NCBI GenBank assembly: GCA_946965045.2
Contig: OX337234.1
Span: 558,001 to 622,000 of the forward strand
Source of the DNA: Epithemia pelagica
Lineage: Eukaryota; Protista; Bacillariophyta
Direction of reading: 5' to 3'
Length of the DNA: 64,000 bases
In this document: positions 1 through 64,000 of the stretch, piece after piece
How positions within the stretch are numbered: position 1 is the stretch's first letter
Layout of the letters: every line of letters starts with the position of its first letter
The notes under the pieces: generated by a model
What the model saw: only the letters and a program-made list of their open reading frames with translations
Databases searched by the model: none
What the model was told of the DNA's origin: nothing
Position numbers and translations under genes: made by a program

Positions 1-187
1 GCAACGACATCTATCACCCGATCTATAAACCATTTGTTACAAACAAAATGTCCTAAAATAGCTTGTGTACCATGATAAAGAGGTAAACAATAGTAAGTAT
101 CAGATTTATCAACCTTCATTTGCTGTGCCACATTTGCTTGGGATATACATTCTGGTTGCAGTGTAAGTGAAACATTTGTATGGAAAA

Positions 188-805
188 TCCGGAGCAGGCA
201 ATCCCGAAAAGACTTCTGAGGCACTGAACGACTGGATTGCTGCTGGTGAGGCGAAATCCTGTGAAGATATGCCAGAGACGAAGGGTTTCACCGCGGTTTT
301 GAGATCATGGCTCCGATCCAACCGTTCCGATGCCGCTGAAAAGGCTCACAGAGGCTTGCAACAAATGATGGACCTTGCTTCAACAGGGAGATTTCAATGC
401 TTTCCTGACCGCTATTCCTTTTCAGTTGTGATCTCGGCCTATGCCAAGTCTAATTCCAAAAAGGCCGGGAAAAGAGCTCTTCAATTACTGGAGGAGCTTA
501 AGAGTTTGTTTCGTGAGAAAAATGATCGAGCACTAGATCCGGATCTCTTCATGTATGTAGAGGTCCTGGTTGCGTGCTTGAGTTCGATGCAGATTCAGGA
601 GGGGGAGGAAGCGATTCGTAATCTTTTTCGAGAGCTCTTATCGAAGGAGGCCTCTTTTTGGCAAGAGGCAGACATGGATGTTGTGCCTCGATGGTTGCGC
701 AGATTGCGTCGCGCGTTTCAATCAAGCTGCTTCAAATATGACGAGTTGCTAGAGTTGGATTTGGAGCGAATCGAATCCATTGCGAAAAATGCTGTGCGCC
801 GCTAA
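188..805 (+). pseudogene. 3' part of a PPR gene (copy 1 of the cluster); 5' side replaced by unrelated AT-rich sequence
   Basis: From ~188 the DNA aligns with the C-terminal ~200 codons of 17329..20343 (AGNPEKTSEAL, PETKGFTAVLRSW, PDRYSFSVVISAY). Positions 1-187 show no such homology, and the ORF-track start at 167 is a GTG in that non-homologous DNA. Confidence 0.8.
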
Positions 806-1239
806 TGGATGGATAGATTGTTGTCTGTCGTTGTCTCTATACTTGAAGAAAGTTGGTTCCATCCCTTTCAAGCAAAGCTGGTCACCGAAAAGTGTCTTCA
901 TTTGTCTTTTCCGTAGGTCCTTTTCAGAGCGGCTTCGTCTTGGGACTTGGGATTTTGTAGTTTGCCTCTGGAGAATTGTGGCAAGTGGCAATAGCGATAG
1001 GAGTAAAATGGAAGAGAGAATGGAACTATGATATGGACTATACCTAATACCTACCTACTCTCATCTCTCATATATGGCTATCATTATGGATATTGGATAC
1101 ATGCATAAAATATACAGAGTTCTACGATACAAACAACCACATAAGACATAAGTAATAAGTACTCATCTAGTGTGAATTGTGTTGGGCCAGTCATTCATAT
1201 GACTGGTCGTGAACTGGTCATGAAGGATCTGAGGATGAC

Positions 1240-1846
1240 ATGGCCTATCAACAAAGTTTTGGGTTCTTCACCATGACGAATGGACATTGATGCGGCATCA
1301 TGTGCAAGAGCTGCTACCCAATAACTCTCCCCACTGTGGTGGAGGCAATGCCCCTGGCGCTTGGTTGTTTCAAAACAATTACGAACCAGAATTTGGCAGT
1401 CGTCATGAACGCCAGGTTGGGAGATTGGGGGATGGAGGCAAGTGGATCTGTGATCCTCATCGATTGCGACCAACCACAACAAAGGTGGAATCCTCTTTGC
1501 AGGAACAGCCACAGCCATGTTTGGTGTACAGTGTTGGATTTTTCATTTGAACAGGGTATTTGGGATGATATTGGTCCTCATTGTGAAATCCATACCTTTG
1601 ACATTACCAGTTACGAGACCACGGCAGCCAAAATTCGAGAAGGTCGTATTCCAAGTCCCAAACAACTCTTGCAACCCCATCATTATCCCCTACCCTTACA
1701 CTTTCATCCATGGGGCCAGAAGCAGCTCCGTTCACAACGGCAACAACACAAGCAAGAGGAAGGAACGGGGAGTCTTTCGCACTTTGCAAGAGACAGTGGA
1801 AATCTTGGGACATGTGGGTCGAACGATTCATATATTCAAAATTTCA
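1240..1846 (+). pseudogene. Frameshifted, 3'-truncated SAM-dependent methyltransferase (Methyltransf_22/METTL24-like), N-terminal half
   Basis: Family motifs are spread over different frames: MAYQQSFGFF / NYEPEF..HERQVGRLGDGGKWICDPHRL..CLVYSVG / DFSFEQG...HCEIHTFD / RTLQETVEILGHVGRTIHIFKI. At least 3 frameshifts; it stops just before the expected DCEGCEW motif. Confidence 0.75.
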
Positions 1847-2497
1847 AATGAATCCGGTCAAAGACACTGGCCAAAAAAAGGTGGGATTGCCCGAATGCGC
1901 GGCACTGCCCAAATGCGGCGCAAAGCAATACAAGGGCTTTTTGGGAACGCGGGGGACCATGGTGGGATGGTGTGCTGTGGTTCCACTTGCACCACTGCTG
2001 TTTGGTTCGTAATGTCGCCGATGCGATTGGCGAAAGACGGTCAGGGCATTGCGAATTTCTTCCCAATCGGACCAGCCCAAATTCGTATTGCTGCTGCGGG
2101 GTGTCGGATGTCCCATGCCATTGCCAAAGGTGCCAAACAAGCTGACAATCTGCGCATCTTGGGCGGCCGAGTGAATCAAGTGCACCAATTCCACCACCGA
2201 CAGGGTACACGCTTCGGGCGAAGACGAGCCGAGCCACGACGAATCGTCATTTGGTTTCCATTGTTGCAGCCATCGTCGAAAGGTCTGACGTTGTCGCGTA
2301 CTGGCACTCGGGGCTTGTTGCGTCAATTCCAATTGATCAAAGGCAATCGACAAGCACTTCTTTTTGTTGTTGTTGTCGTCGTTGGATGATTGCGTTTCGT
2401 AGTCGTGGAGGCGTTGCAATTGACGCACTTCATTCGCCAGGTACGCAATGCCGGCCACCGAGGCCACAACGGCCGAGGTACGAAACGTTTTTGGCAC
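1844..2497 (-). CDS. Hypothetical protein with N-terminal hydrophobic anchor, possibly 3'-truncated
   Basis: 217-codon ATG ORF with a hydrophobic N-terminus (SAVVASVAGIAYLA). It ends exactly where the convergent methyltransferase remnant is cut. No family recognised. Confidence 0.4.
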   Translation of the reverse strand: MPKTFRTSAVVASVAGIAYLANEVRQLQRLHDYETQSSNDDNNNKKKCLSIAFDQLELTQQAPSASTRQRQTFRRWLQQWKPNDDSSWLGSSSPEACTLSVVELVHLIHSAAQDAQIVSLFGTFGNGMGHPTPRSSNTNLGWSDWEEIRNALTVFRQSHRRHYEPNSSGASGTTAHHPTMVPRVPKKPLYCFAPHLGSAAHSGNPTFFWPVSLTGFI

Positions 2498-2659
2498 TCG
2501 AGACCAGATACTATGTTTCTATAGTTCATTTCTGTGTGAAAAGACATAAAGATTGATATACGATATGTCCCCAGTGTACAAGCCGCAACTCAAAAGCTGG
2601 ACCCACTGAGGCTTATCTTCCGGTGAGGCTTAACTAACGCTATTTACGGTAATACACCT

Positions 2660-3330
2660 TTCAAGAGGAAGTCGCTCTGCTGGAAAAGGACCGACGGAAC
2701 AGACACATCCGCCGACACACATTTCAAAAGACCGACTGTGCTGGAACCCAAACACAAACTATATAAAATCCCAAGACGAAGCCGCTCTGCTTGAACAGGA
2801 CCGATGAAAAAGACACATGCGCCGACACTATTCAGTGCCCAGCAGTGTGCTGGAAAGGGGAATGGAATAATAAAACACACAGAACAGTGCAAACACAACC
2901 ATCCAACGTGTCTCCCCGTAACTACTAGACAATGAGACTCCAGACAATATACGAATCTCATCTATCCTAGGATTCTTGGCGTTCCTGCCGTCGTTTTGGA
3001 TTTTTCGGAATGGATTCGCTCCAAATCCAACGGTACGCTCCGCCTCTCCACCACAGTGCTACAATGCTCCAAAGGCAAACTCGAAACTCCCACGAACAAG
3101 CCGCTCTGGACAAGGACCGACGGAAAAAGACACATGCGCTGACACTTTTTCAGTGACCAGCCTTGCTGGAGGAATGAAACACACATGACAGTGCAGACAC
3201 AACAATCCAACGTTTCTCGCAGGAACTAGACAATGGGACTCCAGACAATCTACGAACATTTGATCTATCCTTTGATTCTTGGCGTCGTTTCGGATTTTTT
3301 GGCAATCATCCATTCGATTCGCTCCACCAA
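2660..3330 (-). repeat. Two to three degenerate tandem remnants (~270-300 bp) of the PPR gene 3' end plus 3' UTR
   Basis: 2755-3025 and 3060-3330, plus a partial copy at 2660-2750, resemble 3660-3890 and the reverse complement of 20290-20540 (e.g. aagccgctct..aaggaccga..aaaagacacatg; ggattcgctcca). Confidence 0.7.
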
Positions 3331-3369
3331 CTCTCCAAACGCAAACTACCAATCAAGTCCCACAGGATC

Positions 3370-3550
3370 CAACCAACTGCTGCCACCATGGAGTATCATG
3401 AGGGTACAACCTTCTGTTCGTTGCCTCGAGAGGAACTGCCAGGCATCAACAAGGTGGTGGAAGGAGGACGATGCCAGCAAATATACTATATCATCGTCCC
3501 TATGATTTCGCTCGTCGCGCCGAAAAACCTCGACTGTCTGGTGCGGACTG
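3370..3550 (+). repeat. Degenerate segment duplicated in inverted orientation at 21140-21375
   Basis: Shared DNA (ccaccatggag..gaggaactgccaggcatc..ggtggtggaa; gtcgcgccgaaaaacctcg.ctgtctgg.gcggac) and shared peptide remnants REELPGI..VVE and VAPKNL.CL.RT. It marks the outer end of the inverted PPR arms. Confidence 0.7.
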
Positions 3551-4008
3551 ACACCAAATTTCTAGAGTTTTATTGTAAAAAGGACTGATAGAGCGCAAGC
3601 CTCCATCCTCTCTCTCTCTTCCCTCTTCCGTTTATCCACATGGCCACAATGAAACAAACGCAAGCAAGTCCGAAGCTTGAAAAGGACGAGCGGAAAAGAC
3701 AAATGTGCAGACCCTTTTCAGTGCCCAGATGTGCTTTAAGGGAATGGAATGAAACACATGACACACTGTAGACTCCAACTTTCTCCAAGTATAGAGACAA
3801 TGACAGACAACAATCTATCCTCTGATTAGCGCCGCACCTACCGTCGTTCAGCCTTTTTCGCAATGGATTCGATTCGCTCCAGATCCAACTTTAGCAACTT
3901 GACATCTTTGAAGCGACTTGATTGAAACGCGCGACGCAATCTGCGCATCAATCGAGGCACATCCATGTCTCCGTCTTGCCAAAAGGAAGCCTCCTTCGAT
4001 AAGAGCTC

Positions 4009-6849
4009 TCAAAAACGATTATGAATCGCTTCCTCCCCGTCCTGAATCTGCATCGAATTCAAGCACGCAACCAGGACCTCTACATACATGAAGAGGTTTG
4101 GATCTAGTGATCGATCATTTTTCTCACGAAACAAACTCTTTAGCTCCTCCAGTAGTCGAAGCGCTCTTTTTCCTGCTTCTTTTGACTTAGACTTGGCATA
4201 GGCCGAGATCACAGCTGTAAAGGAATGCCGGTCAGGAAAGCATTGAAATCTACCTGTCGAAGCAAGATCCATCATTTGTTGCAAGCCTCTGTGAGCCTTT
4301 TCGGCGGCATCGGAACGGTTGGATCGGAGCCATGATATCAAAACCGCATTGAAAGCCTTCGTCTCTGGCATATCATCAAAGGATTCCGCCTCACCAGCAG
4401 CAATCCAGTCTTTCAGTGCCTCAGACGTCTTTTCGGGATTACCTGCTTTGGACCAGGACTGGAGACGGACTGTATAGGTTTGAGCCGTTGGTTTTAGGGC
4501 TTCGTTCCCGGAAGTGTATCCATCTTTCATCTCTTTAAACAATGCTTCCACTTTGTCGGGTCGTATATGTCGCATCCAACCGGACATCAATGAGTTGTAC
4601 ATACGAAAAGACTGTTGTACTTCATCTTGTTCACATTCATGCAGCAGTTTTTCAGCTTGCTCCAACATTTTGGACTCACTTGACCATCCAAGACTCCATA
4701 TCACTGCATTGTAAGTATACTCTGTCGGCTTTGCAAACTTATCACCCTCTCTCTCTTGCTTCTTCATCTTTTCAAATAGCTTCAATACAATCTCACATTT
4801 ATCAGACTGTTTCGTTCTCGATAAAGCCAAGATCAACGAGTTGTAGCTAACAACACCTGGCATGATGTTCAGGGATTCCGTAAGGTTGAAAACACCCATT
4901 GCTTTTTCCGCTTGTCGCGAGTCTTGAGACGAAGACCACACATCAATCACAAGATTGAAATGACGATGGTCGATCACCGACGCATCCAAACTCTGTTCAT
5001 TTACTCTTGTGCAAAAGCTACGCAGAGCAATCTCAGCTTGATCCGGTTTGCCAGCCTTGCACCATGCAACAATCTGATTGTAATAGCTATCACCATCTGG
5101 TTTCAAAGCAGCATTGTTGAGGTTTTCCATCCACTCAATCAAGGCTTCCGTCGACTGGGCTCCCTCGACTGTTCCCATCAATGAGTAAAACTGCAAGAGA
5201 TTATTCAGCGTTGATGTGGTGACCATTTCAGGAACATGGTTTTCTTCTCCATATTTGATTAATCGCTGGATCCATTTAGATATATAGACAGTCGCGTCCG
5301 TATGTCCCGATCGTGCCCATGCGACAAGAACACCATCCCATACTGCCGTCTCCTGGAGCTCTGCAAATGATATCTTCCCGATTTCCACTTCCTCCAAAAT
5401 TTTATTTGCAATCACTTCAGCGCGAAAGCTGTCTCCAACTTTCGCAAAGGCCCAGACGAGGGCCGCGTAGCTAACCGCTGTTGGTCGTAAACTGTCAGCT
5501 CCCGTTTCGTATGCCAGTTGTTTCATTTCAATGAACAATTTCTCCGCCTTATCTGGGTTTCCCAATTGCCCGTAAGCAGTAATCAGCGTGCTGAACGTAT
5601 ACCTGTCGGGCATTGGAGTTGCGCTGTTTTTCTGTACGACTGCGTCGCACATATCGTTCAGGATTGTGTGAGCAGCCGAAACCGATTCTTGAGACATGCA
5701 CCCGACCAAAGCATGACATACTCGGTTGTAGATTCTAACATCAAGCTCTTCTGAAGAACAGATTTGTTTCATTTCGTCAAACAATTGCTGAATTCGTTTC
5801 AATGCCGCTCGTGACTCATTCAAGCGACTGTGAGCTTCCATGACAGCACAGTAGACGTTCGGGTCGGGTCGCTGGTCGTGACGATTGGTTTGCTTATACC
5901 ATTCTTTCAATGATATCAGATAGTCTTCTATACGGTTGATACTGCCCGAAAGCCAGCTCTGAGCCCATATCTCAACCATGCTATTGACAATACGTGCATT
6001 TGGATGAAACAACATGTCATGAGGATGGCCTTTGCTTTTCTCTATCAACAGGTTGTAAATTTTGTCGGCCTCGTAAGGAGCATATTTTGGATCGTCCACC
6101 TTGCTCATCGCACGTAGAATAATGGAGTATGATGTCGTGTCTGGCTTGAACAAACCGACATGAAAGTATCGATTAACACTTGAAAGGATCGATTTTGTTC
6201 CAAGGGGAGCCGAAACGTTCCCTGGATTCCATTGCCCTCCACGCGCACGTTGCTTCTTGGCATACAAGAGATTTGTCGTGCTTGCTGTTCCGGTTTTTGC
6301 TTTGATATGGTCAAGCCAAAACTCCAGCGTATGATTCAACAAGTTTGTATCCAACTCAGATTTTATGTCGTCTGTGTTTATCGAACACTTCTGTTGGATC
6401 CATTCCATTTCATCAGCGAGCCGATCTAGCACACTAAACATATATTCAACTCGCTTTGGGACAGCGTCATCGGAGAGTCTCGGGTTTGTCCGCAATGCTT
6501 TGAGAAGTTCTTGCGCTTCCATCCAGTGTTGCGACTCGAAGGTTCCTGGTTCCATGGATATCAAGCGGTCCTTGGTAGAAATCCACGACTTGACGAAACT
6601 AGAGTCATTTGAAACCACCACTTTCCGTCCGACACCGTGGTCATCATTTGTTGATATGAAACGAATTGCTTCTCGATCGTGAAAATGAGAAGTCGTCAAC
6701 GATGACCAAGGTCGAGTAGGATTTCCCAGTAGACCGGATTTCCTGCGCACATGTTGGAAAGTCCATTGCGGCCCAGATGTGACTCTTGTGATTCGTCTCA
6801 ACCAACGAGACACGAGATACTTTGATGCTACATTCAATGTATTGACCAT
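4009..6849 (-). CDS. Pentatricopeptide-repeat protein (copy 2) with ~17 P-like repeats; C-terminus shortened by a premature TGA
   Basis: PPR motifs PDRYTFSTLITAYGQLG, PTAVSYAALVWAF, PGVVSYNSLILAL and PTEYTYNAVIWSL. The likely start MVNTLN at 6849 is inferred from homology to copy 3 (the ORF track extends to 7011). TGA at 4009-4011 aligns with CGA in both other copies, and the homologous frame continues to TAA at 3826-3828 through a second stop (TAG 3838-3840). Confidence 0.9.
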   Translation of the reverse strand: MVNTLNVASKYLVSRWLRRITRVTSGPQWTFQHVRRKSGLLGNPTRPWSSLTTSHFHDREAIRFISTNDDHGVGRKVVVSNDSSFVKSWISTKDRLISMEPGTFESQHWMEAQELLKALRTNPRLSDDAVPKRVEYMFSVLDRLADEMEWIQQKCSINTDDIKSELDTNLLNHTLEFWLDHIKAKTGTASTTNLLYAKKQRARGGQWNPGNVSAPLGTKSILSSVNRYFHVGLFKPDTTSYSIILRAMSKVDDPKYAPYEADKIYNLLIEKSKGHPHDMLFHPNARIVNSMVEIWAQSWLSGSINRIEDYLISLKEWYKQTNRHDQRPDPNVYCAVMEAHSRLNESRAALKRIQQLFDEMKQICSSEELDVRIYNRVCHALVGCMSQESVSAAHTILNDMCDAVVQKNSATPMPDRYTFSTLITAYGQLGNPDKAEKLFIEMKQLAYETGADSLRPTAVSYAALVWAFAKVGDSFRAEVIANKILEEVEIGKISFAELQETAVWDGVLVAWARSGHTDATVYISKWIQRLIKYGEENHVPEMVTTSTLNNLLQFYSLMGTVEGAQSTEALIEWMENLNNAALKPDGDSYYNQIVAWCKAGKPDQAEIALRSFCTRVNEQSLDASVIDHRHFNLVIDVWSSSQDSRQAEKAMGVFNLTESLNIMPGVVSYNSLILALSRTKQSDKCEIVLKLFEKMKKQEREGDKFAKPTEYTYNAVIWSLGWSSESKMLEQAEKLLHECEQDEVQQSFRMYNSLMSGWMRHIRPDKVEALFKEMKDGYTSGNEALKPTAQTYTVRLQSWSKAGNPEKTSEALKDWIAAGEAESFDDMPETKAFNAVLISWLRSNRSDAAEKAHRGLQQMMDLASTGRFQCFPDRHSFTAVISAYAKSKSKEAGKRALRLLEELKSLFREKNDRSLDPNLFMYVEVLVACLNSMQIQDGEEAIHNRF

Positions 6850-7151
6850 GTTGAAGAACCGAGATGTGAATGGGTAGTTGTCTCTACCACCGAACCATGT
6901 GCTCCCTCCGTGACCATGTGCGTGGACACGCTTCCAAACGCGGACGTCGTGGTGATTGCTTCGAAGGCTGTCATTGTCTCGTTCTCTGCAGCTGCAAGGA
7001 GGCGGGTGCAAAACAAATGGGGGGGAGTCTCTTGATCCACAGAAAGAGGGGGTGAAATGTGGGGGTAGCTACCGTCAGTCGTTGGGTTTGGGGGGGGAAG
7101 GTTTGTTGGCGTGAGAAATGAATCTTTGGTTTCCATAATACTCTGATTACG

Positions 7152-9098
7152 ATGACGACCTCGAACCATCACGAAACCACCACCAAACCTTGGTACGGCT
7201 CGTTGTGGAATTCTGCTGCCGCGCCCAGCACGATACCAGCAGCAGAGCCAAGGAGGAATACTGTCTCGCCGCTTCCTTTTCTCTCACGCGTCTTCTTGGT
7301 GGGTGTCGGATGGTGGATTCTTGTTGTGGTGATGGTGGTTGGTTCCGGCATGTATTATTCCTTGAATGACGGTTTCCATGCACGGAGCTTTTCCTTTTCG
7401 GCACGAAATAAAATTGTTCCAGGGAAGACGGTATGGAACAAGAACGACAACAACAACAAAGATGACAGTAGTTGGATGCCCAATGTGGGAAATTATTCTC
7501 TGCCCATTACGGTGGGCAACGGACCAGCATATCTCAAAGTCCAACGGCTCTTTGATACGGGTTTGATGCACTGCTATGGATTTGCGCAACGACAAGCGCA
7601 AGAAATGGCGAACCAAGCACTGCACGATACGAATGCTACTGCGGCCGCAACATGCCCCATGTGCTTTTGGCTGGCTGCCATGGCACGAGCTCCCTTCCTC
7701 AATCATCCCATCTTGTCCAATGACACGTTTCGGGAGGCTCGTCATGCCGCACAACAAGCTGTACAAGCTGCAGCGCAGCATCGTGCCGTGTTGACGGCCA
7801 AAGAATCCGCATTGATTCACTCCTTGAGCGTACGATTTGACACTATCGAGAATCCTACGGCAGGTTACCAAGCCTATCGTGAGGCTCTGCGCAACGTCTT
7901 GCAACAACCACAATTGTGCAACGACACGGATCTCCTGGCATTTTATGCCGATGCGATCATGGTGTTGCATTGCGACGACAATGGATACCACTTTTATCAA
8001 GACGACAATCGAACGCCACTGCCCGACATTGTCGAGGCCATGGACGTGTTGGAGCACTGCTTGGCCGTGTCCTTTCATCCACTCTGCGCACACTTGTACA
8101 TTCACGTGACGGAACCCAGTCTCCAGCCCGAACGAGCGTCGGCCGTTGCCCAAAAATTATCCAACTGGTTTGCCGATACCCAAGCCCAGCATTTGCAACA
8201 CATGCCCTCGCACACAGCCTTAAGGGTTGGATCCTACCATCAAGCCGTACAAGCCAATGTACAGGCCCGTGCCTCAGACCAAGTCTGGATACAGCACGAT
8301 CAATGGCCGTACGGGCCTGCCCATGACCTGGCCTTTTTGATTCATGCGGCCGGTTTATCGGGAGAACGAGACGTGGCCTATCACTATGCCGACCAATTGC
8401 GACAGCACTATGCCGACCATCCCAATCAACCCGACGGACCCGGTCCCGAACAGGGATGGCATATTTGGCGCACAACGCGGTTGCGCTTTGGCGATTGGCA
8501 GGCCGTTCTGGACGATTCGGACCAATTGCCTCGTCCCGATTGGCCCTATGCGGTGCTTTTGGGACACTTTTGCAAGGGCATTGCGGTCCTACGCACGGAA
8601 CCTTGTACCACCGACCCGGCCAAGGAGTATTTGAACCAACTTCGCCAAGTAGCAACAGGGATCGAGCAAGAAGGCTTTCGTTCCATCTCCAAGGTGGCCG
8701 ACGGAATGTTATCGGCTGCTATTGCGTTGGCGGATGGACTGCCCGATGTGGCTCTGAATGCCATTCGTTTGGCCCGACAAGAACAGGACAGTTGGACCTA
8801 TAATGAACCGCCCAAATGGTTCTTGTCCATGACCGCGTGTGAAGCTGCCTTGTTACAACAGTTGGGTCACCACGAGCAAGCCATGGCACTCTTTGAACAG
8901 GATGCAACAACACTTGTCAAAGACAGTCGTTTTGCCGTGTATGGGTTGTTGCAGAGCATGAGAGCCTCGAGTCGTTCTTCGGCACCCGAGATTGCGGCCG
9001 TTGAAGCACGATATCAAGAGGCTTCCAAGTGGGCGCGACCACAAGATGATCCACCCCAAACCATTTGTCCGGCCTTTGAATCATGGTCCTTTCCATGA
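7152..9098 (+). CDS. Intronless TPR-like alpha-helical protein with one N-terminal TM segment (bacterial/fungal TPR-domain family with HP..HLYIH / HMPSH motifs)
   Basis: 648-aa ORF with TM segment VFLVGVGWWILVVVMVVGSGMYY and family motifs GNYSLPIT..QRLFDTGL..YGF, CPMCFW, HPLCAHLYIHVTEPS, HMPSHTALRVGSY and RLRFGDW. Confidence 0.75.
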   Translation: MTTSNHHETTTKPWYGSLWNSAAAPSTIPAAEPRRNTVSPLPFLSRVFLVGVGWWILVVVMVVGSGMYYSLNDGFHARSFSFSARNKIVPGKTVWNKNDNNNKDDSSWMPNVGNYSLPITVGNGPAYLKVQRLFDTGLMHCYGFAQRQAQEMANQALHDTNATAAATCPMCFWLAAMARAPFLNHPILSNDTFREARHAAQQAVQAAAQHRAVLTAKESALIHSLSVRFDTIENPTAGYQAYREALRNVLQQPQLCNDTDLLAFYADAIMVLHCDDNGYHFYQDDNRTPLPDIVEAMDVLEHCLAVSFHPLCAHLYIHVTEPSLQPERASAVAQKLSNWFADTQAQHLQHMPSHTALRVGSYHQAVQANVQARASDQVWIQHDQWPYGPAHDLAFLIHAAGLSGERDVAYHYADQLRQHYADHPNQPDGPGPEQGWHIWRTTRLRFGDWQAVLDDSDQLPRPDWPYAVLLGHFCKGIAVLRTEPCTTDPAKEYLNQLRQVATGIEQEGFRSISKVADGMLSAAIALADGLPDVALNAIRLARQEQDSWTYNEPPKWFLSMTACEAALLQQLGHHEQAMALFEQDATTLVKDSRFAVYGLLQSMRASSRSSAPEIAAVEARYQEASKWARPQDDPPQTICPAFESWSFP

Positions 9099-9106
9099 CT
9101 ATCATA

Positions 9107-9128
9107 AGAGAGAGAGAGAGAGAGAGAG
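9107..9128. repeat. (AG)11 microsatellite
   Basis: Direct reading of the sequence. Confidence 0.9.
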
Positions 9129-9227
9129 AAGCTAATTCTGTGATTGGAAGAGAAAGTGGAGGTGCATTCCATTCATCCCTCCTGTGGTGGTTGCACCTGC
9201 TGTTTGTGGGGTGAGCATAAGGAGGTG

Positions 9228-9715
9228 CGCGGGGATCGACCCAGCGAACACATCCTGCAGGTTGGAGCGGTCTGTGTTGTCGCGAGGTCGTCACAGTAGC
9301 TAGTAGGAGAGAGTGCTAGGATGTAGACACACACGTTTGCCGAAAGGCCCAGAAGGAACCAAGATGGCTCCCACGGGCGGGAAGGGGGAATTTTTGATTG
9401 TCTTAGTCTATCTATCTCTGTGTAGACCTCTCAAGATGGCAGTTGCAATGCTCGCAATCTCAAGAATTGTGAGCATGGACATCGCATCAGAGATGTCCAA
9501 GTCCGGTGGGGCTTGTCGTAGTCTATGTGCGATCAACTGCCCCGCTCCAACGTACGCACGACAGACACCGCGGGGATCGACCCAGCGAACACATCCTGCA
9601 GGTTGGAGCGGTCTGTGTTGTCGCGAGGTCGTCACAGTAGCTAGTAGGAGAGAGTGCTAGGATGTAGACACACACGTTTGCCGAAAGGCCCAGAAGGAAC
9701 CAAGATGGCTCCCAC
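9228..9715 (-). repeat. 3' split-direct-repeat block B1-A2-B2 of the YR retrotransposon
   Basis: 9228-9374 = 9569-9715 (147 bp); 9391-9567 = 16984-17160 (177 bp). Confidence 0.95.
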
Positions 9716-9768
9716 CACCATTGAAGAAGACAGCATTTCGGAATCGTCTGACTTGATGGATCTTGTTC

Positions 9769-11079
9769 TCAAAACTCAAGATTCAGCTGTGTCGCAAAGG
9801 TTCCGAATGCAACGGAGCCATTGAACTTGATTTCCTCCGGAGACTCTATTGCTGCCTCAAGGTTTGATTGGATGGCGTCGACGTCTCCTCGTGTGATTTC
9901 GGTTTGGTTGGCTGGGTCGACGTGTCGAAAGTCTGGGTTAGTCAACATCATTGTTGACATGCCAGCCGTCCACTCCATGACCTGGGGTCGGATGTATCGG
10001 AGAAATGCCGCGGATGACCATCTCCCCAGGATCATGATCTTCAAGACGGAGGCGCGGGCAAGGAACAGGGCCATCGCGGCTCCAGAGCGAAGGGAGTGCG
10101 TCCCTATTTCCTTGGGACGGTATCCGAACATGGACTGTCCACCACCGTTGGTGCATGATGATCGGAGGAGTCGGATTGTATCTTCGGCTCTGATGAATCG
10201 TGGTTTGGGCGTGGTCGTCTTGGAAAGTTGGTGTGGGTCAAACCAACAATTCACCGGCGTCGTTGGTGGTGCGTCTGGTCTGTAATGGAGGATGCGCCGG
10301 ACGATGCGCCCCCAGAGTCGCACTGGGCAAAGAATTGGGTCGGCAGTACGGCTTTGTGTGCGTGTTTCATACTTGGCGTCGGATTTTTGTTGGGTGAAGG
10401 TGATTGAAACGAAGTGTGCGAGTTCGTTAAATTGGGGGTCTGTTGGTTCGATTGTGGATCGCAGTTCGTCGTTTCGTTTGAACCGTATGTTTCCAATCGT
10501 CAACAGCTTTGTTTTTCCACGTTGTTTCACGGTGGAGTATTCGCAGCTGCGCATGGCGAAGAAGTATCCGGCGAGTGCGAGGTCTGCGATACAGGCGTCA
10601 AACGTGGAGAGGTTGATGTCGCCATGGATTCTCGTGGCGTACTCCCACATGAAGCGAAGGTGTCGGGGTGTTATCGCTTTCTGTCTTTTCTCGTCGGGGT
10701 CTATTTGGGCCCAAGCTTTCTTTAATGACTCGATTATGGGGTGGTGCCGGTTGCATCCCGGGACGTGGCAGGGGCTCGGCCGGTCGTTATACCGGAAGCG
10801 CGATGCCACGTCGCTAAGGGCCTTCTCGAGAGTCGATGCTCGAAGAGGCTCCGTAGCCCCTCTCGAGAAAGCTCCATCTCGCAGTCGTTGGAGGAAGGTG
10901 CCAACGATCTGCGATCGCGTACGAAGGGTCTTGATTCGGTCAAGAAAGGGGTCGTCTCGGAGTCTGAACAATTCGAGATGGAGGAGCCATCTCCTCCATG
11001 TCCTGTCGACGGCCTCATTGGACGATTCAACTCGTCCAAAGAATATTCGCGCAGCCGCGGTGCGACGGATGAGATCCAT
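9769..11079 (-). CDS. Tyrosine recombinase (integrase) of the retrotransposon
   Basis: Catalytic residues FFAMRSCEY (R), HSLRSGAA (HxxR) and GRWSSAAFLRY (W...Y). Overlaps the RT/RH ORF by 346 bp in another frame. Confidence 0.92.
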   Translation of the reverse strand: MDLIRRTAAARIFFGRVESSNEAVDRTWRRWLLHLELFRLRDDPFLDRIKTLRTRSQIVGTFLQRLRDGAFSRGATEPLRASTLEKALSDVASRFRYNDRPSPCHVPGCNRHHPIIESLKKAWAQIDPDEKRQKAITPRHLRFMWEYATRIHGDINLSTFDACIADLALAGYFFAMRSCEYSTVKQRGKTKLLTIGNIRFKRNDELRSTIEPTDPQFNELAHFVSITFTQQKSDAKYETRTQSRTADPILCPVRLWGRIVRRILHYRPDAPPTTPVNCWFDPHQLSKTTTPKPRFIRAEDTIRLLRSSCTNGGGQSMFGYRPKEIGTHSLRSGAAMALFLARASVLKIMILGRWSSAAFLRYIRPQVMEWTAGMSTMMLTNPDFRHVDPANQTEITRGDVDAIQSNLEAAIESPEEIKFNGSVAFGTFATQLNLEF

Positions 11080-14000
11080 GACGCGATTTCGTTGGGTAGG
11101 GGACAGATCCGGAAGTTCTGCGGAATCTGGGAAGAGTAAAGGGAATGGATTTTTTGCGTTAGAACTTTGTCACAACAATCAAACGTGCGAGAGAGAAGGT
11201 CAGTAACCACATTTGCTTTGCCCGGGATGTGCTCGGGGTGGAGGAGAAAGTTGTATTCTAACACCAAGTCTGTCAGTTTTTCAGATACCCGTTGGTGGTT
11301 GGGTTTGTTGGACCCAAAGGATGATTTGTGCATCCATCCAGTTGCTGAGCTGCTATCTGATAGCCCGAGCACACAGGATTCGGTTGGGACTGCACCGGCC
11401 AAACAATCTACCCAAATCGTGACCACTTGGCACACAAACTCGAACAGATTGTTTGAGAGTTTGAGGTCGGGTTCTTGGCCGAGTTCGTCGGTTTCTGTGT
11501 CTGTCTTGTTTGCGGCTAAGGCATAAATCTCGGGGTCGAGAGGAACATGCCACGCCTTGCCGGTACGGACGGAAAAGCCGCCCATGCCATACGGGCATGA
11601 GTCAGCAATCATAACATGAGTTGGGCGCCGGCAGGTGAGTAGGTTGAGGCTGATCCCTTTGTGGGCTTTTGCCAAAAGTTTCGTCCATACTTGGAGGTCC
11701 TGTCTAACTGCTTTTGGAATCTTGTACCTGAACCAGGGTTTGGGGCGGTCTTGGACTCTAGCGGAAGGTACATCTTTGACGTGCTCGTTGAGGCCTTTTT
11801 TATCTGATCTTTTGGCTCGGTGTTTGCTCAAAATGTGTTCTTTCAACTCTTGGCACCTCTTGGTGTAGTATAATGCTAAGGGGATGCCTTTGCAGGCATG
11901 AATCATTTTGCCCAGCATCGATTCCAACTCTTTGAAAGTCACATAAACTCGTTTGGGATCTAACCAAGTCTCAATTTCGCGCGACCAGCATGTGAACTTG
12001 TCAAAAGGTAAGCGCATCTGTAACCGGCGTGTGTCAATAATCCAGCCCAATACGCGCATTTCTTCTGACGGTGCTCCCTCTGCTTTCATCTTGTCTTCAG
12101 CGAGAATGTCGTTTCGGTCGATCGGTTCATCCGGCATGGATGGTCGAACCAGTAGATGAAGGACCAGAGGGACGATGCCTGGTGCTCGGTTGATAAATTT
12201 TTCGCAATCCACAAAAAGCTGAATCATATCATCAATATACACGTCGTGGTATCCTTGTGGTCTGGGCTCGACGTCGACAGCCATGGGTTGGGCTGGGTGG
12301 AATGGGATAGATTCATCGAGCCGTTGGATTTTGCCCATAAGGTCTTGTAAAGGCGAACGGCAAACAGAGGGGTCCCACTCGTCCAAATCTGCAACATCGT
12401 TGCAGAGGTCGCAGGCTGCCTCTGAAAATGTACTAAACATCGCGGGGTGCGGACGGCCACCAAAGGTGAGACGGGTCAAGAGATTTGCGAAGTCTCCACT
12501 CACGTCTGTTGTGATTGTGTTGGCCACTAAGATTCCGTCACCGTTAATTCTTCGGTAGGCGGAACCCCAGTCAAACTTGCAGATGAGAATACGCCTATTT
12601 GGGAATTCTTGCCGAAGAGCGACGGTTTGATGGATGATGCGGTCAAGACACCATCCAAAGACGAGGTCAATTAAATCCGATTCGTCGACTAAGTCGTTCA
12701 AGGACGGCGCAAATCCCAAGGAGAAAGATTGGTCGTGAGCTAAACGATCTTTGATCACGATGTTACCGTGCTCATCAATTCCGGCATGTTGGGCAACGCC
12801 CAGTGGTCCAGCCCGGCCTTGTTGGATTTGTCGTGCACAATCAAATGATATGGGGAACGAGTAACCGAATTTTGTGTCTTTTTTGCAGACTTTGATAAGA
12901 GCTTCTGGGCGTTGTCGTGCGGAGGCGTGGTTCCCATATGCGAGTATCGCATCATTCTCAAATTGTCGGTTGATATCTGGGGGAAGAGGTTTGAAGTCGT
13001 AACTGGCCCCGTTTTTCAATGTGTCTTGAATTTTGTTCCAGAAAGGGTGGTATCGAAGGAGCTGGGCAATCGATCCTAACGGACGGAACTCAGAGCCTGG
13101 GCTAATTGTCGTGCCTGGGTATGCATCGAACAATCGTTGGAGGTCAAACCCAAATGATGCAATGAGTTTTGAATTGAATTCTGCTGCATCGGCTGTCGTC
13201 TGGTGTCGAAAAGGTGATGGTCGTGGAGCAGGAACTTGTTCTTTGCAGATGTGTAAGATTGTCTCGATCTTGTGTTCATGGGTTGGTGTAGCTAGTGGTG
13301 GGCGCTGAATCTTATGAGTAAAAATCAGCTTTGGGTCGTTTGGTAGATAGTTGTGGTTGCCCCCTTGAAAGTCAACAAGGGAGGGGTTTTCGTGGTTGTC
13401 TGTTGTGGTATTGGTAATGGAAACAGGGTTAGACTCACCTAGCATAGATTCTCCCAATTGGATCTCAGATTCAAGTCGAGAAAGATTCCGTTGAAGGGAC
13501 TTTCCTGACAAGTCAGAAGAAATATTCGGAGAAGGTGAGCCTAACGATCGCGGTTTGCCAAAAGGAATTAGTTGGTGTTGTGTAGTGGTCAGGGTTTCGT
13601 CCTGCTCGTGGTTCCGAGTCGATGCAATTTCGATGTCCTTGATAAATTCGTCGTTATCTGGAATAATCGTTGTGGGTGAAGTATTATCCGTTGGGTCTTG
13701 TCTAGATAAGTCATTCTTGGGGTAACGTAGTATAGGACGTGTAGTAGGTTTAGGTTTGGGGGAGTTCGGGTTCGCAACTCTACATGCTGGTTTCCGCAAG
13801 TCGAAAATTTTAGTCTTGAACTCTGTCGTGAAACGGACGCCGGGTTTGGGAAGGCTTGGAGTGCTGGGGAGCAGAATCTTTTGAGCAACATCAGACGACG
13901 AGATTCGACGTTCATCCGAAAAGACTTGGGGAATCAGTGGTGAAGGGGTATTTGGTACTCGGTAAGGGATGGGATCTGCTGATGGGGAAGAAGGGATAGA

Positions 14001-14117
14001 TTGTCTTCGAGCGATTGGTGGGGAAGGTGGGCAGAGAGATGAGAAGTAAGAAGAACTGTTTCTGCTAGAGGAGGAAGGAGCAACATTACCAGTATCATCA
14101 ATCGGCCCGGTACCATG
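10734..14117 (-). CDS. Reverse transcriptase + RNase H (DIRS-type)
   Basis: RT motifs ICKFDWGSAYRRI, LTFGGRPHP and VYIDD; RNase H motifs IADSCPYGMGG, LSDSSSATGW and HIPGKANVVTDLLSR. The ORF track starts at a TTG (13799), but the frame stays open upstream to the ORF1 stop at 14118. Confidence 0.92.
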   Translation of the reverse strand, partial: HGTGPIDDTGNVAPSSSSRNSSSYFSSLCPPSPPIARRQSIPSSPSADPIPYRVPNTPSPLIPQVFSDERRISSSDVAQKILLPSTPSLPKPGVRFTTEFKTKIFDLRKPACRVANPNSPKPKPTTRPILRYPKNDLSRQDPTDNTSPTTIIPDNDEFIKDIEIASTRNHEQDETLTTTQHQLIPFGKPRSLGSPSPNISSDLSGKSLQRNLSRLESEIQLGESMLGESNPVSITNTTTDNHENPSLVDFQGGNHNYLPNDPKLIFTHKIQRPPLATPTHEHKIETILHICKEQVPAPRPSPFRHQTTADAAEFNSKLIASFGFDLQRLFDAYPGTTISPGSEFRPLGSIAQLLRYHPFWNKIQDTLKNGASYDFKPLPPDINRQFENDAILAYGNHASARQRPEALIKVCKKDTKFGYSFPISFDCARQIQQGRAGPLGVAQHAGIDEHGNIVIKDRLAHDQSFSLGFAPSLNDLVDESDLIDLVFGWCLDRIIHQTVALRQEFPNRRILICKFDWGSAYRRINGDGILVANTITTDVSGDFANLLTRLTFGGRPHPAMFSTFSEAACDLCNDVADLDEWDPSVCRSPLQDLMGKIQRLDESIPFHPAQPMAVDVEPRPQGYHDVYIDDMIQLFVDCEKFINRAPGIVPLVLHLLVRPSMPDEPIDRNDILAEDKMKAEGAPSEEMRVLGWIIDTRRLQMRLPFDKFTCWSREIETWLDPKRVYVTFKELESMLGKMIHACKGIPLALYYTKRCQELKEHILSKHRAKRSDKKGLNEHVKDVPSARVQDRPKPWFRYKIPKAVRQDLQVWTKLLAKAHKGISLNLLTCRRPTHVMIADSCPYGMGGFSVRTGKAWHVPLDPEIYALAANKTDTETDELGQEPDLKLSNNLFEFVCQVVTIWVDCLAGAVPTESCVLGLSDSSSATGWMHKSSFGSNKPNHQRVSEKLTDLVLEYNFLLHPEHIPGKANVVTDLLSRTFDCCDKVLTQKIHSLYSSQIPQNFRICPLPNEIASWISSVAPRLREYSLDELNRPMRPSTGHGGDGSSISNCSDSETTPFLTESRPFVRDRRSLAPSSNDCEMELSREGLRSLFEHRLSRRPLATWHRASGITTGRAPATSRDATGTTP

Positions 14118-16967
14118 TCAAGAATTATTTCTCGCGTCGTTGAAGGCCTTCTTGTAAAATGACGACATAGCTGGGCCTTTACCATGTTCTCGAGGGTCGG
14201 CATGACTGAAATGGCATTGGTTTCCATTTTTGCAATATTTCAAGGTAAAGAGCTTATTGCAAAACGGACGGTCAACACCATCGGCCGTCATGTGGGGGAT
14301 TTTCGCCAAAACAGAGCGAGGAAACACTCGAGAATATTGGAGGTCAGCGGGTATACACCAATCAGCCGGTGAATCGAATCGGACAACCGTTGGTGGAGAA
14401 GGGTCGGGTTCAACAGAGGCCTTGCGTTTCTTGGGGTTTGTCGAAGTAGAGGAAGAAGCCGACGAATTCTTGAGAAAGTCATGTTGAGTCTTAGCTTTTG
14501 CCCGAATCGCTGATTCGATAAACTTCGGCAGCATCTTACAAATATCTTCTTTGGATTCGATCTTGTCGCAGAGTTTATTTATATGGAACTCAAGGCGGTC
14601 GCAACGGATATCCTCAACACACTTGGCGTCTTCAAGATACGAATCGATAAATCGTTGAATCGCAAAATCAATCGAGAAAAGGACACGACAAAGGAAGGTA
14701 GGGTCAACTGCCTGGCTGCTGCGGTAAATATATCGGTTCGATAAGATGTGCTCCACCATCTTATGGAGTTGGAGGGCAACGAAACATTCGTTGTTCCAAA
14801 TCGCGCATGCAAAGAGATAAAATGAACGGAGTTGTGTTTGATACTCATCACAGGTAAGTGGACAAAAAAGCTTTTCGTTCACAAAAATATCTCTCATGTC
14901 TTTTGTTGAAAGCCCGTTATCGCTCCGCAATGAGCTCTCGTAGATAGCATGTTGAATGTCGTGGTCGAGAGCAAGGTGGGAGTCAGGACCAGAACAACAG
15001 TAAGGATCGAAAGAGAAAGGAGAAAATCCGCTCGGATGGTCATTTCCTCGCCAACGGAGTCCAAACTTTTGTAAAACGCCACATTGACCAAAAAGGATGT
15101 AACAGGCGTTGTCTGATTTTCGAAAGACACGAGCGTGAATCGTCGAATAAAGAGTATGCGTACTCTTCTGATGGAACAACTCGGTCGCGATCTCGGAAGG
15201 AGAAGAAGGGAGTTCCAATGAGGAAGGACCAACCTGGCCAAACACTATGGCGTTACGAAGATGGGTAGTGTGTTTGAAAATCTCTTTCTTTTCGTCTTCT
15301 TTCTCACGTGTCATCTTGGAAGTGTGCTTAGCAATGGCGTCAGACAACTTATCGGTAAGCTTCTCAGTCATATAAATTGTATCAGCTGAAATGGGATGGC
15401 TTGCGGGTGAATGTTCATTGACTCTAAAATTCTCAAATGTTGGCGGTTGACCGTGGGGAGGGGCAACAGGGGCGTCCAGCACAGGTGGAGGGAGGATACC
15501 TTGGGGAGAAGAAGAAGTTGGTTCGGTTTTCAGAAAGGGGAATAGCTGAAACTTGTATGACTCAAAGGCAGTCGTTGCTTCAGATGAGTTCGGGGGAACC
15601 TCAATGGCAATAGGTTCCACACATGACCGTTTGTGATGAGCAAACCAGAGGAACCTAAACAGAGGGAGGCTCGACTTGAACAGGTCATGATACATAGGGA
15701 CTGAGGTGCACTTGGCTTGAAGTTCTTGGGGAGTTGACATTGTCCAACGATCATTCAGAAACTTGAAAATGAATGAAGCGAGGAAAGGGGCCGAGAGTTT
15801 TGAGGAATTGAGTTCTTGGGCGTCAAAGTGACTCAACAATAAACCTGAGAGAGCAGGATGAAGGGGGAACAAACCTTTCAAGGAGAAGGTAGTCGCTGCT
15901 TCATCCAAGTCTGCAGTCGGCTTCTTGAGGGAGCCAAATCGAAGGGTATCGAAATGGAAGGAGGGCAAAGTATCGGCTGCACGGGATTTCTTAGACGAAG
16001 AAGGAGCATTCTTGTCGATACAACAAAACTTCATAATCTCGTGAGCTGAAGGTACATCAGGATACTCGACTGAAAGCAGTAAAGCATCCACGTCTTCGGG
16101 ATCCAGCCAAATAGGGGGTGAGTTGAACTTGCAATGGGAAAGGCCAAAGAAAATCGGATCGGGGTTCACGAAGTTTCCGGTGTTCGGGGCCACCAATAAG
16201 TTGTGGAGGATACGGATCTTGCCGCGACGGTCAACACCTAAAAAGGCCAATGGGGTGTTGGAACCAAGGTCGCAGGAGATAAAGCGTTGGAGCTTTTCTG
16301 CACAAGAAACGGTATCAAACTTGTCGAAGAATTCAGACCAGGAGTTCGACGATTTATCCAAAGATCGGTGAAAGGGTGAGCTAAAAGCGTCAGACCAATC
16401 CACAGGATTCATTGAATCGACCAGTTCAAGAGTATCTTGGGAGAACGGGATAGGAACTCGGTAAAGATCAGAGGGACGGGACAGGGAAGTCGGCGTCTTG
16501 GTGTCATCCTCGGATCCACGTGGGGGCTGATGGCGATTAGAAGAAACAAAATCCTTCTTCGAAATCTTCTTATGAGTCACCTTGGAGGAGGCAGAAGATT
16601 TCTTAGAGGTGTAGTTCGCCGGGGTAGTACCTTCGTCATCCTGATCGGGACTCGATGAAGGTTTCGTCGTCTTCTTCGAAGTTTTGACACTCTTAGAAGA
16701 ACGGGACTCGAGACTTCCGGAACTACTCGAACGAGTGCGACGACGGCCAATGCCAGAGTCCTCGGGGACATCAGGAGGGTTACCGTCCAAGCTCAAAAGA
16801 TCGTCATCATCATTCGTACCGTAATGAGATTCGGGCTGGGAAGGCTGCGAGATAAACTGAGCCAAAGTGGCAGTCCCGTTGCCTTCAGTACCGCCAGAAT
16901 CGGAAGGAGAAGCCGTGTCTTCCATGTTGGAAAACATCTCGTCGTCAAAGGCAGTAGTAACAGTCAT
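14118..16967 (-). CDS. ORF1 (gag-like) of the YR retrotransposon with a C-terminal CCCH zinc finger
   Basis: 949-aa ATG ORF directly after repeat A1; C-x8-C-x5-C-x3-H motif (CNKLFTLKYCKNGNQCHFSH) near the C-terminus. Confidence 0.85.
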   Translation of the reverse strand: MTVTTAFDDEMFSNMEDTASPSDSGGTEGNGTATLAQFISQPSQPESHYGTNDDDDLLSLDGNPPDVPEDSGIGRRRTRSSSSGSLESRSSKSVKTSKKTTKPSSSPDQDDEGTTPANYTSKKSSASSKVTHKKISKKDFVSSNRHQPPRGSEDDTKTPTSLSRPSDLYRVPIPFSQDTLELVDSMNPVDWSDAFSSPFHRSLDKSSNSWSEFFDKFDTVSCAEKLQRFISCDLGSNTPLAFLGVDRRGKIRILHNLLVAPNTGNFVNPDPIFFGLSHCKFNSPPIWLDPEDVDALLLSVEYPDVPSAHEIMKFCCIDKNAPSSSKKSRAADTLPSFHFDTLRFGSLKKPTADLDEAATTFSLKGLFPLHPALSGLLLSHFDAQELNSSKLSAPFLASFIFKFLNDRWTMSTPQELQAKCTSVPMYHDLFKSSLPLFRFLWFAHHKRSCVEPIAIEVPPNSSEATTAFESYKFQLFPFLKTEPTSSSPQGILPPPVLDAPVAPPHGQPPTFENFRVNEHSPASHPISADTIYMTEKLTDKLSDAIAKHTSKMTREKEDEKKEIFKHTTHLRNAIVFGQVGPSSLELPSSPSEIATELFHQKSTHTLYSTIHARVFRKSDNACYILFGQCGVLQKFGLRWRGNDHPSGFSPFSFDPYCCSGPDSHLALDHDIQHAIYESSLRSDNGLSTKDMRDIFVNEKLFCPLTCDEYQTQLRSFYLFACAIWNNECFVALQLHKMVEHILSNRYIYRSSQAVDPTFLCRVLFSIDFAIQRFIDSYLEDAKCVEDIRCDRLEFHINKLCDKIESKEDICKMLPKFIESAIRAKAKTQHDFLKNSSASSSTSTNPKKRKASVEPDPSPPTVVRFDSPADWCIPADLQYSRVFPRSVLAKIPHMTADGVDRPFCNKLFTLKYCKNGNQCHFSHADPREHGKGPAMSSFYKKAFNDARNNS

Positions 16968-16983
16968 CGTAGATCCAAAGTTG

Positions 16984-17160
16984 TTTTTGATTGTCTTAGT
17001 CTATCTATCTCTGTGTAGACCTCTCAAGATGGCAGTTGCAATGCTCGCAATCTCAAGAATTGTGAGCATGGACATCGCATCAGAGATGTCCAAGTCCGGT
17101 GGGGCTTGTCGTAGTCTATGTGCGATCAACTGCCCCGCTCCAACGTACGCACGACAGACA
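16984..17160 (-). repeat. 5' terminal repeat A1 of the YR retrotransposon
   Basis: Same 177-bp sequence as 9391-9567. Confidence 0.95.
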
Positions 17161-17328
17161 GAATGCGATATTTTTTACAGGAATTATTAGCAAGGTTGGA
17201 AAAGGTGTTGTTGTTATTAAACCGTCTGGCCTTCGAAGCTCCTAGTTCACCTCAAAGTCCGACTTTGGAAGTGTGTCCACGCACATGATCAATGGTGGTA
17301 GGGACAATCCACATCTCGTTTCTTCACC

Positions 17329-20300
17329 ATGGTAAACACATTCAATGTAGTATCGAAGTATCTGTTGTTTCGTCCCCTGGGACGAATCACAAGAGTCACA
17401 TATCGACCGCAACGGACGGTACAACATGTGCGCAGGAAATCCAGTCTACTGGGAAATCCTACTCAACCTTGGTTCTCGTTGATCACTCCTCATTTTCACG
17501 AACGAGAAGCAATTCGTTTCATGTCAACAAATGATGAACAAGGTGTCGGAGGGAAAGTGGGGGTTTCAAAAGACTCTAGTTTTGTCAATTCGTGGATTTC
17601 TACCAAGGACCGCTTGATATTCATGGAACCAGGAACCTTCGAGTCACAAAACTGGATGGAAGCCCAAGAACTTCTCAAAGCATTACGGACAAACCCGAAA
17701 CTATCTGATGACGCTGTCCCAAAGCGCGTAGAATATATGTTTGATGTACTAGATCGACTCGCCGATGAAATGGAATGGATCAAACAGAACTGTTCCGATA
17801 AGAAACCTGAGTTGAAGACAAACTTGTTGAATCATACGTTGGATCTTTGGCTTGACCATATCAAAGTACGAGCTGGAACAGAGAGCGTGACAAATCTCTT
17901 GCATGCCAAAAAGCACCGTGCGCGTGGAGGACAATGGAATCTAGGCCACCTTTCGGTGTCCCTTGGAACAAAATCGATCCTTTCAAATGTCAATCGATAC
18001 TTTCATGTCGGTTTGTTCAAGCCAAACACGATACCATACTCCATTATTCTACGTGCGATGAACAAGCTGGACGATCCAAAATATGCTCCTTACGAGGCCG
18101 ACAAAATTTACAACCTGTTGATAGAGAAAAGCAAAGGCAATCCGAATGACATGTCGTTTCATCCAAACGGATGCATTGTCAATGACATGGTTGAAATTTG
18201 GGCCCAGAGCTGGCTTCCGGGCAGTATCGACCGTATAGAAGACTATCTGATATCACTGAAAGGATGGTATAAGCAAACCAATCGTCACGACCAGCGACCC
18301 GAACCGAACATATACTGTGCTGTCATGGAAGCTCACAGTCGGATGAATGAGTCACGAGCGGCATTGAAACGAATTCAGCAATTGTTCGACGAAATGAAAC
18401 AAACCTGTTCTACAGAAGAACTTGATGTTCGAACCTACACCCGAGTATGTCATGCTTTGGTCGAGTGCAAGTCTCAAGAATCGGTTTTGGCTGCTCACAC
18501 AATCCTGAACGATATGTGCGACGCAGTCACGCAGAAAAGCAACGCAACTCCAATGCCCAACAGTTATATGTTCAACACGCTGATTACCGCTTACGGGCAA
18601 CTGGGAAACCCAGATAAGGCGGAGAAATTGTTCAATGAAATGAAACAACTGGCATACGAAACGGGAGCTGACAGTTTACGACCAACAGCGATTAACTACT
18701 CGGCTCTCCTCTGGGCCTTCGCCAAAGTTGGAGACAGCTTACGCTCTGAAGTGGTTGCAAACAACATTTTTGAGGAAATGGAAATCGGAAACATATCATT
18801 TGCAGAGCTCGAGGAGACGGCAGTATGGGATGGTGTTCTTGTGGCATGGGCACGGTCAGGACATGCCGACGCGGCTGTCTATATATCTAAATGGATTCAG
18901 CGATTAATCAAATATGGGGAAGAAAACCATGTTCCTGAAATGGTCACCACATCAACGCTGAATAAACTCTTGGAGTGTTACTCATTAATGGGAACAATTG
19001 AGGGAGCCCAGTCGACAGAAGCCTTGATTAAATGGATGAAAAACCAAGACACTGCTGCTTTGAAACCAAATGGTGATAGCTATTATTGTCAGATTTTGGC
19101 ATGGTGCAAGGCTGGCAAACCGGATCAAGCTGAGATTGCTCTACGTAGCTTTTGTACAAGAGTACGTGAACAGAGTTTGGATGTGTCGGCGATCGACCAT
19201 CGTTATTTCAATATTGTGATTGATGCATGGTCTTTGTCTCAAGACTCTCGACAAGCGGAAAAGGCAATGGGTGTGTTCAATCTTATGGAATCACTGAACA
19301 TCAAACCAAATGCTGTTAACTACAACACATTGATCTTGGCTTTGTCGAGAACAAAACTATCTGATAAATGCGAGATTGTATTGAATCTGTTTGAAAAGAT
19401 GAAGAAGCAAGCGAGAGATGGTGATGAGTTTGCAAAGCCGACAAAGCGGACTTACAATGCAGTCATATGGAGTCTTGGATGGTCAAGTGAGTCAATCAAG
19501 TTGGAGCAAGCTGAAGAACTGCTTCGTAAATGTGAACAAGATGAAGTACAACGAGACTGTCTCATGTACAACGCATTGATGTCGGGTTGGATGCGACATG
19601 TACGGCCTGACAAAGTGGAAGCATTGTTTCAAGAAATGAAAGATGGATACAATTCCGGGAACGAAGCCCTAAAACCAACAGCTGCAACACACATAGTCCG
19701 TCTCCAGTCCTGGTCCAAAGCAGGCAATCCCGAAAAGACGTCTGAGGCACTGAATGACTGGATTGCTTCTGCTGAGGCTGAACCCTTCCACGATATGCCA
19801 GATACGAGGGATTTCTCTGCGGTTTTGACAGCATGGCTCCGATCCAACCGTTCCGATGCCGCCGAAAAGGCTGACAGAGGCTTGCAACAAATGATGGACC
19901 TTGCTTCGACAGGGAGATTTCAATGCTTTCCTGACCGGCATTCCTTTACAGCTGTGATCTCGGCCTATGCCAAGTCTAAGTCAAAAGAAGCAGGTAAAAG
20001 AGCGCTTCGATTACTGGAGGAGCTGAAAAGTTTGTTTCGTGAGAAAAATGATCGAGCACTAGATCCCAACCTCTTATTGTATGTAGAGGTCCTGGTTGCG
20101 TGCTTGAGTTCGATGCAGACGCAGGACGGGGAGGAAGCGATTCGTAATCTTTTCCGAGAGCTCTTATCGAAGGAGGCCTCTTTTTGGCAAGAGGCAGACA
20201 TGGATGTTGTGCCTCGATGGTTGCGCAGATTGCGTCGCGCGTTTAAATCAAGCCGCTTCAAATATGACGAGTTGCTAGAGTTGGATTTGGAGCGAATCGA

Positions 20301-20343
20301 ATCCATTGCGAAAAATGCTAAACGACGGCAGGTGCGCCGCTAA
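17329..20343 (+). CDS. Pentatricopeptide-repeat protein (copy 3, intact), probably mitochondrion-targeted
   Basis: Uninterrupted 1004-aa ORF with ~17 P-like repeats, about 84% identical to copy 2 over the repeat tract (hand count). The N-terminus is rich in R/S/L and nearly devoid of acidic residues up to RFMST, like a mitochondrial presequence. Confidence 0.92.
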   Translation: MVNTFNVVSKYLLFRPLGRITRVTYRPQRTVQHVRRKSSLLGNPTQPWFSLITPHFHEREAIRFMSTNDEQGVGGKVGVSKDSSFVNSWISTKDRLIFMEPGTFESQNWMEAQELLKALRTNPKLSDDAVPKRVEYMFDVLDRLADEMEWIKQNCSDKKPELKTNLLNHTLDLWLDHIKVRAGTESVTNLLHAKKHRARGGQWNLGHLSVSLGTKSILSNVNRYFHVGLFKPNTIPYSIILRAMNKLDDPKYAPYEADKIYNLLIEKSKGNPNDMSFHPNGCIVNDMVEIWAQSWLPGSIDRIEDYLISLKGWYKQTNRHDQRPEPNIYCAVMEAHSRMNESRAALKRIQQLFDEMKQTCSTEELDVRTYTRVCHALVECKSQESVLAAHTILNDMCDAVTQKSNATPMPNSYMFNTLITAYGQLGNPDKAEKLFNEMKQLAYETGADSLRPTAINYSALLWAFAKVGDSLRSEVVANNIFEEMEIGNISFAELEETAVWDGVLVAWARSGHADAAVYISKWIQRLIKYGEENHVPEMVTTSTLNKLLECYSLMGTIEGAQSTEALIKWMKNQDTAALKPNGDSYYCQILAWCKAGKPDQAEIALRSFCTRVREQSLDVSAIDHRYFNIVIDAWSLSQDSRQAEKAMGVFNLMESLNIKPNAVNYNTLILALSRTKLSDKCEIVLNLFEKMKKQARDGDEFAKPTKRTYNAVIWSLGWSSESIKLEQAEELLRKCEQDEVQRDCLMYNALMSGWMRHVRPDKVEALFQEMKDGYNSGNEALKPTAATHIVRLQSWSKAGNPEKTSEALNDWIASAEAEPFHDMPDTRDFSAVLTAWLRSNRSDAAEKADRGLQQMMDLASTGRFQCFPDRHSFTAVISAYAKSKSKEAGKRALRLLEELKSLFREKNDRALDPNLLLYVEVLVACLSSMQTQDGEEAIRNLFRELLSKEASFWQEADMDVVPRWLRRLRRAFKSSRFKYDELLELDLERIESIAKNAKRRQVRR

Positions 20344-20695
20344 TGGATGGATAGATTGCTTTCAGTCATTGTCTCTATACTTGAAGAAAGTTGGTTTGTT
20401 GTGTCTGCACTGTCATGTGTTTCATTCCATCCCTTTCAAGCAAAGCTGGTCACGGAAAAGTGTCTTCATTTGTCTTTTCCGGTTGTCCTTTTCAAGAGCG
20501 GCTTCGTCTTCGGACTTGGGATTTTATAGTTTGCCTCAGGAGAATTGTGGCAAGTGGCAACAGTGATAGGAGTAAAAAGGAAGGGAGAATGGATGGACTA
20601 CCTACTCTCATATGGCTACGAGTATCGATATGGATATACAGAGTTCCCAACCACATAAGACATAGGAGTAAGTACTTATCTACTAGCAGTGTGAA

Positions 20696-20887
20696 TTGTC
20701 TCAAGTCTTGGTTGAAGTGCATGCCTTCAAGAAAACGATCGAACCGGAGCATGAGAAATTTTTCCAAGGCATGCATGAGCAAGGATATGTCATGTTTCAC
20801 AGAGAACCGAACATTCATTGGTGGACGGCTGGTTCGGCCATTGAATTAAGCTTTTTGCAATTGAGACACGACTTTTTTGTCCCATAA
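20696..20887 (+). pseudogene. C-terminal fragment of a Methyltransf_22-like methyltransferase
   Basis: QVLVEVH...FFQGMHEQGYVMFHREPNI...IELSFLQL..DFF resembles the C-terminus of this family. It begins at the same gtgtgaattgt breakpoint at which the N-terminal remnant follows PPR copy 1. Confidence 0.6.
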
Positions 20888-21912
20888 AAGACAAGAATAC
20901 TAACTCTGTTAACGAGGCCAACAGATTATAAACATGAGATCGATAAATTCTCCAAAAAAAAGAGCATACGAGGATGCTCATAGACAGGTCCTGTGACTCC
21001 GTGTTATGTGTCCCGGGGTCCCGGGGCCACTGTAACTTTTTGGTCATTGGTCATGGACGTGCTGTCTGCTGTTGTGTGTATATTGTATTGCCCTGGGCCG
21101 AGCCGGGCTGCCTCTCTCCACTTCAAGCAATTGGCATATGTCCGCGCCAGACAGACGAGGTTTTTCGGCGCGACGGGCGAGGAGTGACAACAGAGTTGAG
21201 ATTGCGTTTTTGTGCCCTAACGATCAACGACGATGATAAAAGGTGTTTCGATTCGCTGGCATTGTCCTCATTCCACCACCATGTGGATGCCTGGCAGTTC
21301 CTCGCGAGCCAACAAACGGACGGTTGTGTATCCTCCTGATGCTCCATGGTGGTAATAGCTGGTTGGCGTTTCGCCCTCCCCTGGAAAAAGTCTGACCTTT
21401 GCAGTTGACACTGTATTGGAACACACAGCGCGATCCTCCAAGGCATTGACGATGGACATGAACCCACATACCACACACGATCCCCACCAGCGAAACGCCA
21501 CGAACAATGATGGCATGCGACAGATAGTTGTCCACACAACAAGAAGTGGAGTGAGTCTACAAAAGAGGTAGCAAGGCATTTTTTACAGTCGGCTCGACAA
21601 TATCTATATAATATGGTATATATATCTCTCTCTCTTTGGATGGAATCCATGGCTTCTCCTGATCTGTGTGTGTGTATGGGGTTATGAAATGACTGGATGA
21701 TACGGCAGGCATCCGTTCTGCCCCCATCGAACGAGAGAGACAGCGTGACTTGAGGAGGAAGAAGAGCTACGTGACACACCAAAAGGATTCAATCCTTTGG
21801 AAGTCTTGGTCTCGAGACTCTTTCCACAAAAGTCCATCTCTCACGTTTCGCATGGTAGTGGTGTTGTTGTGACAGGGGTCCGAATGGCATGGAACGTGCG
21901 TGTTATCTCCTA

Positions 21913-24900
21913 TTAGGAAGATTCCTGGAAGGGTGTTTCGCGAGATTCTGGAAAGAGCCCAGTCATTCGATCCATGGAATGCTCCTCTTGTTGTGGATGT
22001 TGCTGCGGTGCGAATACGGAGGAGTAGGATGCATGTGGAGGAGGAAGAGAGATGGGAGAGTTTCGATACAATGGATAGCAAGGTTGATGATACGGGGTCC
22101 TGGAGCCGGACATCATGGATGTTGTTGTTGTTCGATCGACCACTGGAACTGGAGCCGATTCACTCGGTGCCCTTGCAGTGGTGGATCTTGTGGAACCACG
22201 GCGTTCTTCTGGCCAGTCCCATGGTCCTGCTGCGGTTAGAGCCGGGGGCCGAGTGGCGACGGGTTGCGAGGTATCCGAGACATCGGGTTGATGCCATTCG
22301 CCACTACCACCACTAATAATCTTGGTACTGGAAGGATTGGCACCACCAAGATTGGTATGCCAGAGAACGACGCGAGGCGAAGGACCCATTGGATGGGACT
22401 GGGCATGGCTGCCATTGCAAAGAGATTTGGCTGGATCCTGATCCTGATGAGGACGATGTCGCTTGTGTTGGGGCGAGGATTGGAGTCCTTGCTTTTTGCG
22501 ACTGCGGGTACGACTCTTGCTAGTGTTGTGGTTCGTGGCGGCTGCATGCTGTTGTTGTTGCTGCTTTTTGAGTTTGGGAGGCTCGCTGCGAATGGGTGGG
22601 GGCGGTCCCGACCTTCCACAATAGCGCCACAACAACGATTGGCGTTGTCGGGCATTCAAGTACAAGTCTCGTCGTTCCTTGCAGCGGACCGGTTGCCGCA
22701 ATCGTTCATACTCCTCCAAATCCATTCGAGCAGGAGCCGGGCAATAGCCCCATCCCAAGGCCAGGGGGACAAGACAGGGCGAACGACGTCCCTCCTTGCC
22801 GTGGTCATCCTCGACCAGTAAGAGGCGTTCGTATTCACGAATTTGAACGCCGCCATCAAATCTGACGCGGGGCCGAGGTGTCTCGAGTAGGAGCGATTCC
22901 AAGGGAAGCAGATCTTGAAAGGAGGAGTGGTTGCCATCGTCTTCTTCTTCTTGCTCTTCTTGATGGTTGGAGCCGTCTGGTTGGTTCGAACACAAGGTCA
23001 TTTCTTCCATGATGGTGGGAGAGGGAGATTGGGAACAAATGGAGGACGTTGAGGGAGTATTGGTCCGCGGAGCAAGAGTCTTGCTCTTGCAAGAGCTGCT
23101 GGTTTTGAGAATGCCCTTTGGCGCAACTAATTGTCCTGATGTGCAGGATGCCTCACGGAATGGCAAGGGTTGTCGTCCCAATAAACCCGTGAGTTCTTCA
23201 TCTTCTTCGTCATCCTCAGTGTCGTAGTCGCTCTGTTTCTTGAGATGCGATGATGGGAGGACGGAGTAATTCTTTTGTTGGTCAACGTGCCAGGGCCGGG
23301 TCATTCGTTCTTCTAGTGGCTGTCTCTTGCTTTTGCCCTGTGCCCAACAAAAGGATGCTTGTTTCGAAGACACCAACAACTGGGTTCGGGTAGCAATGCG
23401 GTGACTCTTGGGGTCTGCTTCTTGTTTTTCTTGGAGTAGTGGAGGTGCTGGAATGGCAAAGGCCGTTGGACTGGGACCATATCGTTGGAAGAACCACGGG
23501 TCTCGGTTGTTGCTGCTGCTACTTGCAGTGCTGGTGGGCAAGGGCGAAAACAAGGTGGGCCGTTGTAGATGCGCCGTGGTGATGGACGGTCGTGTGGCTC
23601 GGGGTGCGAGAACACCACCACCATGACTACTACTGCCGAGACCAGGATGGCGAATCGGAGAAGTGGGCGAGGCGGCAAACGTCCCACCACCACCACCACA
23701 ACACATGGGTGGTACCACGACATCTTGGTCCGTTGTGCGTGTACGCAGTTGCGGGGAGGAGCATGGAGCAAAGGACGATGGAATGCGACTCGGGGAATCT
23801 TCTTCCTCCTCCTCCTTTTTCCGAGTGTCTGGGTCTCCACTGGCAGCCGTACTGGGAGTTCTTGTTGGTGCGGTACTTTCGTGACATCGTTGGGGCAACT
23901 TGGGAGGGGCCATGAGATTATTCGTATGCGTGTGCGTGGTGATCATCATCATTTGTTCCACCGTGGGAGAAGGAGACCATCGATCCGGTGTCGCGGGACG
24001 CCGCATGGCAGTCGTCGTCGTCGTCGTCGTTGAGAACGTCTGGTTGCTGTTGTGGCTGTGACTCACGGACAAGGACGACGACGGTGTCACGGAAGGAACG
24101 GGTCGAAACCATGGACTCCAATCTTCCTCCTCCTCCTCCTCAATGCTTGTTTCACTACTGGGATCTTGGTCGTCGGCCTCAGTTTCTTGTCGTGGTAGTG
24201 GCTTGGTCGAACGGGCGCTCCCACCACCCAGCGTGGGGGTGGTGAGGATTCGGGAAGCAGCAGTCGTTGTTGTCGTCATGGCAGTAGTGGTTGTGGTGCT
24301 GGAATACCGAGGAGGAGGAGGACCACCCTGATGGTGATCGCCGGTGGGAACTGCGACCAACGTCCGTGAACTCCCACCACCCAATTGAAACAATCGTTGG
24401 AGCAAGGAAGGTCTTCGTTTCAAGAGAGGTGGTGGTGGCAGTGGAGGAGGGGTGACCAAGCCATTTTCGTGGTCCAGTTTCTCCTTCTTGTTGTGGTTGT
24501 CCTTGTGGTCGTTAACGTCGGGATGCTGCTCCGGGGGCAGCTCCAGAGGTTTCTTGAGGCTCTCACGGGTTGTCGCGCTTGGGCTCATGGTTGTGGTGCT
24601 ATTGGTAGTAGTGCTGCTGCTCCACAAGTTGCGAAGCGATGGTACACGACACGGACGACGCATGGCCCCCATGCCTCGCAGTGGCGGGGCAGGATGGTGA
24701 TGGTGCTGCTGCTGCGGAGGAGGAGGAGGACTAGTATTCTTGTGACGGCCATTCGAATCCTGACTGGTACTTCGGGGCGGTGTTTCCAGGACTGTTCCAC
24801 CGACGGCTGCTGTTGCTACCATGGATTCTTGTACGGGTGGTGCAGGAGGAGGGGTCTGCGACACGACCCTCCACTCACCGTGCTGCTTTTTTGGATGGAA

Positions 24901-26079
24901 TGTGGCAGTATGAGTCTCGGGCCGTTGCCGCATTTGACTGGTCCTTGTAGAAGGCGGTACGGCCGGACCACCACCGCCAATAGGTTGTGGCCCATGGGAA
25001 CCACCACCAACGACGACTGGAGGAAGCACCATTGCGGAACCCTGGACTGGGGCGAACGTCGGGTGTTGGTTCGGCAAGGACAACTCATGTTCTGGTAGTA
25101 GTGGTGGTGGTGGTGACACCACCATGACCAAACCTCCTGGTGCGGGTTCCTGTGGTTGTTGTGCCTGCTGTGGTTGTGGTTTGCCAAACCATCGTTGCAA
25201 CAAGGAATATTTGCGTTCCAAGGGTGGTGGTGGAGCCACTTCTTCTTCTTCTTGTTCGTCTTGTGGTACGTCCATACGGGTTGCTCCTCTTGCTTCCATG
25301 ACTTGATGCATGCATGGTGATGGTGAAGATGCCACAGTGTGAGGGTTTGACTGGTCTCGGTGGTGTGGGGATGGTCCTTCGTACTGCGGCTGCGGTTCCG
25401 TTTCATTACCATTCTTATGAGTACTAGCCGAAACGAGGAACTTGTCGTGACCGATGGGCAGGAATTTGTCTGTTTCTGAAGCGTCGTGTGCTTGCCGTGT
25501 TGTTGTTGTTGTTATGGGAGCTCCTTGCCCTTGGTTCTCCAAACAAGAGTGTCGCTCCTCGCCGCTGTTTCCACCACCTCCCAGACTGCGACTGCTGTTG
25601 CTACAGAGCGATGTGAGTTTGGCCACGAGTTGCAATCGTTCCCGTTCTTCGTCCTCGTCATTACGGTCCTTGTGTGGGTGATCTTCTTTTTGTTGGGATT
25701 GTGATTGGGACAGCGTTGGAAGTGCGTGAAACGGGAGGGACTGGGTATATCGCAAGGGCGGTGGTGGCGCTGCTGCTGGCAGTATCCCGTTGGTGCAGTC
25801 GGACAGGGGATCCTTGGGCGTGGCTGTTCCTGCTGCAGTGGGTGTACGAATGGTGGTTAGACTTCGACTCTTTTGCAACAAGGGCGGTCGTGGTGCTGGC
25901 ACGGTCCTCTTGTGACTGTGATTATGGTGGTGCCACGGTACTCGTATGCGGCGTCGCAGCGTTGCTGGAGTGGTGGTGGGATGGAACCAATGACTCGACC
26001 TTTCTCGCAAATCCTGAGGCCTCCCGGAAGGAGTGGAGCAGGACGAAGAGGAAGAGGACGACATGAGGGACATGGTCAT
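21913..26079 (-). CDS. Large intrinsically disordered protein with a small conserved-looking domain (RVRF...IREYER...PLALGW.Y...DLEEYE..R); candidate PP1-interacting protein
   Basis: 1388-aa ATG ORF rich in P/S/T/Q/E, with a compact non-repetitive block at ~22620-22870, GILK at ~23105-23116 and RVRF at ~22858-22869. Confidence 0.7.
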   Translation of the reverse strand: MTMSLMSSSSSSSCSTPSGRPQDLRERSSHWFHPTTTPATLRRRIRVPWHHHNHSHKRTVPAPRPPLLQKSRSLTTIRTPTAAGTATPKDPLSDCTNGILPAAAPPPPLRYTQSLPFHALPTLSQSQSQQKEDHPHKDRNDEDEERERLQLVAKLTSLCSNSSRSLGGGGNSGEERHSCLENQGQGAPITTTTTRQAHDASETDKFLPIGHDKFLVSASTHKNGNETEPQPQYEGPSPHHRDQSNPHTVASSPSPCMHQVMEARGATRMDVPQDEQEEEEVAPPPPLERKYSLLQRWFGKPQPQQAQQPQEPAPGGLVMVVSPPPPLLPEHELSLPNQHPTFAPVQGSAMVLPPVVVGGGSHGPQPIGGGGPAVPPSTRTSQMRQRPETHTATFHPKKQHGEWRVVSQTPPPAPPVQESMVATAAVGGTVLETPPRSTSQDSNGRHKNTSPPPPPQQQHHHHPAPPLRGMGAMRRPCRVPSLRNLWSSSTTTNSTTTMSPSATTRESLKKPLELPPEQHPDVNDHKDNHNKKEKLDHENGLVTPPPLPPPPLLKRRPSLLQRLFQLGGGSSRTLVAVPTGDHHQGGPPPPRYSSTTTTTAMTTTTTAASRILTTPTLGGGSARSTKPLPRQETEADDQDPSSETSIEEEEEEDWSPWFRPVPSVTPSSSLSVSHSHNSNQTFSTTTTTTTAMRRPATPDRWSPSPTVEQMMMITTHTHTNNLMAPPKLPQRCHESTAPTRTPSTAASGDPDTRKKEEEEEDSPSRIPSSFAPCSSPQLRTRTTDQDVVVPPMCCGGGGGTFAASPTSPIRHPGLGSSSHGGGVLAPRATRPSITTAHLQRPTLFSPLPTSTASSSSNNRDPWFFQRYGPSPTAFAIPAPPLLQEKQEADPKSHRIATRTQLLVSSKQASFCWAQGKSKRQPLEERMTRPWHVDQQKNYSVLPSSHLKKQSDYDTEDDEEDEELTGLLGRQPLPFREASCTSGQLVAPKGILKTSSSCKSKTLAPRTNTPSTSSICSQSPSPTIMEEMTLCSNQPDGSNHQEEQEEEDDGNHSSFQDLLPLESLLLETPRPRVRFDGGVQIREYERLLLVEDDHGKEGRRSPCLVPLALGWGYCPAPARMDLEEYERLRQPVRCKERRDLYLNARQRQSLLWRYCGRSGPPPPIRSEPPKLKKQQQQQHAAATNHNTSKSRTRSRKKQGLQSSPQHKRHRPHQDQDPAKSLCNGSHAQSHPMGPSPRVVLWHTNLGGANPSSTKIISGGSGEWHQPDVSDTSQPVATRPPALTAAGPWDWPEERRGSTRSTTARAPSESAPVPVVDRTTTTSMMSGSRTPYHQPCYPLYRNSPISLPPPHASYSSVFAPQQHPQQEEHSMDRMTGLFPESRETPFQESS

Positions 26080-27167
26080 GGAAGGTAAAGGCTCGAACCA
26101 AGGGCTTGTATTCGCAATAGAAGAGGGGACAACCTGTTGCTGTCAACGACGTTTTGCAACAATCCAACTCGTGCCTTTTCGCTCTTTCTCGTTGGACTTT
26201 GGGGAGGGGAACACACTTGCACGTTCCGTGTTTCGGCTGTTCACTCCACACCAAGGATCAGTACCACCACAACAACCACAACAGGTGAAGGATGCGAGTG
26301 TGAGTGGACTGTTTTTTGTGAGGAGTGATGGTGATGATGATGGAGAGAGACTTGAGCTAGTCTTGGAATGAGGAAAGGCAGTCCCGCCGTCCCTTCCGTG
26401 TCGTTGTGTGTGTGTATGTTGGGGGGCAACCATCCACCATAGAACTCAGTGAGAAGAAGGAGGAGGAGGCGGCATTCTTGTGGTGGAACCACATCATGAT
26501 GGACGACGGCAACTTTTGTGAGAGAGACAAAGCGCCTCCTCCACTTGAACAAAGAAAACGCGAATGGGAGCGGGAACACGAAAAAACCCAGGCGGGTCAG
26601 TTGGTTTTTTATTGTTGAAACTTTTCGAGATCGTTGATTCTCAACCGATGGGAATGTGTGAATGAGAACAGGAGACATTCCATATTCAGACACGTCATGC
26701 AGGTCATTCCCCCTCTTGTATTGTCAATAGCGACGACTCATGAGGCGCGTGATTCGGCTAGCGTGTCTATGTGTATGATAACAGCGGCTGCAAAGAGTAG
26801 ACTCCACTCTCCATGTCTAAGTAAGAGATTGTGGCAATGGAGTTGGAGTAGAAGTAGGAAACGGGGATACTCAAAGCTCAATCATCTTGCGGTTTTCACT
26901 ATACACTGGGATGTGTATTCATGAAATTTCATTCTCATCTTACGACTACTACTAAAGGGGTCGAGATACTACATCCGACAGTGGCCGTTCTCAATCTCCA
27001 TGGACTGGCCTATTTTGTGTCTTGTTCTGTCTGTTTTGGCTTTGGTATCTCTCCTGTTTTCTTCTTGTCATGTAAAATAGTTTCTGTTTTGTGTATCACG
27101 CAGAGATCCTGGTTCCTCCTCTCGTCCCACATCAACTCCATCATCCACCTGCTCCAGGTAGAGGTAC

Positions 27168-27470
27168 TTAGCGCTTGTACGACTTCATCATGCTCTTCAT
27201 CGATTTGCTCTTCATGTATTTTGACTTCTTCTTTTTGGTCATCTTGCTGCCTTTTTTGGACATATTGCCATAGCCGTGAAGGAGACGCTCGGCGTCTTGC
27301 TCACCATCGTAGCCTTCGTTGCGAGGTTCTTCGTCGTCCTCCTCCTCCTCGATTTCTTCAGTCGTCGTGCGCAAGTAGTAGGTTCCGTCGTCCCAAACCG
27401 CCATGGTGCTGCGAACCATGGTGGAGGCCAAAAGGAGGGACCAGGAAAGAAACAAGGAGGCAAACTTCAT
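27168..27470 (-). CDS. Small secreted silaffin-like precursor (signal peptide, acidic pro-region, RXL site, K/S/M-rich KxxK peptide)
   Basis: MKFASLFLSWSLLLASTMVRSTMA | acidic EEIEEEEDDEE...EQDAE | RLL | HGYGNMSKKGSKMTKKKKSKYMKSKSMKSMMKSYKR. Confidence 0.7.
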   Translation of the reverse strand: MKFASLFLSWSLLLASTMVRSTMAVWDDGTYYLRTTTEEIEEEEDDEEPRNEGYDGEQDAERLLHGYGNMSKKGSKMTKKKKSKYMKSKSMKSMMKSYKR

Positions 27471-27725
27471 ACTGTCTATTAATGCTTGCTGTCAAGTAGT
27501 AGTAAGGAGATATCGTCCAAAAACGTTGGGATTCAAGAGTTGTTGTTTCTGATTGCGGATGAACCAATTTTGTGTGTCCTCCAAATTTGTTGTTGGATCG
27601 TTGTGGCTGGTTTTGGATGTGAGCAAGATGCTAGTGTTTCACAAAACAAGACACCATCGCTCATAGAGTGTATGGATCAAATCGCCACATGTGCTATCTA
27701 CGGAGATCTACAGGTGTCATCCATT

Positions 27726-27925
27726 NNNNNNNNNNNNNNNNNNNNNNNNNNNNNNNNNNNNNNNNNNNNNNNNNNNNNNNNNNNNNNNNNNNNNNNNNNN
27801 NNNNNNNNNNNNNNNNNNNNNNNNNNNNNNNNNNNNNNNNNNNNNNNNNNNNNNNNNNNNNNNNNNNNNNNNNNNNNNNNNNNNNNNNNNNNNNNNNNNN
27901 NNNNNNNNNNNNNNNNNNNNNNNNN
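27726..27925. other. Assembly gap (200 N)
   Basis: Run of exactly 200 N, consistent with an arbitrary-length scaffold join. True adjacency across the gap is not guaranteed. Confidence 0.97.
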
Positions 27926-28699
27926 GAGAGCATGAGAAAAGAGACGTGGTTCCCGCCAAGAGGGACAAGAATACGTAGAAGAAGAATGAGGTCAGGTCTT
28001 CTTGTGGTGCTATCAAACCTAATACTCTGTGGTGTGATTGCATTTTGCCGTAGTGTAGGCCCAGGGACCCAGAGGCATCTATCTCATATTCCGTGTCTCA
28101 TTCATAGAGGGCTCTCATGGCAAAACATAAAAAATAGATAGGAGTCGGACGCATGACCAAGGGCATGTCTCATATTATCATGGATGAAAGCGAAGTGAAA
28201 GAACAGTGCGTCTAGAATTGAACGAAGAAGAACGCTGTGTTCTGTGCTCTCTACTAGGGGTACTATGATATGCTATGGCCACTTGCTCTATTCGGACGAG
28301 CACTCTTGTAGCTCCAAGAGTAGAGCGGAAATGAATCAAACTAACTATTGAAAATTGAAAACGAGTCCTTTCTTTGCAACGAGAAGACGACAAAGAACTT
28401 GGTAGGTTGGTGTCGTCTTTTCTATGATGTGGTTCGCATGTTGTGTAATCCTTTACGAGTAGTATGTCATCTACCATCCATCTCCCATCGAATTACACGC
28501 ATTCACGACTTCTAAGATTGCATTCAGGATTCAGGCACTATTATTTGTCCCCCTCGAATATTCTTGTAGACATTACGAATACGCAGGGCCTGTTTTCCCA
28601 ACGAGAGCAAAAGGGCCGGCTCCTAGAGGGCTTATAAAGAAAGTTTTCATCTTTCCAATACGAGTAGGGGGTGGTCTCGCATTTTTATCTATTGTCCCC

Positions 28700-29385
28700 A
28701 CTCACATTTTCGAAGGATTCACACAAACTGTTTCCGTAAGTTGACTACCATGTTGGCCTACAGTTAACTTTTTCATAAAGGCATCATCATTCACAATTCC
28801 CCGCCCAGCTAAAGTTTCCCTTTCCCGATGTCGCCTGGACACAAAAGAAGCCTCAACCCGACGGCTATGTTCCGATAGGTTCAAAATTCACTGAATGTTT
28901 GAACCCGTTCACAAAGGAGGCACAACGCTCTTCTCGACGATTCAGAGACTTTGCGGGACTACCAAAACCTTCACGCTGTGACGACCGACCGAGGACAGCA
29001 AGTCTTCCTTCCAATTTGACAAAACAATCTTCCAAGGCATCGGAAATACTAAAATGCAACTTGATCAACTCCATTTGCTCATACGCCGCCACTCGTCATA
29101 CCCGAAAGCGACGCTTGATGTCGTTGGTGCACGGATTTGAAAGCAACTAAGAGCTATTTGCCCTGCTCACATTTTCGAAGGATTCACACAAACTGTTTAG
29201 TTGATGATGGCCGTGTTGGCCTACTGTTACCTTTTTGTAGGCATCATCATTCACAATTCCCCGACCAGCAAAAGCTTCCCATTCTCGAGGTCTCCTGGAC
29301 ACACAAGAAGCCTCAACCTGACTGCTATGTTCCGATAGGTTCAAAATTCACTGAATGTTTGAACCCGTTCACAAAGGAGGCCATG
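28700..29385 (-). repeat. Degenerate tandem duplicates of the lipase last exon and 3' region
   Basis: 28900-29130 repeats 29955-30190 (AAYE.MELIKLHFSISDALEDC..KLEGRLA), and 28700-28925 repeats 29165-29385. Confidence 0.8.
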
Positions 29386-29771
29386 TCGCCAGTCGGTTTG
29401 CACGCCGGTCGACTGTGCCTTTCATGCATGCACACATTGTCACTCAAGCTTTCTTTCACTTCTGATATGTCCGAAGAGGAGAGTACAAGCTTGACAAGAC
29501 GAAGACAAACTCAGGGAGCGTAGTCTACCTAAACATTCTTTATGTAGTCAAACAGAACCCCATTGTTCTCGTTGTGCCCCACGCAGGTCTCAAACCGCTT
29601 ACAGCATAATGAATCCGTCCCCCATTCAAAGTCTCGTGAATTCAACAAGAGGATGAGAGCAAGGTGGCAACAAGCTGTCAAATGATTGATTCCAGAATGA
29701 AGGAATTGAGACATAGTGCGCTCGAATTCCTCTGCCCATCACCTTCTGTGACAAAGGTGTCTGGCTCCGCA

Positions 29772-32653
29772 CTAGGAAGTTTGACCTTTGGATTTTCGCC
29801 TTCGCGCCATGGCTCCAAAAATACCTCTATTGGATCTCTTTGTCTTGTGAGTCTGTGCAATCTTGTCCTTTTCGGTATTTGTTCTCCTTCTTGTCGGCGC
29901 AGTGCTGTTTCTATCTTGGGATTCCATAGTAGTGGCGGATGAAAGACTGGACCGACGAACAAAGGAGGCACAGCGCTCTTCGCGACGACGACGATTCCGT
30001 GGCGTTGCGGGACTTCCCAAACCTGCACGCTGAGACGACTGACCGACAAGAGCCAGTCTTCCTTCAAGTTTCGCAATGCAATCTTCCAAGGCATCGGAAA
30101 TACTAAAATGTAACTTGATCAACTCCATGTGCTCATAGGCCGCCACTTGTCCCACCTGAATGCAACGCTTGATTTCGTCGGTAGAAGGGTCGGTAAGCAA
30201 CTATAAGCAGCACCGAGAGAAAGAAACAAACAAAAAAACTTGAGCGAGCACTACGCAACGACCAAGGGCTTTGTGGTAAAACCGGAAATAGCGAATCTGC
30301 GTACCTTGAAATAGTCGGTCACGGAAATTTGAGGCACAATTGTGGTCGATACCTCAAATTCCTGAGTCATCAAGCTGGAAGTGAAACCCACGGCAGCATC
30401 CAAGTCTTTGAGAAAGACAAACTTGGATTTCATATCATTCTATATATCGGCCACATAGAATTGTCAAAACAACGGAGGCTCTTGTCAGATATCTCGCATG
30501 GCCGGTTGAACCAACTGATGGAATCATGCACAAACAAACAAACAAACAAACATACCTTAAGATACATTTCCAAAGCGGCCAACACAAAACCGCCACGCCA
30601 GGAATGCTCCTGATCTCCACTGGACCATCGACTTGGTCGGCCAACGCCACCCTGTGGATTAAAGAAGAAGGGCACAACGTGTGGATTGCATTGCGAGGCA
30701 ATCACAAATTGAACATTCAAGGTTTCGGCCAAGCCACTCGCAGGAATGTCCTGTCGAATGGAACCTGATAAGTGACAAAACGAGCACATGGTCAAGGTCA
30801 ATGGTGAGTGTCCATCCAACATGCATTTGGACTCTATCTATTAGCTAGAGATATCAGTTCACACGTACCATCGTAATAGGTTTGATCATGTTGTCCATAA
30901 TCTCGAATGATACCCTTGGAATCCTTGTATTTCAAGCGTACCGGTGGAAGAAATCCCTGTACGGCACATGTGGCCAACAAGGCGCTGACAATGGTCACAT
31001 GAGGCGCCGACAAGTAATTGATTAGAACCGGCGGAGCCTTTTTGCAAGTACTGGACAGAGTAATGCAAAAGATTCGACCCGTCCGTCGATAGGCTTCTTC
31101 AAAGGTCATGTCCCCATTGGTAAACCTGTTTCGTTTTTAAAAGAAAAGACCACGCACCGTCAGAATTCGCGCACCATCAACCATAGACACGAGCACGCTT
31201 CGGAGACTGTCTCGTATTACCATTTGGCTACTTGTTCCCATTCCGCAAGATCAAACATGGCTCCAGTTTGATACAAACTGTACAGTCGTTGGAGCCAGGG
31301 TCGTTGAAACCACTTGTGGTGGGCCGCCACGAGCCCTGGCTCCGAAACCTCTTGCAATTCGGCATTGGTGTGGGTACAGAAAAAGGCACCGGCAATACTT
31401 CCAGAACTGGTCCCGGTAATGATGCGGGGCAACATGCCTTGACGAGCCAATGCCAAAATGACACCAATGTGATAAAAGCCCATGTTGCCACCACCACTCA
31501 AACAGAGTGCGGTCCGACCATAGGACGCTCGAGCTCGTTTCAAGACGGACAAGACCAATCGACAAGGATCCTGAGCGTCTTCCGAAACACTGTCTTGAGA
31601 ATCCAGATCGGCAAACGAAGGCGCATCCAACGGAATGGATGCTTCCCTTTCCCAATCCTTGTCGTTATAGTTTTCTTGCCCTGTTGGTCGCATACTGCGA
31701 TTCGTTTCTTGTTGTTTCAGGCGGAGGGCTTGATCTGTCACAAACTGCAAGGTTTCAATCACTTGCTGCAAAAAATCCTGGACGGGTCATTTGGGTTGCC
31801 CCTGCCCCGTATTGGAAAAGGAAAACAAGTCACTGCTCATGATACCGCCGACATTGGGACCTCGCAGACATTGCTGTAAAATGGCCAGAATGTGATGGAG
31901 TTGTGCCGTCGTCCTCAAGGTCTTTGGTTGTTGTGGTGCCAGTTGCAATTTGGTTTGCAATCCCTGGACCAGTCGCCAATTGTAATGAGATGAATCATCC
32001 CAAGTTGTAGGCTTGTCCTCATCGTTCTGGTCAAGCCTCCTAGTATTCCGTTCACTGATGTCGTTCATGCCTCGTTGTTGCTGTGGTGGTTTTGGCAAAT
32101 TTCCTTCTCCATACTCGGATGATGATGACGAGGCAAGCGAGCTAGTAGGCGAAAGGGAGGGAGGTTGGCGCCAGTCCTCCTCCGCCTCTTTGACATTTGC
32201 GGTACGGTTGGTTGGTGCAGAAATGTATGATTTGGTTGCCTGGTCCTTTTTGGAAGACGGTTGCAACAGCCACACGTGTCGGTTTTGCGATTCATCCAAG
32301 GCGGCGGCCAAATTGTACCATTCGGAATAGGATTGTGCATTGGCCATGGCACGTCGCAACTGCCGATGCTTGGGTGTCGCCACCATTGCTTCGGCCACGC
32401 GAATGAGCAATCGAATCAGTATATAAACTAGCAGTTCGATTCCAATCATGACATTAATCAGGACCAACACGGGCCATTTGAGCACCTTGCCGGACCAACC
32501 ATGAAGTCGACCCGGAATTATGGACACGATCAAAACGGTCCACACCATACCTAGAATGAGGTTCGTACTGTGGCGACTCCACCACCACCAGGTCCCAGAG
32601 GATTGCCCCAACATTTCGTCACTCATGACGGTCTCATCATGATTGGCATCCAT
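29772..32653 (-). pseudogene. Patatin-like triacylglycerol lipase (SDP1/TGL3-5 family), 5 exons, with one in-frame TGA
   Basis: Motifs: DUF3336-like A.SYSEWYNLAAALD, GRTALCLSGGG, GTSSGS (GxSxG), MTFEEAYRRTGR and YYDGSIRQDIP. GT-AG introns at 31126-31220, 30765-30868, 30440-30555 and 30201-30304 join the frames cleanly. TGA at 31787-31789 (QPK*PVQDF) lies upstream of the catalytic motifs, with no splice sites around it. Confidence 0.85.
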
Positions 32654-32897
32654 TTTCGGAATCAAGGAATGAGGCTGTGTACTATAGTAGTGCCGTTCCG
32701 GTTCTCTCTTGTGTGCTAATTGGATGCTCTCTCTCTCTAGAAAGAATCTGTGTGGCGCCATGAAGCATGAACGCAATGAGAGTTTCATCCATGCTTGATT
32801 AGACAGAGAGGATGACAGAATGAGAAAGTGTGGTGTAATGCACATACAACGACAGGATACCCGGTTGTCCATTCCATTCGGAATCGGCATTCGGAAT

Positions 32898-33137
32898 TGA
32901 ATAAATAATCACGGGCGCCCCCGTTGTAACCTACGAAGGGCCTCGCTATGCCTCGCTACGTATCGCCTGGCATCGCCCGGCCCCTAGTTATGTGTTCGCT
33001 AGGGGGTACCGTGGTCGCTGTTTGGCCCCTACGTGAGCGATTTGCCCCCAAAGGGCACCCCTAGTTTAGTTACCATAATTTCTGATAGTTTGATTGTTGC
33101 AAGCCGTATTTTGCGTCTGGCCGTCAGTTTTTATTCA
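32898..33137 (+). repeat. 5' LTR
   Basis: Matches 40069-40308. Followed by GTTTATCAGACC, only partly similar to a tRNA-iMet primer binding site. Confidence 0.95.
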
Positions 33138-33632
33138 GTTTATCAGACCCAAGTCTGTTGTTCCCCCACTGTTCGCCGGACGGCAAGCGCCTGATCAACG
33201 CTCGAGAGTTGTTCGCGCTAAGCGGCTTCGTCACTCGCTCGCTTGCGTCATCTCTGTGACTTGTTTTTGTCACTGTGGAACCCACTCGCTAATTTGTGAC
33301 TTGCGACTGCACAACGTACCGTGCACGTGTTCGTACACGTGGACCGTCCATCCACGCGCGCCGTACGACTCAATCATATAAGCCTGCTGGCTTTTGACAC
33401 GTGCCTGCTTGCTCGCGGAATCGCTGGTTCGCCGACTCGCGGATTCGCCGATCGCCAGCTCGCTCGCTCGCGGAATCGCCGGACGACTACTCGCCGATTC
33501 ACTCGCAGATTGTTGGCTCACAGAAATTCGCTCCTCTCATCTCAATTGCAAATTTCTGCACAAGAACAAGCCTTCCCTTGCCATCCGTTTGACCTTCTAC
33601 TACCCTCCTACCCTTCATCCGACCCTTGAACC

Positions 33633-35711
33633 ATGGCCGCAAATGCCTTCCGTACTGCACTGGGCCGCTGCGGCTACGACAATGCCACCGTTGGGTACCT
33701 AACGCAACAGGGCTTCACAACAACGGATCAGTTCCTGGAGTTTCCCATCAACGAAGTCAAGCCCATGCTGAAGACATTAGCCAAGAACCTACCCGACGGT
33801 GTTACTCTACCCTACCAGTTCAACCTGAAGTTCCTTGGCTTCCGAATGTGGTTGGAATATCGTTCTGTCCGTGGTCAGGACCTTGATGCTGGTGGTTATA
33901 CTGGTGACGTAATCACCAAGTGGATGAAACGCGTAACGGAACTCGCGAATGCCACCACCACTGATGGTCAGGATGACCCAGTACCACCCAAAAGGCTAAC
34001 GAACCTTGCCGATTGGGAACGTCACGACGGAATGTGGCGCACGTACTTGGGTCAGCACCGTAATCCGACAACGGGAGTGCCGCTCACCTACGTATTGCGT
34101 GAGGAGTCCGACGTACCGGACGACGCACTAACCGCCGATTACGACTGCATTGACGACGACCTAGTCGCGACCACTCGTCATGAGGGGGATCAGTACAAAG
34201 CCGACCGACGCAGAGTGTATGAGCTGTACTACCCACTTATCTACGATGGCCCGGCATGGACGTTTGCCAAAACGCATGCGAAATCGAGGGACGGCCGTGA
34301 GGCCTACCTAACTGTCAAGAGGCAAGCCACTGGACAGGCCGCGAGCATCCTGCGCAAGAAACAGGCTTATGCGCAGATCGCAAATGCTAAGTTTACAGGA
34401 CGAGGGAAGTACCGCTTCCATGACTACATCCACCGTCACCAACATGCGCACAACACCCTGGAAGAGCTTGGCGAAACGGTCGCGGAAACGAAAAAGGTGA
34501 CCGATTTCATGAATGGGATCACCGATCCGACGCTCGTCCAAGCCAAAACCGTCGTCAACGGTGACCAGGAGAAGTTGGAGAACTTCGAAGCGTGCCAGCA
34601 ATACTTTTTGACTGTGCACAGTGCCGCGAAGACCGAAACGCAGGACGACTCTCGCAAGATCGCCGCTGCCGGTACCACCCCAAGCAAAGGAAAGGGAAAA
34701 GGGCGCAATCAGAAAAAGAGCAAGAAGAAGAAGGACCGCGTTCATGCTGGTCACTACGATGCCGACGAATGGGCAGACCTGACGGAGGACGAACGCAAAC
34801 AAGTCCTGGCTCTTCGCAAAGAGCGTAAAGAAAAGCGGAAGCTTGGATCCGTCACCACAGACGACTCTTCCAACGCATCGTCGAAGAGATCGAAAACGTC
34901 GCATGGGAGTACTGTTGAGGACGCAATCTCAGTAGACATTGACGAAGACGACGCCAAGCCGGAGGCTAAGACCAACGTATCGGTCATTATGGAAGTAGAC
35001 GAGAGCTTGCTTGACTCCTCTGTTGACAACGTACCGTCGCCAGACAAGCACTCTAAGTTCCGCGCTTCCGCCTCACCCGCGAAATCATCCGACGATGATT
35101 CGCAGCCGACAAAGTCCTCAGCTGGCAACAGCTTTGGACGTTTCGCGCATAAGGCTAAAGCACAACCGAACGAACCCGGATCTGCGTCCGTCAAATCCGT
35201 ACGTACTCGCCCCATGGGGGAATACGAGACTTATCCACCGATGTGGCAATGGGAGGAGGACGGACGTCCCGATATGAGTCATATGACCATCCCTCCAGTC
35301 CCGGAACACGGCGACATCTTCGTGAGGCTGCCGCTACCGGTCAAAGGCAAGTACGCTGAAGGGACTCGTAACGTCCGCTCACTTACCAAGCATGACCAAA
35401 GTATGCTGAAAGGAAGCTTCCGCGAAGAGATCGACACTATTGTCCACAATAGTCCAGTTTGGTCTTGGCGCTGGTCTAAAATGTCAGGCCATGAACGTGA
35501 AGAGCGCCAAATGTACTATGTGTGCAAACGCTTAGTCGAGCACACGGAAGTGTTCGACGAAGCTTTAAAATACACTATGCTTGCTAATGGACAATTGGCT
35601 GCCGCAGAGCGAAGGCGTAATGTATGCGGTCGTTATTCCGCCGATCTCGAGTTCGATGTCCGTGACCCGAATGTCTCTGACAAGTCTGCCGACCTGTCTC
35701 CTTCCTCCTGA
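33633..35711 (+). CDS. Copia gag (extended at the C-terminus)
   Basis: 692-aa ORF with CoDi-like gag motifs (TGVPLTYVLRE, DGREAY, VTDFMNGITDP, GHYDADEWADL). Confidence 0.85.
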   Translation: MAANAFRTALGRCGYDNATVGYLTQQGFTTTDQFLEFPINEVKPMLKTLAKNLPDGVTLPYQFNLKFLGFRMWLEYRSVRGQDLDAGGYTGDVITKWMKRVTELANATTTDGQDDPVPPKRLTNLADWERHDGMWRTYLGQHRNPTTGVPLTYVLREESDVPDDALTADYDCIDDDLVATTRHEGDQYKADRRRVYELYYPLIYDGPAWTFAKTHAKSRDGREAYLTVKRQATGQAASILRKKQAYAQIANAKFTGRGKYRFHDYIHRHQHAHNTLEELGETVAETKKVTDFMNGITDPTLVQAKTVVNGDQEKLENFEACQQYFLTVHSAAKTETQDDSRKIAAAGTTPSKGKGKGRNQKKSKKKKDRVHAGHYDADEWADLTEDERKQVLALRKERKEKRKLGSVTTDDSSNASSKRSKTSHGSTVEDAISVDIDEDDAKPEAKTNVSVIMEVDESLLDSSVDNVPSPDKHSKFRASASPAKSSDDDSQPTKSSAGNSFGRFAHKAKAQPNEPGSASVKSVRTRPMGEYETYPPMWQWEEDGRPDMSHMTIPPVPEHGDIFVRLPLPVKGKYAEGTRNVRSLTKHDQSMLKGSFREEIDTIVHNSPVWSWRWSKMSGHEREERQMYYVCKRLVEHTEVFDEALKYTMLANGQLAAAERRRNVCGRYSADLEFDVRDPNVSDKSADLSPSS

Positions 35712-38700
35712 TGGAGTGTGCCCTGTGTATCCGCTGCCGAAGCAGTAAAAAATGATAAAACGAATCTTATTGTTCAATCGAATGCACATGTAGGCACCCA
35801 TTATAGTTATTCTAAACGTTTCGCACATCGTCTATGTGCTATGAACACCGACGAATATGGTGTTGAGACCATTGAGCTCACCTGTGAGTTGGACTCACAC
35901 GCGGACACCTGTGCCGTGGGAAGAGACTTCGTAATGATCTCCGAAGCCCACCGCTATATCAGTGTGCATCCGTTCGCGGAGGAATATAATCCGCTGACCA
36001 ATGTCCCTATTGCGACTGTCGCTACTGTCTGGACCGACAGCGAAAACCAGTCTTACTTGCTTGTTATCCACCAAGCATTGTTTTTAGGCGACCGTATGGG
36101 CAGTTCGTTACTCTGTCCGAACCAAATGCGTGCCCATGGCATCGTTGTCAACGACGTACCAAAACAGTTTGACCCGCACAGCACGCATAGTATCCACGTA
36201 CCGGATGCCGATCTCACCATCCCTCTCACCATGGCTGGTGTGATAAGTGGTTTCGCCACTCGCAAACCCACTTCTGACGAGCTGGAACACTTGCCACAAG
36301 TTGTGCTAACTGCCGATAGCCCATGGCAACCTCGTTCTGCCGCCTTTGCGGACGCGGAGGAGAAACTGGGTGTAGCTGCCGCTACTGCCGTTCGCAATGG
36401 CGATCCGAATTCGATTGCCGCATCCTCCATTCCACGACTCATCAAAGCAGTGCGAACGTACCAGCATGCTTTTGCCAATCCATCACCCAATCTGGACGCC
36501 GACGCACATGGCGACGACCTGTACGAACGCTTGATCGCGACGGTCACTGTTCATCCAGAGAAGGAGGAGCCTGATGTAGTCCCGGAGGACAAACGTGAAC
36601 GTCGGCTGTACATGCTCAAGACAGCTAAAGAGTCTTCCCCAGCCGATCCTGCTGGAAAGGGAGTGCTTGACGCAGCCGTACTGTCACAACGTTGGGGCAT
36701 TGGTTTACCCAAAGCGAAGAATACGCTTAAAGTGACGACGCAGGCTGGAGTACGAAACGTATTAATCCCATCTGAGCGTAAGGTCCGTAAGAAGGCACCG
36801 TGGCTCAAATTCCCCAATGTGAAAGGCCGTTGGTTCTCGGATGAGATGTTTGCCAAGGAAGTATCACTGAACGGGGACACGGGCGCCTCGATCTTTACAG
36901 ACGGCAAAGGATTCGACCACGTTTATCCCTGGAAGTCGAAAAAACAACATCCTGAAGGATTGATGTCTTTGATTCACAATGTAGGGATTCCTCAAACAAT
37001 GGTATCTGATGGTGCCCGAGAATTGTTCCTAGGGAAGTCCCGTGAAATATGCAACGAGTACCGCATAAAGATGGAGAAAACGGTTCCTTATAGTCCATGG
37101 CAGAACGCCGCCGAAGCGAGCATTCGTGAACTAAAAAAGGGAGTTGTCAAAATTATGAGGACGACCGGCGCACCACGACGTTTATGGAGCTATGCTCTTA
37201 AATGGTGCTCACACGTACGGCAACTCACGGCATCCGATATCCCTGAATTAGATGGACGTACACCGTTCGAGCATGTAATTGGCTCAACGCCAGACATCTC
37301 TCCATTAGCCATGTTCCAATTCTATCAACCGGTGTATTATCGCATGCCCATGGCACAGTTTCCCTTCGAAAAAAGACTGATTGGCCGATGGTTGGGCTTA
37401 GCCGATGACTGCACCGATGATATGGCCTATGAAATCCTAACGCAAGAGGGCAATCATGTCACACAGAAAGATGTGTGGGCCATTCCGGAAGACGACCTGA
37501 AGAATCCGACGATTCATCAGCAGTTGTTGGACTATGATGCTGCTATTCAAACGCAAATGAAAGAGCCGCCATCTGATGGCACAACTGGGAGCGATCCACC
37601 CCCAGACCTCTTTGACGAAGGTGAACTTCTAGAGCCCTTGTTCCCAGAGGCCGAAGCCCTGGAATCCGACGCGTACACGCCGGAGGAACTAGACGAATAT
37701 CTCACCGCTGAAGTCATGCTGCCGCGAGGAGGTGAAAGCGCTCGAGCGAAAATCATTGGACGCACGAAAGATGCTCATGGGCGACCTATTGGTGAGCGCG
37801 ACGCAAACCCAATCCTCGATACCCGGTACTACGACGTACAGTTTCCGGATGGATCGGTCGAGTCGTATGCAACCAATATGATCGCAGAGAATCTGTATTC
37901 GCAAGTTGACCCGGAGGGCAATGCGTTCAACACATTGAAAGCCATTGTGGGTCACCGCAGTGATGAGACCGCAGTTAAGCGAACAGACGCATCGTTCCTT
38001 GACGGCACATCACACCACACAACGAAAGGCTGGGAATTGCAATGTGAACTGTCCGATCAATCGACTGTTTGGCTGCCGCTCAAAGACGTCAAGAATGGAA
38101 ATATGATTGAAGTCGCCGAATACGCAGTATCCGCTGGCATCGCAAAAGAACCTGCGTTCGCATGGTGGGTGCCACGTGCACTTCGCAAACGAGACCGCAT
38201 TATCAAAAAGGTAAAGTCACGTTATTGGAAGCGAACGCACAAGTATGGTATTGAGCTGCCCCACTCTGTAGAAGAAGCCCTGGCGATTGACCGCCGAACG
38301 GGGACTGACTTCTGGCGCAAGGCTATTGAGAAAGAAATGAAGAACGTTGGCATTGCTTTCGAATTTCCAGCTGATGGCGAAGTGCCTTCTGGATACAAGC
38401 ATATTCCTTGTCATATGGTTTTTGATATCAAATCAGACCTGCGACGAAAAGCACGGTTAGTGGCCGGAGGCCACAAAACTGATCCACCCAAAGAATCGAC
38501 CTATTCTAGTGTGGTATCACGCGATAGCGTACGCATTGCTTTTACTATCGCCGCACTAAATGGTCTAGATGTTCTCGTCGGGGACGTGCAAAACGCATAT
38601 CTCAACGCACCGACTAAAGAGAAGACCTATACCACCGCGGGACTCGAATTTGGACCAGATAAGGTTGGACAACCTGCACTGATAGTGCGCGCATTATATG

Positions 38701-39947
38701 GTCTCAAAAGTTCCGCCGCAAGGTGGCGTGATCACATCGCCGCAACGCTGCGCGATATGGGATTTAAGATGTGTCAAGCTGATCCGGATGTATGGCTTCG
38801 AGCGAACACTTGACCATCTGATGGGTTCCAGTATTACGAGTATGTTTTGGTCTATATTGATGATCTGCTGATTGTTAGTCATGATCCCAAAACCGTGATG
38901 CAGGACCTGCAAAGGCGCTATACAATCAAGCCCGACAGTATCAAACCGCCAGACGAATACTTGGGATCCGAAATACGGCGTTATACCATACCCGACACGC
39001 AAGATCCGTTGAACCGTGATCGTTGGGCCATGTCCGCTGACAAGTATTGTAAGCGTGCTCTTGCCGAAGTCGAAACGGAACTGGAGAAATCCGGAGAAAA
39101 GCTGAAGTCAAAAGTGACGACGCCGATCGCCGATGGATATCGCCCGGAATTGGATGCGACTCCTGAACTCGACGCAAGACGCGCGAACTATTACCAAGGA
39201 CTGATCGTTATTCTCCGTTGGATTGTTGAACTCAGTCGTATCGACATTACAACCGCAGTCTCCCATATGTCCCGTTTTATGGCGAATCCACGAGAAGGAC
39301 ATCTCGAGCAAACGTTGCACATCTTCGCGTATCTGAAGAAGTACGATAAATCCGCCATTGTGTTCGACGACACAACCCCTGACTTCGACGAGTCACGTTT
39401 TACCCGACCGGATTGGTCTGAGTATTATCCTGATGCTGCCGAGCCGATTCCGCCAAACGCACCAGTACCGCGTGGAAACGCTGTCACCACGACTTGCTTT
39501 GTCGATGCTGATCATGCTGGATGTCGTGTCACACGGCGCTCTCAAACAGGAGTCCTACTGTTCTTGCAACGAGCACCGATCATGTGGTATTCAAAACGAC
39601 AAAACACTGTTGAGACGTCTACATTTGGCAGTGAGTTCGTGGCGATGAAAACTGCCATTGAAATGATTGAAGCATTTCGTTATAAGTTGCGAATGATGGG
39701 TATCCCGTTGCATGGAGAGACGAATGTGTTTTGCGACAATGAATCTGTGTTTAAGAACTCGACGCAGCCGGAATCAGTCCTAAAGAAGAAGCACAACGCA
39801 ATTGCTTATCATCGGACTCGTGAAGCGCAAGCTGCTGGACTTGTGCGCATTGCATGGGAAGAAGGTGAAACGAATCTTGCCGATATCCTAACCAAACTGC
39901 TACCCGGACCTCGATTGCGATTCCTGGCCCAACGTATCATGTGGTAG
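35712..39947 (+). CDS. Copia pol (protease-integrase-RT-RNase H), in frame with gag and interrupted by TGA at 38811-38813
   Basis: PR ELDSHADT; IN FSD..VSDGARE..WQNAAE; RT RKARLVAGGH, GDVQNAY, ALYGLKSS, VYIDD; RH FVDADHAG, ETSTFGSEF, FCDNES, NLADILTK. ORFs 35718..38813 and 38847..39947 share one frame. Confidence 0.93.
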
Positions 39948-40068
39948 CACCCCTTTTAGATCCAAAATTGGATCGCCCCTTTTGAAGAATAGTCCGACGT
40001 ACTGGACCGGCCTCTGCTGACATGACGAACTAAACGAAGTTGCCCACCCCGATTTTGTTCGCGGGGAC

Positions 40069-40308
40069 TGAATAAATAATCACGGGCGCCCCCGTTGTAA
40101 CCTACGAAGGGCCTCGCTATGCCTCGCTACGTATCGCCTGGCATCGCCCGGCCCCTAGTTATGTGTTCGCTAGGGGGTACCGTGGTCGCTGTTTGGCCCC
40201 TACGTGAGCGATTTGCCCCCAAAGGGCACCCCTAGTTTAGTTACCATAATTTCTGATAGTTTGATTGTTGCAAGCCGTATTTTGCGTCTGGCCGTCAGTT
40301 TTTATTCA
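40069..40308 (+). repeat. 3' LTR
   Basis: Matches 32898-33137. Confidence 0.95.
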
Positions 40309-40992
40309 GAATGTTTATGTTACGTCATCTCCTCTCAGTAAAAATGTGTGTACAGTGTACAGATTCTCGTACTCTGGCTCGTCGGTCTCGCGGCTGTATC
40401 TCGCGCGTAGGTCAGACGCTGTGCGCGCGACGAGGATGCTAGCACTTCCGAGAATGGCAAACCTCGCCCTCATTTTGGGAATTGGGACTTCATCATCTAA
40501 TATCACTGGTCACAGCCTTGTATATCACTCGATAGAGATTCAGTTTCCAAACGCTGGAATGGCAAAACGAATGATAGAACAAGGGTCCTTCTTCGTAAGT
40601 TGTCGCTTTCCTTGGGGTGAATTGTCTGATTTGCACCATGTGCGGGGTGGCATCCAAAACGACGTTTGTTTCTTGACGCGCTGGACCCAACCATATTGAA
40701 ATCTACAAACACGGTCCTCATCCAAAAATCTATTGTCGATTACGTCATGGCAGCTACGTGATCTATTGTTTCCTTTCCCTTGGAAGTAAAGGCAATTTCA
40801 AAAGGTAGTCTAGATTGTACAATAACCTCTTTGCCTTTTTTGTTTGGTTGGTACTGTGGGCTCGGTCGAGACGGTTCCATGGTCTCTTTGGTTCGAGTCG
40901 TGAAAAAGAGTCCTCTTTCTCGTCGTCCATCGACACATACGTGTGCCGCACATTCTGGCTTGCTATCGTGGTCGTCCACGTACCTACTCTTG

Positions 40993-43900
40993 TTAGGATC
41001 CACCACCACTGCCGCCTCGTCGCATGGATGTTGGAAGCAAGAGCGTTTTGGGAATGGTATGTTTGTGTTCATTGCGTTGCAATTGTTGCAATTGTTGCAA
41101 TTGTTGTTGCATTTGAGGAGACAAGGATGGACCCGAGGCAGGAGTGGTGGTGGTGGCGGCGGCGGGCGCTGTGGCCGAGGGAGACCGTGCCAACGGCATC
41201 ATGCCAGTCGAGGATGGTGATTTCCCGCTGGCATGGGGACTGGATCGCGGAGTCGTGCCACTCGTGGCAACCCTTCCCGCCGACGACGAGGATGCTCCTC
41301 CTGGAGGGGTGGGGAGTCTTCGAGACGCACCGGTCGAAAGGGGTGTCAAGGAACCCATGACGCGTCGCTGCGATTGCAAGGCATGGGACGGTGGCAACGG
41401 AGGAAATCGGGATGGAGGACCTGGCCATCGTCGTCGACGAGGTTGTAACAAGGGTGGTGGTTGGGGCAATCGACGACGTCGCAAGGAAGGCAAATGATCC
41501 CGACGAAGGGACGGCAAGGCACCCAACACATTGGTCGTAGGACGTCCTCCTTGTTGTGGTTGCTGCTGTTTGGACATGGGTCGCTGTGATTGTTGTTGCT
41601 GCTGTTTTTGGGACATGGGTACTTGCTGTGGAGCTGCGGATTGCCGCTGTTGTTGTTGTTGTTGTTGTTGTTGCTCCTGTTGCGAAAACACGGACGACGA
41701 CGAGGCTTGTTTGGTGCGAGTCGTGTTGGTATTACCACCAGAACGGTTGGGAGGAGAAGAATCGACACGGCGGTATTTTGTCCACTGCTGATGCAAGGTA
41801 AAGACAATGAACCATCCCACGAACCACAGCATGGCCGTTGACAAGTACCCAAATCGAGCCAAGGCCAAGGCTTGCCGTTGCCAACCACTGGAAATGTTGT
41901 CAAAGTAATAGTCGTATCCATCCTTTGTATCAGCAAGAATCGCATCTTGACGTTGTCTGGACATCATCATTACCATCCAGTGGACTTCTTGTTCTTGTCG
42001 GTGCGCCCATCGTTCCACTACAGGAAACAACCAAGTACGCCATATCCATTGAACCCAGCCCTGTCGGGAAAAGGAAGTCAAGGCAAGATACCACCACGAA
42101 TAGGATTCTTCGCCACCATTATGGAACGTCGTCCCAAACGGTTCTTCTTGTACCACAAAGGTGGTAACTCCTTCTCCTCCTTGCAGTTCCCCGTCGGTTT
42201 CCATGAGAGGTCGTAAAAAGCCACCCGACATGTTGAGGGTGAGACTGGACGAGGGTGCCGTCACGGCCGGTGCCAAGACGGTGGTGACAATGGTCGGACT
42301 GCTGTAGAGTGCGGTAGAAGAGCCGCCACTGGACGATGATGATAAGAGGATCCACAAGGCCACTTGTCGCATCATGGCGTTCATCCAGGCGCGAGCCATG
42401 CTGATACAATAAATCGCCACGGATGCCGTCACAATCATGATTCGCACGTAGGGATTGTATTGTTGTTGGGGCACTTGTCCATCATTATTATTCTTGGAGG
42501 AGTATGCCATGGCGGTGTTCGGATTTCTCATTGCTTGCTTATTGTGATTGCCATGGTTGACCGGTTGTGTGTGACTCGGCGGTGGGGAGGAGACCACGAC
42601 CAAGACGGCAAAGTAATAGACCAGGAGTGTATCGCACAAGAGAGAATGGACAATGCTGCTGAGTCCCAAGGAAAACCACACGGGCCAGGGGCGCCACAAA
42701 AAAGAGGAAGAGGACAAGGACGATGCTGACAATGTCGTTGTCGTTGTGAGCCAAAACAAGAGGATCCACAAAAGGATCAAGACAGTATTTTGGGTCGGTC
42801 GCGAATGCGTTCGCAACCATACCGTCCATTCTTCCGAAACACGCGACACATGTTGGCGGCACCATTCCTGGGGTGAGGGAGGACCGTACCACCACCTTTG
42901 GAACCGTCGGGTCCAATAGGTCCGAGACGAAAAGGTCATGGAAGGATCGTCGTCCTGGTGCGCTCCATTCTGAGACGAATGGTGTGTGGAATCTTGGTTT
43001 TGAGGCGATGATGTTTGTGAGGGAGGTTGGGATAATGAGGACATGACCGGTTGATCCATGGCGAATCGCACGACCGAATTGGACGAAATGGATCGACAAT
43101 CATCGACACTTTGATTGGCACTCATGGTACCACCACCACCGGAATTGTGGTGGTGATGCGAGTTGTGATGATGATGGTGCGGGCCCGTCGTTGTTGTCGT
43201 CGGTCCGGATGGAGGAGGAGCACTGTGATTCCACAGAGGTGGTCTCCCTCCATAGCCCGTACCGGTAGCAGCAGCTCCTACTGGTACACCAGCTCCACCA
43301 CCACCACAACTACTCCCACCAATGGTACTTACCAAGGTTCGAATGCTATTGTTCATGGCAGCATCTCCAGCGGCATCCAAGACAGACGACGAGGAGGACG
43401 ATGTGGCTCCCGTCGTCGCATGATGATTGGGGTTGGACGCAGCTGCTGCTGCCGCCACCATGAGAGGTTGTGGAACGGTGAGGGAACTGATATTTCCAGG
43501 AGATGCCAAACCGAGAGAGGATGGTGGATGTGTCGGCGATGAAATGGCATCAACTTCGTCTTCTTCTTCAGGGGGAGGATTGTGAAGATTATCGTTTCGT
43601 GCCAGCCGACTCGTACTGCGATTGGTGGGCGGGGGTGTTTGTTGTGGTTGAGCCAAAGTTGACGATTGGTTCAAGGTCGAACCGGGTACCAAGACGACGA
43701 CATTGCCACTTCCCATTTCCTCTTCCAATTGTTCCAATCGCGGTTTGGACGCCAGCCATCTCGGAGAAGAAGAAGAAGAGGGTGAAGAAGAAGAGGCTGG
43801 AGGATCCATTCTGAGCGGATCCTGTTGACGGTTCGGACTATTCGTGTTCCTGGGTTCCGACAATAAGGATTCTGGAAGAGGACGCAACGGCCGGGTGGTC

Positions 43901-44904
43901 GTTGACTCGGACACTGGTTGTTGCGTGGCCAGTTTGGGTGGTGGTAGTGGTGGTGGACGTGGAGAAGCGGACGAAGGTGGCGACAAGGAAACGGTTTCTC
44001 CACTCATGGCACTCGTCACGGGTCGACGACGAATGCCTTTTCGACTCGACGACGATGAGAACCAGAACCACCAAAAGGACATGGCTCCAGTCGCATCAAT
44101 TTGTTCTTGGACGGATGGTTCGGGTGCGGCTTCTGGTTCGTCTAGTAGTGGTTGGGATGCAAGTTGTTGTTCTGCTTGTTGTTCTGCTTGTTGTTGTTCT
44201 GCTTGTTGAGACGCCAAGAGTGGATTGTTTTCATCCACAATAGAATTCTCCGCCCCTGAAATGGTGTCGGGGATTGGATGATCATCCACCGTCTGAAGGG
44301 AGGACGATGGTGGCAATTGTCGCAGCACTCGTTGTCGTCGTTGTTTGCGCAATCGTCGTTGCAGCAGAGCATGAGGATTGTAGTACTGCAGGAGCATGCG
44401 CCAGGGACGATGACGATGACGGTGGTGCACCACTCGAGGTGGTGCTTGTCGTCGTAGCAGTGTTCGGCCCCCAAGGATACCGGGACGCTCCAAGCGAGGC
44501 CAACAAGATGGTTTCCATCGTGTCAAAATGCTCCGGGATGTATTTGTAGTGGCATTGCCCTTGGGAGGAAATCGCAACCAACTGGACCAACTTCGTGTCG
44601 TTTGCAAACTCGAGACATCGAGTCCACCACCAGTGGGGCTATTGGGGGAAGGAGGATCGTCCTGGTGGTTGTCGTGGTGGTGGTGGTGAGTATTGGTATT
44701 CCTACTCGAAGGATGAGAAGGAGGAATAAGGCGTTCGTGGTGTTCCAAAGGGCCTGCAGCGGCCAGAGACTGGAGTTGAGATGAAGAGTTCGTTTGGTTC
44801 TGATTGTTGTTGTAATGACTGGGACTAGTGCTGTGTGCCGAAACGACAAAGCCTTCCTCGGTCGTTGCTGTATTTCCCTTGAGGAATTTGAAGAGTGTAT
44901 TCAT
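40993..44904 (-). CDS. Low-complexity multi-pass membrane protein of unknown function
   Basis: Open frame of >1300 codons; likely ATG at 44904 (MNTLFKFLKG). Several hydrophobic segments at ~41780-42800 lie between P/S/Q/H-rich tracts. Confidence 0.65.
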   Translation of the reverse strand: MNTLFKFLKGNTATTEEGFVVSAHSTSPSHYNNNQNQTNSSSQLQSLAAAGPLEHHERLIPPSHPSSRNTNTHHHHHDNHQDDPPSPNSPTGGGLDVSSLQTTRSWSSWLRFPPKGNATTNTSRSILTRWKPSCWPRLERPGILGGRTLLRRQAPPRVVHHRHRHRPWRMLLQYYNPHALLQRRLRKQRRQRVLRQLPPSSSLQTVDDHPIPDTISGAENSIVDENNPLLASQQAEQQQAEQQAEQQLASQPLLDEPEAAPEPSVQEQIDATGAMSFWWFWFSSSSSRKGIRRRPVTSAMSGETVSLSPPSSASPRPPPLPPPKLATQQPVSESTTTRPLRPLPESLLSEPRNTNSPNRQQDPLRMDPPASSSSPSSSSSPRWLASKPRLEQLEEEMGSGNVVVLVPGSTLNQSSTLAQPQQTPPPTNRSTSRLARNDNLHNPPPEEEDEVDAISSPTHPPSSLGLASPGNISSLTVPQPLMVAAAAAASNPNHHATTGATSSSSSSVLDAAGDAAMNNSIRTLVSTIGGSSCGGGGAGVPVGAAATGTGYGGRPPLWNHSAPPPSGPTTTTTGPHHHHHNSHHHHNSGGGGTMSANQSVDDCRSISSNSVVRFAMDQPVMSSLSQPPSQTSSPQNQDSTHHSSQNGAHQDDDPSMTFSSRTYWTRRFQRWWYGPPSPQEWCRQHVSRVSEEWTVWLRTHSRPTQNTVLILLWILLFWLTTTTTLSASSLSSSSFLWRPWPVWFSLGLSSIVHSLLCDTLLVYYFAVLVVVSSPPPSHTQPVNHGNHNKQAMRNPNTAMAYSSKNNNDGQVPQQQYNPYVRIMIVTASVAIYCISMARAWMNAMMRQVALWILLSSSSSGGSSTALYSSPTIVTTVLAPAVTAPSSSLTLNMSGGFLRPLMETDGELQGGEGVTTFVVQEEPFGTTFHNGGEESYSWWYLALTSFSRQGWVQWIWRTWLFPVVERWAHRQEQEVHWMVMMMSRQRQDAILADTKDGYDYYFDNISSGWQRQALALARFGYLSTAMLWFVGWFIVFTLHQQWTKYRRVDSSPPNRSGGNTNTTRTKQASSSSVFSQQEQQQQQQQQQRQSAAPQQVPMSQKQQQQQSQRPMSKQQQPQQGGRPTTNVLGALPSLRRDHLPSLRRRRLPQPPPLLQPRRRRWPGPPSRFPPLPPSHALQSQRRVMGSLTPLSTGASRRLPTPPGGASSSSAGRVATSGTTPRSSPHASGKSPSSTGMMPLARSPSATAPAAATTTTPASGPSLSPQMQQQLQQLQQLQRNEHKHTIPKTLLLPTSMRRGGSGGGS

Positions 44905-45056
44905 CCTGTTTGGTTTGTGTACAAGAATCCCTAATTCTCTGCTTGGTCGAGTCAAGTTTGCTGTACCCTTTCGTTGTCCGAATGGTGCTGCCAAAGACAA
45001 ACCAGGATCGAATGTCTCTTCAATCGCCGCCGCAGTCTCGAGATTGTCCTCTGGTT

Positions 45057-45420
45057 GTACACACACACACGCAAGGCACGGTTCGATGCGTTGCAGTGGT
45101 GCTTGTTGTAGTTTCCCAAAGTATCACGCACACCAACAAAACAGTCCTTGTAGTATCTATATATAGAGAGTCTTGGCGTACACACACACACGCAAGGCAC
45201 GGTTCGATGCGTTGCAGTGGTGCTTGTTGTAGTTTCCCAAAGTATCACGCACACCAACAAAACAGTCCTTGTAGTATCTATATATAGAGAGTCTTGGCGT
45301 ACACACACACTCAAGGCACGGTTCGATGCGTTGCAGTGGTGCTTGTTGTAGTTTCCCAAAGTATCACGCACACCAACAAAACAGTCCTTGTAGTATCTAT
45401 ATATAGAGAGTCTTGGCGTA
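45057..45420. repeat. Three near-identical tandem copies of a ~121-bp unit
   Basis: Units 45057-45177, 45178-45298 and 45299-45417, each containing (CA)n and CTATATATAG. Confidence 0.95.
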
Positions 45421-47744
45421 GCTTTTGTGGTGAATCAATCAATCAATCAATCAATCGTCCTTGGTGTTCCCCCAAAGACAACCGAGTCGTCCACCCAAGA
45501 CAGTAGCCCTGTTCCATCCAGCGAAACAAGGCGCTTTTAGGAGAGAAAGGAGGAGCACTGAGAGAGATCCAGAGAGAAAGATACTCCTGTCTGCGTTGGT
45601 TTGGTCGATCAAAGAGAGAGATGGAGGAATTCTTTGTCTTTGGAGAGAAATGGGCGCCAAATTCCGAGCCACACTCCAGTCGCTGTTCCAAAGAGAGCAG
45701 ATCACGATTGGCAGATTGCGGCGGAACAGTCACACCCAAGCGCACCGAAGATTCTTCATGAAACATTGCTTAATTGCAATTAAAACATTTCATTCGCTGA
45801 GAATTGTTACACAGCCAATGACCATGCCTCTAGCGATTATCGAGCGAGAGGATATAATAGCGACTTTTGTCGATTTCTCTGTGTCCGCCATGCCGACGAG
45901 TCCAATGCCGTGACGATGACCCCTTGTCTAGATTAGAGCCTCTCATTGGATCTAATATTACCCCTATAGAGAGTTTCGGCCCTTCTCATCCTTTTTTACT
46001 GCTACTCCTATCCTTGTGAAACATATCGATCTCGCATCCTCAGGCCCATAGCAAAGGTAGATCCGTTGTAGATCCACCCCTTATATTCACCCCTTTTCAA
46101 ATTCCCCCACAATTCTGATACGCCTCCTGTCGACACGCCCACCCAAGAATCACGGATGACAACGGTTGATTGACAGTTTTTCGTACAAAGCCCTGCACTC
46201 TTCTCCGCGACTGAATGTTCCAGATCCAGCCATCCTGTACAGAATGCTTAATACTGGCTATTCGTCATTCATTCGGCTCTTCAAAGTCCTCCTATGCAAA
46301 TTGGTAGTTTAACTACGAGTAAGTTTATTGCTGAGGGCTGAGGGTGGACGACGAGAAGTTGGGGACGACGAGGGGCAGTAACGACGAGAAGGGCTATAGC
46401 GACGAGGAGTGGACTGCCCTCCGTAAATCCGCGAAAGCGGATTGGAGGGGCATTCCACGACGAGAAGCTATAGCCCGACGAGAAGTTACGCCCCGAGAAG
46501 TGCCCCAACGACGAGGAGTCACCCGGGGCAATAAACTTATGTATGCTTCCTTTGTCGCGAGGAGTCGTGCCAAACGCGCGGCGTGACACTAGGTAATCTT
46601 TCATTGTTCCTAAATGACCCCGTCACTTAAGTGATTTCATCGGATGACATCGGATGAAGTTTAACGCTTGTTCTCTAAATACAATTGTCTCTCATTTATT
46701 ACATGCCAATCAAACTCCGAGGCGTCCTTCTTGTATAAATAATACAAGACGAGTAGAGAAATCTACGTACGTGCTAGTACAAGTAGTACTTACGAGTACC
46801 CCCAACCCCCAACCCTCAACCAGAACCACTGATAACACGACACACGACACACTCCCGATTAAGCACACCCAGTTTTTTAGTCCGGTCGCTCTTCGCGACC
46901 AACATTTTCATTTTCGTGTTTTTGCGTTTTTGATGAAAATTTCTGGTCAAAATGAAAATGATCACGCCGGCCTTCTGGGTCACCCTTTTGAAATCTTGTG
47001 AGCAGACGTGCGCGCTTTGACCGTTGGTCTTCGTTCGGCGTCACTTTCACTTTCCCCTGTCTGTTGTCTGTTCAAAGTTCCAACCCACACAATTTTTCTC
47101 TTCTCCCTCTTTCTCATGGACAATGGACAATGGACATGCACCATGACCATGCATTCTCTATCATGCATACCACTGTCATTTTTGACATGAATAGACCATA
47201 GATAGAGTTTGGCTGTGCCCCCATCCCTCCTTTTTTGTGTTGTTTTTCTCCTGTAGTCCTCGGTTTAAAAGCACACCCTCATCCACAACACCTTGTCTAT
47301 GCCGTAGGCATGTCTCTTTGCAAGCAATTGTGACCTTGACCTAAAACTACACCCTACACCCCTATTTGGAATGACTCTCTTCGTGCTTTTGTTATGGAGC
47401 ATGCAGAGTCCCAAATGCTGCTCGAAACACAAGCATGCTCCGGGCAAAAAAAGAACAAGAGGAGCAAGTCGACAACACAAGCAACTGAAGACTCAAACTG
47501 AGCAACAGATGAGAAATGGATGGTTTGCACCACTAATTCTATCTCACTGAGCTTTAAAACTCTATTGAATACTAAAAGAATCCTACAATTCATTTTAGCT
47601 GCCGCCCATTGTATGGACCAAAAATGGATGTTATACGGCACAAACGCATGGCACTATGGCAAAGAAGTGAGAGAACCTATCCCAAACCATTGTCCAATTC
47701 CAATGCAGGGGTTAAACTATGTGGAACTTACCATGCTGACAAAG

Positions 47745-50700
47745 ATGAGATGCTCAGTGACGAAGCATGAGGTCGTTTTGGTGTTGTTGTTGGTTTGGTC
47801 GTTGCCTCATTTTGTTTTCTGCGTGGATTTTGTGGCCTCCAACAACATTCTTTCGAGTCTTGTTCAGCAGAACGCCTGTCAACTTCCAACTGCCATATCA
47901 CGCAAGCCTTTCCAGACGGATGTGAAATTTTTTTTTAGACAAGATGGAGTTTTTGGTGAGCGGGACAGACCATGAAAGAGTTGACAGGCAGACCACTGGT
48001 GCCAAAAAACTGGGTGTGCTTAATCGGGAGTCACAAGAAACAACACACATACTCGTAGAGCACTCATCATGAACACAATGGGAAAGTCTACCATGGTGAG
48101 TCATCCTCTGGCCTCCAGGAGGATGCATTCTTGTCCTCTGTGTCTGTTGTTGTTGGTGGTGGATTGTTGCGTGTTGCGAACCTCTGTCCATTCCTGTCCT
48201 TTTTGCCTCGTCCTTTGGCTCGTCTGCTTTTGGTTCCTCTTTTCGTTTCGGTCTTTGATTTTAGTGCACCGCGCTAGTTTTTCTGTAGGTGCTACTTTTT
48301 GTCGGTGCTACTTTTTCTTTTCCCGGGCTATTTTAAATGTATACACTAGAATAAAAAATCGTCGTACAATAAATTTTTGGGCTTATCTATTTTGGGGTGT
48401 GAGTAGGGAAAGGCACGATGAGGAGTGATAAAGGTAGCGTGTTAAGTCTCACGTCTTCGCATTCTTGGTTGCCCCTCATCTATGCCCCTCTTTCGTCGAG
48501 ACATTGTTGTAGAAGTACGAGTAGGTCACGTCACTGGCATTACTTCGGCCAGACTTGACGTGTCAAAATGTGACGAAATAGTGACTTCGTGTAATGTAAT
48601 GTAAAATGTGATGAGGTACTGTAGTCAAACTTGTGACGGAGTATAGGTATTCCCCAATAACATGTATTTCTCATGCCCACATCCCACCTGCTGCACTGTC
48701 TTCGTAAAAGACTTTATCCTCTTCGATTGTGTGGCAGACAGCAACGGTTCCAGGTGCTCAGGTCCGTATGTAGGTGTGTTGCAAGCCGTTTAGGTTTTCG
48801 CTCTTTTTCTGACTGCAGTGCTTGTCTTGTGCTTGTTTTCTTCTCTCCCTGCACTCTGCCTATTCTCATTCTCTAGTATTGCACTTGCTCCGGGATTCTC
48901 AACCCTTTCACGTTTTCAGATTTCAGATTCCAAGTCTCGACCGTTCAAACCTTGTTGGCCTATATTGCCAAACGCAATGCCCAAAATCCAAATTGTCAAT
49001 ATCCACCACCAAATGGCACCAACAACGACAAGAACCTCTTTGATCAATGGGTGGACGACTTGGAGCCTCTCTTTGCCGAATATCAAACCATCAACAACAC
49101 CATGGCCGACAAGGACTCGGACCATCCACCCTTTTGTTGGATTCCCATTCTCTTGTATGCCGATGTCCAATCCAATTTGCAAACCTTGTCGCACGACATG
49201 CTGCTAACAACAAATGATTTGGCACCGGCCTTGATAGTCGATTTGGAAGCGCATTATCCACCCTTGAATCAACCACGACCCTTGCAGGAGGTATTCGAAA
49301 AGAACCCACTGGAGAATACGACGGACAGCAGCAGCAGCAGTAGTAGTAGCAGTACCCAAACGTGGTTTCTTAGCATGGAATTGGACTCGTCCGTCTATCA
49401 TCATTCCATTTTGACGGTGCAGGATGAACCTCTGGACTATGATTTGTCGTCGTCATCGCCATGGCCCGTGTTGGATCACGTGCAATTGATTCATCATGAC
49501 TTGAATGTCTCCCTCCCACCCGTCTCGCTGGAACAAGACAATTCGGATCCCATGGGCACCACCAACACCACCAGCAATCACACCACGACCGAGACGACTC
49601 CTTCGGTCCGCGATGCCTTGTACAATACGACCCTGACCGCCTTGGCGAATTTGGCCCAACAAGCGCAAATTCACGATCCTTCCGTGGCCCGTCAGACGGC
49701 CGCCATGCCCGTGCAACGACACGGCAATTATCGACGGTGCAAGGCCGGACCGTGTGAATCGGCCAGTTTGTACCTCGATGCCCTCCAATGGTATACCCAG
49801 GCCGACGTGAGTTTTGGCAATAGTGGAGGATATCGCGGCAAGGGATGGCCGGCGGCTTTGGGCGGAACCAATTCGTCGTCGGGCATTCGCATTTCCAATT
49901 TGTGGGATTTGTTGCCCTTTCCCAATACCGTGTGTACCGGTGTCATGACGGGCGTCTCCTTGTTTCGAGCCTTTAATTATTCCATTGCCATGGCTACTTT
50001 TGAGGGACACAATACCGATTTGGGCGGACTGTTGCTCCAAGTTTCGGGCCTGCGATTGACGTACAAGACCCAACTCCATCGTGGCAGGGGACGACGAAAA
50101 GGTGGACCGGGCAATAGCACCACTCTGTCGACGGCTGCCTCGTGGCAACGGACGCGATTGATTCAAATGGAAGTCTGGAACAAGGTCACGCAACAATTTG
50201 AACCACTGCAGCGATTGCAATTGTACAAATTTGCCACGGATAGTTACATGTGTACCGGACACGAACAATTTCGAGACTTTTGGAGTCGAGCGCAATTGCA
50301 ATTTCCTGGAGAAGTACCGGGAACCTTGGATCCCTCGGCCGTCTTGCAACAAGAAATTGTCGCCGATTACTTGTGGACCAATTATGGGAGTCTCAATCAG
50401 ACCTATCAACCCACGGTCCAAGATCGCATGATCAATGATACCACGGCCACGGCATCGCAACTCTGGAACTTTGTCCAAACGCCCAATTCCTGTGATGGCT
50501 CTTTGGAATATTGGAATGCCGAAACCTTTTCCTGTGTATCCTGTCCTCCCCAACCCACCTCGGGTGTTGTCTTTCTCAAGGAAAGCTTGGAATTGGAAGG
50601 ACAAGTGGGAGGCCGCAATGTCGTGGTTGTTCGGCCAGCCGTACGGAGTGACGATGAATTTAAGGCGCCGTCAACGAGCACCACGATTTCCTCAACGGCG

Positions 50701-50812
50701 ACCATTTCACTCGTCAATACCTTGTCGCACAATGTGACGGTCATTACCAAGTCGCTTCCCTTTTGGTTAAACATTTCCGTGTCCAAACAGCCCACCAATG
50801 CGCAGCAGCAGC

Positions 50813-50847
<35 letters not shown>

Positions 50848-52560
50848 CCAGTATCATCGATTCCCGATGGGTCGTTTACGACGTCCACCTTTGCATCGAC
50901 CAATACGACGGATTCTCCTGGCAATCGAGGCAATCCACGCAACTACAATGAGGAGGATCCATCACTTTCCAACTCGACGGGAAATGTCTTGATGCCTGAT
51001 ATGGCACCGGGTCAAGAAGTCACCCTAGATGTCCAAGTGGATTGGGCCGTGTTGGAACCAGGAACGGCGACGGGGTCGGCCATTTTTGGTTTCTTGTTGG
51101 GAACGGATGAAGGTTCCAGTAGTAGTGAGAGTGCGTGTGTTCGTCCCGATGCCAAATTTGATTTGATTGTACGGGTCAATCACCCGGAAAATCTCAATCA
51201 ACTGGGAAATGTTCGCTACTTTGGATGGATTGGAGCGGCCATTATTATTCTCACGGCCCTGTGTTCCATTGCCTGGGTCGTTATGAATCGTCAAACCAGG
51301 ATTGTACGAACCTTGCAACCACTCTTTTTAGTCACCATTTCCGTGGGCGTGTTGGTCATGGGAAGTGCCTTGATTCCACTGGGATGGGACGATGAAATTG
51401 CCTCGGCGGAAGCTTGTGGAAGAGCCTGTATGGCCTTTCCGTGGCTGTTGAGTATGGGGTTTACCATTGCCATGTCGGCTCTCTTTTCCAAACTTTGGAG
51501 AATCAACAAACTCTTTCAAAGCGCCCATGATTTACGACGAATTCAAGTTCGGGAAAAGGATGTCCTGGGTCCTTTTGCAGTCTTGTTTGGGCTCAACTTT
51601 GTCGCTCTCTTGCTGTGGACCTTGTTGGATCCACTGCAATGGGAACGGAGCGAAATCGATGGCCGACCAAGCAGTCACAATCAAAGTTATGGCGCCTGTC
51701 GTAGTACGCATGGTCCGGCTTCGACGGCCATGATTGTCGTGGTGGGTGTGGTGAATGTATCGGCCTTTTGCGTGGCCTGTTATCAAGCCTTTTGTGCCCG
51801 CAATGTCAGTGACGAATTTAGTGAAAGCCGCAGTTTGGGCGTGGCCCTGTTCAGTTGGGTCCAACTCTTGCTCGTGGGTGTCCCCGTCCTCTTTTTGATT
51901 GACGAAGACAATCCTTCGGCTCGATACTTTATCACGGCCGGCTTGACCTTTGCCTTTTGCATGTCCATGTTGTTGCTCATTTACGTGCCCATTTTCATTC
52001 AAAAGAAAAAGGCCGAACGACGAGCCAAAGAACAGGCGCATCCCATCAGCTCGTATTGTCGACCCCGGATCTTGTCCCATTCCTCTTCGGAAGATTCGCA
52101 TAGCAGTGGCATGGCGTCGACGGCGCGATTGGGTTCTTCGGGAAGCCTCTCCTCCGCAAACACGGCTAGTCACATGCGCAACAGCAATCCCAACAGTCAC
52201 CACCTTCCCGGGAGCCATCGGAGTATTCAATTTTCCATCAACAATGTGGGAAGCACGAGAATATCGGGCATGGCCATGGATATGAAGCAATATGCCAACG
52301 ATTTGTTAAAGCGGTTACCCTCCTTGAATGAAGGAAGCTTATCGGACGATGACTCCCAACAAGAAGAAGAAGATGTGGATCATTCGTTGAATAATAGACG
52401 AACTTCCGAAGTCTTTTCTTCCGAAGGACAGTATTCCAAGGAATCTACCGTTACGAATCATAGCCACGCTTCGTCGTCCGAGAATCCGAACCAGCAGGAT
52501 GGTAGTGGTGATGATGATACTGTCGATGAATATCTACCTGATTCGGTGTTAAAGATATGA
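47745..52560 (+). CDS. Class C (GABA-B-like, 7tm_3) GPCR with an extracellular 5'-nucleotidase C-terminal-like domain; 5' exon(s) tentative
   Basis: Main exon 48920-52560 follows a polypyrimidine tract and CAG. Nucleotidase-C motifs DAL..YTQADVSFGNSGGYRG, LWDLLPFPN..CTGVMTG, LLQVSGLRLTY; 7TM motifs QPLFL, SALFSKLWRINKLF, DEFSES. Candidate signal-peptide exon 47745-47955 (MRCSVTKHEVVLVLLLVWSLPHFVFC, donor GTGAGC). Confidence 0.82.
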
Positions 52561-53631
52561 ACACACACTGTTGTTGGAGAGCAATCACAGATCCAAACTA
52601 GAAGAAGTGTGTCGCTGTCGACCAATAATGATTCTTCATCCGCCATTTGGTTGCAATGGCGCAATACCATGGCCACCTTTGGTCTCAATTGTCTGTTGCA
52701 TGTGGCATGGTGGGGCCAGGTGAGTGCAGGAACCTGGGCCTGGGAGTACAGGTGGGTGTTGCTCGTGGCACCCGCACTCGGCTTGCCCTTGGACAATCAT
52801 GCCTTGATTCCCTTGTTTCAGCTTTCCAAGAAATACGAACAAGACGACACCTGTCCTATGCAAACTGTGGGGTGGTCACAACGCCGACTCTTGTATCATG
52901 GAACGAGTTTGGTCGCCTTACAAGCCATGGCTGCTTGGTTGATGCCCTTGTTTTTGAAAGCTCAAGACAGGCCCTCTTGCAAACAGGACGCTTTTCCAAG
53001 TAGGTTTGGATGGACAGAGAATCAATCATATCTGGTTCCAACCCCAATAATTGGACAGGATTGGTTCAAAGCCTCTTGTGCGTCTGATGGAAAGCAGTGC
53101 ACTCGTCGACGCCAAGACGAGTGTGGCTCTTTGTGGTTTCATTGTTTCGTGCAAGGGTTGTGCAAGCGAAGGATGGGTCAAGACTGACGGCCTAATCCAG
53201 CGCTATCTCTGCGGGACTTAATGGCGTACTGACTGTCGGTTGGAAGAGTTGGAACAATGCAGAACCGTCGCCGAGACTCCTCACGAGCAATGACGTTGTC
53301 CGATAGGTGCCAGTTATGTCGCATGTCGTTCGCTCTATCGTTACGAGGTGGTCCTGAGGGTTTATTATACTGGATTTGGGAGGTTTGGGCAGCATTGGGT
53401 CAACTCAAGGACGATAAGTGCTAGGCCGGACGGCGACAGCTATTACCTAGTTTTACCTCAAGACCTTGTACTGGTACTCCTATGGGTAGGTCTTTTGTTG
53501 CTCCCGCGAAGCGTCCGTCCGTCGCTCGTTTCAAGGCATTGCCCAAAATGAACTCATCACAGCAGTAAGCAGCGTTCTTGTATGTTGAGGGGCCTAGAAG
53601 CTGCAGCAGCACAGCAACAAGAGCAAAAAAC

Positions 53632-55424
53632 ATAGACGATAGACCCCCAAAGAACCGCTCTTTCGTTGCTGCGAGTGACGGTTCTTCAAATGATGTCTCC
53701 GTCAGTGACAGTGACATTGAGAGGTTTGTTGCAGAAAAACCCCACCTTGCCGGCTTGCCCAAGGAGACCATTAGGCAAATATTGATCGTCAAACAAAATG
53801 CGATACAAGATAGGATACAAACTGGGATACAAATTGGACGTGAGCTTTATCGACAAGAAACTATCAACACCCGCCCCCAACCCAACCACTTAGTGGCTCC
53901 TCCGAAGGTGTGCGAAACGACAGCATCCTCATTGGACATCTCAACGCCTGAAAACCTAAAAAAGAAGCGAAAATACGACTCTGAGATTCTTCCGCAACAA
54001 CTCTACGAAAACGCTTTTGTTCACGTCGAAACTTATTTCGATTTTGACTCTGGCTGTGCTCAAGCCATCGACAGCAACCAATTGCCTTCAACCCAAGCAA
54101 TTCAATGCTTTGCCGGAGGTGATTTCTTCGAATGTAGTTTGGCTCTTTGCCGTGCCTTTGGCAAAGAGATGATTCGTCACGTTTCGGACGTGGATGTGCA
54201 GCATCAGGTACCGATTTCCCCGAAGGAGGGAAAAGAGCAAGACGTGGACATTGCTTTCTTTTGGCAGCCCGAGAGTGCGTCTGCGCCACGAGTGTATGCA
54301 TTGCTGGAATACAGACCCATTTCGGACTTTTCGTCGTATGAATCTCAAGCAAGCGCTTATGGGACTGATTTAATGAGCATTACCAATCGTCCAACCATTG
54401 TCATGCAAGCTCATGGTACGAAGCTTGAGTCCATGAATTTTCGGGTCTTTGGTATTGTTCCTGCAAGGCTGACAACCGATACTGCAGACGAGTTGCAAGA
54501 AAACGCCGCGCGACATCGTAAGGGTTTACTCTACGAGGGCTACGGACACCATGCCTTTGCTGGTATTGTCAACGGACTTGCAGAGTGTGCTAAGACTTTC
54601 CGCCACTCGGCCTTGCAGTCTACGACCGACTTCAATATCCGGGGCAAGATCAGCTCCACTGCATCAGTTCGTGAAATCCGCAAAAATACCGGACTTTCAA
54701 AGCCCCACTTCTTCAAGTCGTATGATTATCGGCTTCGGGAACACACGCCAAAAACCGATCGCCGCCATGTCAATTTGGTCTATTGATTCACGAGTTCATT
54801 GACAGGGACGCAAAACACTTTTGTTTAGGGAAACACCTTGAGGTTGTGGTTATGGAGTTCTTCGAACGAGAGAAGGGAAAGAATGAATAGTACTCGGACT
54901 TTCCGGCGAAAAATCTTGCCTCCATTCTACGCGATTTGGCCAGACTTCACCGAGAAAAAGGATATGTGCATGGAGATGTTCGGCTCTTCAATATGCTTCT
55001 TCATGTTGGAAAGCTAGTGGACTTTGATCATGCTCGAAAGGAAGGACAGTCATACGCAAATACCCTGCGTCAACTCTGTGTGGACGGGAAACGAGCCCAG
55101 GCGGTGGACGCAGCGATTGAGAATGGGAACTTGGCCGCTTTGAAAATGGCACCGGAGCACGATTGGGAGTCCATGAAATGCGTTCTGGAAAAACTTAGTC
55201 CCACAGCGGATTCGCCAAGAGAATTTTGTGACTGGTGGAATGCCACAGTTCCCGCGCTTGACTCCAGCGATGTGCTCCAACTCGAAACAACGCTTTCGGA
55301 TCGTTTTTCCAGTGACGAGTGTCGCCTCGAATGCTGTGCTGAAATTCAGAATTACCTAAAAGGTAGGGCGGGCGAGACATGAGAAGCGAGGGACAGTCCA
55401 AAGAAAGCAGCAAAGGGATCATAG
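53632..55424 (+). pseudogene. REase-like + protein-kinase-like (Crinkler-type) gene, copy A, inactivated
   Basis: Motifs DVDIAFF...ALLEYR, FKSYDYR, HGDVRLFNML and KLVDFD. Relative to copy B: start ATG->ATA (53632), +2 frameshift at ~54778, TGG->TAG (54888) and CGA->TGA (55380). Confidence 0.8.
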
Positions 55425-55931
55425 GTTCATAAGCCAAGGCAGCCTCTAGAGCCTACTGGAGAACATATTAGGAGTAGGAGTAGGAGTTGTGAGTACCTTG
55501 GTTGTATTTCCTACCTACTCCTAGAGATAACCTAGAAGAGATCGACCTCCACAGAATTGAAACATGGTGTACAATAATATGAAGATGCGATCAATACCAG
55601 AACGTCCGCTGGCGTGTGGTCTTGATCGCGAAGGGGCTCGCTCCCTAAAGAAGCAATGTTTTGGTCTTGATCGATGCCCTCCGCACGCATGCATCGCCAG
55701 TAAAAATGGTGCGCGGAACAAATGGGACCATGACGAGAGATCTTTGGTGTTGAAATCGCCGGAACAGACTCCAAACGAACAACAGTGTACACGACACTCT
55801 CGACGACAACTCCCTCCAAGAAGAACCACAAGAGCAGTGTGTTCTACCACGTTTCGGGAGCCCAGAGACGAATCATTGTAAGACGTCGGTGAATTGCAGA
55901 TTCAATGTTTCTTCCAAAAACTATCTATACA

Positions 55932-58782
55932 ATGAGTCGTCTTTTCTGGATGCGGTGGACGGCTCTCGGGTCGTTGCTGCTACTGGGAAGAGCCATTCAT
56001 GGACGACGACAAGACAAGGAACAACAACAAGAACAAGAAACATCCGATTCTGTAACCGGTGTTGATCGAATCGACCAACACATTGTCCATATGGATGGAA
56101 GTATTGATGAGAAGCAGGAAGCCTTGTATTCCAAGGAACAACAGCCCCTGTTTCTGGAAGACGACCAAACCAACAAAGGAGCCATGTCGTCGTCGTCGTC
56201 TTTGGGTGTAGCCGATCCTCCCTGTGAGTTTTATCTGTCCACCAATCATTCCTGGTTGATTGCCGGACAGGACATGCCCTTGGCCAATGAAGTGGTATTT
56301 TGGGACTCGTGGTCTCATCATCATCATGACCTGGTGATTCCCTTTGAGCCACACACCAATCGTGCATGGCCTCGATGGGGACGCCATCATTACTTGTGGT
56401 AAGTTCCACACAAACCCCATTCGTTTTGGTTTCGACCAGCCGTGACCGAAGGACCCGTCTTGCCCTGTCATGCCACCCAGTACAATCTCGTACGTGCCGA
56501 AATCACAACCACGAACCATTCGAGTAATTACAGTACGGTCCACAACCACACAACACTGCCAGCCGCTCGAAAAATCCAATGGCGGACCCGTCGTCCCATT
56601 GCCGCAGGAGAGCGCTTGTTCCAACAATGTGATCCTCGCATTGAAGGAGAGGATGCCAGTCCTCTACTCTTTCACAACAACAACAACAACAACGTCCCTA
56701 CAATAACCACAAAGCACAACAACAACAACTCGTCTCATCGGGTGGAGAAGAAGGAAGCTGTGTGTCTGGACACGGTGACCTTGGAGAATCCCCACCCACA
56801 CACTACTACTACAAATAACAATACTACCGTATTTTTCGGTTTCCTGTACCCCCGGAATGTTAACTTTTTTGTTAGGGGGGTACAGGACTCCGACAATTTT
56901 AATTAATTTTTTTTAAGATTCCATACGGATAGTACAATTGACTTGATAGTAAATTTCATTATCAACATCGGAGTTGTAGAGAAGGGTTGGTCGCACTATT
57001 CCAGCTAGGGGAAAGACCGTGGTGCCGTAATACCCATCAGGTTGTATCTCTTGTTTCTCCTCTTTGATTTACTCCCATTTAATGTCAGTCAGTGCGATAG
57101 AAAGCTTGGAGCGTGAGGATTGTGGGGGTAACCCTAAAACCAGGAAAGAGCCTACAGAAGAAAAGTTACGATACCATGCACTGATTGTGGGGGAGGGGGG
57201 TACACGACTAGGGGGGGTACACGAAACCGAAAAATACGGTAGTGAGGAGCACAACCAGTCGACAGGTGTCTGGGCCAAGCGGGGGTTGCGACAAGGCAGT
57301 GTGGTGGCCGTCGGAGATGTCCTGCACCTGCATCGGGCCGAAGTATGGAATCCGCGCACACAAACCAATCAACCCATCATGGCGTATTGTTATGGCCATG
57401 CCCAAACCAATGTCTTGCTCTTGCCCTATGCTCCCATGTTCCATGTCATTCCCTCCTGTGCCAGCTGGACGACGACAGGGACAGCAACCACCACCAACAA
57501 CAACAAGACTGCATCATCCTCGTTTCGGTTGCGGCACGCCAATGTACGATTGGAATGGAATCTCAATCGTTCGGTCGAGGAATTGTTTGACCGTCCCTCG
57601 GATCAATTGTTTGCCGCACGGGAAGTGTCGGGTTTGTCGTGGAAATTGGTAGCGACGCGAGACATTGCACGGGGAGACCCTCTTTGTTTGGACTATGAGC
57701 ATGCTCCTACGAATCATGGTGGTCCAACGGAACGATGGGTCCCCTACGACTTGTTTCCCCCCACGTGGTTGAATCAAGAACAACGAACGCCGGTGGATCC
57801 CGTCACGCACCAGTTTCCATTCCCCACGGTCCATCTTCCACCACTGACACCTGGTCAAGTGCATCCCGTCGAATGGTCCGATAATACGAACCAAGCCGTG
57901 TCGTCACACATGTTTCGAGTCGGATTGCCACCCTCGTTACGGACGGCCATTTACAACTGGACCCAAGAGGTTGGTATTTTGGAACGCACGCAACAGTACG
58001 TGGCCGACAAGGTCTTGGGAAACGAGCCGCTCCGGGACGAACACGAGTTTCAATTATTGTCGGATGGATCGTGGTGGCGGGCTCGACCCTTTTATGGACA
58101 TGCCCGTGCCAATTTGTACATTGTCATGCTGGAAGATGACGCCGCGACGCAACGAGCCTTACAGCAATGGAGTCGTCATGGATTGGATACGGTGTTGCAA
58201 GGCATGGGCCGGTATTTTGGATTCCACGAATTGACCTGTTATGAACCTGCCTTGATTGTCGTGAATCATTGCATTGAAAGCAATTTGCATACCGATTCCA
58301 ACAATCCCGCCTTGTTCAATTTGTTACTCCCCCTCCAACAAGTGGAGAACGATCCGCATGCCGAACTCTTGGTGGGTGAGGATTTGCCCCCCGATGGAAG
58401 CATGACCACGGCCAATTACACCTTGCCCGTGGCACCCTACACGTACGAACCCACTGTGGCCCTGTTGGTGGGCGGCCAGGGCGTTCATGCCACGGCACCC
58501 GCGGACTATCGCGATGGAACCGTTCGGTCCCCCACGTCGCAGCGCATCGTCTTTTCCCTCTTTGTCCGAGACTTTACTCAAGCCGCCGCCAATGAGGAGG
58601 AGGACGACGACGAAGAAGACGAACAAAATTATTTGGTGGAAGAAGAAGAACATGATCCAGACGACGAGGACCCAGAGGACGACGATACGTTCGAGGATCG
58701 TCGATATGTCCATTGGAAGCGCAACGACCCATTGGTATCCGTCCAACATCCCCTCGTGGTGGTGGTAGACGACGAGGCATAG
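55932..58782 (+). pseudogene. Signal-peptide SET-like + SET-like + 2OG-Fe(II) oxygenase-like protein; in-frame TAA at 56400 and MITE insertion
   Basis: Signal-like MSRLFWMRWTALGSLLLLGRAIHG; SET-like GPVLPCHATQYNL..TRRPIAAGERLF; second SET-like YCYGH..LLLPY..ANVRLEW..VATRDIARGDPLCLDY; oxygenase-like HTD (58288), GVHAT (58486) and QRIVFS. Removing 56827-57241 fuses the frames perfectly. Confidence 0.7.
56827..57239. mobile_element. 413-bp MITE, Tc1/mariner superfamily (Tc2/pogo-like CCGTA ends)
   Basis: 27-bp TIRs CCGTATTTTTCGGTTTC(C/G)TGTACCCCC (26/27 match; 56827-56853 and 57213-57239), TA on both sides (56825-26 and 57240-41), AT-rich interior. Confidence 0.92.
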
Positions 58783-59278
58783 TCAATACCAAATCGTGTG
58801 ACTGTGATGGGATGGTGTAGTGGAAGACTTTTGTCCCCATGAGGCTCTCCATCGAATAGTACTATTGGACACTCGGATTGCCACGACGCGTTTGTGCGTG
58901 GTTGTGGAACCAAAAGGAGGACGATTCTTCATCTTCCAGTGTTATTATGGAACAATGGTTGACAAAGCGGGCGTCTGGCATGTACGCACACACACACACA
59001 TACATACACATGCGTGTGTGCGTGAGTGTTCCACAACCGACAGTACTGGAACGCGTTCGTGTCAACGAGTCCATGACAGAAGCAATCCGGGGTCCGTCGT
59101 TTTGGTTTCCAGGAATCAGGCCTTTTCCTCCAAAGAATCATAGAAAGTTGCTTCAGGACTCAGGACTGCACAATTTAGGATCCTCTTTTTTCCGGAATGG
59201 CTCTAGTTGTTTGTTTGTTTGCTAGACGGTTGTTTTGTTTGGGGCACTGGTCGTCATGAAAGGCTTATTGTTTTTTCT

Positions 59279-60400
59279 CTACGGATTCGTCTTGCTCTTT
59301 TTCGAGCAACGGATTGTTGATGTGTGAGTGTGTGTCGTGTCGGGGGGTCGTTTTCGTGGGCCTCCTTGTTCTTGTTCGTCTTCTTGGGATACGACACTGG
59401 ACAAGAATGGTCCTGGTGGTGGTGGTGGTTGTCGTCGTTGTTGTGCCAAATGGAGATGGACCAAAGCAGTCACAAACTGTTCCTCGTCGTGGTATCGTCC
59501 TTGTCGTTGTGCTGGTCGTCCATTATTTGTACTACTAGGCTGGTCTCTCTGGTTATTGTGATGAATGGGAGTTTGGAGCAACAAGAGACCAATCATGGCC
59601 GACGACACATTTTCCATTCCAGTTTTTTCAAATGGTGGTGTGGTGAAACGAGGAGGAGGAGTAGCCTTGGAAGGAATGGGTGGTTGTGGTTGGGACGTTA
59701 GTTTTATTTTTTGCAACTGCTGTTGGACATGGGTCCGTACGGCGTCTTGGCTCATAATGGGTGCTTGCACATATTTGACCAAGAGTTTGTCCCAGCTGGC
59801 CGATTTGCTCCCCTGTGCTTGAACCATCCACTGATGCAAGGTGTCGGAGCTAAGTTTGTCTTTTTGCAACAATCGATGCAAGGTTTCCCGAACCGTATTG
59901 TGAGGTTGTTTCATCATGAGTGTTGTGGAGGTTGGGGGTGTAGTCGTGGTGGTAGGATCATCGGAGGATAACGACAAGGAGGCCGCGAGACTTTGATCGA
60001 CTTGAGCGGCTTGGGCGGGTGTCAAAAAGGTGGTACGGGTAGCGGCCATGCCAAAGAGACTGCGAGGATAATGATGGGGCGCAATGTACAGATAGCGCTT
60101 GTCCGTGACGAGCGACGAGGAGGAGGAGGATCCATGGGATCTTTTGGTGACGCCCTCCAATTGAAATTGATGAATGGCCGCTTCGCGATGCAAGGTCAAT
60201 TTCAGACTGGATTCGTTGCGTTCCAAACCAATAAAGCGGCCCGCCCAGGGATCCTGCGTGTTGTTGTTCTTTTTGGTGTTCTTGTGGTTGTGGTCGGTAG
60301 TGGTGGTGTGCGCCGAAGCACATTGCAAAATTTGTTGGCGCAGTTCACGACATTCCTTCCAATTGCAAATGCAAACGGCTCCAAAATTATTGGCCGCCAT
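59279..60400 (-). CDS. Hypothetical protein (N-terminal C.CNW..C / YIAPHHYP / YVQAP block, low-complexity tail)
   Basis: 373-aa ATG ORF with protein-like composition. No function recognised. Confidence 0.6.
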   Translation of the reverse strand: MAANNFGAVCICNWKECRELRQQILQCASAHTTTTDHNHKNTKKNNNTQDPWAGRFIGLERNESSLKLTLHREAAIHQFQLEGVTKRSHGSSSSSSLVTDKRYLYIAPHHYPRSLFGMAATRTTFLTPAQAAQVDQSLAASLSLSSDDPTTTTTPPTSTTLMMKQPHNTVRETLHRLLQKDKLSSDTLHQWMVQAQGSKSASWDKLLVKYVQAPIMSQDAVRTHVQQQLQKIKLTSQPQPPIPSKATPPPRFTTPPFEKTGMENVSSAMIGLLLLQTPIHHNNQRDQPSSTNNGRPAQRQGRYHDEEQFVTALVHLHLAQQRRQPPPPPGPFLSSVVSQEDEQEQGGPRKRPPDTTHTHTSTIRCSKKSKTNP

Positions 60401-60757
60401 TGTGTGGGAGAGAACAGTGTTCTACCTGATTATTACTCTGGGAAAGTTGGACGGTGACTCGGACGAGCAGTCTTTTGGCTCTTATTGTTTCTGTTGTTGT
60501 TGTTGCGATGAGAACGGTGGCGCTGTGGACTGCGATTTCTGAGCGTCTGTGGATTGGAGCTTGTTTCAAAGACCTAAAGGTATTGTTTCTTTAAACGCTG
60601 GGAACTATTCTGTGAGAAAGTTCCCTGTGTGTGCCGCTCTCGTTTGTGTCGATCCTTAGCTTTTTAGTGTAGGCTCTACTCCTTGGTGATGCATGGAAGT
60701 AGACTAGAGGTGTTGCAAACGGGGTTTGCGGTTCCTTCACTGCCTTGGCTTATGAAC

Positions 60758-63065
60758 CTATGATCCCTTTGCTGGTTTCTTTGGACTGTCCCTCGCTTCT
60801 CGTGCCTCGCCCGCTCCACCTTTTAGGTAGTTATTAATTTCAGCACAGCATTCGAGGCGACACTCGTCAGTGGAAAAACGATCCGAAAGCTTTTTTTCGA
60901 GTTGGAGCACATCACTAGAGTCAAGCGGGGGAACTGTGGCATTCCACCAGTCACAAAATTCTCTTGGCGAATCCGCTGTGGGAGTCAGTTTTTCCAGAAC
61001 GGATTTCATTGACTCCCAATCGTGCTCTGGCGCCATTTTCAAAGCTGCCAAGTTCCCTTTCTCGATCGCTTCGTCCACCGCCTGGGCTCGTTTCCCGTCC
61101 ACACAGAGTTGACGCAGGGTATTTGCGTATGGCTGTCCTTCCTTTCAAGCATGATCAAAGTCCACAAGCTTTCCCACATGAAGAAGCATATTGAAGAGCC
61201 GAACATCTCCATGCACATATCCTTTTTCTCGGTGAAGTTTTTCCAAATCGCGTAGAATGGAGGCAAGATTTCTCGCCGGAAAGTCCGAGTGCCATTCATT
61301 CTTTCCCTTCTCTTGTTCGAAGAACTGCATAACCACAACCTCAAGGTGTTTCCCTAAACAAAAGTGTTTTGCGTCCCTGTCAATGAACTCGTGAATCAAT
61401 TCCAAATTGACATGGCGACGATCGTTTTTTGGCGTGTTTTCTCGAAGCCGATAATCATACGACTTGAAGAAGACGGGCTGTGGCAATCCGGTACTTTTGC
61501 GGATTTCACGAACCGATGCAGTGGAGCTGATCTTGCCCCGGATATTGAAGTCTATTGTAGACTGTATATTGAAGTCTGTAGGAGACTGCTTAGCCAAGTG
61601 GCGAAAAGTCTTTGCACACTCTGCAAGTCCGTTGACAATACCAGCAAAGGCACGGTGTCCGTAGCCCTCGTAGAGTAAAGCCTTACGATGTCGCGCGGTG
61701 TTTTCTTGCAACTCGTTTGCAGTATCGGTTGTCAGCCTTGCAGGAGCAATACCAAAGACCCGAAAATTCATGGACTCAAGCTTCGTACCATGAGCTTGCA
61801 TGACGATGGTTGGACGATTATCAATGGTCATTAAATCAGTCCCATAAACGCTTGCTTGAGATTCATAGGACGAAAATTCCGAATAGGGTTTGTATTCCAG
61901 CAATGCATACACTCGTGGAGCAGACGCACTCTTGGGCTGCCAAAAGAAAGCAATGTCCACGTCTTGCTCTTTTCCCTCGTTCGGGGAAATCGGTACCTGA
62001 TGCTGCACATCCACGTCCGAAACGTGACGAATTATCTCTTTGCCAAAGGCACGGCAAAGAGCCAAACTACATTCGAAGAAATCATCTCCGGCAAAGCATT
62101 GAATTGCTTGAGTTGAAGGCACTTGGTTGCTGTTGATGGCTTGAGCACAGCCAGAGACAAAATCAAAATAAGTTTCGACGTGAACAAAAGCGTTTTCGTA
62201 GAGTTGTTGCGGAAGAATCTCGGAGTCGTATTTTCGCTTCCTTTCTAGGATTTCAGGCGTCGAGATGTCCAATGAGGATGCCGTCGTTTCGCATACATTC
62301 GGAGGAGCCACTACGTAGTTGGGTTCGGGGCGGGTGTTGATATTTTTTTGTCGTTCAAGCTCACGTCCAACTCGTATCCCAGTTTGCATCGCATTTTGTG
62401 TGCGGATAAACATTTTCCTAATGATCTCCTTCGGCAAGCCGACAAGGTAGGGTTCTTCTGCAACAAACAAAACGAGCTTTTGATGTCGCTCAGGAGGAAC
62501 CTTTTCAGACCAACTGTCATATCCAGTCCTGCCGGCGCACCAGTTTCTCGGCTGGCGACCTTAAACAAATAGAAACTACGACATACACAACCCCGGTTCA
62601 CACTTAACGAAAAACTATCTTTTTCCTTAATCCATGTCCTGTTTCTATCCGGCACTCACAAACTTTTGGTCGCAGAACGGGGGGGGGTCGTTTTCTATTA
62701 CAAATACGAAAGCAATAGAAGACTAGAAACTCTCAGGAAACGACGCATTCGTATGTTTCATGAAGATATGTTGGGAACTTGGTCCTGAGTCCTGAGAGAT
62801 TTGGTCTTTTATTCCTGGAGATATGAGCGTTCAAAGTTAGACAGTCGGTTTTCAGGTCTTATATTTAACATGTAGGTTGTGTACAGTTTGGATCATAGTT
62901 GATGAAATAGTTTCGGGACGGCTGAGGATAGCGCGCGGGCCCGTTCGGTAACAAAAGCTCGTATTGCAACCTCTTTGTGTCACTGTCAGTGAAGGAGACA
63001 TCAGCATTTGAAGATCCGTCACTCGCAGCAGCGACAGAACGGTTCTTTGGGGGTCTATCGTCCAT
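60758..63065 (-). pseudogene. REase-like + protein-kinase-like gene, copy B, inactivated (inverted paralogue of copy A)
   Basis: ATG at 63065 (MDDRPPKNRS). A 499-bp insertion at 62468-62966, and TGA at 61145-61147 where copy A has CGA. LLEYK and HGDVRLFN motifs are intact. Homology with 53610-55442. Confidence 0.82.
62468..62966. mobile_element. 499-bp MITE-like insertion, superfamily unassigned
   Basis: Absent from paralogue A. 15-bp TIRs CAAAACGAGCTTTTG / CAAAAGCTCGTATTG (14/15 match). TSD imperfect (TTTG/GTTG on the minus strand). Confidence 0.75.
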
Positions 63066-63305
63066 GGTTCTTGTTCTTTGCGCTTCGGCCCGTCAAAATA
63101 CAAAAGAACAGCAACTTCCGGTAATGGACTCAAAACGTACGAAATCTTCCTACTTCTCAGAGTATCGTCACGATAAAACAACCGTTTTCATATTGCGTTA
63201 TCACACACCAATAGCTCTGATATGATCATATTAGATACAGATTCTTTCGATATGAGGCAAGCATCCCGAGTCACGGATGTCGGGGGACATTGTAGATGTC
63301 TTTTG

Positions 63306-63749
63306 TAGAGGTGGCTCCAGCGCTCAGCGCTGGAGAAACTCCAGCAGAGATTTTCTGTTGCGAGAAAAGAGCACTACATTGGTCTTGGTCGCCGTTCTCT
63401 GTGACTGTTGCCCAACATTTGGCGCCTAGCAAGAAAATATCTTGCGTTGCCTGCGACTGCTGCCTCTTCTGAACGGGCATTCAGTATTGCAGGACTGATC
63501 ATATCTGCGAAACAAGCATCACTGGACCCTTCCACCGTTACAGATTTACATTTTTTACGTGAGAATTGGGAACATGTGTTCTCACCATAAGATAGATTCA
63601 CTCTAGGAGTAGCTTCTAGCTAGGCATTTTCATCCTGGTAGCATAGGTAGTCTTTTCTCCAGCTGGAGGCGCTCACCTAGCTCCAGCAGAGACGTCTCCA
63701 GCGCTTACCTAGCTCCAGCAGAGATGAGCTGTTGCTGGAGCCACCTCTA
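63306..63749 (+). mobile_element. 444-bp non-autonomous hAT element retaining the transposase C-terminal dimerisation domain
   Basis: 16-bp perfect TIRs TAGAGGTGGCTCCAGC; perfect 8-bp TSD GTCTTTTG (63298-63305 and 63750-63757); subterminal CTCCAGC repeats. 63408-63590 encodes LARKYLALPATAASSERAFSIAG..L....V..L.FL.EN. Confidence 0.94.
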
Positions 63750-63750
63750 G

Positions 63751-63800
63751 TCTTTTGATGTCGTTTGATGTCTTTTGATGTCGTTTGATGTCGTTTGATG
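63751..63800. repeat. Five tandem copies of the 10-mer TC(T/G)TTTGATG
   Basis: Direct reading; abuts the hAT right TIR and contains the TSD sequence. Confidence 0.85.
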
Positions 63801-64000
63801 TTTTTATCGCCAAAGAAGCTCTACTCTCCAGCAGTTGGTATTCTTCAACAGAAAACACACGACTTGTTGACGATAGGCCCATTGCTGAATCAACTGAATG
63901 AGCACCGCTGGATTTTGACTCAAACCATGTTTCCGCACGAGCCCGAAACCAGATCTCAAAACCAGCGGCATGTGGTGCGCCTGCGGCGCCGTTATCCACA

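Follow-up and report, generated by a model that had tools for sequence, protein, structure and literature searches.

The window analysed here, 64,000 nt of the diatom Epithemia pelagica (contig OX337234.1 of assembly GCA_946965045.2, positions 558,001–622,000, forward strand), contains members of a PPR gene cluster whose paralogous copies differ most at the motif starts predicted to face RNA, on a helical scaffold that is under purifying selection (ω ∼0.33). The most likely meaning of this pattern, to which we give about an even chance, is repeated retargeting of RNA specificity, either through diversifying selection or through the tracking of a changing organellar RNA. On this same reading, the P-type PPR genes of the locus would form a cluster that is young and recombining, in a diatom that is probably a raphid pennate, and would be a functional analogue of the plant Restorer-of-fertility-like (RFL) clusters and of the Chlamydomonas NCL OPR cluster. 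A diatom host agrees with a DGAT2 encoded on a neighbouring contig, whose best named hits are in Epithemia (60%), Entomoneis and Thalassiosira.

Organization and decay of the cluster

Searches with tblastn and blastn identify two full-length paralogues in the window, copies A and B, which are 88% identical in nucleotide sequence and 82% identical in residues. The first-pass annotation had described three paralogous PPR genes plus remnants; the paralogy is borne out by these searches, and the inventory is revised to two genes and one fragment. The features of the locus are as follows:

188..1024, plus strand: fragment C, the 3' end of a PPR copy; CDS 188–802 corresponds to B codons 796–1004 (the last 209 codons) and is followed by 3' flank
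About 39.5 kb upstream of C, outside the window, plus strand: 5' part of copy E, on the same contig as C
4009..6849, minus strand: copy A, a 946-codon ORF with a premature TGA at 4009–4011
7152..9098, plus strand: spacer gene flanked by the head-to-head PPR copies; 648 aa, membrane anchor at the N-terminus
9228..17160, minus strand: retroelement inserted in the spacer, with two large minus-strand ORFs and repeats of 177 bp and 147 bp
17329..20343, plus strand: copy B, 1004 aa, intact
18025..20166, plus strand: PPR tract of B, codons 233–946, 17 motifs with a spacing of 38–47 residues

Each haplotype carries four PPR copies; on this one they lie inside ∼67 kb. The ancestral layout is D(−)/E(+) and A(−)/B(+), arranged as two tandem units that each consist of a head-to-head pair flanking the conserved spacer gene. 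In the ORF list, copy A is given as 4009–7011, with an upstream TTG as its start. The premature TGA of A corresponds to codon 943 of B, a codon that reads CGA or CAA in the other copies; a homologous coding tail extends past the stop to ∼3826, and there is a second nonsense codon, TAG, at codon 1001 (CAG in the other copies). Unitigs from public runs contain no alternative letter at 4009–4011, which lends the stop weak support. Copy D is disabled by a frameshift, and copy E by a deletion together with a ∼39.5-kb insert that splits the gene. Homology of E to B stops at B coordinate ∼19712 and that of C starts at ∼19716. Because these break points abut, and because C and the 5' part of E share strand and contig, we identify C as the detached 3' end of E. 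With A, D and E all disabled, B is the sole intact copy of this haplotype, and within one individual copies B, A2 and B2 are intact and differ in their predicted codes. Four copies in this interval, with disabled and partial members among them, uphold the earlier description of the locus as clustered PPR genes subject to birth and death.

The copies are mosaic along their length in sliding windows, and in a PHI-like test none of 2000 permutations gave a value as low as that observed. This mosaicism is strong and stems from gene conversion. The spacer gene matched no family in a Pfam search; it is conserved wherever the duplicated unit occurs (three versions), lies in inverted orientation on haplotig ctg906l, and has a dN/dS of 0.14–0.30 at a dS of 0.09–0.18. 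The retroelement, a young insertion with 100% identical repeats, ends 169 bp upstream of the copy B ATG and is missing from ctg906l.

Fold and motif register

Copies A and B match only PPR-type families in Pfam, above the Pfam cut-offs (PPR_2 at 8e-29, PPR at 4e-23 and PPR_3 at 1e-19 for A; PPR_2 at 2e-27 for B), the one exception being a hit of B to TAN below threshold, and neither has a match to the RAP domain. In the AlphaFold2 model (pLDDT 80), 34 helices form 17 hairpins spanning residues 235–946. In copy B these are preceded by a disordered, presequence-like segment (codons 1–83, pLDDT <30) and a family-specific helical N-domain (codons 84–232), and a C-terminal helical tail follows past codon 946. 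The same four-part plan would hold for every protein of the cluster. The predicted fold of B finds its best PDB match in maize PPR10 (4m57, E = 2e-12), and the top matches are PPR10 and designer PPR–RNA complexes (4m57, 4m59 and 5i9f, E = 2e-12 to 1e-9), although sequence identity to the diatom protein is only 14–23%. PPR10 and the designer PPRs are the model for one-motif-one-base recognition by residues 5 and 35; PPR10, a chloroplast factor, is unlike the cluster genes in being single-copy and conserved, its code residues included.

We placed the 17 motifs by hand, and the register is confirmed by the model, in which a helix begins four residues ahead of the position-5 anchor in 17/17 cases. 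The spacing of 38–47 residues departs from the canonical motif length of 35, and the family is a long-loop, P-type variant of PPR. The first 57 residues of B include nine R/K and no D/E, and the N-terminus has no obvious signal peptide; this Arg/Ser-rich, acid-free and disordered segment is probably a mitochondrial presequence.

The fifth and last residues of a PPR motif specify the bound nucleotide. Judging from the predicted fold and the occupancy of these positions by D/N/S/T, we infer that the cluster proteins bind organellar single-stranded RNA sequence-specifically through them. With motifs of 38–47 residues and a number of non-canonical residues at position 5 (C, D, Y, V and I), the family may lie outside the reach of the plant PPR code.

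Divergence and tests of selection at the motif starts

Copies A and B differ at 113 of 721 aligned residues. Within the 7-residue windows that run from the last residue of one motif to position 6 of the next (119 sites), 41 residues differ (34.5%), compared with 72/602 (12.0%) in the rest of the tract (Fisher p = 1.9e-8); at the code positions, fifth and last, the count is 12/34. The first-pass annotation had arrived by hand at nearly the same figures (12/34, ∼41/119, ∼12% elsewhere and ∼111 differences in ∼718 residues), and all of its examples are present in our alignment (PD-RYTF-S versus PN-SYMF-N, LD-VRIY-N versus LD-VRTY-T, and PE-TKAF-N, PD-TRDF-S and PE-TKGF-T). Its central observation, that variation concentrates on the RNA-facing motif start, extends to 10/10 pairs of full-length copies (Fisher p 1e-2 to 1e-11), and the fifth/last residue pair differs among copies in 12 of 16 scorable motifs. 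The enrichment is not confined to the fifth and last residues, as had been supposed: positions last, 1, 2, 3, 5, 6 and 9 are hypervariable, and positions 4, 7, 8 and 11 vary little or not at all.

Two pairs from the same protein family were used as controls. The pair P0018/P0020 has the opposite pattern, with 1/119 differences in the windows versus 22/595 elsewhere, and P0008/P0017 has no window enrichment. The enrichment is therefore specific to this cluster and not shared across the protein family. Nor is there a mutational hot spot, since dS within the 7-residue windows (0.18–0.20) equals dS elsewhere and the non-coding flanks are similarly diverged (JC 0.164).

Codon maximum likelihood was applied to six or seven sequences, all of them from a single individual, using purpose-written code validated by simulation and NG86 only. 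Scaffold ω is 0.33–0.35, and it is 0.33 in every copy pair, including pairs of intact copies. For the 7-residue windows ω is 1.0, for positions last, 2 and 5 together 1.15–1.30, and for position 2 alone 1.6 (interval 1.05–2.4). Code positions 5 and last have an ω of 1.05 with an interval (0.75–1.40) that includes 1, and NG86 gives 0.75–0.81 for them. Comparison of M2a with M1a detects no positively selected site class (statistic ∼0), whether on a single tree or on trees for segments of 150, 75 or 40 codons, and the best-fitting mixture is nearly neutral (∼55% of sites at ω ∼0.05 and ∼45% at ω ∼1). The first-pass annotation had named a failure to find dN/dS >1 at code positions as evidence against its reading, and by the standard test this is formally the outcome, because the ω interval spans 1 and M2a fits no better than M1a.

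Such values would be expected from relaxed constraint after duplication, in which the copies are redundant and their RNA-reading surface therefore drifts neutrally, with the fold weakly kept or lately released and pseudogenisation under way. This is possible, but we consider it rather unlikely. Relaxed constraint would account for motif-start windows with a class ω of ∼1.0, for a near-neutral mixture to which M2a adds nothing, and for the gene-wide ω of the cluster, 0.45 compared with 0.21 in P0018/P0020; decay also fits the loss of three of the four copies of this haplotype (A, D and E/C). It sits poorly with a scaffold held at ω 0.33 in all pairs, intact ones too, and with the sister subfamily, where the same sites are strongly constrained (ω 0.07). 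Also against it is the kind of replacement found at the fifth and last residues, which is non-random: 14 of 21 single-step alternatives fall in D/N/S/T, compared with 6.5 expected (p = 3.5e-4).

We examined these replacements with a two-ω model that assigns a separate ω to D/N/S/T interchanges and was devised post hoc, after the data had been seen. At code sites the interchanges have an ω of 3.0 (interval 2.0–4.5, 2ΔlnL = 19.2, p = 1.2e-5); outside them the corresponding ω is 0.6 for the remaining tract and 0.5 for the N-terminal region. Null simulations (n = 150) gave a 95th percentile of 3.7 and a maximum of 7.5 for the statistic, and tree-free pairwise estimates range from 1.25 to 6, with a likelihood-ratio statistic >3.84 in 7/10 pairs. 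The signal thus has a simulated calibration and holds up under recombination; some D/N/S/T bias is expected at any site because these residues are chemically similar. The proposal of selection at code positions is thus unsupported by standard site models and partly recovered in the post hoc test, where D/N/S/T swaps occur at about threefold the synonymous rate (p ∼1e-5), a rate that argues against relaxed constraint. In terms of method, a per-site ω concealed the signal and a substitution-type-specific ω at PPR code residues exposed it.

Proposed retargeting and its known parallels

PPR10 and designer PPRs suggest a mechanism for the cluster proteins: each hairpin would contact a single base of a single-stranded organellar RNA, with most of the reading done by the fifth and last residues. 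What the analysis shows is how the genes evolve. Motif starts facing the RNA change at about the synonymous rate on a constrained scaffold, and replacements at the fifth and last residues are channelled into D/N/S/T swaps, whose fixation rate is about threefold the synonymous one. The code variants are reshuffled among inverted copies by non-allelic gene conversion and by flip-flop inversion, and copies die through nonsense mutation, frameshift, deletion or insertion.

Identical sequence evidence would be left by compensatory co-evolution without conflict, in which the proteins do no more than stabilise organellar mRNAs or activate their translation, and follow a binding site that drifts, for example in a mitochondrial UTR or intergenic region that evolves fast, with duplication and gene conversion supplying the variants. 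These data contain no pointer to a selfish organellar element, and the spacer gene and flanks evolve normally, both of which suit co-evolution. However, one drifting site would not obviously need several divergent intact copies (B, A2 and B2) per individual, and we regard this explanation as unlikely. An artefact is highly improbable: the copies are mosaic, the automatic motif HMM collapsed and public short-read unitigs are fragmented across paralogues, all of which could suggest a wrong register, alignment error, assembly chimeras of 90%-identical copies or changes inflated by gene conversion, but the alignment is almost without gaps at 89–91% nucleotide identity, the 17 predicted helix starts support the register, pairwise tree-free statistics agree, dS is even across site classes, and the copies, each with distinct flanks, lie on long HiFi-style contigs.

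A convergent RFL-like nuclear system in diatoms is a decidedly doubtful extension of the retargeting reading. New PPR specificities would there be selected against changing or selfish mitochondrial RNAs, such as chimeric or mobile ORFs, invading introns or mitochondrial RNA viruses. The first-pass annotation had inferred mito-nuclear conflict or organellar RNA surveillance, and the one feature of these genes that would speak for either is the presequence-like N-terminus. We know of no CMS-like biology in diatoms. Clustered birth-and-death PPR genes that diversify at code sites are the hallmark of plant RFL genes. Like the angiosperm RFL P-class clusters (Fujii et al. 2011; Melonek et al. 2016; barley study PMC7380019), the diatom cluster consists of P-type PPR genes with >10 motifs, includes partial and disabled copies, recombines among its members, has a gene-wide ω above that of a control pair of a different subfamily (0.45 versus 0.21), and varies on RNA-contact residues including 5, 35 and 2. 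Unlike them, it is tiny (four copies per haplotype), has motifs of 38–47 residues rather than near the 35-residue consensus, and has a broader hot zone (last, 1, 2, 3, 5, 6 and 9). Standard M1a/M2a comparison finds no positively selected class in the diatom cluster, whereas P < 1e-11 is reached by roughly one in three RFL groups of barley (PMC7380019). Plant PPRs match the cluster at only 20–24% identity over 35–47% of the query, with no specific sequence relationship, and membership in the plant RFL clade is rejected; specific relatives of the cluster proteins were found only in two ENA assemblies.

The nearest RFL-like algal precedent, going by the summaries of Boulouis et al. (2015) in PMC8635915 and PMC13126933, is the NCL (NCC-like) OPR-RAP cluster of Chlamydomonas reinhardtii, a non-plant tandem cluster of helical-repeat organellar RNA binders in which single substitutions change the RNA target. 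As those accounts describe them, NCL proteins are chloroplast-directed, belong to the green lineage and combine OPR repeats with a C-terminal RAP domain. Copies A and B match PPR-type Pfam families and have no RAP match, which excludes them from the NCL OPR-RAP type.

A literature search found no paper on a diatom PPR cluster of this kind. To our knowledge, the only textbook case of rapidly diversifying clusters of organellar RNA binders is that of the angiosperm RFL genes, and the Chlamydomonas NCL OPR genes are the one parallel among algae. The pattern described here combines a conserved scaffold and gene conversion with pseudogene turnover and code-residue swaps above the neutral rate; if true, it would point to the retargeting of organellar RNA binders by the nucleus as a process general to eukaryotes. 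Should the convergent RFL-like reading be true, organelle-directed arms races would extend beyond the cytoplasmic male sterility of flowering plants. Organellar gene regulation in diatoms is, as far as we know, almost unexplored, and the cluster would open a way into it.

Arrangement and state of the PPR copies

A six-frame ORF listing, Pfam and tblastn place two full-length PPR genes, A and B, head-to-head in the window, with 88% nucleotide identity across 3.3 kb and 82% residue identity. The window begins at position 312403 of contig ctg1302l (ENA assembly ERZ21939226), and a second head-to-head pair, D/E, lies on that contig ∼40 kb upstream. For a DGAT2 gene elsewhere in this assembly, on a different contig, the best named matches are diatom sequences (Epithemia clementina 60%, Entomoneis 45%, Thalassiosira 41%, Chaetoceros 38%), which identifies the host as a diatom and probably as a raphid pennate. 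The 31-kb haplotig ctg906l bears a divergent version of the A/B pair, A2 and B2.

PPR copies and intervening features (window coordinates unless a contig is named)
188-1024: fragment C, 3' fragment of a PPR copy
4009-6849, minus strand: copy A, PPR gene; CGA>TGA at codon 943 and CAG>TAG at codon 1001
7152-9098: spacer gene between A and B, conserved, no Pfam family, N-terminal membrane anchor
9228-17160: young retroelement between A and B, with 100%-identical repeats
17329-20343, plus strand: copy B, PPR gene, intact, 1004 aa
188-1024 (C) and ctg1302l 271049-273109 (= L003 9258-11318): split PPR copy E+C; E has a 334-bp deletion and is split by an insertion
ctg1302l: copy D, 1-bp deletion near codon 212
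ctg906l: copy A2, intact, 1006 aa
ctg906l: copy B2, intact, 1008 aa

Fragment C is the 3' end of E itself, detached by an insertion of ∼39.5 kb, because the homology of E to B ends at B coordinate ∼19712, that of C begins at ∼19716, and the two share a contig and a strand. The copy is split at one point, with at most a few bases missing at the junction, and the insert contains bacterial-like genes (Y2_Tnp, Bac_luciferase, TctA, TctC) together with eukaryotic transposons. An origin of C as a remnant of unequal crossing-over was rejected in favor of this assignment. In the ancestral arrangement, D(−)/E(+) and A(−)/B(+) therefore stood as two units in tandem. Public short-read unitigs carry these sequences, including the 334-bp deletion in E, in independent runs of the same study; for the nonsense codon of A, the unitigs are short and neither contradict nor strongly confirm it.

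The spacer gene has a dN/dS of 0.14-0.30 between its copies and is oriented oppositely on the two haplotigs (window 7152-9098 versus L004 7584-9539), being flipped on ctg906l, as would be expected from flip-flop inversion through recombination between the inverted PPR repeats. The retroelement, which is missing from ctg906l, has repeats of 177 bp (9391-9567 = 16984-17160) and 147 bp (9228-9374 = 9569-9715), all 100% identical, and stops 169 bp short of the start codon of B, on its 5' side; B is the sole intact PPR copy on the window haplotype. Between haplotigs (L001 versus L002; window versus L004), blocks of 99.3-99.98% identity alternate with blocks of 87-93%, and in some blocks allelic divergence is as great as that between paralogues; this suggests that the haplotypes are very old, with patches of loss of heterozygosity.

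The window also holds a Copia-type LTR retrotransposon (RVT_2; 32898-40309) whose 241-bp LTRs (32898-33138 and 40069-40309) are 100% identical, an inverted duplication of ∼1.7 kb at 91% identity (53724-55442 and 60740-62468), a 1202-aa ORF (48952-52560) joining a 5'-nucleotidase C-terminal domain to a family-3 (sweet-taste type) 7TM receptor domain, and a tandem repeat of ∼121 bp at 99% identity (45057-45420) at the 5' end of a 1357-aa ORF (40993-45066, minus strand). A further branch of this PPR family has been duplicated as well, on ctg1292l (L009, L012; proteins P0009 and P0018-P0021), where one of the haplotypes has a paralogue split into two ORFs; unlike in the A/B cluster, the motif-start residues of this branch are conserved.

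Divergence at the RNA-facing motif start

Iterative HMM motif calling from a 35-residue consensus seed collapsed to a 25-column helix-a model, and 17 motifs were instead anchored by hand at helix-a starts, with a spacing of 38-47 residues. In an AlphaFold2 model (mean pLDDT 80), which among PDB entries best matches maize PPR10 and designer PPR–RNA complexes, a helix starts exactly four residues before the position-5 anchor in 17 of 17 motifs. With this validated register we recovered the same A/B difference counts, and the same enrichment at motif starts, as the first-pass annotation: 12 of 34 code positions (the 5th and last motif residues) differ, as do 41 of 119 residues (34.5%) in the 7-residue windows running from the last residue to position 6 of the next motif, versus 72 of 602 (12.0%) in the remainder of the tract. 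Each of the 10 pairings among the five full-length copies has the enrichment (Fisher p between 1e-2 and 1e-11), as do those in which both genes are intact.

The per-position profile is hot at last, 1, 2, 3, 5, 6 and 9 (0.27-0.52 nonsynonymous changes per site versus ∼0.48 synonymous) and cold at 4, 7, 8 and 11. Variation is thus greatest in the loop and the opening two turns of helix a, which face the RNA in solved PPR–RNA complexes. The earlier claim that differences concentrate on the code residues therefore stands for the motif start as a whole, but the variation is not confined to those two residues. Descriptively, the 5/last pairs differ among copies in 12 of 16 scorable motifs, and every copy compared across the whole tract has a 5/last array of its own.

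A mutational hot spot at motif starts was rejected because dS is uniform (0.18-0.20 inside the 7-residue windows, 0.18-0.21 outside) and close to the divergence of the non-coding flank (JC 0.164). A second alternative, a general lack of constraint on motif starts throughout the family, was rejected on two recently diverged control pairs from its other branches. In P0018/P0020 (same genome, dS 0.075) the pattern is reversed, with 1/119 versus 22/595 differences and omega of 0.07 versus 0.20, and P0008/P0017 (second assembly, dS 0.087) differs at 11% versus 8%, without enrichment. Because neither pair has it, the enrichment is specific to this cluster; the objection that ordinary single-copy diatom PPR orthologues might share it is thereby removed.

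Gene conversion and tests of selection

Non-allelic gene conversion has made the copies mosaic. Sliding windows reveal patches in which one or another pair of copies becomes nearly identical (towards the 3' end, A2 and D differ at 1-4 sites per 150 nt; in the middle, A and A2 differ at 2-9), 60% of informative site pairs fail the four-gamete test, and a PHI-like statistic falls below all 2000 permutations. Single-tree selection tests are unsafe on such copies because of this mosaicism; we therefore used trees for segments of 40, 75 and 150 codons, and pairwise fits that need no tree, with concordant results throughout.

NG86 estimates of omega are 0.75-0.81 at positions 5 and last, 0.85-1.09 in the 7-residue windows and 0.26-0.31 across the remaining tract. 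Codon likelihoods were computed with code written for this analysis, using a separate NJ tree per segment.

Omega under GY94/F3x4 (intervals in parentheses)
5 and last: 1.05 (0.75-1.40)
last, 2 and 5: 1.20 (0.95-1.50)
position 2 alone: 1.6 (1.05-2.4)
7-residue windows: 1.00
rest of tract: 0.35

Site models M1a and M2a were fitted by EM over an omega grid. M2a brought no gain over M1a, whether one tree was used or segments of 150, 75 or 40 codons (likelihood-ratio statistic 0.00-0.06); in the fitted mixture, omega is ∼0.05 for ∼55% of sites and ∼1 for ∼45%. By dN/dS, then, the positive selection at code positions anticipated in the first-pass annotation is not demonstrated.

Replacements at positions 5 and last are nevertheless non-random: 14 of 21 single-step alternative residues fall within D/N/S/T, versus 6.5 expected from the mutational neighborhood (p = 3.5e-4). 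A codon model with one omega for D/N/S/T interchanges and another for all other replacements gives 3.0 (2.0-4.5) and 0.5, respectively, at the 34 code sites (2dlnL 19.2 against a swap omega of 1, p = 1.2e-5); the swap omega is 0.6 over the remaining tract and 0.5 for the N-terminal region. Pairwise estimates made without a tree span 1.25-6, and 7 of 10 pairs have a statistic above 3.84; 150 simulations under a single omega of 1.05 return a median of 1.0 and a statistic with a 95th percentile of 3.7 and a maximum of 7.5. Swap omega is 0 (0-1) in control P0018/P0020 and a non-significant 2 (0.75-5) in P0008/P0017, arising from four N/D toggles at the last position. The swap excess is a strong lead, not proof, because the test was devised after the data were seen, with the residue set taken from the published PPR code.

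Possible retargeting or drift, and comparable clusters

The main rival to selection on specificity holds that the binding surface drifts neutrally in duplicates that are redundant and decaying; we consider it rather unlikely. The reading we favor, at roughly even chances, is that RNA specificity is still being retargeted, on a scaffold that is itself conserved. A mitochondrial destination is suggested by one feature, an N-terminus that is basic, disordered and free of acidic residues and has no signal peptide, and the mito-nuclear conflict previously proposed to lie behind the cluster has no direct support.

Diatoms are listed as unexplored in a survey of organellar alpha-solenoid factors from 2026 (PMC13126933), and full-text literature searches found no description in diatoms of a PPR cluster resembling the RFL (Restorer-of-fertility-like) type. 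No relatives of the family were found in named diatoms by a word-limited search, which is hence not evidence of absence. The cluster belongs neither to the plant RFL clusters, whose features are summarized in PMC7380019, nor to the Chlamydomonas NCL OPR-RAP cluster covered in PMC8635915: plant PPRs match it only generically (20-24% identity), its long motifs count against membership in either, and no RAP domain was matched in the Pfam search. Under the retargeting reading, variants would be shuffled by gene conversion and inversion and PPR copies lost at a high rate, and the E. pelagica cluster would work in the same way as both the plant RFL and the Chlamydomonas NCL clusters.

Follow-up and report, generated by a model that had tools for sequence, protein, structure and literature searches.

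A recently inactivated diatom gene for a putative secretory protein joining two SET-like modules to a 2OG/Fe(II) oxygenase domain of an undescribed family

Within the window (the whole 64,000-nt stretch of Epithemia pelagica DNA that was analysed) lies what appears to be a recently inactivated gene for a secretory protein in which an ER-type signal peptide is followed by two SET-like modules and then by one 2OG/Fe(II) oxygenase domain that belongs to no described family. Hydroxylation of lysine or methyl-lysine is proposed for this domain; for the reading as a whole we would give a probability a little above one half (about 0.55). The features of the locus, in window coordinates, are as follows.

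55932–58782, + strand: whole former coding region, now a pseudogene, collinear with the intact homologues P0002 (869 aa) and P0003 (733 aa)
55932–56003, + strand: signal-like N-terminal peptide with a charged start, a hydrophobic core (TALGSLLLL) and then RAIHG
56223–56630, + strand: divergent SET1-like module with Cys-His for Asn-His, broken by a stop codon (from a Pfam SET match to the same module of P0005, and hhalign)
56400–56402, + strand: in-frame TAA in place of a Gln conserved in most homologues
56827–57241, no strand assigned: MITE of 415 nt with terminal inverted repeats at 56827–56853 and 57213–57239 and TA at 56825–26 and 57240–41
57262–57726, + strand: SET2-like module, predicted SET fold, with Asn-His and three other family-invariant residues replaced (from an orthologue model and the family profile)
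57832–58593, + strand: predicted 2OG/Fe(II) oxygenase domain, family undescribed (from an AF2 model, fold searches and motif conservation)
58288–58290 (His), 58294–58296 (Asp), 58486–58488 (His) and 58543–58545 (Arg), + strand: oxygenase motif residues, in HTD (58288–58296), GVHAT and QRIVFS
58594–58782, + strand: acidic C-terminal tail and TAG stop (from the sequence and the homologue alignment)

Once the MITE is set aside a single frame runs across 55932–58782 on the + strand, from ATG 55932 (an alternative ATG is at 55905) through a hydrophobic N-terminus to ...VVVDDEA and the TAG at 58780–58782. Alignments with P0002 and P0003 continue collinearly over both breaks, the TAA and the MITE, and the locus is therefore one former gene and no chance run of open reading frames. 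The three coding pieces into which the stop and the MITE split the window gene were searched separately, and the orthologues were searched as well; neither Pfam nor NCBIfam placed a useful domain on the window pieces, and assignment of the SET and 2OG domains needed profiles and structure models. A first-pass annotation had read from the sequence an order of signal-like peptide, SET-like module, SET-like module and oxygenase, together with the motifs HTD, GVHAT and QRIVFS and a ...VDDEA end; all of these motifs lie in the one frame without the MITE, and homologue alignment, profiles and models bear out the architecture.

The C-terminal domain can confidently be predicted to be a double-stranded beta-helix 2OG/Fe(II) oxygenase with an iron-binding HxD...H motif, as the first-pass annotation had supposed from its HxD...H...R pattern. 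Modelled with AF2, the window's own domain (pLDDT 89, pTM 0.89) had 2OG oxygenases as all of its 50 best Foldseek matches, and VIA-align gave Z scores of 12.7–11 over about 200 aligned residues to PrhA, SnoN, AsqJ, KanJ and BesD. A search of 48,161 chains that did not use Foldseek returned almost nothing but 2OG oxygenases in its top 50 (Z 11.7–9.2; the exception was vaccinia C16), and a shape search of the ESM Atlas led to clusters of 2OG-FeII_Oxy_3, 2OG-FeII_Oxy_5 and PhyH. In the model the HxD follows a core strand, H219 sits on a late strand and R238 starts the last strand; H153, D155, H219 and R238 are each conserved in 102–105 of 109 domain copies (94–96%), and all four are present in the window copy. 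R238, kept in 102 of the 109, is one candidate for binding the 2OG C5-carboxylate, the alternative being another Arg, found in the consensus DYR motif of the family. Pfam gave no match at E ≤ 1 for the window oxygenase and no 2OG family among the matches of the 109 domain copies, and against PDB sequences the oxygenase profile returned noise with no oxygenase and the whole-protein alignment profile returned nothing; since neither resource holds a sequence match, we regard the oxygenase family as undescribed. PMC2938197 suggested a link to cyanophages; a tblastn search of phage records with the oxygenase domain gave no match, leaving this link without confirmation.

The nearest folds are those of PhyH-like dioxygenases (PrhA, AsqJ, SnoN/SnoK, KanJ, EvdMO1, the CurA halogenase, BesD and human PHYH/PHYHD1; about 190–200 of 254 residues, Z 11–12.7), which share the layout of an HxD after a long core strand, a second His on a late strand and an Arg starting the last strand. 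The window domain differs from them in that it matches neither Pfam PhyH (PF05721) nor any 2OG model, with identities of 9–16%, and in its setting, as the known PhyH-like enzymes are cytosolic or peroxisomal and have small molecules as substrates, whereas this domain is found in proteins with predicted signal peptides and fused to SET. Collagen prolyl 4-hydroxylase, algal and viral P4H and the PLOD/mimivirus lysyl hydroxylases are, by comparison, 2OG/Fe(II) protein oxygenases of the ER lumen, and one relative of the window domain is joined to ShK and a P4H-type domain; however, they belong to another sequence family, have no SET fusions and match less well in structure than the PhyH-like enzymes do (Z 9.3–10.5). 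Kinship to lysyl hydroxylases (PLOD/LH) in particular was not found, the mimivirus enzyme ranking 41st in the fold comparison (Z 9.5, 156 residues aligned) with no sequence match. As modelled, the fold singles out no substrate class, the Z scores being 11–12.7 for PhyH-like enzymes, about 10 for prolyl hydroxylases and 9.5 for mimivirus lysyl hydroxylase.

The SET-like modules are more divergent. None of the three window pieces matched Pfam SET at E ≤ 1, and SET1 was recognised only from a Pfam SET match to the corresponding module of P0005 (E = 4.9e-6) and from an in-register hhalign alignment of SET1 with SET2 (58% probability, E = 1e-4). SET2 of the orthologue is predicted to have the SET fold: a model of the SET region of P0003 (residues 60–385, pLDDT 86) had SET or SET-type methyltransferases in 50 of the 50 Foldseek matches listed, and its SET2 aligned to PFL0690c at Z 9.2 (110 of 110 residues) and to vSET at Z 8.7 (103 of 105). 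The family profile also found SET proteins among PDB sequences at E = 1e-6, and Pfam SET matches in relatives reach E = 1.8e-37. Two canonical features were scored, the Asn-His of the cofactor motif and, in the C-terminal ELxxDY motif, the Tyr. In SET1 these are Cys-His and Cys, respectively, in nearly all of 16 aligned members; in SET2 of the window Asn-His is replaced by Pro-Ser and three further family-invariant positions hold Ala, Pro and Glu, with the Tyr alone kept. SET2-type modules of the wider family have NH and Tyr in 85 of 111 cases. The absence of the SET2 NH motif, noted in the first pass as a degeneration, is real, but it is typical of the clade and is no decay of this copy. As SET1 and SET2 of the clade are both without canonical residues, a bifunctional methyltransferase and hydroxylase, the single enzyme for both marks that had been put forward in the first pass, is unlikely for the window's orthologous group, and the link of this group to methyl-lysine is weaker for the same reason. 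For relatives that combine a canonical SET module with the oxygenase, P0014 for example, one enzyme installing both marks would be plausible.

Intact collinear relatives were found in Epithemia, a Bacillariaceae MAG and metagenomes, the named sources being Epithemia clementina and the Bacillariaceae MAG only, and the wider oxygenase family comprises 1323 representative clusters (E ≤ 1e-3). Among the best 150 of these representatives, 80 have SET fused to one to three oxygenase copies, 59 of these 80 fusions retaining the SET NH and Tyr, and 53 have the oxygenase without any SET module. Some proteins have the oxygenase domain by itself, others have up to four copies in tandem or a fusion to canonical SET, and one, P0137, has a domain of the window type together with ShK and a prolyl-hydroxylase-type domain (2OG-FeII_Oxy_3). 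The family appears diatom-centred, and the intact orthologues and many related fusions in other diatoms are what the first-pass annotation had led us to expect. Most members probably begin with an ER-type signal peptide, as judged from hydrophobicity and by eye: a Kyte–Doolittle value of at least 2.2 is reached in the first 45 residues of 86 of 141 Met-starting family members versus 3 of 141 internal control stretches. The 9-mer maximum at the N-terminus of the window protein is 2.13, and with its charged start and hydrophobic core the signal-like peptide seen there in the first pass stands, in keeping with the hydrophobic N-termini common in the family. These are followed by Cys-rich polar stretches, and a simple pattern scan for a plastid ASAF-type cleavage motif found it in 0 of the 86 hydrophobic N-termini. 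Like the BacSETs, diatom-specific SET proteins described as co-expressed with cell-wall genes (bioRxiv 10.1101/2020.11.23.393678) and with cell-wall proteins or polyamines as their proposed targets, the wider family consists of diatom SET proteins with predicted signal peptides. The BacSET descriptions consulted mention no oxygenase domain, and the window clade differs further in having no canonical SET residues.

In the intact relatives the oxygenase would be the catalytic part, oxidising, and most likely hydroxylating, protein side chains in the ER, the Golgi or the silica deposition vesicle (SDV). The recurrent fusion to domains of the lysine-methyltransferase type makes lysine or methyl-lysine the most likely target, which would agree with the epsilon-N-trimethyl-delta-hydroxylysine found in cell-wall proteins of diatoms, and the SET-like modules of the window clade would more probably bind lysine peptides than methylate them. 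Trimethyl-hydroxylysine requires a C-hydroxylase, for which we know of no gene. It is an established residue of diatom walls, as is dihydroxyproline (PMC4557024), and the literature searched named no hydroxylase for either. From the fusions, the signal peptides and the diatom setting we infer a lysine or silaffin substrate and delta-hydroxylation, and the intact relatives are plausible candidates for hydroxylases of methylated lysines in silica-shell proteins. The more specific proposal, that the oxygenase is the missing protein-lysine delta-hydroxylase of biosilica, that its fusions with canonical SET modules are bifunctional trimethyl-delta-hydroxylysine synthases of the ER, Golgi or SDV and that the SET modules of the window clade bind substrate, is put forward tentatively, at odds well short of even.

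The alternative that survives best, though we consider it improbable, is that the oxygenase has a target other than lysine, such as proline (to give 3,4-dihydroxyproline), another residue or a small molecule, for example long-chain polyamines, with SET serving for docking only. The prolyl hydroxylases match at Z of about 10, small-molecule enzymes are the best fold matches, and P0137 carries its window-type domain beside a P4H-type one; dihydroxyproline is present in diatom walls (PMC4557024), and about a third of the best representatives (the 53 mentioned above) have no SET. Against this, the recurrence of the fusion to lysine-methyltransferase-type domains, most of them with NH and Tyr, points to lysine.

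Rather less probable still is an N-methyl-lysine demethylase, which would hydroxylate the methyl group, so that SET and oxygenase together would be a writer and eraser tuning the methylation of secretory proteins or polyamines. Oxygenases of the JmjC family, which are 2OG enzymes, do demethylate methyl-lysine, and the frequency of SET fusions (the 80 of 150 above) would suit such a pairing. However, the closest folds are PhyH-like and prolyl-hydroxylase-like, with no JmjC protein in the best 50 of either fold search, and trimethyl-hydroxylysine, the residue known from diatoms, needs a C-hydroxylase.

We know of no enzymes for the modifications of the diatom Rubisco large subunit, and action of the family on plastid Rubisco was considered and found very unlikely. 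The large subunit bears trimethyl-lysine, 4-hydroxylysine and 3,4-dihydroxylysine (PMC9833100), exactly the mix of modifications that such a family might produce, and the family appears centred on diatoms. The N-termini nevertheless speak against a plastid destination, with their Cys-rich polar stretches and lack of ASAF-type motifs in the pattern scan. So does the fusion to ShK, a typical feature of secretory proteins.

The suspicion of the first-pass annotation that the window copy may be dead is borne out by both lesions, each of which is also present in a second contig of the same assembly (ctg1199l), 2 substitutions away from the window over 55800–58900. The TAA at 56400, at the position of the conserved Gln, can be derived from CAA via one C-to-T change. 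An intron removing it was considered and rejected: the GTAAGT at 56399 with acceptors at 41, 53 or 82 nt causes a frame shift, and with an acceptor at 126 nt the conserved SET1 core would be deleted. The 415-nt insert is short and non-coding, with terminal inverted repeats (27–31 nt, 97% complementary; 0 expected by chance) and a TA duplication, and is a TA-targeting (Stowaway/Tc1-mariner-like) MITE by these features; it lies in the variable linker that joins SET1 to SET2, and its exact removal restores the frame (415 = 3n+1). The oxygenase of the window matches 35 of 52 conserved family columns, versus 39–45 in the nearest orthologues, and several conserved positions, the WxSNMH motif among them, have been lost from it. 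Together these changes indicate that the copy was recently inactivated, by the nonsense codon and the MITE in the linker. That it is still functional, with the MITE spliced as an intron or as a shorter protein starting inside the MITE, we regard as very improbable. In-frame GT...AG pairs do surround the MITE (e.g. GT 56829 with AG 57245–46), the lesions are two only, with no frameshift and with the oxygenase catalytic residues kept, and a gene finder called a 566-aa product (P0001) that starts inside the MITE. But such a product would have neither signal peptide nor SET1, the TAA lies within the conserved SET1 core and cannot be removed without the loss of conserved residues, and the oxygenase has the losses just described. 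As an observation in its own right, the locus is a clean case of a gene recently lost to a nonsense mutation and a MITE.

A chromatin- or transposon-related SET–oxygenase fusion with no connection to the secretory pathway is the least probable reading, given the signal-like peptides on the protein and its orthologues, and placement of the gene inside a transposon is rejected because its neighbours are a GPCR-like gene and a kinase-like one that has been duplicated, with no transposase.

Lysines that are methylated, hydroxylated and then phosphorylated are central to silica precipitation by silaffins. The window copy matters solely as a pointer to the SET–oxygenase family, a large diatom-centred family with predicted signal peptides in which methyltransferase-type domains are joined to a previously unrecognised 2OG/Fe(II) domain, and which would thereby offer concrete candidate genes.

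The broken gene reads as a single frame with two interruptions, one of them a MITE, as the first-pass annotation had described. The features concerned are as follows.

55932-58782, + strand: single reading frame from ATG 55932 to TAG 58780-58782, with two interruptions
56400-56402, + strand: in-frame TAA, read from the sequence
56827-57241: 415-nt insert (MITE), terminal inverted repeats of 27-31 nt, 97% complementary, with TA on each side

An alternative ATG lies at 55905. Precise excision of the insert restores the frame, and from this, its inverted-repeat ends and the flanking TA we conclude that it is a TA-targeting MITE (its ends do not occur again within the window, where chance occurrence is not expected). 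HTD, GVHAT, QRIVFS and the C-terminal ...VVVDDEA all lie where they had been placed. Homologues of 730-870 aa were recovered with the third window piece as query (P0002 from Epithemia clementina, the metagenomic P0003 and others), and their alignment is collinear with all three pieces into which the two lesions split the gene. The TAA aligns to a Gln conserved in most homologues, so that one C-to-T change (CAA to TAA) is enough to create it, and the MITE interrupts the low-complexity, variable linker that separates the first SET-like module (SET1) from the second (SET2). A GTAAGT overlapping the TAA was considered as a splice donor and rejected, because with nearby acceptors the frame is lost, and the sole in-frame acceptor removes the conserved SET1 core.

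Two contigs of assembly ERZ21939226 encode P0001, a gene-finder product that begins within the MITE: ctg1302l, which carries the window, and ctg1199l, which differs from the window by only 2 substitutions across 55800-58900 and has both the TAA and the MITE. The window oxygenase domain matches 35 of 52 well-conserved family columns (39-45 in the nearest orthologues) and has mostly lost the WxSNMH motif that those orthologues keep. The stop at a conserved Gln, the MITE, the same lesions on ctg1199l and the column count together say, at the level of sequence, that the gene died recently, with lesions in both assembled copies; residual function of the window copy is thus very improbable. The copy is an ordinary pseudogene, and its value lies in the family to which it points. 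The earlier suspicion that it may be dead is upheld by the two lesions on both contigs and not by the degenerate Asn-His (NH) motif of SET2, which is a clade trait.

The two contigs (loci L001 and L002) diverge by ~5% upstream of ~55700 (from 54081) and show 4 substitutions over the next 6 kb (55700-61782), a sharp boundary of the kind that loss of heterozygosity, gene conversion or recent duplication would leave. The broken gene is not carried by a transposon; next to it lie a GPCR-like gene and a kinase-like gene that is duplicated. The former (48952-52560, + strand, 1202 aa) carries Pfam matches to a 5'-nucleotidase C-terminal domain (E=1.6e-16) and class-C GPCR 7tm_3 (E=7.6e-34). A large inverted duplication (arms 53619-55442 and 60740-63078; pieces of 834, 661 and 163 nt with 91-95% complementarity) encodes a RIO/APH kinase-like ORF in its arms (Pfam RIO1, E=6e-5) and flanks a 5.3-kb core that contains the broken gene and an adjoining ORF (59279-60400, - strand, 373 aa), which is Thr/Pro-rich and of low complexity and has no Pfam match.

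The C-terminal domain had been predicted to be a 2OG/Fe(II) oxygenase, and structural comparison bears this out. In an alignment of 109 full copies with the window copy first, four residues (H153, D155, H219 and R238, numbered as in the window copy of the domain) are conserved in 102-105 copies. Pfam gave no convincing family match to any of the 109, and a sequence search of solved structures gave no match to the domain. The AlphaFold2 model of the window domain (pLDDT 89, pTM 0.89) returned 2OG/Fe(II) oxygenases as all 50 best Foldseek matches in the PDB; VIA-align on these gave Z 12.7-11 over ~200 residues (PrhA, SnoN, AsqJ, KanJ, CurA-Hal, BesD). A Foldseek-independent VIA-align run over 48,161 chains gave a top 50 almost exclusively of 2OG oxygenases (Z 11.7-9.2), with prolyl hydroxylases near Z 10 and the mimivirus lysyl hydroxylase at 9.5, and an ESM Atlas shape search found 2OG-FeII_Oxy_3, 2OG-FeII_Oxy_5 and PhyH clusters, for the most part bacterial and viral. 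In the model the long core strand is followed by His-x-Asp, a late strand carries the second His and the last strand begins with the Arg, matching the usual layout of these enzymes. As modelled, the domain belongs to a known superfamily and forms a new sequence family within it. The first 65 positions of the oxygenase-domain alignment gave weak SUMO-like matches (E about 0.4), which are probably noise since this stretch of the structure model is aligned with the N-terminal part of PhyH-like enzymes.

Searching 1.84 billion representatives with a profile built from the first alignment gave 1323 proteins at E<=1e-3, and modules were delimited by local HMMs in the 150 best of these. SET module(s) occur with one to three oxygenase domains in 80/150, oxygenase domains alone (one, two or four, fragments among them) in 53 and SET modules alone in 17. 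Functional orthologues elsewhere had been named as the real target; candidates for them are these fusions and the collinear relatives in Epithemia clementina and metagenomes. The only named sources are E. clementina and a Bacillariaceae MAG, the others being metagenomes and transcriptome assemblies. The orthologous locus L003, from another assembly, is intact: its gene call (492-aa and 161-aa products) was truncated by a 59-nt GTAAGT...CAG intron (4470-4528) immediately 5' of the His-x-Asp codons. P0137, a metagenomic relative of 1133 aa, combines the new oxygenase domain (363-600), ShK (814-849) and a prolyl-hydroxylase-type 2OG-FeII_Oxy_3 (1022-1122), two different oxygenases within one secretory-type protein. 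A strongly hydrophobic stretch lies within the first 45 residues of 86/141 Met-starting members, against 3/141 internal control stretches. On visual inspection they look like typical ER signal peptides, with Pro-Val-Cys often coming next, and the window N-terminus resembles them (hydrophobicity score 2.13). None of the 86 has a plastid ASAF-type motif, and modification of plastid Rubisco (PMC9833100) is a highly unlikely role for the family; a chromatin role, as a rival to a secretory one, is also highly unlikely.

Two SET-like modules had been claimed, and both are found. The orthologue model P0003:60-385 (pLDDT 86) gave 50 of 50 listed Foldseek matches to SET or SET-type methyltransferases, and its SET2 aligned over the full length to small SET proteins (Z 9.2 for PFL0690c, 8.7 for vSET). 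The wider-family SET2 profile matches PDB SET proteins at E=1e-6, and Pfam SET E-values in relatives are as low as 1.8e-37. SET1 is more divergent, with a significant Pfam SET match only in P0005 (E=4.9e-6) and an hhalign probability of 58% against SET2, motifs in register; in nearly all 16 aligned members Cys-His replaces Asn-His, and Cys the Tyr of the C-terminal motif. SET2 keeps Asn-His and Tyr in 85/111 family copies and in 59/80 that occur together with the oxygenase in one protein, but not in the window, P0002, P0003, P0005, P0006 or P0007. As the closest relatives do not keep this set either, the degenerate NH motif is a clade trait and not decay of the window copy, and the window's orthologous group probably does not methylate by SET2. 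The proposal of one fused enzyme that both methylates and hydroxylates is thus unlikely for this group: of the earlier reading the frame, lesions, motifs and oxygenase fold stand, and catalysis by SET2 probably does not.

What is shown is a family of secretory-type, multi-domain proteins that repeatedly join a 2OG/Fe(II) oxygenase, its metal-site residues intact, to lysine-methyltransferase-type domains. Diatom walls contain epsilon-N-trimethyl-delta-hydroxylysine and 3,4-dihydroxyproline, and silaffin-1A carries trimethyl-lysines that are both hydroxylated and phosphorylated (PMC4557024). In Seminavis, the diatom-specific SET proteins called BacSETs show co-expression with cell-wall genes (bioRxiv 10.1101/2020.11.23.393678); our literature search found no paper tying a 2OG oxygenase to BacSETs or to diatom hydroxylysine. 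Both activities most likely share the lysine side chain as substrate, in proteins on their way through the ER, the Golgi or the silica deposition vesicle; in the window's clade the oxygenase would be the sole catalyst and both SET-like modules would bind the lysine-rich substrate. The oxygenase fold does not reveal the substrate, and proline, another residue or a small molecule such as polyamines is a rather unlikely alternative target, and action as a demethylase is unlikely. With lysine hydroxylation as the preferred reading, this new oxygenase-domain family of secretory diatom proteins, often SET-fused, makes the old question of the silaffin-lysine hydroxylase testable.
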